This document shows, one piece after another, positions 1 to 64,000 of a stretch of 64,000 nt of DNA; the stretch's first letter is position 1; each line of letters begins with the position of its first letter. Source of the DNA: Massalongia carnosa (Eukaryota); NCBI GenBank assembly GCA_965645245.1, contig OZ287068.1, positions 1,674,001-1,738,000 of the forward strand, written 5' to 3'. The notes beneath the pieces are model-generated. The model saw only the letters and a program-made list of their open reading frames with translations. It was not told where the DNA came from and made no database searches. The translations under genes were made by a program, and so were the position numbers.

Positions 1-1160
1 TGGCGGAAGTTCCTTACGGTGTGCTCCTCTCCGGAGGCTTGGATTCAAGCTTGGTAGCTTCGATTGCGCAGAGGGAGATATCGAGGCTCCGCGCGTCTCC
101 GAGCGGCCATGCCAGCACCAAAGGCAATCTTGAGCAACTCACCACCGAAGAACTTGTTGGTATCGATGCTAACGATGAACTATCGACCGCAACATGGCTT
201 CCTCAGCTGCACACATTCTCCATTGGTCTTTCTAACGCACCAGATACGAAAGCTGCGCTGGAAGTAGCTAAATTTTTAGGCACAAAGCATTATGATTTTA
301 ACTTCACTATCGAGGATGGTCTGAATGCTCTATCAGATGTCATATTTCATCTCGAGACTTATGACGTGACTACGATTCGTGCATCAACGCCCATGTTCCT
401 TCTAAGCCGTAAAATCAAGGCACTCGGAGTAAAGATGGTTCTCAGCGGAGAAGGGAGTGATGAAATCTTTGGAGGGTATCTCTATTTTCATGCTGCTCCT
501 GACAAAGAGTCTTTTCACGAAGAAACTGTGCGGCGCATTAAAAACCTGCATTTATCAGATTGTCTCCGGGCCAATAAGTCTACTGCCGCTTGGGGTGTGG
601 AAGCTCGCGTTCCTTTTCTTGATAAGCAGGTCGGTTATTTATCTTTGGCTTTCCGACAAAATACTTATTGGAGCAGTTTCTAGAAACTGCTATGGGCATA
701 GATCCGGGAGAAAAGCTTATCACAAAGGACCGGATTGAAAAGTACATACTTCGGAAGGCCTTCGACACAACGGACGAACCGGAAACAAAGCCATATCTCC
801 CGGATAAGATTTTATGGCGGCAAAAGGAACAGTTTAGCGATGGCGTCGGGTATGGGTGGATTGACGCTTTGAAGGCAAACGCCGAGAGCAATGTGACCGA
901 CGATCAGTTGAAGAACCCAAAAATCGCGTGGGGAAAAGACGTTCCGGATACGAAGGAGGCTTACTGGTATCGCAGTATGTTCGATGATCTCTTCCCGCTT
1001 CAATGTGCATCAACCGTGGTGCGATGGATCCCTACTTGGTCAGACCAGACTGATCCCAGCGGACGGTGAATCACTCTCTTCTATCTCTCGTGTAATATTA
1101 ACTGACGTATCTAGGGCAATACCAACGCACGTTGCTCAGTATGTTGAGAAGTCGCAATGA
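1..1160 (+). CDS. ASN1: Asparagine synthetase (glutamine-hydrolysing), 5'-partial, 3 visible exons
   Basis: Motifs [41 protein letters not shown]. Introns about 630-676 and 1066-1114; stop TGA at 1158-1160. Confidence 0.95.
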
Positions 1161-2713
1161 GCCCTGACTACTTGTCGGGTGAGCGTGGTCTAAATCGAGT
1201 CGCTACTTCCTTCAGAAGTCTTTGAGATATCATGGCTTTGGATTTAACTCTCACAAGTCAGACGCGCTTAATAACGGAAGACCAGGATTGGTGTCTTTTG
1301 GGTTAATCTCGTTCTTGGGAATAAACTCGTCATGTAAAATTTATTTTCTCGATTCGATGTAGCTCACTTCAAATCACAGAGGTTAACATGATTCCCGCTT
1401 GACATTATGCTCAAGTCATTTGCCTTGTCTCATGTATCTTATGATTGCTCCGCGTAATGCAAAACTGCATATTATTCAGGCACGCCTCGTTTCGTGCATA
1501 AAACACGATTTAGATAGAAAGAACGGAGCAAAATGTCCCTAAATTTGCCCACTCCATACTTCCATTTTCCTCCCCCACGTCCTCGTCAAAGATTAGAGTC
1601 GTTTTCACTTTCCCAGACAGTTCCGAAAAAGAAAAAAACCCCCGTCGCATCGAGCCAATGCAATTATAGCACGAGTCCCCCAGTACCATTCGGCCCAGAG
1701 CACTTTTGTCACCGACATAGAAACCATTGCGGAACCCTCCCTCCCCCAAATTGCCCTGTCATGAGCTTGGTTTCCTAATCATCGACAAACTACCGAATTG
1801 GCTTTAACTCGAGAAGGATATCGGTGCGGCTCAGCGCGAGGATCCGCACTGGAAGTTCCACGACGACGGGCTTGATTGATACCCCTAACACACACATTAC
1901 CATTACCAGTCTAGAAAAAACTCGGTATTTTCGATTTGGGGGGTTTTACGGCTAGGTTTTGCCCTTGACTTCGGACCTGGATAGGGGAGTCATCAAAGGG
2001 GGAATCTAGAACGGAGAAAATGCCATGAAACACAGTCATCTCATCTAGAGTTTTCTCATGAAGCCACCAATCCAATTCACAAATGCCAAAGCAGGCCTAC
2101 CACTAAGCTACATACAGAGGACGTCCCCCTTCCTCCACCGAGCTAGGTATATACATATGATGTGTGCGTGCTAGGGAAAAAATGCTTCTAGGCTGGGAAC
2201 TTGGTTGGATGGATAAAATGCGGTTTCGGATGTAACTACAGCGAGTTTGAGGTAATTGCGAGGAACTAGAACTATAGAGCATGAATGTTCCAAAATGATA
2301 ACTAGTTATTGTATGTGTGTATTAGAAGACTCGCGCTTTTTGCCCCAAAAAAACTTTAACGATTCAGTTCAAAGCAAAAAAAAATTTGCGATTGGCCACT
2401 CATTGACCGATCAAACATGCAATCCATTACACGCATATTGTATAGGAGTGGTGGAGGAGTATAAGAGAGGCTTGAAGATGGAGAGCTTGAGATATCTAGC
2501 GTACCTGGGAAGATGGAATGGAGGGCGCTGCTATCTTCGTAGCTTGAGCAACTTAGAGCGTAAGTAGAAGAGATATTCACGGGGTAGAAACAGATGAAAT
2601 CTATTATTTTTTTTTCGAAATCAGGCCATATCCCAGATGCTTTAGCTTGTTATATGGGTTTTGAAGGCAGGCAATGGTTTGACAACTGACAAACCTACGC
2701 TGTAAATCAATGT

Positions 2714-4349
<1,636 letters not shown>

Positions 4350-4454
4350 TGTACTATCAAAGACTTTCTGGTTTTTGAGAATTGGACTCTGCAATGTCGA
4401 GTCCAAAGGAGGGGCTTTTCGGGCCGACGTTTTTACCGAATCTAGCTAACCACC

Positions 4455-5781
4455 CACGCGGGGGACAAAAAAAAAACTACACCAAAATTTAACCGGGTTC
4501 AACCCCCCACCAAAACACAAGCAATTTCCATACAATTTTGATGGGATAATCACCATTTCAACAACCAGTCATCCAATTCATTCAATCTATTCAATAACCA
4601 GTCATTTTACCCTCACCATCCAAAACAGCTCTCAATCTATCTGGCATAGTAGACACCCGTTCATTGATAAATGCCTGGGAAACGTTCGCCCACCCCTCAT
4701 AAATTAGCCCCTTGGTCGTATCATCATCCAATGAGGATATTTTTTTAAATATTGCTTCGGGGCCTGCCAGCAATTTTCTATGGGGGCCAAATCAGGTGAA
4801 CATGGACAGTTGAAATAGTGCTTCAGATCGTTGTTCTGCTTCCAAGTGCGTACAATGTTTGATTTGCCTGGTCCATGTCCAGAATCACCGTCTTCTTCTA
4901 AGACGAAATCGTGTTTTGCTTCAATCCAGGGCTTCACAATAGGCTCCAATATAGAGTCGATATAGACTCGTTGACTCATCTTTCCATTGGAGTTTCCAGG
5001 AACTCTGTAAAAGTAGATATCTGACTTGAAGTCATGACCTGCAGCAGCCCAACAGTGATGTCTCTTCTTGACGGCCTCGTCTGGTTCATCTGCTTCTTGA
5101 ATACAATCATGACAATAACGTTCACCTAATCTTCGTATGATGCGTAATTTGCCCTGAGGTCCCCATCCAAAGTGCACTTCGTCACTAAATCGAACTTGTT
5201 TCCAGTCTTCTGCATTTGGATATCTAGAAAGCATAGCATCTGACCACTTCATACGAAGCTTTCTTGTCTTCTCGTTCACCCATCCCTTTCTGCACGCAAT
5301 GCATTTGTGATAATCCATGGTGCCCATGATTCGTTGAATGGTTTTGCCACTGCAGTCTAGGCCTACTTCGAAGCCCAATTGCTCCCATGTAAGAGCGCGC
5401 GCCTCCATACCTTCTTCTTCCAATAGCCGTTCCATTTCTCTAATCAATTTAGGCGTAACAATTTTGTGACGCCCACGAGCTTCAGAAACATCGGAATTAT
5501 TATGATGACGGCGTGATGAGGCTCCTTCACGCAGGTATGCATAGCCCCTCGTACGTTCCACATCAAATGTGCGAAAAACATCCTCTTTGTGATAAGAAAT
5601 GCCTTGCTTTTCGCAAAATTCAACGGCTCCCTGAATTTTAGCTTTGGTAGGAGTCTCGATATGTTTAGAATTCATAATAATGATAATTATCCCATCAAAA
5701 TCGTATGTAAATTGCTTGTGTTTTGGTGGGGAGTTGAGCCCGGTTAAATTTTGGTGTAGTTTTTTTTTTGTCCCCCGCGTG
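4455..5781 (-). mobile_element. 1327-bp DNA transposon with Tc1/IS630-fold transposase, ~96-bp TIRs starting CACGCGGGGGAC(A)10 and a 5-bp TSD (CCACC)
   Basis: Left end 4455 CACGCGGGGGACAAAAAAAAAACTACACCAAAATTTAACCGGG is the reverse complement of the right end at 5781. CCACC occurs at 4450-4454 and 5782-5786. Confidence 0.93.
4591..5675 (-). pseudogene. DD37E transposase with one apparent frameshift near 4728
   Basis: FSDEVHF...LEEDGDSGH...SPDLAPIENCW. After YPHW the frame shifts; the other frame reads DDDTTKGLIYEGW...GKMTGY*, matching the C-terminus of the related element at 33 kb. Confidence 0.85.
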
Positions 5782-5916
5782 CCACCTAACTTATTACCCA
5801 CCAGGTACGTCAGTCAATGAAGCATTCATACACAGTTTTCCAGGAAGCTACAACAGATACCGCGCTTTCCTATCCTTCATCCCGACTATGACCCTTCGGC
5901 GATATTCAACTAAGGA

Positions 5917-6780
5917 ATGCTTCCACGATGTACCCCTCTTTTAATGAAGTTATCACCGTCAAGGCTTCCTTTACGTCCATCAAGCCCGTTTCATGCAGGG
6001 AAAATATCGAGGGATAGCACTACAGATCACTACAAAGCATTAGGTCTGGGTTTAAATGCCTCCTTGGGGGAAATCAAGAAGTTAGCCCTATGCTCTGTAA
6101 GCAAACCGAGCTAGTTGCCTTCTAATGGTCCAAGACAGTTTTATGCCTTGTCCAAAACACATCACCCAGACCATAATCGAAATGACCCCGGAGCGTCGGA
6201 TCGCTTCGTGAAGATCTCTGAAGCCTACGCTGTTCTTGGGAATCCTGCAAAACGTGAACAGTATGATCGAGACACAGGGCGACCGCTTGGAAGAAACCCC
6301 GCTCATGTACCGCGAGGCTCCCATTCGAGTTCCGGGCCTTACGGTTCCAGGCCCGCTAGCGGATTGAGCAGACGACGCACCCAATTCCGGGGCCCTCCAC
6401 CGAGCTTCTACCGCAACGGAGGTTGGGGATCGCAAGGGGCGAAAAGAGCTGCACAAGCGGACTCTACGGCGTCTTCCTTCGCTGGCGCTTATTCTCAATA
6501 CCCTGCTTCTGATATCAATAAGTCATCAACTATGGGTCCCGGTGGACCAAGCTGGATTAATGATGTCCCACATTTTGACCGCGGCAGACACTATCGAACG
6601 CAAGAGCAGCAGGAACAGAGGCGAAGGAGGCGGATGAAGGGAGATTCCATCGATGTAGGCAATGGTGGAAGTATCTTAATTAATTTCATGGTTGTGAGCG
6701 GTGTTATATCTGTCGCATTTTTGATATCTATGGCATACGAGAAAGATAATTTAGTAAAGCGAAGAAGGGATGGCTTGTAG
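5917..6780 (+). CDS. DnaJ (J-domain) protein with C-terminal hydrophobic segment, possibly mitochondrial
   Basis: DHYKALGL...EIKKQFYALSKTHHPD...FVKISEAYAVLG (HPD motif); intron 6081-6134; Arg/Ser-rich N-terminus. Confidence 0.88.
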
Positions 6781-7090
6781 CAAAGAGAAAGGGAATACGT
6801 CTGTGGAAAGAACCAGATCACCATGCATCCGGTAGTTCGTATATAACCAAATCTCTCAACTGGTGCAAGCCGTGGATGATCTACATAGGATCACTTTTTA
6901 TATAGATCTTGCGAGGGGTTGAATTGAAACCCCACGCTCCATGTACAGCTAGGTCGAATTAAAATCTTGTACAATGGATAAAGAAAACAGCATCTAAGAA
7001 ACTAATGGAGTTGAACAAGCTACATCTACCACCTCACATTGCTCTAACACAGACGTTTCCACTCAGGTTTTATGGGCTCCGGTAGTCAAC

Positions 7091-8358
7091 TCATCCCTCG
7101 AAAGTGAGACTTGCTCCAACCTAGTAGTGTCAATTGATTGCCCTCCTGTTAGATACGGAGCTACGCATACCTTATGGGCCGCTTCATTCAAGTTCTGGGT
7201 ATCAAGGGAAACCCCAAGTCCCACAGTCACCCCAGGCCGGAGCCGGATGTTATATGCTAAGGCCGCTATACCTCGATCGTTGACTTTGGCCTAATTTTCA
7301 AATAGATCGAGATGAGTAATCTGCGCAGGAGCCAGACTTGAAAGCATTACCTTGGCAAAAGATGTAGGATCAAGACGGTACTTGCTAGCAACCTCGAGAC
7401 CGACATTATTGCTGGCTTTTGAATCCCAAGTAGCTTTCCCACCAGCCTCAACCTCAGAATTGACTTTGTGATAGTAAGAGGCCGAAAACACGCTCAAATT
7501 ATTAGTCGCTGTAATTGCAGCACTGTAAGCAGGCGCTGTGTACCCAATAGCTGCGGAATATCTCGTGATGGCGGCCTTTTGTACATCGTATCCTGCCTCA
7601 GCGCCAACCAAAAATCCTTCATGTCCAAGAACCGCATCAACGTTGGCAGTGGGACCGTTCAGTACGTCGAAGAAAGCTCGGGTGTGAAAGTTTGGTTGCT
7701 TGAAATACAAATTGAGCTTGGCCCCAAACTTCTGCGATTTTGGCAGGAACTGAGTAAGCACTTCGGCTTTTAGACCCTTCGTAATATGATCCTCAAGTTC
7801 AAGTTTGGTGTCGAGGACATTGGCGTTGGTCCAAGCCTGGGTGAGAGTCAAGCCTGAGCATCAAATGATCATCAGCAATGGTGAATTCCAAAGAGTAGAA
7901 TGATTGCAATGATCCGCTTCACCAGATACATCACAGCTAAATGCGAAGAATGGACATATATACCAGATAACGCATCCGTGTATTTGGCTTCGATCTAATG
8001 CAGCTAAGTAGTCAACATGCAGTACTATAACTGGAAAGAGGCCTATTCTTGGGAATGCGAGAAAGGGAAACCGACTTGGCCGCCGGTATGACCTTCGTGT
8101 GAGGATTTGCCTTTGACATTGAAGCTGACGCCGTTGGGGGCTTTTGATTTGACATCAATATTGGCTGCGATCTAGTCAGCTTCATTCGCTCCATAGCAAG
8201 GCTTCGAAAAGGCTTTCTACTGGCTGCAGTATGGTAGAAGTCCTTGTTTAGGAGCTAAGATTTGGTGTATCAGCAGATTAGAGCACATCAATGACATCTC
8301 GGGCGCGACATACATCATTAGAGAGTTTAGCGATATCAGAAAAGGCTGGGATTGCCAT
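7091..8358 (-). CDS. POR1: Mitochondrial outer-membrane porin (VDAC), multi-exon
   Basis: MAIPAFSDIAK..LLNKDFYH, GLTLTQAWTNAN, GAEAGYDVQKAAITRYS, C-terminal VGASLTFEG*. Confidence 0.95.
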
Positions 8359-9876
8359 GATGATGAGTGCTAGATTTAATGTGGTTTTTTAGGAGGTCAA
8401 AGGTGTTCTATGGAGGAGGTTATATTTTCTTTGTAAAATATGACCACCCTTGTTCGGAAGCTCGTAAATTACCGAATACTTACGGAGTACTCCGTAGTTA
8501 TTTTCATTTCACAAGAGATATCAACAATGTATTGTTATAATTATATCTTTTTGCTAAAATGCTGCCGATCGCACCAAGACTTGGTGTAGATCAATGGAAT
8601 CTATGTCTTCGCAACCAAAATTTGCGAAGAGCTTGTTAAAGGCAACTTCAACAGTGGTGTATCCTAATGCTCCCATTTCTATGCCACGTGTATTAAAGTG
8701 AAAAACGTTTATTTTTACATTGCAGCCTTGTTGGGTAATTGACTATCATTCTTCCTATTTGACCCGATGTTTAGATACTGACTGAGGGACTGTCTTACTG
8801 CCATGCTGTAAGATATTTTACGCCGTCCAATGGTAATGGTTTATTATAACCACTCTCTACATGCAGGAAAAGTCGTCAATCCTAAGTTGACCTCTTGTTT
8901 CCTATTCAAATGGTAAAGCAGTGATTTACGGAACAGACCATAACTACCCACACAATAGAATAGCTAGCAACCGTAACCTGGAGTGGAACTTATTTGTTGA
9001 TCCAAATCTGTTTCGGAGTAATCGTCGGCTAGTCTCTCGCTTACCTCGTGCCGACTCGAGGCGTTCGCCTCTAGTCGGGGAAAGCAAAGTTCGGCGGAAA
9101 GCAAAGTACGTCTTTTCAACTTTTACACGCAAAAAGTCAATCAAATTTTTTCTACAAAGATCAAGCATGAAAAGTGTTATAATAGTAGTTATACTAATAA
9201 TAACCCAACTGCTCCTGAACATCATCCTCGTCGCTGTCGTCGACATCGTCGCCTACTTTCTCTTCCATTTCAAAGGCAACGAAGTCTTTTTGTTGACGAA
9301 TAGAATCACCTTCACCTATAAATCGTAGATTTTGATCACCTACAGTATCCATGATAAAGGTAGTCTCTGTCTCTTCCTCTTCATCATTGAATATATGAGT
9401 ATCTTTTACTCCTTTCTTCGTCTTTTTTTTGGTCTCTTCCGTCTGCCAAGTAATGTCGCTCGCCTTCCAAATGGCCTCAGGATCATCAATTGGAGTCAAC
9501 ATTTCATCGGATATGCTAACTCCCTGTTTTGCGAGGTCTTTAATATGTTTTATTCTGATCTTTTCATTCTTTCAAGCGATAACACCTTCCGCGTGTACAC
9601 TATCTCTTTTCATTCGCCATATTCTCATGAAGTTGTTATGCTCTCGTTTCTTTTCTATCTGCTCATCTTTTTGCTGTCTTTCAACAATTGCTCGTTGCGC
9701 ATCCTCCTTCGTGAGTCCTAATCCTCCGTCTATCGAGTAATTAGGTCTTAATCGCTTGCGAGAAGTTGCTCTCTGTAGTAATTCATTGCTTCTTCGCTCA
9801 TGATGAAGTGACAGTTCGAATTTCGTAAGCGTCGATTTGGCAACAACTTCCTTCGTATTACTCACGAATTCCTCTA

Positions 9877-11853
9877 ACCGTGCGACCGAGGTAAATCCGA
9901 TGGACCGCACCCGGAGCTACGCTCCAGGTGCGGCTCACCTCCATGACGCTATCATCTCCATGACGCTATCATCTCCATGACGCTATCATCTCCATGACGC
10001 ATTTTTAAAAATTTCTATCATCTATCATCAACCATTTATTATTCAACCATATCATGTCTGATTCGTACAAGAAACGAGAGGCTAACATTGCAAAGGCCTT
10101 AGATGCATTTGCAAAGAACACATACAAATCAGCCGCAGCCTGTGCCAAAGAATTCGATATTTCACCTCGTCTATTTCAAAGAAGACTACATGGATATAGC
10201 AAGCGAAAAGCAGTCAATATGAGGCTGTCTGCTGCACAAGAACTAGCCCTGAAGGAGTATATTGAATTTCTTGATGATATTGAATTATCAATGAGATTGC
10301 CATTGATTCGCGGTGCAGCTAATTATTTGTTGCAATTGCAACATCCTTCCTCGTCTTCATCTTCTCTCACCCGCGTAGGAAAATGCTGGACCGGACGATT
10401 CTTGAAAAGAAATCCCCAATTTTTCATGCAAAAAGGCAAGCCATTAGCAGCCGAAAGGAAAAACGCTCACAATGTTACGGATATTCAAACTTATTTCTCT
10501 TCATTTCAATCGACTGTAGCCCTTCTTGGTATAACTCCAGATGATATATGGAATATGGATGAGACAGGCTTTCGAGTTTGCTGTGGGGTAACCCATTTGG
10601 TGGTGACACTATCATCACATAAACGAATTATGATCGCTGATCCAGACAATCGAGACTATATAACTTCGGTCGAATGCATCAATGGAGTTGGCGGAAGCGT
10701 TCCATCCTTTTTGATTTTGAAAGGGGTCAACATACTTCACAAATGGGCCTTAGAGAATGATTTGAAAGATGATATCGTGTTGACTACAAGCGATAGCGGC
10801 TATTCGAATGATTGTCTAGCATTAGAGTGGTTAAAGCATTTTAATGCTCATTCAAAAAAGGTTCAAAAAGGAGCGTTTAGGCTTCTTTTGTTGGATGGAT
10901 ATGGATCTCATCTAACGTATGAATTTTGGGAATATTCGAAAGAAAATAAGATCTGTTTATTCAAATTACCCCCCCATTCGACCCATTTGACGCAGCCATT
11001 GGACGTTGGTGTTTTTCAGCCAATGAAACATTATCATGCTGAAGCGGTTGACAACGCCATTCGGTTGGGTGACGTTGACTTCAATCGTCTGGATTTTCTG
11101 GCCGCATTCAATCAATTTCGTACAAAGGCATTCAAATCATCTACTATCAAATCAGCCTGGGAAAAAACTGGGTTGATACCTTACAATCCGGAGGTAGTCT
11201 TGACCAAAATTCGTGCTTTAAATCCGGCATTACCACCACTACCAATATCATCTTCGGAGACAATAATCCTACCTCATACCCCCAAAAAGCCCAAAGACGT
11301 TGCTAAGGAAGGGGAAAACATTATTCAGCGAATGAATAATAATGAAGAAATTACTCCAGAAAGAATGCGACGTTTTATCAAAGGGTCGGTTGCAAACGCT
11401 AATTTACTAGAATTGACGCAACGCGACTTGCAAGCGCCACACACAGCTGCATTAGCTAAAAGGGCCCGAAAAAAGCTTGCTGGCACCGTTGTTCAGAAGG
11501 GAGGAATCGTTACCGTTCGAGATGTGAGGCACAATCACCTACATCGTACCCAAGAAGAGGTGGAAAGGGAGGAGGGTCGTCAAAAGCGTGCTGAGACGGC
11601 TAGACAAAAGAAAATATTTCTCTATGGAAAAGCGATAGCTAAACGGTTTGGCTTGGTGGGTAAAAAGGCCGAAAGCTGGATAGATGAACGTCAGCCTTTG
11701 CTTTTGAATAGCTTCATTTTGAAAGGGTCAATCAGTGGATATAATGTAAATAGTTTGAGAAATGCGTCATGGAGATGATAGCGTCATGGAGGTGAGCCGC
11801 ACCTGGAGCGTAGCTCCGGGTGCGGTCCATCGGATTTACCTCGGTCGCACGGT
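9877..11853 (+). mobile_element. Fot1/pogo-like transposon (inner, apparently intact), 1977 bp, 90-bp identical TIRs, TA TSD
   Basis: ACCGTGCGACCGAGGTAAATCCGATGG... at 9877 and inverted at 11853; TA at 9875-9876 and 11854-11855; 17-bp subterminal tandem repeats. Confidence 0.95.
10054..11778 (+). CDS. Fot1/pogo-family DD35D transposase (HTH/CENP-B-like plus DDE_1), 574 aa
   Basis: Uninterrupted ORF; WNMDETGF, LLLDGYGSH, then 35 residues to QPLDVGVF. Confidence 0.93.
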   Translation: MSDSYKKREANIAKALDAFAKNTYKSAAACAKEFDISPRLFQRRLHGYSKRKAVNMRLSAAQELALKEYIEFLDDIELSMRLPLIRGAANYLLQLQHPSSSSSSLTRVGKCWTGRFLKRNPQFFMQKGKPLAAERKNAHNVTDIQTYFSSFQSTVALLGITPDDIWNMDETGFRVCCGVTHLVVTLSSHKRIMIADPDNRDYITSVECINGVGGSVPSFLILKGVNILHKWALENDLKDDIVLTTSDSGYSNDCLALEWLKHFNAHSKKVQKGAFRLLLLDGYGSHLTYEFWEYSKENKICLFKLPPHSTHLTQPLDVGVFQPMKHYHAEAVDNAIRLGDVDFNRLDFLAAFNQFRTKAFKSSTIKSAWEKTGLIPYNPEVVLTKIRALNPALPPLPISSSETIILPHTPKKPKDVAKEGENIIQRMNNNEEITPERMRRFIKGSVANANLLELTQRDLQAPHTAALAKRARKKLAGTVVQKGGIVTVRDVRHNHLHRTQEEVEREEGRQKRAETARQKKIFLYGKAIAKRFGLVGKKAESWIDERQPLLLNSFILKGSISGYNVNSLRNASWR

Positions 11854-13186
11854 TAACTCCTGTTCCCGGACTGGATCACTCCATTGTGTATTATCGCGAA
11901 TTTTGGGTAGCCATTCAAGTAATCCTCTTTCAACATCATCAAACGTTTTAGGTTGAACTCGTGGCAATGTTGGGAGAGATAATGTTGGAAAAGAAGAAGA
12001 ATTATTCTCACTTTACGAAGGTACAAACTTCTTTAGCTGTTCAGTGCATTTCTTCTCATTAATAGGCCACATTCCAGATTTTTCAAAGGCAGATTGAATA
12101 GTGGATTTCTTGAATGTGTTATCTCGTATTTTGGTGAGATCTTGACAAAATCGAGTTATTGTATACTCTACATTGAACTCCACAATCGCATCTTGAATGG
12201 CCACATCATGCCAATGTTTATAAGGTTGAAACACTCCTACATCAAGCGGTTGCATACAATGCGTCAAGTGTGGTATCAAAGGATAAGGACGAATCCGGTT
12301 TTCATTGGCAAGCTTGATGAATTCAGGAGTAACATGACTACCGTGATTATCCGAGCATTAACTTCCAATCACTCTCAGATCCTGCATCAGAATTTTCAAT
12401 GTAATGTTGCAGATATGCAATCGCTATTTTATCCGATGTGAATCCATTTTCTGACGAAACAATTCGAGTTCCTTTAGGCAGTTCGTCTGCAAACTAATTG
12501 CTCATCATATCATGACCTTGTATGACAAGTAAAGGAGGTGGCGGATAATCACCGGCGGCGCGTTTATGTTCTCGAAAATGGTGATAGATTTTCTATTCTC
12601 AGGACTAATAGAATAATACTCCTTTACATCTGTTGGAAACAAAATTTCATGTCCCTTCATGCAGCCAACTCGAAAACCAGCCTCATCAAAATTGATGATA
12701 TTTCGTTTATTCTTGATATTCAGCTCTCGAAGAACCACCCGATAATCAGCGAACCATGCTTCAACGTCCTTCACTTGTCCCGCCGTATAGCGAACGACTG
12801 CTAGCGGTTTAGTCTTAATCTTATGTAAATGGTTGGATTTCCACCATGTTCTAAACCATCGCTTAGTAGGACCTTTATAATCAGCATTCTGACTTCGCTT
12901 CAGACTCTTGATCGCGTTGAATATCAGTTCATGCGTCGGTTGAACACCATATGTAAGTAACGAGCGAATGAACTCATGTATTGCTTTGATCTGATGCTTC
13001 TCCAATATCTTATTATGTCCTCCTCTCTTCTCGACTTCATTCGACGCGCTGTTTTGAGCAAGTGAACTTTGTAAAGTGGTACGAGGAATGTCAAATATGC
13101 GAGCAGCGCATATCTTGCTTTCAAGTGGATTTTCTATTAGAAACTGCTTAGCATCATTCAGACGCCTGACAGTATCATTACAATTC

Positions 13187-13232
13187 ATGATGATGATGAT
13201 GATGATGATGATAATAATGATAATGATGATGA
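13187..13232. repeat. (ATG/ATA)n trinucleotide microsatellite just upstream of the outer pogo ORF
   Basis: atgatgatgatgatgatgatgatgataataatgataatgatgatga. Confidence 0.8.
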
Positions 13233-13503
13233 TCAATAATGAAATAGTTGATGTAGTCAAAGGCGTCGTGTTGATGAAATGGAAATAAAATTGCGAAAAG
13301 ACGAACTTTGCTTTCCCCGACTAGAGGCGAACGCCTCGAGTCGGCACGAGGTAAGTGAGAGACTAGCCGACGATTAGCTGTAAAGGAATCTACTGGATAG
13401 TGTCTTGGCACGCTCAGGGTCATATAGGTCACGTGATAAAGTCTTAACTTAATCCACTTTAAGCCCTTCCCCTGGGCACCGACAATTTACCTTCTTTAAA
13501 GCT

Positions 13504-14756
13504 ATGCCCTCTCAAGTTTCGACAACGACTATAAAGCCCACTTCATCAGTCTCTTCCTACCAGACTACATCCAGCGTGGAAAATGACCAGTTCTTCTGGT
13601 CATACACCGAGGAACCACACCGAACAAGGAGACAAGCGATCATTAAAGCCCACCCAGAGGTAACCGACTTCCTGAAAACCCATCCACAGCCAGCGTAGTC
13701 TAACTAATGCAGTGTTTTAGGTCACTAAACTCTGCGGCCCAGAGCCCTTGACTAAATACTGCGTGATTGCAGTGGTTGCGCTGCAATTGCTCTGCGCCGT
13801 AAGTCTACAGAGTCAGCCGATCTTATCCCTCCCGTTCCTCCTTACGGCCTATATCATCGGTGCCACGGCAAACCAGAACCTCTTCCTTGCGATCCATGAG
13901 ATCTCTCACAATCTCGCCTTCAAGACGCCGATAGCCAACCGACTCTTCGCTGTCTTTGCGAATCTCCCTATCGGACTGCCGTACAGTGCTGCTTTCAGGG
14001 TCAGTAGCCCCTGAACCCTGTTTGTGCAGTTGATAAACTGTCAAGTTAACAACCTTGAAGCCGTATCACTTGATACATCACAAGTCTCTCGGAGTGGATG
14101 GGCTGGACACAGATCTACCTACTTCCCTAGAAGCACTCTTTCTAGACTCAGTCCTTGGAAAAGCTTTCTTCTGCACCTTCCAAATCTTATTCTACGCCAT
14201 TCGGCCCATGATGGTTTACCAGATTCCCCTGACCCGCATTCACATCTTCAACATCGCCACCCAGGTGTTATTCGACCTAGCACTACTACGGTACGCCGGA
14301 GCCAATGCTCTAGCCTACCTCATCCTTAGCTCCTTCCTGGCAGGCTCTCTGCACCCTTGTGCGGGGCATTTTATCGCGGAGCATTATGTGTTTGAGAAAG
14401 CGTCGAAAAGCCAACAAAAGCTGTCCGATGCTATTCCTGTGCCGGAGACTTTTTCGTACTACGGGCCGTTAAACATTCTTACCTACAACGTAGGCCTGCA
14501 CAACGAACACCACGATTTCCCTGCAATCCCGTGGACACGCCTGCCTGTACTGCATACAATCGCCAAAGATTTTTATGCCGACTTGCCCTCGCATCAGAGT
14601 TGGGTGTGGGTGATGTGGCAGTTCATCTGGGACAGAGAGGTGGGGCTTTGGTGTAGAGTGAAAAGAGAGAAGGGGGGAAGGAAAGTAGGCGGATGGTGCA
14701 AGGACGAGCTTGGCTCCAGTGAGAAACATGGGGTCCCTGTTGTTGGTGTTAAGTAA
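13504..14756 (+). CDS. DES1: Sphingolipid delta-4 desaturase (DES1/DEGS family), 3 exons
   Basis: FFWSYTEEPHRTRRQAIIKAHPEV; His boxes HEISHN, HLIHH, HNEHHDFP. Confidence 0.93.
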
Positions 14757-15324
14757 ACATTTATTTTAATTAGAGTAGCCCTAAAAAACCTGTCAGTTTC
14801 ATGGCTGCGGGTGTTTTTGGATGCCGTAGCATTTACGATGAACATCCAGATGATCTCGAACACATGTATTACAGACAAAGAAAATGATAGCTGCACGTGG
14901 GTCTTTGACATGCTGTTTACAACAGATAACAGGCTTTGATGGATTATCGTACAAGACACAAAGTGACAAGTAATGAAAATCATATCGGTGGCGTATATTG
15001 GATCGATCATGCGGGAACGCCCTCGAAGTAAACTATCTAGTGCAATCACGGCAATCATACCATGCATCCAAATATCTCGTAGCATCCGTAGCCTCCTCCA
15101 CTGTCCTAGGTTCGAGAGTGAAAATGAAGGCAACCGCAAGAGTTCTTGCATACATGATATCCGTGAATGAGAGACGCCTTCTTCACCCGAACGTAAAACC
15201 CAAGCAGCAGGTGGAATACCATGGTGTACCACCCAAACAGTAACACGAGCGAGTCCGCTGACCGTTCCTCTCTCGTTCTTGACAACTCTTTAGCTTTGGA
15301 TTGCCAATGCTTGGAGAGCGATTA

Positions 15325-16549
15325 TCAAAAGAAAAAGTACGCCAAGAGGAAACTCAGCAAGCATAATGCGGCGACGATCTGGACCGGCACACCATCTGCA
15401 GGCTGCTGCTGAATACCCATCCCTGTCATCCCGGTCGTAATGCGCTCCCTTGAATCTTGATTGATAGCATCGGATTTCTTCTGCGTAAGGCCCTGGTCTT
15501 GAACTTGCTTACTTAGCCTCGAGATTGTTGCTTTCGCCTCAGCTAATTTCGCTCGAAGATCATCTCCAGATGTTGGTATAGCATCCGAACCGTTCGATGC
15601 AGCAGCGCCAAGGGTTGATTGTGTATTCGATGCCAAGCTGTTCGCTGAATTATTTACGTCTTTAACATCTGTGTTGGTTAAAGGTCGTAAATTGCTTTGA
15701 GATGCCGATCCTACGGAAGTATCTACCGCATGGTGTACCGGCGTCACGACGTCAGGTGCAGGGGAGCCGAAAGAAGGTGCAGGTGACCCGTAAGCTGGGG
15801 GGGGGCCATCCACAAGATGCTGTCATAGCGTTCAGAATGTAGCAAGGTGATTTGGCTTGGGTAGCTTACATCTCCATTCACAGTTTCGTGGTTTGAGGTA
15901 GCCCTGGAGCTATCGGCTGGTAGGAAAACGACTCGAATCTTGCGCTCTTGAATAGCGGCTTTTGCAGTCTTTTCCACATTTTGCCACTGCATGACGTGAG
16001 CGTAGGTCACTTAAACATCGGAGCTACTCACGGTAGCTGCAATATTGGATAGATCCCGTTCAGGGGTGATAGCCACAGACTGGACGAGGAACTTATCCCG
16101 ACACCTTACGTCTAGCGGTGGGTCTTCTTTCATGGCTTGAAGGAGAACTTTGGGAGGCATTAGATACCGCATATATGACCGATATGAAGCACCTTCGTAC
16201 CTTGTACCTCAACTTCGCTACCAGGTTCAATTCGTCCAGAGTTGGGGCGGACACAGTATCTGTGAATTCATTAATGGCATAGTCTCCCAATTGCAAGCAG
16301 AACATACTGCTTCGGGGCTGTTGTTTTGACCTGAATACAATTAATACGAGCTGCGCAAGATTTCCACCGTAAATTAACTCACTTTGAATGCTATAGGGTC
16401 TGCGCCTGGATTGCGCAAACGCAGTAACTGGGTGACCTCATAGGTAAAGGGGCCTAGGAGAGTTAAGCGCATGAGCTTATCTAAGTCTACTAGAGAAGAC
16501 AGTGCATACGTCGAAACCAAAGCTCTGCGGGATCCAGTTGTACAGACAT
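15325..16549 (-). CDS. SCS2: VAP/Scs2-family ER protein (MSP domain plus C-terminal TM)
   Basis: MSVQLDPAEL..., AFKVKTTAPKQY, LLQAMKEDPP..RCRDKFLVQS, C-terminal GVPVQIVAALCLLSFLLAYFFF*. Confidence 0.92.
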
Positions 16550-17177
16550 GTTGGTGTTGATGAACTTCAAGATAGTGTTCGCGACTTCTTAACGATTTAC
16601 CGTTTTAAAGGATATAAGAGCAAGACGTAGCCACAACTACCCTCGTTCAGGACAATTCAAGAGCTTGTGAAAGATTCTATCAACAAGGTTAACGGAGGAA
16701 CAACGTCAAAGGGACGGTAGTAGTTGTTATATTTTGTAAGGTTGATTGTTGAACATGGCTGGGCAGAACGAATGTCATGGGCTTGGGTCTTTCGGGAGGA
16801 AAAGCCGTCTTAGCGGCTCCTGAGCACTCCGAAGATATCCCGAGAGCCTCCGAGAATTACCCGAGATATGACGTATGGTGGGGGTACCAAGGGGCAGAAC
16901 CAATACCACACCACACTATGCACACTAAAGCGTTGTCCATGGTTCTCTGGCTCATGAAAATGTAAAAAAGTTTGGGTTTTACTTTAAGTCTTTAACCAAT
17001 GGTTAAAGTATCATCCTTTCTCTCGATTTTTCACTGCAGCTGGATCAAATCGCATACACAAGGAACCCAGAAGTGATAGCTTCCTGCTACTTCGTGACGC
17101 CCCTAGAGCTTCTTAATCTTCAGTCCACGGTAGACTTTAATATATGTTATTAACGAAAATCGTAATCAGTAACAAAA

Positions 17178-18236
17178 ATGGGAGCTTCAGATATAGATGT
17201 GCTTCTGGACATGGGTTTTGACAAGCCTAGGGCAGAACTTGCCGTCAAGAAGACCGGCAGCAGTGAGTTTATTAAGTAGACACACTTGCGATGGTATTTG
17301 GCTTGCTAATTCTATGTCATAGTACAGGGGGCTATTGAGTGGTTAGAGCAAAATCAAGACAAGACTATGGAAGAAATCACAGCGAAAGCTGTCAATGATG
17401 AAACAGATCCATCCATAGAACCCCCTGCTCTCGCCGCTGGTGAACAAGCTCGGAGCTTGATATGCAATGAGTGTGGAAAGAAATTTAGGAGCCAAGCGCA
17501 AGCCGAGTTTCATGCCTCAAAAACAACCCACGTGGATTTTGCCGAGTCGGTTGAAGAGATTGCACCGCTCACCGAAGAAGAGAAGAAAGCTAAGCTTGAG
17601 GAGCTGCGACGGAAGCTTGCAGAGAAGCGAGCTGGTACCTCAGAGCAGGATAAGGCGGATCAGAAGAAAAACGAGGTCAGTAATGTATGTCTGTTGGGAT
17701 ACGCCCAAGTAAATTAACCAGTATAACAGGAAATAAGACGTAAAAGTACCAAGCAGACTCAAGACATCAAGGAAGATTTGCAGAAGAAGGAACAAATCAA
17801 AGAGGCTGCGGCTAAACGAAAAGAAAAGCAGGCAGAAGTTGCGGCCAAAGAGAGGATCAAGGCGAAAATAATAGCGGATAAAGAGGAGAGACGGCTAAGA
17901 ACCGAAAAGGAGAAAGCCGAACGTGAAGGTCGAGCTCCAGCACAAGCGCCTGCGGTGGCTCCAATGCCCACAACATCGGGACCTGTTGTGTCGAAGCCAG
18001 CGTCAGCATATACTGAGACACGGCTTCGACTCCAGACGCCAAGCGGCAATATTCAGAAATCTTTCTCGGTGGAAACTACTCTTTTTGAAGTTGCATCGCT
18101 TTTGGGTCAGGAGACTGGAATCGAAGTGCAGAGCTTTACGCAAAACTTTCCAAAGAAGGTGTTTGATTCAATCGATTTTGGGGCGACGTTGAAAGAGCTT
18201 GGGCTTGTGCCTAGCGCATCATTAATGGTGCTATAG
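17178..18236 (+). CDS. UBA / C2H2 zinc-finger / UBX domain protein (UBXN1-like), 3 exons
   Basis: LLDMGF UBA start, CNECGK...HASKTTH, coiled coil, ETRLRLQT...NFPKKVF...LKELGLVPSASL. Confidence 0.9.
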
Positions 18237-18478
18237 GGCAACATTAAAATTTTGACTCTCATCAATGTTCTTATATGTACGTATTGCAAAGTGCCGGGGG
18301 AGGTCTTCTTCTTGAAGACGAGTAATTATTGAAACGTGCGGTTGGCGCAAAAAGATTTTCATTTTCCCCCTTGTGGTTTAGCTGACATACTCTGTATACC
18401 GTGTATATATACTGTATTCGAGTTGAGCATATGAGGTCAAAGCAAAGCACCTTAAGACGCGTGTGGATGCCACACATA

Positions 18479-19817
18479 CAGTACTAGGCCAAAAGTCTGC
18501 GGCCCCGCACCCCACCAACATTTCAATCATTCTATTCAATCAACAATCAACCACGTCAAGATTGCTGAAATGTCTTGAAACTTTACATAATGATTACATA
18601 CATACTAACCAAGAATTCCCCCAAAAATTGATTTTTAATATTTAGTATACCATCCTTCCGACGCTATACACGCTTTTATCCTCCTATTCATGCTCTCTAT
18701 TAACCTCCTCATCATTTTCACATCTATCAAAGTCCAGGCTTCTTCTATCGCTTTCCAAAGTACCTCACGAACAGTTTCATCACTGCCGATCACCAAATCT
18801 ATGTTCGGGTTGACTTGATAGACGAGCTTTTTGAGCACATACCAAACGTGCTCGATGGGATTTAAATCAGGTGAATAGGGGGGCCAATCGATGACCTCTA
18901 TGCCGTTCTCATTGAACCATTCCATCACCTTTTTAGCCTTATGTATAGGTGCATTATCCTGCATGAATATGAGGCCCGGTTGCCAAATTCCAAGCAGATT
19001 ATCGTTCAATAATTCCATATATGAGTTCGCCGAGTACCCCATCTTCTTCGCAGCAAAATCACGAGCCAATTTGTAAAGATCTGACCTGTCATCTCCCCAA
19101 AAAGCTGCCCAGACCATGACACTGACTCCTTTGCCTTTGGGGACAGGTTGTATCATCTCTTTATTCCATTTTTCTTTCGGCAATCTGAACACCCACTGAC
19201 GCTGTTTTCCTGACCCCTTTTCCACCGAGCACTCATCTGACCATATAACTCTTGACCACTGCTCAAAAGTCCACTCACGCCGCAGCAAGCACCAATCCAA
19301 TCGTTTCTTGGCCACCTCAGGCGTCAATAAAGGTCGTTTTTTAGCCACCCAGTTGGTTAAACCATACAGTTTGAGTGCCCGATAAATAGTCGTACGACTG
19401 CAGCCGAGCCCCACTTCTAGTTTGATTTGTGCATAAGTGATTCGTGGATTGATTCGTGCATGCTTGATGATATAACGTCGATCGCGTTCTGACAGCACTT
19501 CAGGCCGTCCAGAATGTGATTTAGACACGCCGTCGTTGCGAATTGAGTGCTTCTGAATGGTGCTCTGCACGGTCGATTTAGTGACATTAAGAGTCTTCCC
19601 AATCTCGGTCGGTGTGTGCCCCAACGCCTGGGCCCCAACAATCATACCACGTTGATATGGCGTCAATTCAGTGTTACGAGGCCGATTACCACTTATGGGG
19701 GTCAAAGAAGCACGAAGCATGGTGAAATGATGAGGTGGAAGATGGGGGGGTTGATGAGTTGAAAACGCGAAATCACGAAAATTACGGGTTGGGCCGCAGA
19801 CTTTTGGCACGGGATTG
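18479..19817 (-). mobile_element. Tc1/impala-like transposon, 1339 bp, ~27-bp imperfect TIRs, TA TSD
   Basis: TA|CAGTACTAGGCCAAAAGTCTGCGGCCC at the left end and the inverse of CAATCCCGTGCCAAAAGTCTGCGGCCC followed by TA at the right end. Confidence 0.9.
18635..19720 (-). CDS. Tc1-family DD34E transposase, intact ORF (~361 aa)
   Basis: WSDECS, QDNAPIH, then 34 residues to SPDLNPIEHVW; N-terminal HTH; C-terminal GWYTKY*. Confidence 0.93.
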   Translation of the reverse strand: MLRASLTPISGNRPRNTELTPYQRGMIVGAQALGHTPTEIGKTLNVTKSTVQSTIQKHSIRNDGVSKSHSGRPEVLSERDRRYIIKHARINPRITYAQIKLEVGLGCSRTTIYRALKLYGLTNWVAKKRPLLTPEVAKKRLDWCLLRREWTFEQWSRVIWSDECSVEKGSGKQRQWVFRLPKEKWNKEMIQPVPKGKGVSVMVWAAFWGDDRSDLYKLARDFAAKKMGYSANSYMELLNDNLLGIWQPGLIFMQDNAPIHKAKKVMEWFNENGIEVIDWPPYSPDLNPIEHVWYVLKKLVYQVNPNIDLVIGSDETVREVLWKAIEEAWTLIDVKMMRRLIESMNRRIKACIASEGWYTKY

Positions 19818-19988
19818 TAGTTTAGTACCAAAACCTCTTTTCCTTAAATAAATATTATGTGATTACGCGACTCGACAACATAAAAACCTAAACCTAATTA
19901 GCGCGTCATACCTCTTATCTATATGCTATTTACATCAAAAACAGAGCAGTTTGGTTGTCGTATTACTATAGCATAACATGGGTTTATA

Positions 19989-22073
19989 ATGCCAGAGTTA
20001 GTCATTCTACTCATCTTGAGAATGATAGCAACTAAATGAATGTAGCCCAGGTGATCAGCATAAAGGTGCCCGAACATCTCTCAACCCCTTCGAGGAGGTG
20101 AAACCACATATCAACGAATACACTGCAAAAGAGATAGCTACTCTTTCGAGCCGGCTGGAGAAGCAGTTGGGGCCGGAGTATATTTCGTCGAGACCAGGAG
20201 CTTCAGGGCAGAAAGTCCATTATTTGGCTGCGGATAAATGTATCAACTTGGCCAACGATGTATTTGGTTTCAACGGATGGTCAAGTGGGATACAAAATAT
20301 TCAAATTGATTTTGTGAGCTACTGAGTTAGGAATCATAATTGTCCCTTAAACTAAGTCTCCTTCAGGTTGATGAAAGCCAGAGCACAGGCAAGGTTAGCC
20401 TTGGTCTCTCCGTAATTGTTCGAGTAACTCTTCGAGACGGTACATACCACGAGGTAACGCGAGTAAAACGCCGTCGAAGCTGTATCAAGGCTAACGCTAT
20501 CTAAGGATGTTGGATATGGACATATTGAGAACTGCAAGGGGAAAGCTGCAGCATTCGAAAAGGCAAAGAAAGAGGGGACTACCGATGGTTTGAAAAGAGC
20601 TCTTAGGAATTTTGGCAACATGCTTGGAAACTGTGTATACGACAAGGACTACGTGTCGAAGGTCACGAAGCTCAAAGTTGCACCGGTAAGCATATCCTGC
20701 CTTGTAAAAACATGTATTGATGACACACTAGTCAAGATGGGACCCGGAGAACTTACATAGACATCCTGACTATGCCCCAATCAAAAAGGATCCTGTGGAA
20801 AGCCTTCCGCCAAAGCAAGAACGTGCACACATCAAAAACGAGCCTCCCTTGGGAGTAGAGGACGGATATCGTAATGATGTTTCAATGATAGGTAGGATTC
20901 GCTCCAAAATAGGCAGAAAAGCAAAGTTGACGATATGTAGCATCGTCCGAAGATGCTGAAGACGAGTTCGGTAGTAGGTACATTGAGTATTTTCATTCAC
21001 TTTGGTGAGGCTGATCATCTCAGGCGATGGATTTGATGAAGCCGACTTCAGTGTGGCTCAGCAAGAACATCCAGATGGTGTATTGCTGGATGCTTCCACA
21101 TCATCCTCAGAGTTCCTGCCTGGAGGTGGTTTCTTAAGGAGGGGTCACATACCAAATCCCCAAGGAGCGCATAGCCGCACCATGCAGTCGATGAGACCAC
21201 CCACAGCCCGAGCACATGCCGTAACTCGTAGGACCAATCCAGAACCTCATACTCCTTCAAAAGCTGTCGATTCTAGAGACCAAACTGCACAGGGCCAAAC
21301 TCACGGAGAGGCGGTTCCTCTCCCGCAGCATGGGCGAACGGACAATACCTGGCAATCAGTCACACCATTGCAACTAGCTCACAGTTCTTCGATAGGTGGA
21401 ACGGGAATATTACGATCAACCTCTAGCTCGCCACATAGACGAGGAAACCCACAGCCCCTCGATGTCGTTCCAGACAATACGCCCCCTTCCGTTGTTTCCA
21501 ACAGTGTAGAGCATGATCTTCCAATAGGCTTTTTCACAGCGCGAGCAGCCGAGTCCGTTCAGAACATGTCAGGCCTGCCATTGAAGCCTCCTGCGTTCAA
21601 CCCTCGTCTAGAGAGCCCTTCTATTCGCAAAACCGCTGGCGTGGACCACACGAAAACCAAACCGATGGAAAGGGAAGCCATCATAGCACTTCCTGGGGCG
21701 ATACAGCCGAGAAGCAACTTTGTCAATCCACAAATGGACAAGGCCCGACGGGTGGGCATGCCGGTTGTGGCAGCAAGTCCCCTACAGAACCGAAATCTAT
21801 ATAAGCCGCCCCAGATCAAGAGAGCGGCGGAGAAGAATGTGGACCAGTGAGTGTTTTTCGCTTTGCCATGGTCCTTCGGACTTGACCTGGCCAGCTAAGC
21901 TGAGCTAATGGTTGGCATATAGGAATCCGCGCTCTGCTCTCGGCGACGTGACAGCCGCAATGGTCAACGTTCCGTCAGAAGCGGGAGGGGATCCAAAGCG
22001 TCAACGGACAAGCATGGCAGGCGTGACGAGCGGCTTCAATCCCACAGCGATGAATGGGGTGGCAGGGACTTAA
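19989..22073 (+). CDS. RAD52: DNA repair and recombination protein Rad52, multi-exon
   Basis: MPDPGDQH start, [63 protein letters not shown]. Confidence 0.95.
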
Positions 22074-23268
22074 GGGACGATTTGCCTTTCTTTGAGAAGC
22101 CATAGCAGGGAATTTTTCCCCTGGCTTTTTTTCCTTCTTGGCCTTTCGGGTATCATTTTTTGGGAAAAGAAGAATGGGAAAGGGGAAGGGGGGTTTTACG
22201 TAGAGAGAGCATGGAAACAGGGCAAATGAATGGAGCTTCTAGCATTTTTTGTGTTTTAACTACCTACTACTCAGAAAGCCTGGAACGTGTGTGTATGTAT
22301 ACATACAATGAATAGGCATGGATAGCTCCTTTGGGGGGAAGGAGGTTGTTGGCGCTCTCCGTCCCTTGTCCTTCCTTTTCCCTAATAGTTTTGGGCGGCC
22401 CCTTCACCCAAAGAGGGGGTAGGTTAGGGTTAGGGGAAACGATTAGCAGTTAGTTGTTTATCTATCAAACTACAGCGAAACCCCTGACCTACCGGGAGAA
22501 AGAAGAAAAAAAAAGGGGGGGGGGACCTTGGCTAAACAAATGTCCGGTCCCACTCCAATAATGAGATCCACCATGCCCCCCCCAAAAGGTGTGTTGCGCT
22601 AGGTAACTACCTATTTAAACTTAACACCCCTTTTCTTTATTTGTGTTTTTAAAGAAATCCCGTGACGGGGAGGTGAGTTGCCTAGTTAGTTAGCAGATCG
22701 GTTGACGGTAACACACGCACAAAACAGACTCTTCTGCCCCGTAATCACAATCATCCGTCCTCTGTCATCAACTTCATCAACTTCGACCCCCCTAATAGCT
22801 TATGAGGCCACCCCCAAACAGCTTATGAGGCCACTCTTCTCTCTGTCGAGAGAAACTTTCGTGCATTTGTGACTTTTTTTCATTTGGAACAAAAAACTAA
22901 CTAAACTAATTAATAACACAGAAAAGAAAGGCAAGTTGTCTTATCTAGTAAGCAAGATCGGAGACGCCTTCCGTTCTAGGGGGCCCGATGGCTTCCAGAT
23001 ATAGGTGCAGGTAACATTGAAGTGTATTCCAAGCGGAACACAAAAGAAGGAAACAAGGAAAAGAGACGACGCGTCGTGCTTCTCACACCCCTCTCATTGG
23101 GGTGATAAAGCACGACGTATGGAAACAATAGGAAATACTGACCGGCGCAATCTAAGGCGGGGTTTGGTCATCACGAAGCTGGGGAATTAGGTGCTCGTTA
23201 ACAATAATACGCCTTGGCCGGAAAAAGCTGTGTACGAATCCGGTCGCTGTGTCATTGTGCGCGCCAGC

Positions 23269-25936
23269 TTATTTCTGATTCTCCCGTCGATAAAATCCTG
23301 TCTGGTTCATCTGGGACGGGCCCGATGGAGAGTGCGTGGTTTTAAAAACGTTCATAAAGGGAGCTACTCTAGGAGCTGTTTGAGACGGAGGGGTACCTGG
23401 CGCCGATGGATGTAGCTGGCTACTCGACGCTGCTGGTGGCTTCTGATTTCTAAAGAAACCCGTCGAGTTCATCATCGAAGGTCCCGTGCGAGCAGAACCG
23501 AGCAACGGATCACGAGTGGGATTAGGTGATGGAGATTGCCCACTAGTTGATGCTGTAGCTAGACGGGAATGGCCGGTGCGATTGAGCATAGATTCTCCGG
23601 AAGGGGTAGTCACTGGTTCATGAAGGTTGAAGGCTTTTCGCTGATGAGTTGGAACAAGAGACAGATGGTCCTCACTCCCGCGTTGAATAAAACGAGAAGC
23701 GCTAGGCCCCTCCCTACTAAAAATTTGAAGTGGAACATTTTCAAGCAGCGGCCACGGCATACCAGGCCTACTCGGTGCAGTGGTTACAGAACCTGGAGGG
23801 AATGCTGCAAACTTTGATACTGGCGGGCCCTCATCTGCGCTATTCAGGCTTAACCGACCAAACTTGGTAGCAAGCGGAGCAATTGCCGAGCTCACAGATG
23901 GTGTTGGAGATAATAGCAGATCTGACGTAGCAGAAGTAACGGATGCACTTCGATTGAGGCCATGGCGATGAAGGCGGCCGGGCAGCATTTGCGGCCCAAC
24001 AATCATGTCCACATCCTCTGGTTTCCTAGTATCGAAACTTGTGTCCTTACCCCAGGATTTATTATCGACAACAAGCTGTTGAGCCTCTTTAATCTCCGGG
24101 ACAGCCGAAGATATTGCCTTGACTTGAACAGAACTTACCTCCTTGAGAGCTATAGCGGGTACGTCACCTCCTGTGAGTTCTTGGTTGGATGCAGCAACCT
24201 GGACCACGTTGGCTTTCTGATTAGACATATCTGCGGAGGATGTTGACCCCTTAATCTCCTCTTGTAAACGGGGATGGACTTCCTCAAATTGTGGCACCAC
24301 GTCTGGTGAGTTGGGAGAAGCTACCGCAGAAGATGACTTCTCTATATTTTCTTTCAGTTGCGTATACAGCGTATCCAACAGCGGTGCCAAGTCAGGCTTT
24401 AGTTTGTTCCGCAAAGTTGGCAGAAGGTGGGCTAGGCGCTCGCAGAAGTCTACTAGGGCTTTTTCTGGTTTAATTTGAGTATCGGTTACCATTGTGTCAT
24501 CCTTCTCAGGCTCGACAGCAATATCAATAGTCTCGATGGGCTGAGGCTGAGTATTGTCTCCCGCAGCCTTGGTTGGACTTGACTTCAAGCAAAGTAGGTC
24601 ACTACTGTAAGAAGTGTGAGACTCCTTCACCGCCGCCAAAGGCGGCGCAATGCCGTGGTCATCTGTCTTCAAGGTCTCCGTCCCCGTGGAAACAAGAGTT
24701 TCGGAGTAACTATGAGCAACATTACCTGCTTCTAGTATTTCGGTCTTCTGTTCGCCAATGCGAACTTCACTTAGAGCACCCCCTTGAGAAGCCGATGTAA
24801 GGCTCTGATCTGTTGGGCTTGGTGCAGCTTGTACTACTTTCGTCCCAGCGCCTTGTCCAATCGCCGCTGGCGAAGCTGAACGTTTGTTTACGACAGCCAT
24901 GAATGTTTCCGGATCGGCCAAATTCCAATCCATTGGACTGGGCTTTGTTAGCAAATACTCGAGGAAAGAATGTTCGATTACTTACACTGGTGGTTTGTTG
25001 ATACGAGCAGTTACTTCGGGTACAGGTGTCTCAGGGATAGGCATTGATGTATGTTCGCGCTTTGCCTTGCGCCTCTTCTCTCTGGATCGTCTAGGCGTGG
25101 GAGGTGGACTATGAACATCATTGAGTCTTTCCGTGCTTGGAGTCTGCGGCATGGTTGGATTTTGTTCCTCCCGCCGGTTAAGATCGCTCGGCGCTGATGT
25201 GCCAGCTGGAATTCTAAAAAGGGATAAATATCAAAGTCAACAGAGAAAGGTAGAATTCGAGTAAACACACCTCTTTAAACCATGTCGGGCAGACTGGCTC
25301 CCGACATTACCGCCTCCACGACCTCCTCTACCTCCGTTCCTACCCCTCGGACCTCCGCGAGGATGATGGTTAGGGCCTGACGAACCTTCAAGCTGGAGAG
25401 CATGCGGAGAACATTCTTGCATTAATTTAAAGCGATGACTCTGACCACTGTTGATATCTCCCAAATCCTCGCCAACGGTACCATCATCTTGTAAGTCATT
25501 GAATACAGCTAGATTTATCGTAAGCACTTCAAAGAGCAGGCACCTAACAAGAACAAAAACTCACTATTCCACGCTGATAGCTGTGCCTGGTTGGCTTGAG
25601 AATCCCGGTTTTCTTGGGTTCCCGGCCGATTGCTAAGACGAGCCGCCTCTACAGTACTCAAACTAGGTCCATGTCTACGACGTTCTTTAGGATACTCAAG
25701 AGTGGAGATCTGGTTACGACGACATGAGCCCAGGCTTTCCTTTATGTGGGTTTTAGCAAGGATAAAATGGGTAAGCCAAGAGGCATTTCGCTTACCATCT
25801 GAATAACTTTCCACAGTTCTTCTTTGCTTTCTTGCGAGTCTGCGAGAGGCGAAACTCCAGCTTCTAGGCGCAGCTGATCGACTCGATGTCCCGACTGGTC
25901 ACTACGTCCACCGCCGCGGCGGCGGCGGCCTTCCAT
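23269..25936 (-). CDS. Hypothetical low-complexity (Ser/Pro/Ala-rich) protein, multi-exon
   Basis: 561-codon open frame at 23269-24954 plus upstream exons with splice signals; likely ATG at 25936; no recognisable domain; boundaries uncertain. Confidence 0.6.
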
Positions 25937-27320
25937 GATGCTTTACGTAAGGTCAGGTATAAGATGGGATGAAATTGGGTTGGGTTTGAGAATTTTGAGT
26001 GCTTTTTATGGTGATCTTTGTTGTTTGTGGGAGAGAAAAGAAGAGTGTGTGACAAGTGGGTTTTTCTGCTCTAGCACCACGATTCACCGTGGCTCGGCGC
26101 TGACAAACGCATTTAGGATCGGTATGGCAACGTCGAGAATGGAGCTAGCGGGGGTTAGAGGGCACTTTGTGAATCCCAACGGAATCCTTAAGCGTGCGGC
26201 GACGGGGGTGAACGAACGGACGGGGAGGCTGCAAGGTGGATAGTGTTAAGTGTCACGCCTAGACTACAATTGTTTGTCGATCTTCAATTGGAGAAAGAAA
26301 TTTCGTCGAACCGGCCAGTCTCACGATAGGAACAGCACAGGCCTGGATACGAGTTCTAACGGTGCATTTAGCTGTAGGGGGAAGAGAAAAGGCGAGAATC
26401 AAAACGGTTGAGTGGCCTTGCAGAGACAAGAAGAGACCACAGGACACTCAACTGTGAAATGGTGTATTAAGGAAGTAGCAATAAATAGTCCTCGCTGTTC
26501 GTGCCCGAATTGAATCAGCAAACTGCTTTAGCTTCTTGTCTCTTTCTTTGATTCTTAAAAATTCTTCTTTGATATCTCACGGCTTAGATTCAGACACAGG
26601 TTTTTCGGCGCAAAACGACAGTCACGACTCTTGGCACCGATCCCAAGCGGTGATTGAGCGTGAGACACGGTTCTGCAATAATCTCTTCACACACTTCCTA
26701 CTTGCTTAGGCTGCTCGATGATGGGTAAGGTACATAATTTGCAGATTGGCATTTCATCTCGGGTGTAGTAGAGCTCTTTACCGTGTTTTCAGGCCTTATA
26801 TCAAAACCGCAATGTGGGCGCGGTTCATGTGGGTTGATAGAATCATACCCTAACTCTGGCTACTCGCCTTTTTTGTTCGTTAATACACCGATTCAGCCTG
26901 CGGGAACCTCCCGAGGAACGTCAACTTTGCTACTAGCTGCGTCGGTTGTATAGAATCACAGAAAATCAACCTCTGGATAACACAAGTACTTTAGGAGATA
27001 TCAGAGATGATCAGGGGGCTTTCTTTGATAGATCTAAAAGAAAACCTTTACCTCTAGTAGAAAGCTATGAGCATCATCTTACCTAGAAAACCAATGGCCA
27101 ATTACCATAGGTGATTATACAGTCCAGCCAATCGCTACACAATATGTATCCCAAATCCAACCATCTTTGTAGGATTGAAGAGTTCATGCGGCTCATCGTA
27201 CCTCTGTTTCTCAGCGTCAAAAAGTCCCTCCTGGTTAATCCTCTAGCAGCCGGGATGGTCAAGCCGTTACGGAGATAGTATATCAACCAGGAAAGGCTCA
27301 TTCTTACCATTCTGAGGAGG

Positions 27321-29575
27321 CTAATGACAAGTTTGCGCTCCCCCTTCATCTGTAAAGGAGTAAGGATTAGCCAACTGCATAAGCCCATTCAAGAAGCCTT
27401 ACTTTTGATCAGCTTGGCTACTGCTTGGATAAGGCTGATGCCCATGACCGCTGCCCCAAATACAACGCAAATCGCAGCTGGAACGGTTTTCCAACTTCGA
27501 CTGCTTAATTTAATATAACACAGTGGAGGGAGAATATAGGCGAGCGCGCAAGCGCTCGTGGCACCAATTAGCTCAAAGACTGCGCCGAGGTCACATGTCA
27601 TCAAAGATAATGTCATGGCCGTGACCACAAGAGACGTGGTGAAGATAAGATGGCGGTTCGGATTCCACCGCTCATCTGGGAACCAGTAGTTGGTCATAAC
27701 CTCGCGGCAGACAAAAGCCTCGAGCGGTAGCGTCGTCAGCATGTTGAGCCCAAAGCAGCTATATCAACATTAATGGATGTTCCCCAAAAGACCGAGTAGA
27801 CTCACAGGCGAGCAATATTGATCATGGTGTTGTCCGTGGGGAAGTTATTCAAGACATTTCCCTGCGTATTGTCGCCAAATGTTAAGAACCCAGCCAGAGC
27901 CATGGTTAGACAAGCGACCATCGAGATGAAGGTTGAGTAATGGGTGACCTTGGCGAACCGATCGATTGTTGGTTCTTTCAGGGAACCATAAATTAAGAGA
28001 CTGTTATGATCTGAGCGCTCGATTTAGCTACTGCATGTCAAACGAAGACTCTGGGCCACACACGGCATACGAACGCTGGTCGAGATTAATATGTTTTCTT
28101 GCGGAGAGGTCTGCAACTCCCTACCAAAAGATATGACGCCAATGGCTTGGAAGACACCACTTCGGATAAACAAGGAACCTGACAGATTACCCCGAAGGTC
28201 AGGAGCAACCGTTCTGCCCTGAACAATGACGCTAATAATTATAACAGACATGCTGATCAACGCCAGTGTAGATGCTTTCGCTAGCTAGTAGTCGTTAGTC
28301 TCGCGGTACCAAGCAGCCAGAACTGAGCCTAAGAACGTACTTTGGAAATGTCACGATAAAGAGAGAGAGGATAGGAGATGCCAAGGATGAAAAGGACTAT
28401 AACGGCTTGTCTATTGGTTAAAAGCCACAGGAAAGGGGTATTTGGTAAAGAAGGAAAAGCGGCCGCCATTACGTGTGGTATGGTGTCGCCGACAATAATA
28501 CAGAAAGCTAACATGCCACCAAAGGCACTATATGCAACACTGTTAGAGTTTTCCAGAAGGGATGGGGTATGATTTGCGTACAAAGCCCATTGGGCGACCT
28601 AAACCAGTTCATCAATGACCTAGCTAGATCACAAGGACAAGACACTTACGGAGATAGCAATTAATCCTGACTTGCCGAAGCAGTACTCTGTAGTAGCTTG
28701 AAAAGAATTTGCACCACTCAGTTTTGAGTTGATGACAATCAACTGAATAGTCCAGTCAACCTGCCCAGTAAAAGTCAGTATCATGCAAAGATCCCTCTGT
28801 CTCTTCTTAATTCACAAAGCATACCGTGAAAGTCAAAGCTACCAGCAGTATGATGGCCATCGTCAAGCCCGCCTGACGAAAAGCATATGGTTGACCTGCA
28901 TGGTATTGTCAGCCCCTTTGCGTAGCTTGACGTAAATAGGAAAGAGGTCTTCCTACCAATGATCCCGGCTCCACTGTAATGTCTATCAGTCTCCAAACTC
29001 TATCGACAACGACCTTTTCCCCCTTTTTCGGATAGGAGTTCTTACATGATGCTATTCGCCATATTCATGAACGCGCTCATCAACCCGCTTTTGGGGCGCG
29101 GGTTGTCCAGCAAATCCTCCACTTGCGAATCCAAACGGGAGTTGGCAACCGTCACGCTAGGGGCCTCGATATCAGTGAGCAACGGCGCCTGTTGACCTGT
29201 CCGGTTACCCCCGCGTGAAGAGAAGTAATCATCCCCCTCCCCTTCCTCTTCTGCTTCTTCTTCTTCTTCTTCTACTTTTTGTTGCACCATCCCCCGGCAG
29301 CTAACCACGACGTTGCGGAGCTCATGTTCGCTGCTCTGCCGCTCGGCAATGTCGAAACGGACACGATTGGGGGTTCGGGGTATGCGCGGAAGCCCGGGCG
29401 GCGGGGGGCGAGTGATGGAGGACTGGCGGCGAGGAGGGGGGGAGGGTCGCGTTGCGACGGGTGCGCCTACGGGGTAGTCGTCGTCATTCTCGGTAGACGA
29501 GCCTAGCAGCGGCTCTCGATGTTCGTCGCCTGCGGATTTGGGGTTTCGTACGTCCAACAAATGAGATTTGGACAT
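27321..29575 (-). CDS. Amino acid transporter (Aa_trans family, Avt2-like), multi-exon
   Basis: AFMNMANSIIGAGIIG, IIVGDTIPH, YPLSLYRDISK, TLPLEAFVCRE, LIGATSACALAYILPP. Confidence 0.9.
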
Positions 29576-30220
29576 TGTCTTTTCCTACCGCAGCATGACG
29601 AGTGCATGTGTTCGTTAGAGTTTGGGGAAGCAGGCTATATGTGTTTTAGAAGGTTGCATGGTTCAGTTTCAATCTTTTTTCTTCTTTGTTTAAAAGGACT
29701 ACGTATACAGGATCCTTCTTCGGCAAAGTCCTATGCACAACCGGATACATTACAACCAGGTCCAATTGCTTAATTGATTTTGTCTGCGAAGTCCCAGCTA
29801 TCTTGCTTAATATTATCTAGCCTGAAGGCCGTTCTCATCATCGCACGTTTTTGGTTCCATGCAATCAACTTCATTGGTTACCTCTATCCTTAAATTTGAA
29901 AGAACTATACCATATTTCAAGCTTTGAGATTTCGGTTTGAGATCGCTAAGTGCTGGCCAATATTGCTACAGTCTTCATTATAAAATATACGCCAGATATA
30001 CACATGTTGGGTTTCTCAAGTACATGTAAACCCATTCCCATAGTGTGGCTTAGCAAGAAGAACATCATTTAAACCCAAACTTTAGGTAAAGCCGCTATGC
30101 GTACGAATATATTGGCTAGTAGCCATGTGGATAAAATAGTCTGTAGATAGAGCGTACAAGGCGATTGCAATACAAGCAATCGAGTGTAAACGTGCGAAAT
30201 ACATTAACTTCATAGATCAA

Positions 30221-32025
30221 CTATGAGTAGTGTAATAAGATGGCAAGAAAAGAAGTGAAGGCTACAGAGCATGATGATGGCAGTATGCGAGCGAGAGAGC
30301 CGGATGTAGGGCTAGTAGGTGCCGAAGATGGCGGCAGAAGTATTGGCGGTGAGAACGACGACGGCACAGACGACGGAGCCGGCGCAGAGGGAAATTTAGG
30401 AACAGCTTCCGTATTTATTGTTGTAGATATGGTAACGGAGGCCGATAAGGGCCGAACTGAAGATAGAATGGTAGGTGAGGCCGAAGATTGCGGCATAGAG
30501 GTAACATTTGGAGAGGACGAAGTCTTGATAGAAGTAGCGATGCTCGAAGTCGCGGATTTTTCAGTGGAGAGTTTAACACCAAAGCCTATTTTATGTTAGC
30601 CATGATTCTCTGAGTTATGAGGAGGACTGCCTAACCTATTCTTTCTTCGTCAAAATCCAGGACTGTGTATACATTTTTCAGGAAAACGTCCCCAACCAGC
30701 CATTGATCAGGCCCAAAGGCTGCTTTCCCGACAATGTTACTCGAACACAAATTTCCACTGTTGATTGGGTTTCCAACGTAATCCTTGGCGCTTATGTTGT
30801 AGGTTACGCCCGAAATGATTATCTGAACTGGCAATTCAGACGTACAAGGCACGTTAAATTGTTCGCCAGTCTGTTGAGAATCAGGAATCTGGTTATGGAT
30901 GAGTTTTGCATCTGCAGGTGGCAGGAGTACGAATGAGGTGCCAGTGTCGATGATGGCGGTTTTGTTCGAAAAACCGCACGCAAAACCATTGACACCAGCA
31001 TCATCAATAGGAATCTCCCACCGCTCCTTAGCCTGAACTGTCTTGGTATATGACAGATCTCCTGAATACTTCGTTCTATCTGGCGAACCAAAATTGAGTT
31101 CCCCATCGGTACTTCGATCTGCGTTTCGCTGCAAATTAATCCCGATAAGATTCTTCTGAAGCAGTTTGCTCTTGTCGATCGCTTCCATAATTGTTGGAAA
31201 CTTCACGATGTTTGATGCTGGACGACCTAAGCCAAGAATCCCATCGACTGGGTACCAAGAAAAGTCGTCAGAAACCACGGAAGCAGCTCCAAAATAAAGT
31301 GGGAGTAAAAATCCCGCCATCTTTACAGTATCGTTAACGATTAAGCCAGAGACAGTTCCAGTGCCATAAGCAAGGTTGAATTCAGCTGTTGTGGTGTGCA
31401 TCGTATTAGAATCCTTAGCGCCAAAGGTATTGTGGGTCAAACAAGGCCCAGACGTGCAGTTAGAGCCCATAACCCACGTGTTCGCCGCCCCCGTATCGAC
31501 GAGCACACGCATGATTTTGCCGCGTTCTCCAAGTTGAATAGCCGAAAAGTACGAAAAGTCGGTTCCGGCTTGATCAATAGCAACGCTATCAGTCTGCTTT
31601 GGTTGAGATGCGGTGACTATTTTGTATTCATTGGATCGTCTAACTTGCGTTCTAGGATGTAACTCCGTTATCTCCTGATTGTCTTTTTTGTTTAGGTCTT
31701 TCGAATTTCTGCGGTCTATAGCTTCGAGTTCAATCCCACTCCAATGATGAGAATGCGAATGAATCTGATATACCCTGTTAGAACTAGCCACAATAGCTTT
31801 TCTCATTGTACTTACGGGAGCTGCTTTACGTTTCATGCTCAGCTTCATATGCTTTCTCTTCTGGATTCTTCCATCATCTCCACGCATAGGAGACAATATA
31901 CGCTTCTCTGAGCCATCCGCTACTTTAGGGGTTCCTGGCAAGACATCTAATGGTCTCAAAGGGTAGAAAGCTGTGGTTGAAATTACCAAAAAACTAGCCC
32001 GTAGAAGCCATAGGTAAATGTGCAT
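30221..32025 (-). CDS. Secreted pepsin-family aspartic protease with Ser/Thr-rich tail and hydrophobic C-terminus (CtsD-like, possibly GPI-anchored)
   Basis: Signal peptide; catalytic VDTGAAN and IDTGTS; GDVFLKNVYTVLD; last exon 30221-30586. Confidence 0.9.
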
Positions 32026-32805
32026 ATTTCATAAAGGATCAAAAGCTACATCCAGAAATCGTCAATACCTTTAAAAAGGTTGACTTTAGTATATCTGCTG
32101 GAATATTGTTACGGCTCGACAAGCTTTTCCAGAGGAGGCTGGTTGCCTTGCTCGATCTCTCAAGTTGGCAGTCTTAGTAATGAGAAGACAGTGTAAAGAT
32201 AACAAAATATCTCAAGCAACAGACATCGTTTTCCCAATCAGCAACGTAGGCCACACGATTATGAAAATTCGAAAAAAATAATATGAATATTACGTAGGCT
32301 GAAGAGCAGTAAAAATCAAGCCAAAACAACGGAAAACGATATTAATTAGCAGGTTCCAAAGTCCAGCTTTCCCGACCAAAATTTCATGAACAAATTTGAA
32401 GAAAGAATGCGAGAAGCAGAAGGAGGCACTTTTTGTGAAATGATGCGTGTTGGAATGCTTGAAAGGAAAAGAAAAGCAAAAGAAAGCCATGGGTTTGAAA
32501 AAGAAAAGGGAGAGGTGGATCTATGGATATCAGCCCGAGAAGATGGCGCCACCTCATTTCTTCAGCTTCCAGGCTGAAAGATAACTAAAGGCTTGAGCAG
32601 ATCAATCCTTACTGGATGCAACCCTTGCAAGATGCCGTTCTTTCTCCGTTTGGGTTACTTGAATGGAGAGGCTTCATGTTGATACCTGACTTCGAGGATT
32701 TCACCCTTTATGTTCACTGCTCAGGCAAACGAGCTGATCTTTTGGTCGCTAGAAAAAAAAGCGTACTATAGAATACTCTTACCATTTCATTCACATTTAG
32801 GTACG

Positions 32806-34130
32806 CACGCGGGTGAAAAAAAAAAGGGCAAGGTGAGCCGAAATTCCCCCACTTTTCTTCCCTTTTTTCTTCCCCATCTTCTTCCCCATTCAACATTTCA
32901 ATTCGTATGACCATTGAAATTCTACATACATTCTATTCAATAGCCAGTCATCGCCCCCTCAGCCCTAATTACCTCTTCCAATCATTTGGGCATTGATCGA
33001 ACTCTTTCATTGATGAATTCATGCGTCACCCGTTCCCATTCATCCCTAATCAGCTGCTTCAAGCTGACATCGTCCCAATGAGGATACTTTCGAACATGCT
33101 GCTTCGCTGGCTGCCAGAAATTTTCTATAGGGGACAAATCAGGTGATGAGGCACAATTGAAATAATGCTCTAAATGATGATCTTCCTTCCATTTCTTGAC
33201 GGCATTTCTTGTCTTGCCCGTGCCATGACCAGAGTCTCCATCTTCTTCAAGTACGAAGTCATCCCCACGCTCCAGCCAGGGCTTGACGACGGGGTCAAGA
33301 ACGGATTCAATATACACCTGATGAGTCATTTTACCATTGCTGTTGCCCGGCACGTCATAAAAGATAATATCCGACTTGAAATTGTAGCCAATTGCAGCCC
33401 AGCAATGTTTTCGTTTTCGATCTTTCTCAGGAGGCGGGTCACGATGCTGTATGCAATCCCAACGATATCGTGTTCCGGGCTGACGAATGATTCGTAACTG
33501 TCCTTCCGGCCCATATCCAAAATGAATCTCATCACTAAATCGTACGCGATCCCATTGCTCCGGTTTGGGATATCTGGTCAGCATTATGTGAGCAAATTCG
33601 ACCCGTCTTTCCATAGGTGGGTCGGCCAGCCATCCCTTGACGCAGGCCAGACATTTCTCATAGTTTAGAGCAGCCGACATAACATTGTGCATTGTACGAC
33701 CGACAACGTCGGCCCCAATCTCCATAGCCAATTGTTCCCATGTGTATCGTTTTCCTTCCAACTGTAGCCCCTCATCTTGTAGAATGTGATCTGCCTCCTG
33801 TATTTGTGCTTCCGTGACTTTTGATTTGCGACCGCGTGTCTCAACGAGCGTTGAATGATGTCTTCTTCTAGAAGATGCTCCGTTTCGAATGATCTTATAG
33901 CCCTGTCTCTCGCTTCGAATGCCAAAATGCTGAAAAATCTCTCGAGGATCGATGGAAATGCCTTTTGCAAGAAGAAATTCATAAGCTCCCTGCACCTTGG
34001 CCTTTTGAGGTGTATCGTAGTGGGATGGCATTTGAAATGTTGAATGAGGAAGAAGATGGGGAAGAAAAAGGGGAAGAAAAGGGGTAAGTTTTGGTGGGGG
34101 GGTTTCTGCCCTTTTTTTTTCACCCGCGTG
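32806..34130 (-). mobile_element. 1325-bp DNA transposon related to 4455-5781, bipartite ~95-bp TIRs starting CACGCGGGTG(A)9-10GGGCA, 5-bp TSD (GTACG)
   Basis: GTACG at 32801-32805 and 34131-34135, directly abutting the inverted termini. Confidence 0.93.
32937..34031 (-). pseudogene. DD38E transposase with one premature TGA 15 codons before the natural stop
   Basis: FSDEIHF...LEEDGDSGH...SPDLSPIENFW; ...RSMPK*LEEVIRAEGAMTGY* with the internal stop at 32982-32984. Confidence 0.85.
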
Positions 34131-34615
34131 GTACGAAGTACTCCGTTATTCGTTTACCCGTTTTCGGAATTAGTTAACGTTAGCTTCAGGGGGAAACGCC
34201 ATAGAAAACTTGTATGCAGATTTTCATCTTCCAAGCCTACAGCCACGAGTTTCACTTCCCTCTCAGCAGAGACACCGTTAAATACTCACGTTAATTTCTT
34301 TCAAATTCCAAGCTAAGCTATCTTAACAACAGAATGATAGGAGAGAAAAAAACCTCAATTTTTGTATATGGCTACCGACGCCTATCTGCTACATGAAGCC
34401 CTGAACTCGTCCCTGTGGGCGGCCATTTGTTCCCAACAAGCATGAAACGCCATAATCCAGGCAACAACAAGCTTCCGCTTCAAGCAGCTTTTGCGTGAAC
34501 TTCTAGTCCACTTGCTAGAAGTCCTCCTGAGGTCCACTCTCAAACTTTTAAAAAAACATACAACAGGTCTGAAAGGAGGGTATAAGTTAGTTAGAGAGAG
34601 CCACCACACCCATTA

Positions 34616-35262
34616 TTACGCCTTTGAGAATTTCTTCGATCCAAGCAGGTCATCCAACAGACCATTCCAAAGCTCCGTCATTACTCCAGGCTCCTTCAAC
34701 CGCATGCCTACCATATTCGCAGCCGCGGCGGTGACTTTATGGGTCAGATCAAACGGATCAAGCTCGACAGCATGGTTGTCCGTCACTTCGCTCATGGCCG
34801 ACGGGCTGTCGATGTGCGTGCCATCGGCGCTGACCGTCGAGATCTCCGGCCGGATGACCGGTTCGACGGCTTCTTGATGGGCTTCGCTAAGACGAAGCGG
34901 AGAATAGTTGTTAGGTAACAACGGGATGCGCATGATCTCGGGCTGAGTCGGTTCTTCCAGCTCGAATTGGGGCATGTACACGAAGTCGATGGGTGAGGCG
35001 TCATGCAAAGCTTTCGCAGATGGAGTGGTGTGGAAAAAGCGCATGGGACGACGACTTTCGGCAACCCCGCTCAGCTTCGTCTGAAGCGTTTATGGGAAGA
35101 CATTGCCACTTACCTCTTCCCATAACCGGCCTGGGAGCTTACACATCTTCGAACTATGGTGCCGCCGGTACAGGTGTCGAGATTCCGGCGGAACTGCTGT
35201 TGAGCGGATGAGACGGTCAATTGACGTAATGCGCTGATGTTCGAAGCTCGAACTGAAGGCAT
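34616..35262 (-). CDS. Hypothetical protein, possibly mitochondrial (RFFHTT motif)
   Basis: Coding-like ORF 34616-35044 extended upstream through a probable intron to an ATG at 35262; start uncertain. Confidence 0.6.
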
Positions 35263-35891
35263 GATGGCTTTTGTGACTTGTCACACGAACCAAAGCGTTG
35301 GCAGGGAATTTTCAGGCTGAATCAGTCACAACTGAAGTTAAAAGTGCATTTTTTCTTCGTTGCTTTGCCTCAGGGTAAGAAGGATGGCGTGGAATCTGCA
35401 TGTCGGTCGCCGTGGTCACTTTAGATAGTTTTACCCCTCTCCCCGATTTCCCTCCAGCTGGCCATGTTCTGACGTTTACTCCTCACCGGCTCTACCACGT
35501 AAGTTTCAACCTAACAGGCATCTATCCGGCCGTTCCCCTTAGTTGGCACAACCCGAAGAAAATGTTCCGGTGAGCGGTGAGGCACGTGGGGTGTTTTATG
35601 CCAAGCCAACCTACTTAGTACTTTGGCTTGATCGCCTATTTTTCATAGGACGCTACGAGAACAGATTGAAACTACTTCAGCCACCAATGCTCCTAGACTG
35701 TCTTGATGCCGTGGTGAGCACATTAAGTCTCTTCAAGTATCTAAAACTCGTACAGATCAAAGAAAGGAGTTCTGATTCATTCCATCCCTTCTCTTCGTCT
35801 AAGTGATAAGCACCTTCCTCATGATGTCGAGAACCACCTGGTTACGCCATGGACTCCGTGCCTATGGGTATATCAAAACGTTCATTTAATC

Positions 35892-37904
35892 TCATGAAGT
35901 TGGAAACGTAACTTGCTGCACTCCATCCGTCATCGCATCCACCGGCTCCTTCCCGGGTTCCGCAGGTTTTGCTCCCTGAATCGCGCTTGCCTCAACGCTC
36001 TCCTGCCCGGCCTTCTTGCTCCTTTTCTCCGCTTTCTTGGCTTTCACCGCAGCCTTTTTGGCTGCCGCCTTGGCCGTTTCTTCGTCCTTCTTCAGCCTTT
36101 CCATTTGTGTTCCACCGTACATGCTGCGCCACTTGTCCTCCTTCTTTGGGTCGATCTGGGCGAAGAGATGGTTCGCTTTCCCAATTACATGACCTGGCTT
36201 GATGTTATCGGCGGTCCAAACTTCAGGGATGACCAGGAATGGTGCTTGTAACTGTTCGAGGATAGATTTTGATGTGGCTGGCAGATACGGTTCGAAGATG
36301 CTGGCGCAAAGGTATATGATGTTGAGTGCAATGCCAGTCACCGCAGCAGCCTTTTCGGGCTCATTGGCAGCCAGCTTGTTGTCGAAACCGTTGCTTTGAA
36401 GAAAGTTGTTTCCCGACTGCGCTATGTGCATGGCGCAATGGAGTCCTGCTTTAAGATTTACCGCCTCTAGCTCCTCCACATATTGCTTCAACTGCTCATT
36501 GATTTCCACTTTGGCCTTGTCGAACACAGGGTTTGTGAACGCGATTGAATAGTCAGGGACGATCGAGTCATAGATTTTGCTGTTCACCAGCTTGATCACG
36601 CGATTGACAAAGTTCCCGAGCTTAGCTAACAGTTCACCGTTATTTTGCTCAATGAAATATTTCCACTCAAACTGAGTGTCGCCAGTTTCCGGCCGATTCT
36701 TTAGCAGATAGTACCTCCACACATCCGGAGGGACGCCAGTATCTTTGGCATTGGTCCCAAAGACACCCACTCCCCTTGACTTGGAGAATTTGCCACTTTC
36801 ATAGTTCAAATACTCTGTTGTGGACAAATGATGCAGCATGGTCCATGACTCTCTTGTGCCAATCTGAGAGCCAGGAAATATGACACTGTGGAAAGGAACG
36901 TTGTCCTTGCCCATAAATTGATAGAGTTCTACATTCTCCGGATCCCTCCACCACTTCTCCCATTCGTCGGTGTAGTTCGCTGTGATCGAGACATAACCAA
37001 TACAAGCGTCAAACCACACGTAGAAAACTTTTTCTTTGTAAATCTCGCGATCTTTCTCGTCCGTAAAAACATCAAGTGGGATAGGAGTTCCCCAAGTGAG
37101 ATCCCGGGTGATGCCTCGATCTCTCAGTCCTTGCTTCAGCCAGGATTCTGTAATAATCTTCCCGTTCCTTGACCATGAACCTTTCTTACATGCGGACTTA
37201 AACCACTCTTCAATATTTGGCTGCAGCTTGTCGAGTTGGAGATGAATATGCCTCGTTTCTCGAGGGACTGGAGTCACGTCTGGGTCGACCTTACAACGGG
37301 GGTTTTTCAGGTCTAGCGGCTCATAGTCTACCGATCCGCAAGAATCGCACTGGTCTCCACGGGCGTCGTTGTACCCGCATTTGGGACATGTACCTTCGAT
37401 GAACCGATCAGCAAGGAATGCTTTGTGTTTCTCGCAATATGGCTGCCGAGAAGTCCTCTCGATAAGGAACCCATTCTTGTACAACTCTCGAAAGATATTC
37501 TGAGTGATACTTTTCTGCTGCTCTGTGGACGTCCGGCCAAAGATGTCAAACCCTATTTCAAACCAATCGTAGATTTCTGTGTGCAGTTTGTTGTACTTGT
37601 CGCACAACTCCCTCGGCGTGACTCCTTCCTCCAGCGCTTTGGTCTCGGTGGCTGTTCCATATTCATCGGTACCGCAAACAAAAAGCGTTGGGCGCCCTCT
37701 AGCTTTATTATACCTACACCACGTATATTAATGAGACTCCAGGAAAGACATCTATTTTGAAAGCTACCTCGAGAACACATCGGCGCTTAATACACTACCT
37801 ACAATATTACCTAAATGAGGCACGTTGTTAACATAAGGTAGAGCGCTGGTGATCAAGATGTTCCTTTGGCCGGCTTGTGGCAGTATTTTGGAATTTGACT
37901 CCAT
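35892..37904 (-). CDS. MES1: Cytoplasmic methionyl-tRNA synthetase
   Basis: [26 protein letters not shown], zinc knuckle [23 protein letters not shown]; one short intron at about 37713-37766. Confidence 0.96.
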
Positions 37905-38203
37905 AAGTAACGTATGCAGCGAGAAAGATAATCGCTTGGGTTCAAGATGATGAGGTAGATCTCTACAGAACTAGGCGATTTTGAGTAGATGCGGTATGAG
38001 TCAGTTCATGACGAAACGCCAATCGTGATCCTGATTAGGGATTAGGGCTTGTAACGGATAAGGCTGACGGCTAGGTACGAGTACGTCAGCTTTGTGGCTC
38101 GTGCACCCTCACTCCATCGGGACTTTGGGCGGGTATGGAGATACTCGGATGATAGATAACAGCTCTCATATGAGGTGGAAATCTTAGCCAACTCCTTTAC
38201 ATA

Positions 38204-40246
38204 ATGGCCACAATTAACTCCTCAGATCCTACACACAGTACTTCTTCGGGTAAATACACTGCTTATCATTATACACACTTCAATGCCATTGTTACCCTCC
38301 TCTTAGAATGTTATCATGCCAATGCTGACAGGAATACCTGGATTTAGGGCTAAAAAGCAAGAAGTTCAAGAAAAAGAAGGGGGGAGGCAAGAACAAGCCC
38401 AACGGAGACATTGAGATACCTAGCGATGTCAAAACCGACGAGGGAAACGAAAATGATGAGAATGAGGTCGAGGAGACAAATTCAAAATCCGAGACAGAAA
38501 CAGCACAGCCTTTTGAAAAGATTGAGCCTTCTATAGACAGCCTGAAGGTTAACGAAGCTAAGCTTCCTACAAATGGCACTTCCGGACCTGTGAAAATTTC
38601 AACATCACCCCAAGCAGCTGCAGATGCTTCAATAGAGGCAAATAATGCTACAAGTAATGAAGGCCGAACCCCACACTTGCTTAATCCGTCATCACCTACT
38701 CAGCAATTTCAGACCAATAGTTTACCATCGTCGGAGATTGATACGGACACCCGGCTAGATACATTAGCAAGAGAGCGCAATGCTCTCAGGGAAGAAGTTG
38801 CTCAGTTACGGAGGTCTTTGGAGGAGATTCAAGAGAAGCATGAAGAAGATATGATGAGTCACCGTGAGCAGCTGGAGTCAACACGGGGGGAGAAAGAGCA
38901 TGCTGAGACTCAGTACCGTAATTTACTCGGAAAGGTTAATACAATCAGGTCACAGCTGGGAGACCGCTTGAAAGCGGATGCAGTATGTTCTCGCTTGCTC
39001 TCATGTGACTAGGAAGCTTATATAAGGACAGGAAGACTTGTCACAAGCGAGGACTCGAATTGCGGACCTAGAAGAGCAATGTGTAGTTCTACGACAGCAA
39101 AACGACGCTCGTGCTACTGAGTTGGCTACAATAGCGGAAGAGAGCGACCAGCGGTCCAAGGAATTATCTACTCTCCGTAACCGGACTACTTTGTCCCAGC
39201 AGAATTGGTCCAAGGAGAGGGAAGATCTGCTTCAGCGCGAGGCGTTGGCAAAAGAAGACTTTGAGGCTGCCAAACAAGCGATGCAAGACTGGGAGGTTCT
39301 TGCAATGGAAGAACGCGCAATTCGAGAAAGCATTACCGAAAAGGTCGCTGATTTGGAGGAGCAACTGTCAAGTCAACGGGAGGCTTACGAGAAAGCTGCC
39401 TCGGAACGAGACACTCAAGCCTTGACAGTCGATGGACTTCAGAGGGCTTTACAAGATATACAGGATGGTTGGTTTCAGGGTCGATCTTTTAACCGTGTAT
39501 TGCTGATACGTGGGTAATAGCACGGAGACGTGAATTACGAGAAATTGTTGAGAACTCTCAAACCCAGGTTGAGAGTCTTCGGAAGCAGTTACAAGACGCT
39601 GAGCTTCAAGCTACCGAAGCCACGAACTTCCTTGGGTCAACAAAGAGAGAGCTTGATCGAGTTCTGCCTTACGAGAAAGAAGTGAAAGAAAAGAATCTGC
39701 TTATTGGCAAGCTTCGCCATGAAGCGGTCATCTTAAACGATCATCTTACCAAGGCGTTGCGATATCTAAAAAAGCGCAAACCGGAAGAGAGCATCGATAA
39801 GTAAGGACGAACCCTTTCATGTGCAATCAAATGCTAAGAGGTACTAGGGAACTTGTTACAAATCATTTTATTCATTTCCTGGCTTTAGAAAGATCTGATC
39901 CGAAGAAATTCCAAGTGCTGCAAATAATCGCAGCACTTCTTGCGTGGACTGATGGTAATATGATAAAGTTAGCATAATACTCCAGTAGTGCTAACTTGCT
40001 TTAGAACAACGAGAACAGGCCGGTCTCGCACGACCCGGTGCGTCGAATCCGAATCTTAGAGTACCATTGTCGCCATGGCATCGGACACCCAGCACGCCGG
40101 CGCTGTCAACTGAATTCTTTCCGGAAGGGGGCACGAGAAAGGAGTCACTCGCCGAACTTTGGTCTGATTTTCTCGAGCAGGAGGCTCAGGAGGGGATCAA
40201 ATCTCCCAAATCGTCCAGCGCTTCGAGTTCTTACAAACCATCTTGA
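38204..40246 (+). CDS. RUD3: Golgin with C-terminal GRAB/GRIP-like domain (Rud3/GMAP210-like), multi-exon
   Basis: Coiled coil, QYRNLLGKVNTIRSQLG, KEKNLLIGKLRHEAVILNDHLTKAL, KKFQVLQIIAALL, SLAELWSDFLE. Confidence 0.85.
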
Positions 40247-40745
40247 TACAGTACTATACCCTTTGCATTCAAGCCACATTTTCATAAACAAAACAACAGA
40301 TATCAAGTTCTGGCGGTAGCTGAGCATTCATCGGCATTCTTCAGCGGCAAGGCGTCCATTAGATATAAATCATTGTAACCTTTTTTCCCCAGTTCCGACG
40401 GAACCGCTTTCGTGTGCTTTGAATATAGCCACTTTAGATTTACGAACCAATGACCCAACCTGATGATCCAAAACCTGCAGCTTGTGGAACATACATACCC
40501 CTCGAAAGAAAAAAAGGGGGGTAGGTAGATGTAGAATCCTTACCACCAGCCTTTTTCCAAACCCTTCCACCATCATTAGCATAGCATACCTATGTAAATA
40601 TATACCTCCCCTAGATACATCCAGCCTTCTCGGCGACACGCGCATGCGAAACTCCCTCGTCCACATCCTCCGGCCAAAACCCGCTTGTTTCCAATTGTTC
40701 CCTTCTCGACCGAGGTATAGCTCATTGTTGTCGTCATTCTCAATC

Positions 40746-41837
40746 ATGGCTCCGACAGGTATCCCTCCGGAGTTTCCTTGTACCTTCAAACCTCCCCCAC
40801 TTTCCCTCCTCCACCCTTACCTACCCACCCAACTACTCTACACACACACACACGCACACACACACACACACACACACTCACGCACACAACCCCCTCCCCC
40901 CTCTCCCTTCTTCCTAATCACGTTCAGCAGTAGCAGTAGCAACGCCCACCCACCGCCCAATCGTCATCTCCGGCCCCTCAGGCTCCGGGAAATCTACCAT
41001 CCTCAAACGGCTATTCGCCGCGTATCCCTCCACCTTTGGGTTTTCCGTTTCTCGTTCGTTTCCACCCTTCTCCTCATTTCTGTCTTCCCACCCCCATCTT
41101 CACCTCCCCCTCCTACAACGAACGACCAAACAAACGAGCCAACCAACCAACCAATCCTTTCCACTACTAAACTCAAAAAACAGACACAACCCGCTCCCCA
41201 CGCCCCGGCGAGCTTGACGGCCGCGAATACAACTTCATAACCACGGAAGCGTTCCTGCAGCTCGTCGACGCGGGCGGCTTCATCGAGCATGCGCGCTTTG
41301 GCGGCAATTACTACGGCACGAGCGTCCAGGCCGTAAGGGACGTGGCGGAGAAGGGCAGGATTTGCGTGCTGGATATTGAGATGGAGGTGCGGCTCGTTTT
41401 TCTTTTTTGGGGAAGGGGGGTTTCTCGGCGGAGGCCAGGGATAAATGATTGATCATTTTGTTTGGGGGAGGGGGGTTTATAACAGTTATTATTGGAGCTC
41501 CAGAGAGGGGGGGGGGGAAGGTTCAACAAGAAAAAAGAAAGATAGAGAGCTAACAGTTCTGACATTTTAGGGGGTCAAGCAAGTCAAGACTACGGATCTG
41601 AACGCGCGGATTCTGCTGCTCTCGCCGCCTTCGCTGCAGGTGCTGGAGGAGAGGCTGAGGGGCCGAGGCACCGAGAACGAGGACAGTCTACAGAAACGGC
41701 TGAAGCAGGCGGAGGTGGAGATGGCGTTTGCCAAGGAGGCGGGAGAGAAGGTAGTGCTGAACGACGATCTGGACAGAGCGTATCGGGAAGTAGAGGAGTG
41801 GGTGGTGGATGGGGAGAAATTTGGGGATCGGGATTAA
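40746..41837 (+). CDS. GUK1: Guanylate kinase, 4 exons (possible upstream in-frame start at 40644)
   Basis: [64 protein letters not shown]. Confidence 0.93.
40839..40888. repeat. (CA)n microsatellite in GUK1 intron 1
   Basis: cacacacacacacacgcacacacacacacacacacacactcacgcacaca. Confidence 0.85.
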
Positions 41838-42126
41838 GGGGGAGAGCAATTGGCATGTTGATACGGATGGCTGATTACCTGGCACTTAGAAGGGAGCGCC
41901 TGGCGTTGCATGTAGAGGTTGAGTAGAAAACTGGGTAATAATTGGGAACTCTAGCGCTCTCAACATCAACACGCTCAGTACGACTTGATTCGGCCACAAC
42001 TTGGGCAGGTCATCCTCTGCCACCAGCATTAAGCCGTAGGAGCAGCTGATTCAGACACGCTGTAATTTTAGCCATCGCTCTCCCGGGCAACAGTTAACAG
42101 CGCTTTTGGAAAAGCTCGCCAACGAC

Positions 42127-43363
42127 CTACTCCCTGTATCCATTCATTGTCATCCTTTGCGAGCTCCGACTTAGCTCCCTCTCCGCTGATGGGCTTATGG
42201 GCCTGCTGCCGGAATGTGCACTATTTTCCTTCAAAGCCAGCAGCTGCTTCGCACGGAAGGTTTCATAATGAATCTGGGACGTGGTTTCGATGAGATCCTG
42301 GAGATGAGTCCGAGTGAGGAAGTTGCGGAGAGAGACGAATTCGCAGTGGTTTTCGTCCTCAACGTTGATCACACCCCATCGGTTTTGGCGGCCTCGAACA
42401 GATCGCCCTCCGACGACAATCGAGTTCTCGGATCCGACCACCGCAAAAGGGATGAGGTCCTTGATGTTGGTATTAGTAGCGCGCTCCTCCTCGTCTTGCT
42501 CATCATTATCATAGGGGTACATTCGTAGGTTGTGGAAAGCAAATTCCTCCTTGATTCGTTCTTTGAATGCCATGCGCTCTTCAAGCGTCAAGGAATCCGA
42601 TTTCGCAATAACAGGAACAACGTTAACAACGTCCGACAGCTTCTTAAGCACGACAATGTCAATGGGTTTGAGGCTGCTATAGTTAGCAGCCTTCAAGCGC
42701 AATTGTCATGGGCTTGTTACTCACGCATGACCGGAGGGTTGAATGAAGAAAAGACAGCAGTGAACCCTGGTATCCTGAATATAACGCTCACGTTGCGCTG
42801 TAAGCTCTTTCCTCAAGTAGGCAGAATGCTGGTCTTTAATGTATTTCACGATAGGATCCCAGCTGTAGCCAGTCAACTAACATGCTCCCACAGTGTTATC
42901 TCGCACTTACCATCTATCATTATTGACCTGGTCGCCGTAGCCTGGGGTGTCCACAATATTTAGTCGCAAACGAACTCCATTCTCCTCGATGACTACGCTC
43001 TCAATCAGTCAGGGATCCAGAATCGAAAGCTCTTGCAGCAAATACCATGTGATACTGCTTGAATTTCCGTTGTGGATCGTACGGGATCTGAAGGAGTCAG
43101 ACGACCTTTGGAGTCGATGAGGTGGGAGGCGAAGATGGTGTTGATCAAGGTGGATTTCCCCAAGCCGGTCTGACCTAGAACGACGTCTAGCAGGGAAGCA
43201 TAAAAGTTAGAATTCTTTTAAGCCTACCAACACAGATGATGTTGAATTGAAAGCCGCGCTTCAGTAACTTTCGCTCAATTTGGTTTGTGATGCTATCAAA
43301 GCCGACATGGCTTTTGGGCATAACCGGACTAGATTGACTAGACATGACGTTGGCCGAGGCCAT
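42127..43363 (-). CDS. CDC10: Septin Cdc10/AspD, multi-exon
   Basis: [57 protein letters not shown]. Confidence 0.94.
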
Positions 43364-43684
43364 TTTTGAGTACAGATAGATTGATAGCTCTACGATGCTC
43401 TGACTGGTTTTATGGACCTTAGCCGTTAGAACGATTGTACTGTGAATGTTGTGAAAAAGAACCAGGACCAGGGGGGAAAGTGACAATGTCTTCTAGGTAT
43501 TGTAAAGGGGTCTCGCTAGCGCCTTCGCTGTATTTGGAAACGGAGCTAGTTGGTTCATGTTTACTGTTTGTACGGGCCTCTTTAGGCTTAAGCTACCTTG
43601 AGCTTTGAAGAAGACTACGCTGTACAAAGTAGCTTCAATCCAATCGGCCGTTCAGTTCAACTTTCAACCATAACATTTCCTCCT

Positions 43685-44164
43685 ATGGCCTTACGCCAGG
43701 CTTTCTTATCCCCTTCTGCGGTCTTCTTACCGTGGGCGAGTTTCATCCAACCCACCTTTCGCTCAAGAACAACCTGGACTGTCCCTCGACAGCTCGCCAC
43801 GACGATCCTCTTTCAATTTCCAGCTGCGATCCCAACAGGTTTCACTCTCAATGTTCCATCCATTCTCTCTGGCTTATGGGAATCAATATTGCGCGCTGTT
43901 CCAAAGAAGAAAACCTCCCACAGAAAAAAGCGTCAAAGGTTCATGGCAGGAAAAGCGTTGAAGGATGTCACAAATCTTAACAAATGCTCAGCTTGTGGCA
44001 ATGTGAAGAGAGCGCATCTGTTGTGTCCATATTGTGTGAAGGGTAAACCTTACTATCATTTTCATAGATCAGCTAAAACGGATACTGACTTTTAATCAGA
44101 GATTCAGAATATGTGGAAAGGAAAGTCTTCGCCAGCAGAAGATAATATCAACGCTGCAAAGTAG
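43685..44164 (+). CDS. MRPL32: Mitochondrial ribosomal protein bL32m
   Basis: Presequence, then [15 protein letters not shown] and CSACG...HLLCPYC; one intron after 44042. Confidence 0.92.
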
Positions 44165-44580
44165 GCAGTTGAGTTCGAATGGAACCTGTATAGCACACAG
44201 TGAATTCAAGCATTAGACCGGCGTTTGGCATGTTGGAAAGGGCCGCAGCCCTTGCTTGTAGTATTTAAAGAGCGCCTGAATGGCAAGCTCTAAGAAGGCG
44301 ATTATATTTAGGTTACAGGAAAGCAAATAGGTGAAAAGAGAAGGAAATCCAATTTTTCGCCTGAGCTTGTTAAAGTGTTCCTTCAAGCAATGTTTCAGAT
44401 TTCTACACCTGCGTTTATTCTCTTTAAAACAATGCGCTTCCACCAATCCGAACGGTAGATCCTGAACTCCTCTATTTGAGCTTACTTGCAGTGAAACAAT
44501 CCCCAAATGTAAAGTAAATTTTCTATGGCTGATAGTCCGGAGCACTTCATCTAAAGCGCAGGCTTGCAAGCAGAAACATT

Positions 44581-45819
44581 ATGGTGCGCTTTGAACAGCG
44601 CCTGTCATAATTTGAAAATAACTCTAAAGTAGTCAAAACAATACTTGACCTCCCATACAATCGAAAATGGTATGGCTCTACACTATACCAAAAAAATAAC
44701 AATGCTAATCCAGTGTAGCTCATATTACGGACATCTTCTCTCTAGCAGTCACCCCGACGCAATTGATCTCTGCATCAGGCTCATCCTCTCTCAAAATTTA
44801 CTCAACTACCCAGCCCGAATTTCCTCTTGTTCAGACCCTCGAGAAAGTTCATAGACTTGGATGTCATCACTTAGCAACAAGCAGAGACGGAAAAGTAGCT
44901 GCCAGCGTCGGTTTCGGAGGGGAACTTATAGTGTGGTCTTTGAATGAAGGGCTATGGGTGGAGAAAGGCCAGATAACAGGTCTAGCTATTTTGCTTTCAC
45001 CCTAATTCAGACTCATTCGGGAATTCTAACTTTGATTAGATGGTAACAGCGCCGGGGAAGTTTGGGCAATTTCCCTCTCGGAAGATGGACAGTACCTTGC
45101 AAGTACTTCCATAACCGGACGCATTAATGTCTGGGACAACCTGGCAGACGGCACCAAAATACGCGAATTTGAAACCAAGGGGAGTTTCGGCATGTCAATA
45201 GACCTGGTATGACCAATTATCGCGGACTCTCAGCTTTCACTAACTGAGCGTGGTCCCGGGATGGGAGATTTACAGCCTCAGGGCATGAGAATGGTGGCAT
45301 CTATATCTTCAACAATGACACAGGCCGTCTTTTCCATTCCATACAAGGTCAGGAGAGGCTATGCATCCTCAATATATGATAAATAATTTCCCTAGGTCTA
45401 ATCAGCCCTGTTCGAGCTGTCTCCTTTTCCACGGGCGGTAAACTTCTTGCAGCGGCTGGCGACTCTATGATCGTGGCACTGTATGATGCTTTCTCTGGCG
45501 AACAGGTAGCAAACCTTGTCGGCCATAGGGGTTGGATATTTTCTCTAGACTGGAGTCACACAGGGGAGTATCTCCTTAGCGGGTAGGTTTAGTATATTCA
45601 ATACATATGTGAAATAAGCTGAGCATATCTAATAGGGCTTATGATGGTAAAGCCAAGGTATGGTCGATTGATCAGCGAACATGTGTGGCTACACACACCG
45701 AGGCAGATAAGACTCTATGGAGCGTCAAATGGCTGCCTAAAACAGGGAGGAATGAAGGCTTTGTTACAGCAGGGGCAAGTCGAAATATCTCGTTTTATAG
45801 GGAAGCTATAGGGGGGTGA
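44581..45819 (+). CDS. SKI8: WD40 protein Ski8/Rec14, multi-exon
   Basis: M|SKQYLTSHTIEN, HRLGCHH, FETKGSFGMSIDL, ASGHENG, LLAAAGDS, GHRGWIFSLDWS, KVWSID. Confidence 0.85.
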
Positions 45820-46726
45820 TGGTGTATCGCCCAACATGATGGACAACTGGAGAATAATTTGCTGTTGCTGGAAAAGAGCATATTGACAAGATTCCACATG
45901 TCCGGCAATTCGCTTTTGCTGTTTCTCTTCTAATCTCCTGGTCTCTAAGCAATCCAAAGGGGATCTATCCGCACTTGTCGCGCAATACACGAGTATTGAG
46001 ATGATCTTCTTGGCATGCTATTCAGGCTAGGAATTTTTTAGTGCTTTATCACGTCTGGAGCTCAGCAGACGAAGCATTCGGCTTTTGATTGATTGAGGTT
46101 GTCTAATTTGCAACGCCCTTAACGCGTCTTTCATAAACCTGGAGAAACATGAACACTGTGTGGTTTAATGACATAGGCAAAACCATGTATGCATCTGACC
46201 CTTTGCCAACCACAAGAGGGAGTAAATCTACCAGCATAAGAGATCTGCCACGGGAATGAAAGCAATAATGTATGAATATTGTTAGGGAAGCGTACAGTTT
46301 TGCTATCATAAGGGTTACTGATAAGCTAGATATATTCAGACCTAGATCCAAGACTATACTAACCGGTATACTCTTATGCACTCCCTTTTTCCCTAGGCCC
46401 TATTTGTCAAGCATATCAAGCCCACTGCTAATAATTGGCCGACAACGTGGTTGGTAATTTTGTCAAACAGTTCATCGTTCTGCACGAATGAGGTTGTCAA
46501 GACAAATTTTTCAATTTGAAGACATGCCAAGCCGGATCGGAATAAAAGTTATTTTTGTCCTAATATTGTCCGGGCAGGACCTAACGTCGAATATAAACAA
46601 ACAAATCAAGGAAAGATGCTCCATGTTGATGCTTGTACTGTCAACCCAGTAACTCCTACAGACACTGAAGGTGCTGGAGAGGATGACAAATAAAAAGTGA
46701 TCTAGGGGTTTTCTTTCCACTGCATC

Positions 46727-48736
46727 ATGGTCGCCATAATTCGTACACGCCTCTATCGGGAGATTCTCACTCCAGCGCTTCATAGGAGATTCACCAGAGC
46801 TGCAGCAATAACTTTCGTTATATGCTATGCTGCTGCCGTGGCAATCGGTGAAAAGTCTAGCTGTATGCTAATTGACCCTTGACAAAGCCCATCGCTGACC
46901 AAAACGTTTGCCAGGGTTATGGTGGATTCCTGGAGGGCGAACCGGCGTCAGAACCCTTTTGCTTTACATCTCATCCCTCTCCGTCTTTGTCCTCCGCGTG
47001 GCACAGCTACATCTAGATGCGAGAGTCACGTGCTCGCCTTTTGAGACCTTCAGGAAATTTCTTCTTCGATTCAACACCGTCCAAACCTTTTCTTGGTACC
47101 TTTTATCAGCATGGTGTTTCAGCGAGATCTATTTCTGGTCAGCTTCAGAGAAGGCGAATCTAGGCTGGATAGCAGTGGGCAAGTAAGAGCATGATTTGCT
47201 GCTATTCTCTGCCGTGGCTAACGGAGCCTCCAGGCCGTGGGAGAGGATGCGACTCAATGAACGGCGCATATACCTTCAGAGCATCTTCTTAATGTTAGCC
47301 CTTGTTCAAACTCTCCTTCACCTGTGTTATGATTACGACAGAGTTTTCCTGCCAGCAGCATGCCGAAAAGCCGAAGCCGATCTCAATGACCGCCCACACA
47401 TCGCAGCCGCCCCTATTCCGCAGTTGAGAGCCGCTGCACCTTTTATTATACAACGCGTAGTGTTACGTTCTATTCTTATTGCCATCTCAGGCCCTCTTAT
47501 CTATCCAGCGTTTTTCCGGCATATGGCCTGGAAGTGGTCCTTGGCGTTGGCTAGGACGGTTTGGGATATGCCGGGAACCGCTGAGTTGTCGTACATGCCA
47601 CCTTATGATATATCACTCATATCGCGATCATTGGGTTCCGCCTTTTTGCTCATTTTGTTATGGGAAACCTCAAACGAAATATTCAGCGCATTTGTAGCAC
47701 AAGAGCCGCAAAAGAACGGCTCGCCATTAACAGATGAGTCCAGGGATGCTAATGGTACTTTATTGAATGGACTAAAGGCAAGGAAGGAAGTGGTAAAGGT
47801 AATTGCAAGTTTACGATCATGATGCACATCTAAATTTTTTCATAGACATTTGCGCTTTGGGAACTCGTATACATCAGTCAGCGCTTTGAAAAAAGACGGC
47901 AATCAATCCTTGCAGATATAGATCGCCCTGCCGGACCCGCCTGGAGCCAAATCTTGTCCGTCTGCATAGGCACCATACAGGGCATTACTGATCGTATCGC
48001 CGAGTTCCGGAACCCTGCATCGAAACCTTCGCCGCAACTCCAGCCTCTCCCTCGCCTATCGGCCCCGCTGAAGCAGGGCCAAGTACTCAGCAATCCAATT
48101 CCACCCACCACCCGCCGTGGGAAAATAACATCAAATTTCGGTGCTGTTGCGAAATCCTACGGGGAATCCCCTTCGTCTGGCCCGCTCGTCTCCCCTCGGG
48201 CGAAAGGCTACCTTGACGCTGCACGCAACAAACTCCTTACGCCAAACCAACAACAAGCGCTCAACCCTAGCGGTATCAAGAATATATTTACAGAATATGT
48301 AATGCGTTTTCTCCGCTCCCCTCTTGGCTCGCCGTTTCGGCAGACCTTCCAGCGCCGCGTTCGCTCTATTGTGTTTGGATCTCCCAGTAGTCAATTTGGA
48401 CAAATCGTTGACGCCATCGATGCTCTAAGTTGCCTAGCCATTGCGAGCTTGAAGGAGGACATGTACGGAAAGGTGTCCAAAGATGTGCCGTTGCTGATCC
48501 GGACGTATGCGAACACGATTACAACCCTAGAGGCATTCATGGACGGTATGCCCGTGCATTGGACGGACATTGGATTCCAAGACCGGACCGTGGAGGAGGT
48601 GCAGGTAGTGTTGGAGTGTTTGCAGAGGGGATTGAAAGAGATGGTCAAGGGGTTCGGTGAGTATGCGGGGGAGTTGGGGATATCGGAAGAGGAGTTGAGA
48701 ACAGCGCGGTCGCTTGCGGGGATAGAAGAGGAGTGA
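46727..48736 (+). CDS. NDC1: Nucleoporin Ndc1, multi-exon
   Basis: YREILTPALHRRF, RLNERRIY, PLTDESRDANGTLLNGLK, SLKEDMYGKVSKDVP; N-terminal TM segments. Confidence 0.88.
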
Positions 48737-51700
48737 TGGCGATGGTGACGGTAAGTGTAGGTTAAAGAGACATATACCCCCAAAACGGCATAAATAGTAG
48801 TTGATTCTTTGATATCACAACGGCCTATTTCTGATTGAAGCTTCATCTACTGGTTTGTTTCTATTACTAAGTTCAGATCAATCCACAGGTATATCTTATG
48901 AGAATATCCGACGAGCCCCCTTTCCTCTCCTCTCCTCTCCTCTTCTCTTCTCTCTTTCTCCACCGCTCCTGAAACCACATTTCCTAAAAGCAAACCCGCC
49001 TAACCAACCTTGAACTCTCCATCCACATCACCCTACTCACTCACCGTCTGACCTTCTCTTCGCCGCTAATCCACAGGAGTGAAACATAAACTGTTCTTAC
49101 TTGCCCTGTTTTAGTGAGAATCAATCCGGCTTATGTATAATATCATATCATGTCAAACCCTCTTTTCATCCAATCTTCCCGTGTCGTTCCTCCTTCTCAT
49201 TTACCTCTCACCCAACCCCCCCCTTCCTACCAAAAAGCAAACCTAGAAAAGGAAAACCCCTCAAACAAGATAGCGAGCTTCTTTACTCTAACGCAAGATA
49301 TTGTGTATGTGTTTAGTCTCCCTGTCCACATGTCTAGCCTATATATGTTTGCGATGAGGCAACTAATGAAAGGGGGGAGAGGGGGACCGAGGGGGATAAA
49401 AGAGAGAAAGGGGAAGGAGAGGAAAGAAAGCAAGAGCGGATTGAAACGAACTTGGATTTGGTCGATTGGGCTTGTCGATTGGACTTGATCGACTTAATCG
49501 ACTCGACTGGACTGACTGATCGAGTGACTAAGGTGAAGAGAGGAAGAGCGATTGGTAGACATGTGTTTAAATGAGGGTTAATAGAATAAATAGCATGGGG
49601 GGTGGAAAATCCAAAAATAAATAAATGGTAAGGCATAAATAAGTATAGGTATTTATTTGACCAGATTAACGAAAAATCATTAAAATCAACTCAATCAACT
49701 CTCTTAAATCCCATAACGAGGATCCATTATCATCGCTATCGTCATTCCCATTCCCATTCTCGTTTTCATTTCTTATTTTCTCTTCTTCCTCTAAGAGATC
49801 CGTTCAGATAAGTCGAAAATCGATTGAGGAAAAGAAGAGATTTGGGATTTGGAACCCGGAATGGGGAATCGGAACAGAGAGAAGGATAAACAAGAAAGGA
49901 GGAGATGAAGAAAAGGAAAGATAAATAATAATTAAAAAAATTCAATTCTTTTTAAATGTTGAATATCCAATTCCTACCAGCACAATGAACACCTATCAGT
50001 ACAATGAACATAGCACCTACGGCTGCCCTAGATGGACAGATCATCTACGGAAACCGTAGATGCCGCAGTCCCAAGATAAGATAAGATCACCTCGCTTAGA
50101 AGGGGGTGACCAGTAATAGGAAAAGATTGCTGCCTAGCAACTCTTCATCCTTACCTTTATTATTACATAGCCATATAGCCATAGTCATATATACCTATTT
50201 CAACATTAAACGTCTCACTCACGTATTCAAATCCTTATTTCTTCAATTTCTTCCTCTCAAACTTCTAATCCCCATTCCCAATCTCATCTATCCTCATTCT
50301 CAATCACCTCATCATTCCTCACTCCTCAATTATCTCTCTCACCCAAAAGCCTCGCTACTGAAAGACGAGAGACGAAACGAAAAAAAAAACCCCACGATCG
50401 AAGGAACGAGAGAGCTAGAAAAAAAAAGAGAATGGTCATATGCTCACGCGAAAGGAGAAGGGAGGGGAAAGAGATGTTGGAAAGATGAGAGAGATGAAAA
50501 GAGGAAAATTGCGATTTTCATTTTCAGTGTCTCGAGTTGATTTTAGGAGGATAGAAATGCGAAAAGGTGAGGACAGTGAAAACGATAATAATAAATAAAA
50601 AATGAAAAAATGAAAGAATAGAGAAAAACGATAATTAAATCGAAAGAATCATCTGCTTAGAATTTCAATTCAATCGTGGCTTAAATTAACTAATTCTCTT
50701 CTTTTCCTTCTTCCTCTCCTTCCTTCCCCTCCCCTCCCCTCCTACATAATCAAGGAAACATGACCAGAAAACAAAACAAGAACGAACATTATGAAAGAAG
50801 ACATGAAAGAAAATCATGTCAAGTCTTTGTCGTCTTTTTGCTTTCCACGTTCATTCAATTGCTCACCTTCCCACCTTCCTGTCTCCCTCTCTCCTCTCTC
50901 CTCCCTTCCCATCCCCTCTTATACAATCAAGAGAACACAGGGGGGAAATAAAAACAAAGACAAGAACAGAAACAAGCACAAACATCATAAAAGAAACCAT
51001 GAAAGGAATCATCTGTCTCGCTCTCGCTCACCCATCTATCTGCCTGCCTGCCTGCCTGCCTGCCTCATCCACCACCCAAGTCCCCTTTCCTTCATATCTT
51101 GTCTATCAATCCATCTATCCATCTACCTGTATGCCTACCTGTCCGCCCCCTCCCCCCCCCCAACATCCCATCCGTGATCCAATGCGTATATATGTATATA
51201 GGGAGAGGAGGCGGCTTTATAGACATTTTATACAGCAACAGACAATGTGTATACAAAGTACACAAGTACGCAATCAACAAACCAACCAAATCAACAATTT
51301 CTCAATCCCTTCCTTCCCCAACAACCATCATCAATCATCCAACATCTCGTATATTCCCCACCCCCTCCCCCCTTCCACCAACCCCCCAATTCCCATCACC
51401 CTCCATCAATAAAACAGAAATCACAACAATCGATCGATAGATTGATATATAGGAGGAAAGATATACAAAGTACATGAATAAGCAAACCAGTCGGGAGAGA
51501 GTTATCAAGGAAAATTGGTCGAGGATGTTATGGCAGGGATTGCCACCATCAATGAGATTCACTCAATATATTTCCATCTCCATTTGCATTTCCCCAGCCG
51601 CAGAAGACGTTCCTGCCTACACTGCTACACTACGCCGAGTACGAACACGAGCACGATCACTGGTTACCCGTCTTGCTCTGATAAGAACAACAATAACAAA

Positions 51701-52199
51701 AAAAACAAAAAACGGGGGTTGACCCAGAAAATCCATCAAGGGGGGGGGTTCAAACATACCTCCTACCCCCCCCCATTGCCTCCGTCCTGAGTTTCAAAGT
51801 GGTCAGGGATAAAGAGAAAAGGGATCTAGTAAGACGAGACGAGATATGACAAGATAAAAGGAGAGAGGACATAACCGTCGTAAGCGGCTGAACTGAACTG
51901 ACTACCATAGGTACGGTACAGTACGGTGCAGTGCAGTCTGCTGGACAAAAGGTCCGCCCCTCGGGCCGAGGGCGGCACGGTACAAGAAGTCATTCATACC
52001 CTGCGAACCCCAGAGAACATTTCTAGCTCACGGGAAGAGCGAGAGAAAACGGCCAGAAGTACACAAGGGTTCCATGTATCTCACGCCTGGAAGAAAAAGA
52101 AGAAAAAAATAAGTAGAAGAAGAGAGAGGGTGGAGAAAAAGAAGATCAACCGTGATCGAAGAATACTTTCATTCCTATGAAAGCGTCCTGTGCGTTTGT

Positions 52200-54951
52200 T
52201 CACATCTCTTCCCGCATCTCGTCAATTCGTTCATGGTCCACCAATCCCATCCCCGCCAGCCCCATCCCCATCGCGTTCATCGGCATCCCACGCCCCGGTC
52301 CCATGCCCATGTTCGCAATCGGTGCGCCTTGCGCTTGCAAACCCTCAGGCCCCGTAAGCGAGGGTTCGTCCTTCATGCACGCGTTTTCCAGCATATTGGT
52401 CCATTTCCCGCTCGTACCTGCATGGCTGTGCTTGAGATGCTGGCGGAAGTGATCGGCGCGGAAGAATTTTTTCGACTGATTACACTCGCCAAACTTGTGC
52501 ACGTTGGTGAGGTGGGCCACACGAGCTTCCCAATCCGGAGCCGGGTCGTTGAGAAACTCTGCCCCGCAGTAACCGCATATGTCCGGAGGGATCATGTTCA
52601 TCGGTGGTGAGGGGTCGTTGGGATTGTTGCCGGGAGAGAGAGTGGCTTGAGGGTGGAATACAGCGTCGTAGGTGCCAGCGAGAGTCGCACAGGACCAGGA
52701 ATGGCGACGCAGGTGAAGCGAGTTTTGATGACGCTCCGCTTCGTTCTTGTTCTTGAACCGGTTATGACAGAACTGACACACGTATTGCTTTTCCGACTCA
52801 TGGTTCCTACGAAGCAAGTACTAGTTAGCGACCAGGCAGGCGTGGCAAGGCGTGGCAAGGCGTGGCAAGGCTGTGGGGTGACATGACTCACTTCAGTTCC
52901 TGCAACGTATCGAATTTCTTCGGCTTCTTGGGACAACACTCGCAAATATGAACGTGAGCCTGTATCTTGGGGGCGCCGGAGTGCTTGGGCAGCGTTGACG
53001 GTTGGCCGGACATTTTCCGCGCGATCGCAGCAGCAGCAGACTTAGAGTCGGGTGGAGGTCGCGGTTGTGATCGTGACAGCGGGTCTTGAGGACTCGAATT
53101 CAAGGGTAGCGAGGTGACGTAAGGTAAATCACGAACGCTGTGGTGATGTTCGGATGAAGGTGAGATGCCGCCCGGCGAAAGCCGGTCGTAGGAGGAGATG
53201 CTGGTGATGCTACTCCCGACCGATAACCCGTTGGACGATGCGTACGAGCCGTTTCGAAGACTGGTCGATGATGCCGATGAAACCGAGCCGTGGGTTGGGA
53301 CGAATCGATTTTGTGGAGAAGAACGATTCGCGGAAAGGTGTGCGGTTGAAGAAGTTGTGTTACGTTGATAAACCTCGCTACTGATGTTGTTCCCCACCAA
53401 AAGTGACGGGGCTTTCTCGTCGTGCGGCGCCTCGGGAGGTGGGGAAGAAGCCCTCCGCTTCATTCCTAGGCGTGAATCCGATACCGAGGAGTGTGAGTTG
53501 AAGGTTGGTGAGAAGTAAAAGGAGGACGAAGGTAGGGAATCAAGGCTACTTGGTTGGGGCGGACGATCCTCGAGATGAAGTTGTCGCAAAGCCAAAGCAG
53601 ATGCACCGGTTTCTTCCATGGGCAAGTCGAAAACGCTACCGCTAATACCGCCCGAGTCCGGTTCGGCGAGCGCTGATTGGTCGTAACTGCCTCGCTTGGG
53701 GCGACTAGCGTAGTCGATACCGGTATTGAGCGTATTGAGCGTATTGACGGCGCTAGCGTGGTTCTGAGGGAAGCAATCCGCTACTGACTCATCCACGTTG
53801 GAGAGCATCGGTCCACTCCCGGAGCGTCGGCTTCGCTGGTGTCGCAGCACCTCTTGCGACGATCCAAATCGTCGCTGCTGCGGCGGCGGGGGCTCCGAGT
53901 CCGTGGCCGACGATGGCGTGCTCCCGTCCCACGTCGCGCTGCGATAGTCCATGTAGCTTTTGGCACTTGCGGCCGATGTAACCAGACCTGGCGAGATAGG
54001 CCGTGATTGCGGACTACCACCAAATCTACGAGGGAACGAGTCTTTCCGGAAAGGAAAGTCGGGGGATACACTCACAGATCCATCAGACATAGATAGGGAC
54101 TTGAGCGGGTGCGGGTGCTTTCCGCTTTGATAGAAGGGTGGCACGCTGGAGGTGGGTGAACCATCGACGCTACCGGAGGAATTCGCCCGAGGCGGCGTTT
54201 TGGGTTTTCCAATCTTCGAAAGCAGTTTATTGTCGTACGCATAAGAGCAGTTCTCTAAGTTTCTTCGCTCCAAATGCCTCGCGCCTTGCAACCTGGAGGA
54301 AGAAAATGGTTAGCCACGGATTTTGTTTTCGCGCTTGTGGCTCGCCAAAGCATTGGCAATCAATGTGCAGTACTCGCAGCATCAGAAGAAAAAAAAACAC
54401 TCCCACGGGAAGAATCCCGCTGCCTTCGGATCCGACCAGGAGACTAGCAAGACTGTCAAAAGAAATGCTTTTACTAACTCGTATGTCGCAAGACCCGGTC
54501 CTGAAAGACCATAACACCCTTCATCTTGATACCTCGAGGGTTCATGCTTTACTTCCACGTCCGGAGGAGACTTGATGGTTGTGGTGGAGCTCCCGCGCCG
54601 CGCATAATCTGGTCGGTCAGAACTTCCATCGCCTTCTCGTCTTCGATCCCAATGTCCTCGTAAACTCGATTGCGAGCTGACGGATCCTCCGATATTGTCA
54701 AATCCACCACCGCCAGGCATGTTGCCCCATTTCCATCCCAAATCACTGCCCGCAGTGAGGTCGTCCATGTTTGGAGGAGGAGGAAGTGGAGGAGGCGGAG
54801 GTTCTCCTCTGGAATTGGGAATTGGCATCGGCGCTCGTGTTCCCAAAAAAGGCATAAGAGCTGGTTTGCTAGTCGGTTGATACGAGCCATGCTGACCGTT
54901 GAAATCATCTACATGTATCGAAGGCGGCGACGTAACGCGTGTAAAATCCAT
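52200..54951 (-). CDS. C2H2 zinc-finger transcription factor, 3 exons
   Basis: HICECCPKKPKKF...H, YVCQFCHNRFKNKNEAERHQNSLH, CGYCG...HLTNVH, FRADHFRQHLKHSH; long Ser/Pro-rich N-terminal region. Confidence 0.88.
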
Positions 54952-55313
54952 GCTGGCTGAAAGTCGCCACAAGCTGAAAGTTGAAAAGTCGTGATAGGTC
55001 GTAAATGCGCTAATGCTGCTGCAGTTATAAAACAGTAGTTCCAAGCGGTGGCGATGGCGTAAAATGAGACAGCGAATCTGTGACCGGAAAGTGTTCAAAG
55101 CGCAAAATGGCAAAAACCAAGAAGACTTTTTTTGGGATTTCCCAGAAGCTGTCGTGACTAGTAAAATGCAAAAAAGCCCCAGAATCCCTAGAGAGCGGGG
55201 ACGAAAATAGGGTAGAAACGGAATTCGGAAAAGGCCCAAACAATAAAGTCGACAGCTGATGAGGATAATTGATCGGAGAGTGCGGCGTACGGGTTCTGCT
55301 TTTCTGACCGTCT

Positions 55314-55398
55314 CGTTCTCTCTCTCTCTCTCACTCTCTCACTCACACACTCACACACACTCTCTCTCTGACAACACACACACTCGCTCGCTGTCTCT
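55314..55398. repeat. Compound (CT)n/(CA)n microsatellite upstream of the C2H2 gene
   Basis: ctctctctctctctcactctctcactcacacactcacacacactctctctctg. Confidence 0.8.
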
Positions 55399-58168
55399 TA
55401 CTCCATCTTTCTTCCCTCGGCGATGGCGAAAAAGGAACGGCGGCGGAAAACACAAATAGGATAAAGGTTCGTACGTTACACGTACGGTAAGATAGGGTAA
55501 TGAGGCAAATTTAAGTTATCTAACTAGGTTACCTACTTACGTGCTTACAAGCCGTCGATAGGTAATGAATAATAATCATCGAGAGATTACAGAATACTTC
55601 GTATAACAGTTAAAATACGCTTCCAATTTCCATGTCCTTAACGAGCCAAATAACGGTGCTGATAGGGGCCCGTTGGGGGGTTTCGATCATCTCGTTTAAA
55701 TCTTGGTCAGCCCTATTTCTCTGTTCCTCGCCTCGCACAGGAGAGAGAACGTAGGGCGGGCACGATGGTCTTCATGTACAGCGTATACTGTGTAATCCGT
55801 ACTGAAAGTGAGATACTTATCACGTGATTTGGCCACATTCTTTCTCTTTTCTAATCACCTTTCGTGAACTTCTGTTCTTCCGATCAGCGTGACTCGAGAA
55901 AAATGTTACTCGGAATTACTCTGAACCTCAACTCAATCACCATTCTCTCTCACCCTCTTCACTGTCATGCTGCCCATACGAACCCCTTGGTCATCAAATG
56001 TCAAAGAACCCGATAGTATTCTTCCCATTCTCTGTGCGCCCGCTTGGTTTCCTGTCAAACGTCTGCACTCCATGAACAGCGATCCGACTACAGAGCGAGT
56101 AGCCTGTCCCTACAGAGCAGATGAGGCGATACGGCCTTACAAGGTACCCGGGCTAGAGATAAATAGCTGCAGCCGTAGTGGAAAATGGTACGAAATTCAT
56201 GCATCCCATCCAGCCGATCGCCTGAAAACTTTGGGTGCATTTCATTGGTCGCGACCCAAGCCATGGGGATGATTTCATCATGCTCTCTTGGAGAGCAATC
56301 GGTTCGAAAATCCACCGGCCAACAGGTATAAACCGTGCACTTTCATTATAGCCCTGCTGGAATGTGCTTCCCTTGGCCACCACCATGGCGTCAGTATGCG
56401 CGCAAGAATGTCACTTTAAGCATGCACTCAATCTTCAGGGTGAGCAAACGAACCAGGCAGCCTTGGAGACTTCCCACGTTTTGTGGGTACCGAAGCGCGT
56501 TAGTTTCAATATGCAGCTCAGCGATAAATCAACGTGCCCAAACCCGCCTAACCAAGTCTTTAGTTGAATGCCTACCGGGAAGCCGTTTTTGCTGCATCCT
56601 TAAGGCGAAGCTGGCAGGAAGTGGACGAATTGGAGTTCATGTAACTAAACTAGCTAAATCATTCGTGGGAGACCCTAAAGTTTGCCCTAGTCGCTGCTTG
56701 ATGAAAATTTGCCTCGCAAGTGCTCGGTACTCGGTACAGAACACAGAATATGGATAGGGGAATGGTTTTCGGTTCCACAATGACATGATGACACCTGGTA
56801 AGTAGGAGTCAAGAGAACCCAACTTAGAACTGCGCAGTAGAATGCGCATACAATAGGTGGCACTAATTGTCTGTTTGCTCGTCCGTGCGCCTAAGCAGAT
56901 CGTTGTCCATAGAGGGTACGTCGCTCACTCTACCAAAATGGAACAAGACTAGTAGCCTTTCCACTGCCCCAGTGAAAGCAGGAGTTCTCCTTTGAGGGAA
57001 AGCTTGCTAGAAAATAATAGGAACCAAGAGGTAGGCATGGGGTAGCGAATCAATATCTAGCGCCTCTTCTTCAGCTGACCGCCGCTTCAAGCCCGCCTTT
57101 TCTCGTATAGGTATGTTATCTTACCTCATCCAAGCTCAACATGAGAAGGTTTATTGATTCCTGGCAGAATGAAGTCGGACTTTTGTCAGTGCCTTTCCAT
57201 CTATTTGGGCCTCGGCTGATCGCCACCTTTACGAATAATGTGCAAATATGTTGCAACTGTAGCGACACGGTCGTATTTCCAAGAATGGTACTTGTTGCGC
57301 TCCTGCAGGTCGGATTGGCTTTTGCATAGATAGGCTTGGCATCACTAATATTCTTTGCTAGAGTTGGTGGTTGAAGTAAATAAACATGGGCAGCCAATCG
57401 CTTTCACCGTGATCTACAGATTTCATGTTTCTTTAGTAGAAGTTACTTTGCAACAATGTCGTCAGTATGCCGTCGAAGCAGGGGTTCGGAGGCCTTATAC
57501 ACCTTTGCCTGAAGGGGGCGAATCCAGACCTTGTTAAGCCACGAGGCAGAAACTTGCCTTGGGTTTGATAAGCAAGCTGTAAGACCTCTTAACCAATGAA
57601 ACACATGCTTAGAAGCCTAGAATCCTTGTGCAAGGTCTTCTTCTAGAATAGGGCCACGGTTGGTGATGTTTCAGATGAAGGGCTTCCTCATAAGGCTTAG
57701 TGAATGTAAGAGCAACTGTCCACATTGCGCTACACCCCATGGGTCACCTCAAGCTGTGTCAAGCGTCGCTGGTACAGAGTACTGTGTACAGCTTTACAAA
57801 GTCAAAACCGTAACGCATGACCTCGATCATACTCCTTATTGTCCATCCTATTCGGACAAATTGCAGGTATAAGTGCTTGATATTGCGAGCGGGGTAGGAG
57901 CAAGTTGGTGGACCGGTAAAGGAGAGCTGAGAATAGTAAGAGCGGCATCTCATTCAGACCAATGATGATATAGGGGGTTTACGCGCACATGATGCTAAAG
58001 AGATCCTGTTGGTGGTAATATCAATTGGTAGGTCTTGTTCGACGGAGGTTTAGCCCCGTCTTCGTTTCCTTTGCATTGCAAGCTAAATATTTCCCACGAA
58101 TCATCAGTCACTTGAAATATCGCACTCCTAAAGGGCAACTTACGCACGAACAGAGGGCGGTCTTTCCC

Positions 58169-59858
58169 ATGCAGAGTACCGAGATCTGTAACCAAGTTCC
58201 TATCGTGGCCATGAATAGCCTGCAAGGAGATGCAAGCCTTTACATTGGAGGGTAAGTTGTTGCATATGGGATTCAATTATGACCGATTTCCAGAAACGTG
58301 CTGTGGCCTTCCCAAGCGAAGCGGGCAAGAAGGACAGTCACACATCAAACCCTAACTAAGCCAAGTCAAGCCAAGCCGAGCCAGCCAATTCAAGCTAATT
58401 CTGAGCCCTTGCACTAACATAGACTGTTTTCTCTGCGGTGCCAAGAAGCCTTAAGCGAGGCCCACATCACCCACATTGTCTCCGTCCTCCGTCCTCCTCT
58501 TCATCGAGACTTTCCCATCCATATCAAGCATCTCCTCGTTGAGGTCGATGACTTGCCGGAAGAGAACATCATCCAACACTTTCCCGTCAGCAATGCGTTC
58601 ATCCAGGAAGGACTTGATGGCGGAGGGGGCGTGCTCGTACATTGGTAGGTCGTGATTCTTAACTCAGCGGACTCATTTCAGTCCAGTATGTTTTCATCCT
58701 ATAAATGTAGTTATCAAGTCTCCGAATGGTCTTTCGATTTCAATCCTTCTATTCCTGCCAGTTGACCGCTGGTGGCATCTGATATCATACGGCATTGCCA
58801 TCGACTATGCTCTCATCACTCCGAGGCCATTAGCCACATTGTTTTGACTATTTATCTTTTTCATTCTTCTCTTTACTGGCATCTTCGCTGTCGGTCAACC
58901 ATGGTCCCGACCAGGATCATCTCAACCCCCATTCCCAATCTCTCCACCCACTTTTTTCCCCTTTAAAATTATTCTCAAAGACCAATCCTAACCTCCCCCC
59001 TCCCTCCTCGCCAGCGCCATGGGAAAGTCCCGCTCCACAACCATCCTAACAGCCTACCTACTCTCCCGAACTTCCACCCTGACCCCGAAGGAGACCATTG
59101 CCCTGATCCGCCAAAGCCAGCCCATGGCCGAGCCAAATAAAGGCTTCATGTCCCAGCTCCTCCTTTACCACAGCATGCACTGCCCCGCCTCCCCCGCCTC
59201 GCACCCCGTCTACCAACGCTGGCTCTACCAGCGCGAACTCGAAGCCAGCCGGGCGTACGGCATCGCTCCCGAAACCATCCGCTTCAGCGACGAATCCAGT
59301 GCGTCTTCCACCGACAATTCCACCTACCAGCGCTGGTTAGCTGAGAGCGAAGCCGAAGCTGGTATCGCGCTCGGGAATGTCCACGACGGCATCCCCTTCC
59401 GCGATCGCTCCAATGACACCACCATCGCCGCACTCGGAGCAGAGCCCTCCGGATCCACCCTTCCCCCATCAAGCTCCTCCTCCTTCCGCTGCCGGCGCTG
59501 CCGAACCCCTCTCGCAACCTCGCAGTACCTAATCCCACACCACCAACCACCCTTATCCGCCGCCGCACCTCCACAACCAAGCCGCCCCGCATCCCTCCTG
59601 CTTGCCCCCTCTACTCCCTGTGCGCACCTCTTCCTCGAACCCCTCTCCTGGATGCGCCCGGAGCTAGAACAGGGCAAACTGGACGGCCGGCTCGAGTGCC
59701 CGAACGCAAAGTGCGGCGCCAACGTGGGCAAGTATGCGTGGCAGGGGATGCGCTGCTCGTGCGGGGAATGGGTCGTTCCGGGCATTAGCATTGCGAGGGG
59801 GAGGGTGGATGAGGTGGTGATGAGGAGGAGGAGCAGGGAGGAGGGGGGAGGGGGGTGA
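58169..59858 (+). CDS. YVH1: Dual-specificity phosphatase with C-terminal zinc-binding domain, 3 exons (start 58169 or 58211)
   Basis: LYIGG, ITHIVSVL, intron-split VHC|AMGKSRS, PNKGFMSQL, RCRRCR, LECPNAKCGANVG...RCSCG. Confidence 0.92.
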
Positions 59859-62800
59859 GAAGTTGAGTTCGGGAAGGTTGAAAAGAGCTAGCTAGCTGAT
59901 AGAGGGCGAGGGATTTAAACCATCCATGCACGAAACTCTATCCACCAACCAATTGACTAGCACCACTTACTTCCTTTATACCTCAAACCCTCCCATATAA
60001 ATTTTTAGAGCTCTCATTTCCTACCCATTTCGACATCTCTCGTCTTCGCCCCCCCCCCTCAAAATAAGCAATTGACTGAACTCCCAAACAGTTACACTCT
60101 CCCGACCCTCATCCAATCAACCACCCTTCTCTTCCCTAGGTACAGTTAACGGCAAACAAACGCCCTCCCTCCACACTTCCCTAAGCCCTCCAAGCCCCCA
60201 CCCCTGACCCCCGACCTTCTATGCCCAGAACTAAGCCCAACTAACCAACCAAATCACCCAATCCCGCGACATAGCTTACTTACCTACCTACCTACCTAAT
60301 TTCCACTTTCCGCTTTCCGCTATCCCCCAAAAAAACCCCCTTCTCCACCCTCCCCCATACCGCGAGCGTTCCCGCCCAGGTCCTCGCGCCGAGGGTGAAG
60401 ATTGCAAGGCCCCCCTAACAACAGGATCCCCCGGGGTGGGGAAAGAATTCAAATTTTCCGTGGTGGTGGCAGTTTGGGGAAGGAGGGGCTTTTCCGTGTT
60501 GCAGTGCTATATATGTACCTATGTATGGTTAGATAGCGCTGGAGGGCGTTCTCATAGAGTAGTTACTGGTGTTAGTAGGTAAAGGTAAGTGGAGGTGCGG
60601 TGCGGTGCGGTAGGGCGTTTGAGAGTGGGGAAGGCGAGCGCCATTTCGTGCGGGCGGACATGGATGATGGGGGTCCCCAGGAGTCGTCGCTTCAAGACAG
60701 GAAAAGCATGGGTTGGGGTTCAGCGGCTCTACGTACATCCCTAACTACCCCCTTTCATGCAAGCGGTGGGTGTGGTAGGAGGCGTTGGGATCTGCACGAT
60801 AGGTTCTTGGAGTGGAGGGGACGGCGTATGGGTTGGATCCTGATTGTAGTTTTGGGGGGGGGGGATGACGCAGGGATGAAAGATTGGATGATGGGGCTGC
60901 TTGCACCCACGAGAGACCGGGGTTTCAGATGGAGGGGGATGCTGGTTTGGAAAAACCCCTAACAGGAAAGCCGTTGGATGTCGGAGCTCCGGGGTAACAG
61001 GAAGGGGATGGGGATGATCTGCTTTCAGGGTCTTACTGCTGCGTGAGGGGGCAAGGCCATCCTTGCTGAATGGAGCTTGGTGGGTCTGAAGTCTGTCCTG
61101 GCACATGGGTGGGGGTGCTGGGCCGGGTTTCAGGACAAGGGTCATAAGAATGGGAATCCCAACTATCAAGGGCCGTTCTGAGGTTGATGAACCTAAGGCG
61201 GAGAGCGAAAGCTTGTGGTATAAAAATCTACCAAAGACCCTAAACAGGACACAATGCTGGGCCGCGGACTGCTTCACCGGAGTCTTTGAAGGCTGCAGAC
61301 CCCAGGGGTTCTCGCACCTGGTCTCAATGGGTGTTGTCCCTGGTAGCTTGAGTATTGGCTTTTTGGTTTCTGTCCAATAAGGACCCTCGGCTCTGGGTTT
61401 GTGCAAGAGTGATCGGTGACTAACTGCTGGTTATGTGAACCGTTTGAGCCACGCACAGCTTTGCAGCGAGTAGTTTAGCCAAAGGGTGAGGGACCCATTA
61501 GCGCTTTGAACGTCCTCGCATATAACAGTAAACAAAGGTACCTTGATAGCTTATTAGGTTGTGGCATTATCATCTCAAAGCTTTGGTTTGCAGACTAATA
61601 AATAATCAGCACTACCTCAACTTTATACTTCAGGGAGGTATCTAGTGCTAAATGTATATTCAGACATCTAGTATGTGTTAGTAAGAGTTGTTAGATGGGC
61701 TTCTGTCAGTAGTGCGAGATAGGGGAAAGGCAACGCATAAGAAATTAGAAAGGTTGGCCTAATCAGATAATGGCATAATCGGATAGGCCCTACGCAACTA
61801 CGTAAGTTCTTATAAAGGGGCCTAGGAAAACGCCATGGTGTTTTCAAATCCGTGTCATCCTTGTCTGGACGTTATCGTCGCACGATTCCAGCATAGATGC
61901 CCATGATGTTGAACTACTCATGAGATAGGTGGTCGTATAGCTAGTGTGATATTTTATTTGGAGAGTCGATGTGACATGTCAGCACTATAAACATGGACCC
62001 CATCTTGTCGGACGTGCGAGTGGTTACTGCCTTTCAACACCCGGAACCGCGCTATCCCAGACATGGCGATGTTTTTAATCATGTGGCCATGCTAGGCAAG
62101 GAAACAGATTATGGCGTTTAGATAGCAATCGAAAGGTAAGCTCAGAGCGCGTTGGTTGTCATCGATTCCAATAACCCAAGCACTCGTGTGATAGTGCCCG
62201 AAAGTACAAACGGTAGCATCTACGGCGGGGAGGTTTCGGCCGCCTGATCAGGAGTAAATGTACAAGGTATATTGAGACCACACGGACGTTCCTTTGGGCT
62301 CTTTGGCCAAGAATCATGTTCCAAAAGGGCATTCTTTGCGATAGGCCATCAAACTGATGGGGGCTTTGCATTATTAATAAGGTATCCATTGTCAGTCTCT
62401 GCTCTTACAGGCTCAAGATATCATTTTCAGTACGCAACCTTGCATAAAGCCTTATAGACAACTAAATTCGTCGCCTGATTGGAGAGCAGCACATGACGCT
62501 TGGAATAGCGGTGAATCGATGGCATAGCTCAGAGCTCAGTGGAATAGAGAAACTCAGCAAAGTGGCGGATTCGTTGCCCCTATGATCTTCTATAAGACTC
62601 GTTTTTTGGGGTGTAAATGAAAATCCTCCCCAAGCCATGCACCCAGGGTGCTACATGTAGCAGATGAGAGATATAGGGAGGGGCGTTTCGTGGCCTCGAG
62701 ACCAAGTTTTGAAAGATAGATAAATTAACTAGATATTGCAAGACCAGGTATTAATCTTGCAAGAAACATAACGGTACAGGGATGGCGTAAACAACCTTGC

Positions 62801-63512
62801 AGTAGTATATTGAGTAAAATCCTGCATATCTAGGAGCTACATTGAACGTAGACGAAGAGAATCGACTGGTCCAAGCAGCGATTTTGAAAGACTGATTAGT
62901 GATAATCGTTGTTATAGTTCACCTGTGAGATAAATCCCAGTACTTCTTCTGGTATCATATGATCGTTAACTTCAAGCAACGGCAGCTGAATCCTTTCCAA
63001 CCCCATTTAAAGCACAAACAAATGTAACAAGATAAACGATAACTCGGCGCCGGTCTTTTATTGTAATTCCATATAGAGTTCATGCCCGTATTGCAATGGC
63101 CAGCCAACAACTCAAAGCAGTTGATTTGGACCGCATGACGCGTTAGATGCTCAGGAACTAGAAAATACTATAAGCTTGAAAGCATAGATGAACGCTGTTA
63201 AGTTCAGAAATTCAGCGGCTTTCGTTTTCGATTCATTCGACTAATTGATAACATTATCCAATGTGCTTCTCAAGAGGACCGGGCCCGTATTTTGAGCATA
63301 TCATGTTCTGATACTTTCCTGAACTAATAGTGGTGTAAAGCTTGAGGTTTTCCCATTGAATTAAAGTATTAGATGAAGTCTCCATGTGCATGGTAAACAG
63401 GAGAATGTGCTCCAAGTAACAGAAGGACAAGGCATCATGAAACTGAATTCATGAAATACTCCTCAGTATGCAAGGCATCAGTCAAAGACTATCGATATGC
63501 TTGCTAAAGGAG

Positions 63513-64000
63513 TTATCCTAGCTTGTTAGTCGGAACAGATGGAAAGAGCGTTGGGTTCATGAGCGTATTTAGGCGCTCTCGATCTCTTCGAGCAATCTCA
63601 GCATTTCGTTTCCGATCAAGTCGTTTTTGGAAGAAAACTCTAGTTGTAATTAGTGTAAGAGTTAGGTCATGGTTTCAGGGCTATACTTGTTGAGAGCGTA
63701 GATACGTGGTATCTCTTCCATAACTGTCGGTGCTACATCTATTCCAGCGACGGTCTTGATCTTGAAAGGCTCAGTATCCATTTTCTTCTCTGAGAGCTCA
63801 TGCCAGTAGTGTTCACCTTGTCGTTCTTCTCCTTCATTAGTTTTTCTTCCTCGTCCTCCTTGAGCTTGTCATTCTCGGTCTTCTTCTCTTTCCCCTCGTC
63901 TTTACCTTTTTCCTTCTCCTTCTCCTTCAATTTCCTCTTCTTCAGTTTCTCTTCATATTCCTTCTGGATTAGCTCTGTCTCACGGTCTATCTCCTTTTGC
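63513..64000 (-). CDS. VFA1: Vps4-associated protein 1-like (DUF1742), 3' part only
   Basis: Lys/Glu-rich segment, then EEIPRIYALNKVFFQKRLDRKRNAEIARR...LFPSVP; stop at 63513-63515; gene runs off the window. Confidence 0.72.

Follow-up and report, generated by a model that had tools for sequence, protein, structure and literature searches.

Two related Tc1-like transposons were delimited in the window, that is, in the whole 64,000-nt stretch of Massalongia carnosa DNA that was analysed. Element 1 occupies positions 4455-5781 (1327 bp), with its transposase gene on the minus strand, and is bordered by the 5-mer CCACC, read directly at 4450-4454 and again at 5782-5786. Its first letters are CACGCGGG and its last letters CCCGCGTG. 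The first inverted-repeat arm (4455-4557) begins with CACGCGGGGGAC, followed by a run of A; over its 103 nt it is 94 % complementary to the second arm (5679-5781), which closes with CCCGCGTG. The transposase gene (4591-5675, minus strand; Met at 5675-5673, natural stop at 4591-4593) encodes a DD37E enzyme recognised by Pfam DDE_3 with E 1.7e-7. The frame carries a single lesion, the loss of 1 nt from the C-run at 4728-4729, whereas other contigs from public runs have an extra C behind 4727. Comparison with the intact 361-aa protein P0020, whose cluster comprises 42 sequences, gave identity at 314 of 316 and 45 of 45 residues for the two frames of element 1, which join at W316/D317.

Element 2 lies at 32806-34130 (1325 bp), its transposase likewise encoded on the minus strand, between two copies of GTACG (32801-32805 and 34131-34135). 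It has the same 8-nt termini as element 1 and arms that pair over approximately 96-103 nt: the arm at 32806-32901 matches its partner at 34032-34130 at 80.6 % over 103 columns, rising to 95 % in the terminal 22 nt. The gene (32937-34031, minus strand; Met at 34031, natural stop at 32937-32939; Pfam DDE_3 E 2.2e-10) is also damaged at one point only, by a premature in-frame TGA at 32982-32984, around which the translation reads RVRSMPK, stop, LEEVIRAEGAMTGY, stop. Relatives of this transposase are 365-368 aa long and have MTGY at the C-terminus. The catalytic residues of element 2 are D167, D264 and E303 (DD38E).

The preliminary description of two elements with common termini, different exact 5-bp repeats and no abutting TA was confirmed in its coordinates and in the 5-mers: TA does not stand directly beside either element. 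The inverted repeat cannot gain one more base in either, so the boundaries cannot be shifted, and two exact 5-mers would arise by chance with a probability of about 1e-6. The two transposases were also correctly described as aligned along their length and diverged, with 171 of 317 residues identical (54 %, E 3e-127) and the quoted motifs present. The window contains five occurrences of the octamer CACGCGGG, where 0.93 would be expected, and 0 of 100 shuffles reached this count; four of the five are the termini of elements 1 and 2. The fifth, at 29210-29217, was considered as another terminus and rejected as a chance match inside an unrelated ORF. No further copies or MITEs of either element were found elsewhere in the window.

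In a comparison of positions 3500-20500 with public runs, contigs from four runs covered element 1 at 99-100 % identity, with no differing letter in the listed contig pieces of runs X7, X8 and X9. Together with the intact P0020, these contigs point to recent activity. The summed word depth of element 1 relative to its flanks was approximately 170x in run X6 and 40x in X7; this figure is not a copy number and was therefore taken only as a hint of repetition. Among the joints listed for the four runs none spanned 4455-5781, as an empty site of element 1 would. In runs X8 and X9 about 0.47 of the sampled words were present, and these runs were considered as flanks lacking the element; the idea was dropped, as their contigs proved to cover only element 1 itself, with no flank cover seen. 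Run X6 also contained short-sided joints (side of 20-29 nt), e.g. from 5772 to 9016, and nothing related was found at 9016.

Three further members of the superfamily lie in the window. The pogo/Fot1-like element (9877-11853) and the DD34E Tc1 element (18479-19817) are flanked by TA, as previously described; the same statement could not be upheld for the DDE_1 fragment (around 12016-13320), whose inverted ends are not detectable. Contigs of runs X7 and X6 connect 9874 to 11854, and the 1979 bp skipped equal the pogo-like element plus one TA, i.e. they reveal its empty site.

Elements 1 and 2 are Tc1/IS630-type DDE transposons according to Pfam, to a profile match with Sleeping Beauty (SB) and to the predicted fold. 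Pfam PF13358 (DDE_3) scored 31.6 and 41 bits on the two window transposases (cut-off 28.6), and HTH_Tnp_Tc3_2 reached 26.3 bits on element 1, under its cut-off of 31.5, and is a precomputed assignment on many relatives; no Pfam domain besides these two was found in the window transposases. A profile of 40 family members matched the catalytic domain of SB100X (5cr4) with E 1.2e-17, through to the C-terminus. For the AlphaFold2 model of the transposase (pLDDT 75.3, pTM 0.53) the top Foldseek PDB matches were full-length Mos1 chains (4u7b_A, E 2e-9) and the SB catalytic domain (5cr4_A, E 1e-8, TM 0.67 by target), in agreement with the RNase-H-like fold and N-terminal helix-turn-helix region of Mos1 and SB. 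The triad (D167, D264 and E303 of element 2) is at least 90 % conserved in the 40 sequences, and the second D is separated from the E by 37 residues in element 1, 38 in element 2 and 37-41 family-wide. Scores of 59.6 and 46.9 bits for the bacterial IS630 equivalog NF033545 of NCBIfam, whose cut-off is 100, indicate homology, not membership, and identity to the window's own DD34E transposase is only 23 %. The elements of the family measure 1254-1803 bp, inside the 1.2-2.4 kb expected of the group, and one transposase ORF lies between their terminal inverted repeats. At E 1e-30 the family profile reached 470 clusters (50 % identity), which may include other Tc1-like proteins, and the ESM Atlas returned generic Tc1-like clusters only. 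The family is widespread in fungi, mostly Pezizomycotina.

The insertion products of this family were examined at 80 metagenome loci encoding related transposases. Inverted ends of at least 18 nt were present at 42 of them, the other 38 contigs being too short or the copies decayed. Twelve of the 42 were dropped (5 that duplicated the same insertion and 7 in which an end was truncated, unclear or at the contig edge), and the 30 remaining loci together with the 2 window elements gave 32 insertions with both ends readable. At 10 of the 30 loci 1-3 nt were trimmed off the BLAST-defined repeat by a uniform rule taken from other elements, which places the start at C[A/T] and the A-run 12 nt further in. 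An exact 5-bp duplication was found in 21 of the 32 insertions; one insertion had 6 bp, one 7 bp, one matched at 4 of 5 positions, two were offset by 1-2 nt and six showed no duplication. TA on both sides was seen in none. Without the trimmed loci the duplication was still exact in 11 of 20 loci and in both window elements, and shifting the boundaries abolished the signal save for a geometric echo at shift 1. The terminal starts of the relatives included CAAGCGG, CTCGCGG, CAAGCTG, CAAGGCC and CTCCATC, with the C[A/T] start and an A-run from 12 nt in as common features; CACGCGGG, proposed earlier as the terminus of the lineage, holds for both window elements and is merely one variant among the relatives.

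Elements 1 and 2 are thus best explained as cut-and-paste transposons of a large fungal IS630/Tc1/mariner family whose ends are joined 5 bp apart and not at TA, a reading held with considerable confidence. The earlier claim of a Tc1-fold lineage making variable 5-bp duplications in place of TA stands for both elements of the window and extends to relatives whose proteins are only about 40 % identical. In an exploratory tree, built from query-anchored translations of partly decayed copies and rooted on the window's DD34E element, 5-bp-duplicating elements appeared in most main ingroup branches. Two relatives nested among the 5-bp clades of this tree, L008 and L022, have different termini and TA on both sides; no 5-bp repeat was found in them at symmetric offsets of -3 to 29 from their repeats of 17 and 15 nt. 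They may be TA users or simply decayed copies.

The stagger might instead be flexible between 5 and 7 bp, or differ in length among subfamilies, with 5 bp merely the commonest outcome. An exact 7-bp repeat in L025 (CAAGGCC subfamily), an exact 6-bp repeat in L027 (CTCCATC subfamily), a 6-mer offset by 2 nt in L026, a 5-mer offset by 1 nt in L005 and CCATG offset by 2 nt at a 79-bp MITE in L013 would all fit such flexibility. It is nevertheless considered unlikely, since duplications of exactly 5 bp are spread over the tree, whereas each deviant was seen only once, among the most diverged subfamilies, and could also be due to small junction indels.

A second alternative is that the ends are moved in trans by an unrelated 5-bp enzyme (Transib-, Ginger- or integrase-like), the Tc1-like gene being a passenger. 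Termini starting with CAC are typical of Transib, although its RAG1-like transposase has roughly double the length. Transib also generates 5-bp target duplications (PMC1131882), and the present transposase is tied to these ends by sequence association. Against trans mobilisation, every subfamily, with protein identity as low as about 40 %, combines the Tc1-like ORF with the C[A/T]NG...A-run ends, the element size is constant (1.25-1.8 kb) with a second ORF absent, many fungi keep intact ORFs and the ends are similar to the impala/mimp consensus as given in PMC5579170; this explanation appears highly improbable. On a third reading, the 5-mers match by chance or belong to a constant portion of the element, true insertion giving TA or no duplication. 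This reading retains at most the small yet non-zero probability that a whole-genome scan would leave to the two window copies, and it is excluded by the 21 exact duplications among 32 insertions (P about 1e-51 with a generous per-site chance allowed), which comprise 20 different 5-mers (GTACG twice, at unrelated sites), by the lack of TA on both sides in that set and by the inverted repeats, which do not extend into the window 5-mers.

Joining 5 bp apart, the preferred reading, is accompanied by a weak palindromic target preference, TA-N-CCWGG-N-TA, derived from 56 distinct end flanks. T was found at -8 in 31 of the 56 flanks, A at -7 in 33 (C in 1), C at -5 in 28, C at -4 in 33, A or T at -3 in 38, G at -2 in 32 and G at -1 in 29. 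The P values of the consensus positions ranged from 2e-5 to 3e-8, save for W at -3 (0.01). The target had been thought sequence-tolerant: the 5-mers are indeed variable, but the significance of the palindrome speaks against full tolerance. The TA steps lie outside the 5-bp duplication, one base beyond each cut.

The segment just past the second catalytic Asp is a candidate source of the altered stagger. In the 40 sequences EED[G/N]DSGHG is nearly invariant and is followed by a Gly-rich insert of 3-7 residues, variable in length, in place of the D-N-D-P-K-H of Sleeping Beauty; the D-E distance of 37-41 residues is due to this insert directly after the second Asp. Residues 266-271 form a low-confidence loop in the AlphaFold2 model. 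In SB, K248 adjoins target DNA in a model and its substitutions abolish integration, and Tc1 groups without K248, Impala among them, have A at position 246, as stated in passages of PMC6943129. The 5-bp family has D at SB position 246 and G at 248, which matches neither dyad presented in those passages. The rebuilt loop belongs to a region reported to be near target DNA in SB, adjacent to it in the SB target-capture model, and we infer that it underlies the 5-bp stagger.

In the mechanism proposed, a transposase of approximately 365 aa, with a Tc1-type helix-turn-helix region and a DDE domain with 37-38 residues from the second D to the E, would recognise inverted ends that start with C[A/T]NG and have an A-run from position 13. 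The two transposon ends would be joined to target phosphates 5 bp apart, preferably at the weak palindrome, and gap repair would then turn the stagger into a duplication of 5 bp whose sequence varies. The stagger would be set by the encoded enzyme itself, probably through the family-specific segment past the second Asp. On one reading, each protomer may still read or bend a TA, the active sites having moved apart. To our knowledge, every characterised relative differs from this family in its joining. The broader proposition, that a species-rich ascomycete clade of Tc1/IS630 fold gave up the 2-bp TA stagger for an undescribed 5-bp stagger at TA-N-CCWGG-N-TA, with the rebuilt Gly-rich loop as the likely cause, is put forward tentatively, at somewhat less than even confidence.

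Duplication of TA is the hallmark by which textbooks, classification schemes and annotation pipelines recognise IS630/Tc1/mariner elements. In PMC4188875, for example, complete elements are defined by TA target-site duplications, and software based on such duplications will mis-bound or mis-classify elements and MITEs of this family. The same fold with a different stagger offers a close comparison for how a DDE dimer sets the distance between its strand-transfer sites. So far as we are aware, this question has been approached mainly across unrelated superfamilies. If the proposition is true, the family would be a natural system for studying the determinants of stagger length in DDE transpososomes and a possible source of Tc1-type vectors free of the TA rule. 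Since near-identical copies exist elsewhere, as do intact reading frames, cloning and testing of an active element seem feasible. No description of a Tc1-like family with 5-bp duplications was found in the full-text literature, a search that lay apart from Repbase and Dfam.

Among known systems impala of Fusarium oxysporum is similar: a Tc1-like element of about 1.3 kb encoding a 340-aa transposase (PMC5579170, which names GenBank AF282722 for the sequence) with DD37E spacing (PMC7325037). By description only, impala resembles the 5-bp family in being a Tc1-like element of Pezizomycotina, about 1.3 kb long and DD37E. Impala and mimp differ in that TA is given as an obligatory target in PMC3599309, whereas none of the 32 insertions had it on both sides, and the A246 assigned to the Impala group in PMC6943129 contrasts with D246/G248 here. 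Tc1/Sleeping Beauty (DD34E) and Mos1 share the fold, the catalytic triad, the paired-type DNA-binding region and the single ORF between inverted ends; they duplicate TA, as does the window's DD34E element, and lack the D-E spacing of 37-41. Tc4 (TNA) and Zator (3 bp), which belong or are related to IS630/Tc1/mariner, also depart from the 2-bp TA rule, yet their 3-bp duplications are centred on T..A, in contrast to 5 bp with the TA steps outside. In PMC7386202 Zator is given the rank of a superfamily of its own within the group. Transib, which likewise makes 5-bp duplications, is distinguished by its enzyme, as the present family is DDE_3/Tc1-type by Pfam, PDB profile match and fold and not RAG1-like.

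Element 1 occupies window positions 4455-5781 (1327 bp) and element 2 positions 32806-34130 (1325 bp), each carrying one gene on the minus strand. Element 1 starts with CACGCGGG and ends with CCCGCGTG, and the 8-nt termini of element 2 are the same. The inverted arms of element 1 comprise 103 nt with 94% complementarity, and those of element 2 pair at approximately 80% across about 100 nt. CCACC directly flanks element 1 on both sides and GTACG does so for element 2; in neither element does the inverted repeat extend into the flanking 5-mer, and no TA abuts either of them. The positions, termini, exact flanking repeats and lack of abutting TA reported in the preliminary description were all re-read in the sequence, confirming that observation. 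The window contains five copies of CACGCGGG, where 0.93 would be expected; 0 of 100 shuffles gave that many, and four of the copies are the termini of elements 1 and 2. The fifth was considered as another element end and rejected, as it falls within an unrelated ORF.

Both transposases match Pfam DDE_3 above the cut-off, and element 1 also gives a sub-cut-off match to HTH_Tnp_Tc3_2. The two proteins share 54% identity over 317 aligned residues. A profile of 40 family members matched the SB100X catalytic domain (5cr4) with E 1.2e-17, up to the C-terminal ...TGY, and the best PDB matches of the AlphaFold2 model (pLDDT 75.3) were full-length Mos1 and the catalytic domain of Sleeping Beauty (SB); the match to the bacterial IS630 model was under its cut-off. 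The catalytic triad of element 2 is D167, D264 and E303, and the D-E spacing corresponds to DD37E in element 1, DD38E in element 2 and 37-41 family-wide. Each gene carries a single lesion. In element 1 one C is missing from the run at 4728-4729, the extra C being present in contigs of other sequencing runs, and its two frames match 314/316 and 45/45 residues of the intact 361-aa database protein P0020. In element 2 a single in-frame TGA (32982-32984) is followed by 14 in-frame codons leading to MTGY and the natural stop.

To these elements a word-indexed search added 359 relatives, the named hosts of which are Pyrenophora, Botrytis, Colletotrichum, Orbilia, Pseudogymnoascus and other Pezizomycotina; full-length relatives have 360-375 aa and the C-terminus MTG[YWH]. 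The family profile run against 1.84 billion cluster representatives gave 470 matches at E <=1e-30 and 4085 at E <=1e-10. The sequencing runs containing window DNA are labelled as lichen metagenome or coded organisms, and the rest of the window carries ordinary fungal housekeeping genes.

The preliminary description had inferred a Tc1-fold lineage that duplicates 5 bp instead of TA and had suggested tabulating the flanks of further copies. For this purpose 80 metagenome loci encoding relatives were sampled, 42 of which had inverted ends of at least 18 nt. Twelve of the 42 were left out: five as second or third copies of one insertion (L011, L041, L052, L074/L077, L078), others because an end was missing, at the contig edge or unclear (L010, L016, L034, L035, L042, L053). 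The remaining 30 loci and elements 1 and 2 gave 32 scored insertions. The family termini vary (CACGCGG, CAAGCGG, CTCGCGG, CAAGCTG, CAAGGCC, CTCCATC), but all begin with C[A/T] and have an A-run that sets in 12 nt from the start, and these two features were used as the boundary rule for all loci. The rule cut 1-3 nt off 10 loci in which a self-complementary flank had lengthened the BLAST match.

An exact 5-bp duplication was found at 21/32 insertions and TA on both sides at 0/32. One insertion each had a 6-bp duplication, a 7-bp duplication and a repeat matching at 4 of 5 positions, two had a 5-mer or 6-mer repeat offset by 1-2 nt, and six had no duplication. Chance as the source of the 5-bp repeats is excluded (P ~1e-51); the signal was lost on moving the element boundaries of the 32 insertions, except for a geometric echo at a shift of 1. 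The 21 exact duplications comprise 20 different 5-mers. The tabulation supports both the inferred lineage and the variable sequence of its repeats. In an exploratory FastTree tree (90 rows, rooted on the window DD34E element, four loci with <60% coverage dropped) the 5-bp elements occur in most of the main ingroup branches.

Several loci depart from this pattern. L021, L037 and L012 encode full-length relatives with good inverted ends and no duplication; on the left side of L037 and L012 a 5-mer matching the far flank lies 9-12 nt further out, in L037 as the reverse complement, a pattern suggestive of rearrangement or of recombination among copies. L008 44-1469 (49% identity, from a marine sample) and L022 181-1592 (43%) have short inverted repeats (17 nt in L008, 15 nt in L022) whose cores read ...CACCAAAA; both are bordered by TA at either end and lack a 5-bp repeat. 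The two could be members that use TA, nested within the family, or their ends may have decayed. L013 carries at 240-318 a 79-bp MITE with family termini, consisting of two termini back to back (CACGCGGTGAGC... / ...GCTACCCGCGTG) and separated by 60 bp from a full-length relative downstream; the CCATG repeat that flanks it shows a 2-nt offset on the left side.

The weak palindrome 5'-T A N / C C W G G / N T A-3' (slashes mark the cuts) was obtained from 21 reconstructed empty sites and, identically, from 56 distinct end flanks. In the latter, T occupied position -8 in 31/56 and A position -7 in 33/56 (C in 1/56 only), followed by C at -5 (28/56) and -4 (33/56), A or T at -3 (38/56) and G at -2 (32/56) and -1 (29/56). 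The P values for the consensus positions range from 2e-5 to 3e-8, with 0.01 for the central W. The TA steps of the consensus lie one base outside each cut. Target capture had been described as apparently sequence-tolerant, which holds for the duplication itself, variable in sequence, but not for the site, which is non-random. Altogether the results support 5-bp duplication as a property of the family as a whole, and its target has a defined consensus.

The same window contains elements that use TA. A pogo/Fot1-like element at 9877-11853 (DDE_1 and HTH_Tnp_Tc5, 589-aa open frame) has TA flanks and arms of 92 nt that are 100% complementary, the flanking TA counted in. Among the contigs of public sequencing runs X6-X9 placed on positions 3500-20500, those of X7 and X6 join 9874 to 11854. 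The omitted 1979 bp equal the element plus one TA, which makes this a true empty site and the insertion polymorphic and probably recent. A DD34E Tc1-like element at 18479-19817 (402-aa open frame, strong HTH_Tnp_Tc3_2 and DDE_3 matches) also has TA flanks, and its transposase is only 23% identical to the 5-bp family. Its summed contig depth was the highest within 3500-20500, so this element family is probably very abundant in the host fungus. These two elements show that the method and the genome give canonical TA behaviour for other superfamily members. The earlier statement that all three other superfamily members of the window show TA was verified for these two; the third, a DDE_1 fragment, has no detectable inverted ends. 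The sequence around the pogo-like element (9045-9875 and 11856-13320) is itself repeated, the unique X6 contig ending at 9045 with depth rising. It includes a second DDE_1 fragment (12016-12357) and a 271-aa frame (12508-13320), with no inverted ends detected, and resembles a cluster of nested, older transposon remnants.

Contigs of four runs cover element 1, the pieces listed for X7, X8 and X9 having no differing letters. The X6 unique-flank contigs end 25 nt inside element 1 at both ends, as expected of an assembly graph meeting a repeat. The protein of element 1 belongs to a cluster of 42 member sequences and that of element 2 to one of 30; cluster sizes and contig coverage together point to a multi-copy, recently active family, contig depth not being equivalent to copy number. 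Contigs identical to element 1 (window 4468-5782) also occur in X8 and X9, which bear the labels of two other organisms (C and D); this may reflect the same fungus in the samples, a close relative or spread of the element between hosts.

For the duplication to be 5 bp long, the two 3' ends of the transposon must attack target phosphates that lie 5 bp apart rather than 2. The family-specific feature nearest the chemistry is the segment after the second catalytic Asp, EED-[G/N]-D-S-G-H-G and, behind it, 3-7 inserted residues rich in Gly, where SB has D-N-D-P-K-H without an insert. In the AlphaFold2 model it forms a low-confidence loop, and after the insert most members have a conserved Lys or Arg. 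According to PMC6943129, K248 of SB adjoins target DNA in a target-capture model, its substitutions permit excision without integration, and Tc1 groups lacking K248, including Impala, have A at 246. The family residues at SB 246/248 are D/G, neither of the reported dyads. The rebuilt loop could shift the target position relative to the active sites, and the TA steps flanking the target may be contacts that were kept, or sites of bending.

In their available text, surveys covering Tc1-like elements of fungi or of DD37E type give TA as the only duplication, or found no such elements in Ascomycota (PMC4188875, PMC2836289, PMC9977792, PMC10379824, PMC5630946). Full-text searches of a literature collection with few subscription journals found no Tc1-like family with 5-bp duplications, and one may already have an entry in curated repeat libraries such as Repbase Reports or Dfam. 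The closest named element, matched by description and not by sequence, is impala. Its spacing, as given in PMC7325037, is DD37E as in element 1, but PMC3599309 describes impala as requiring a TA target, whereas the present family makes 5-bp duplications.
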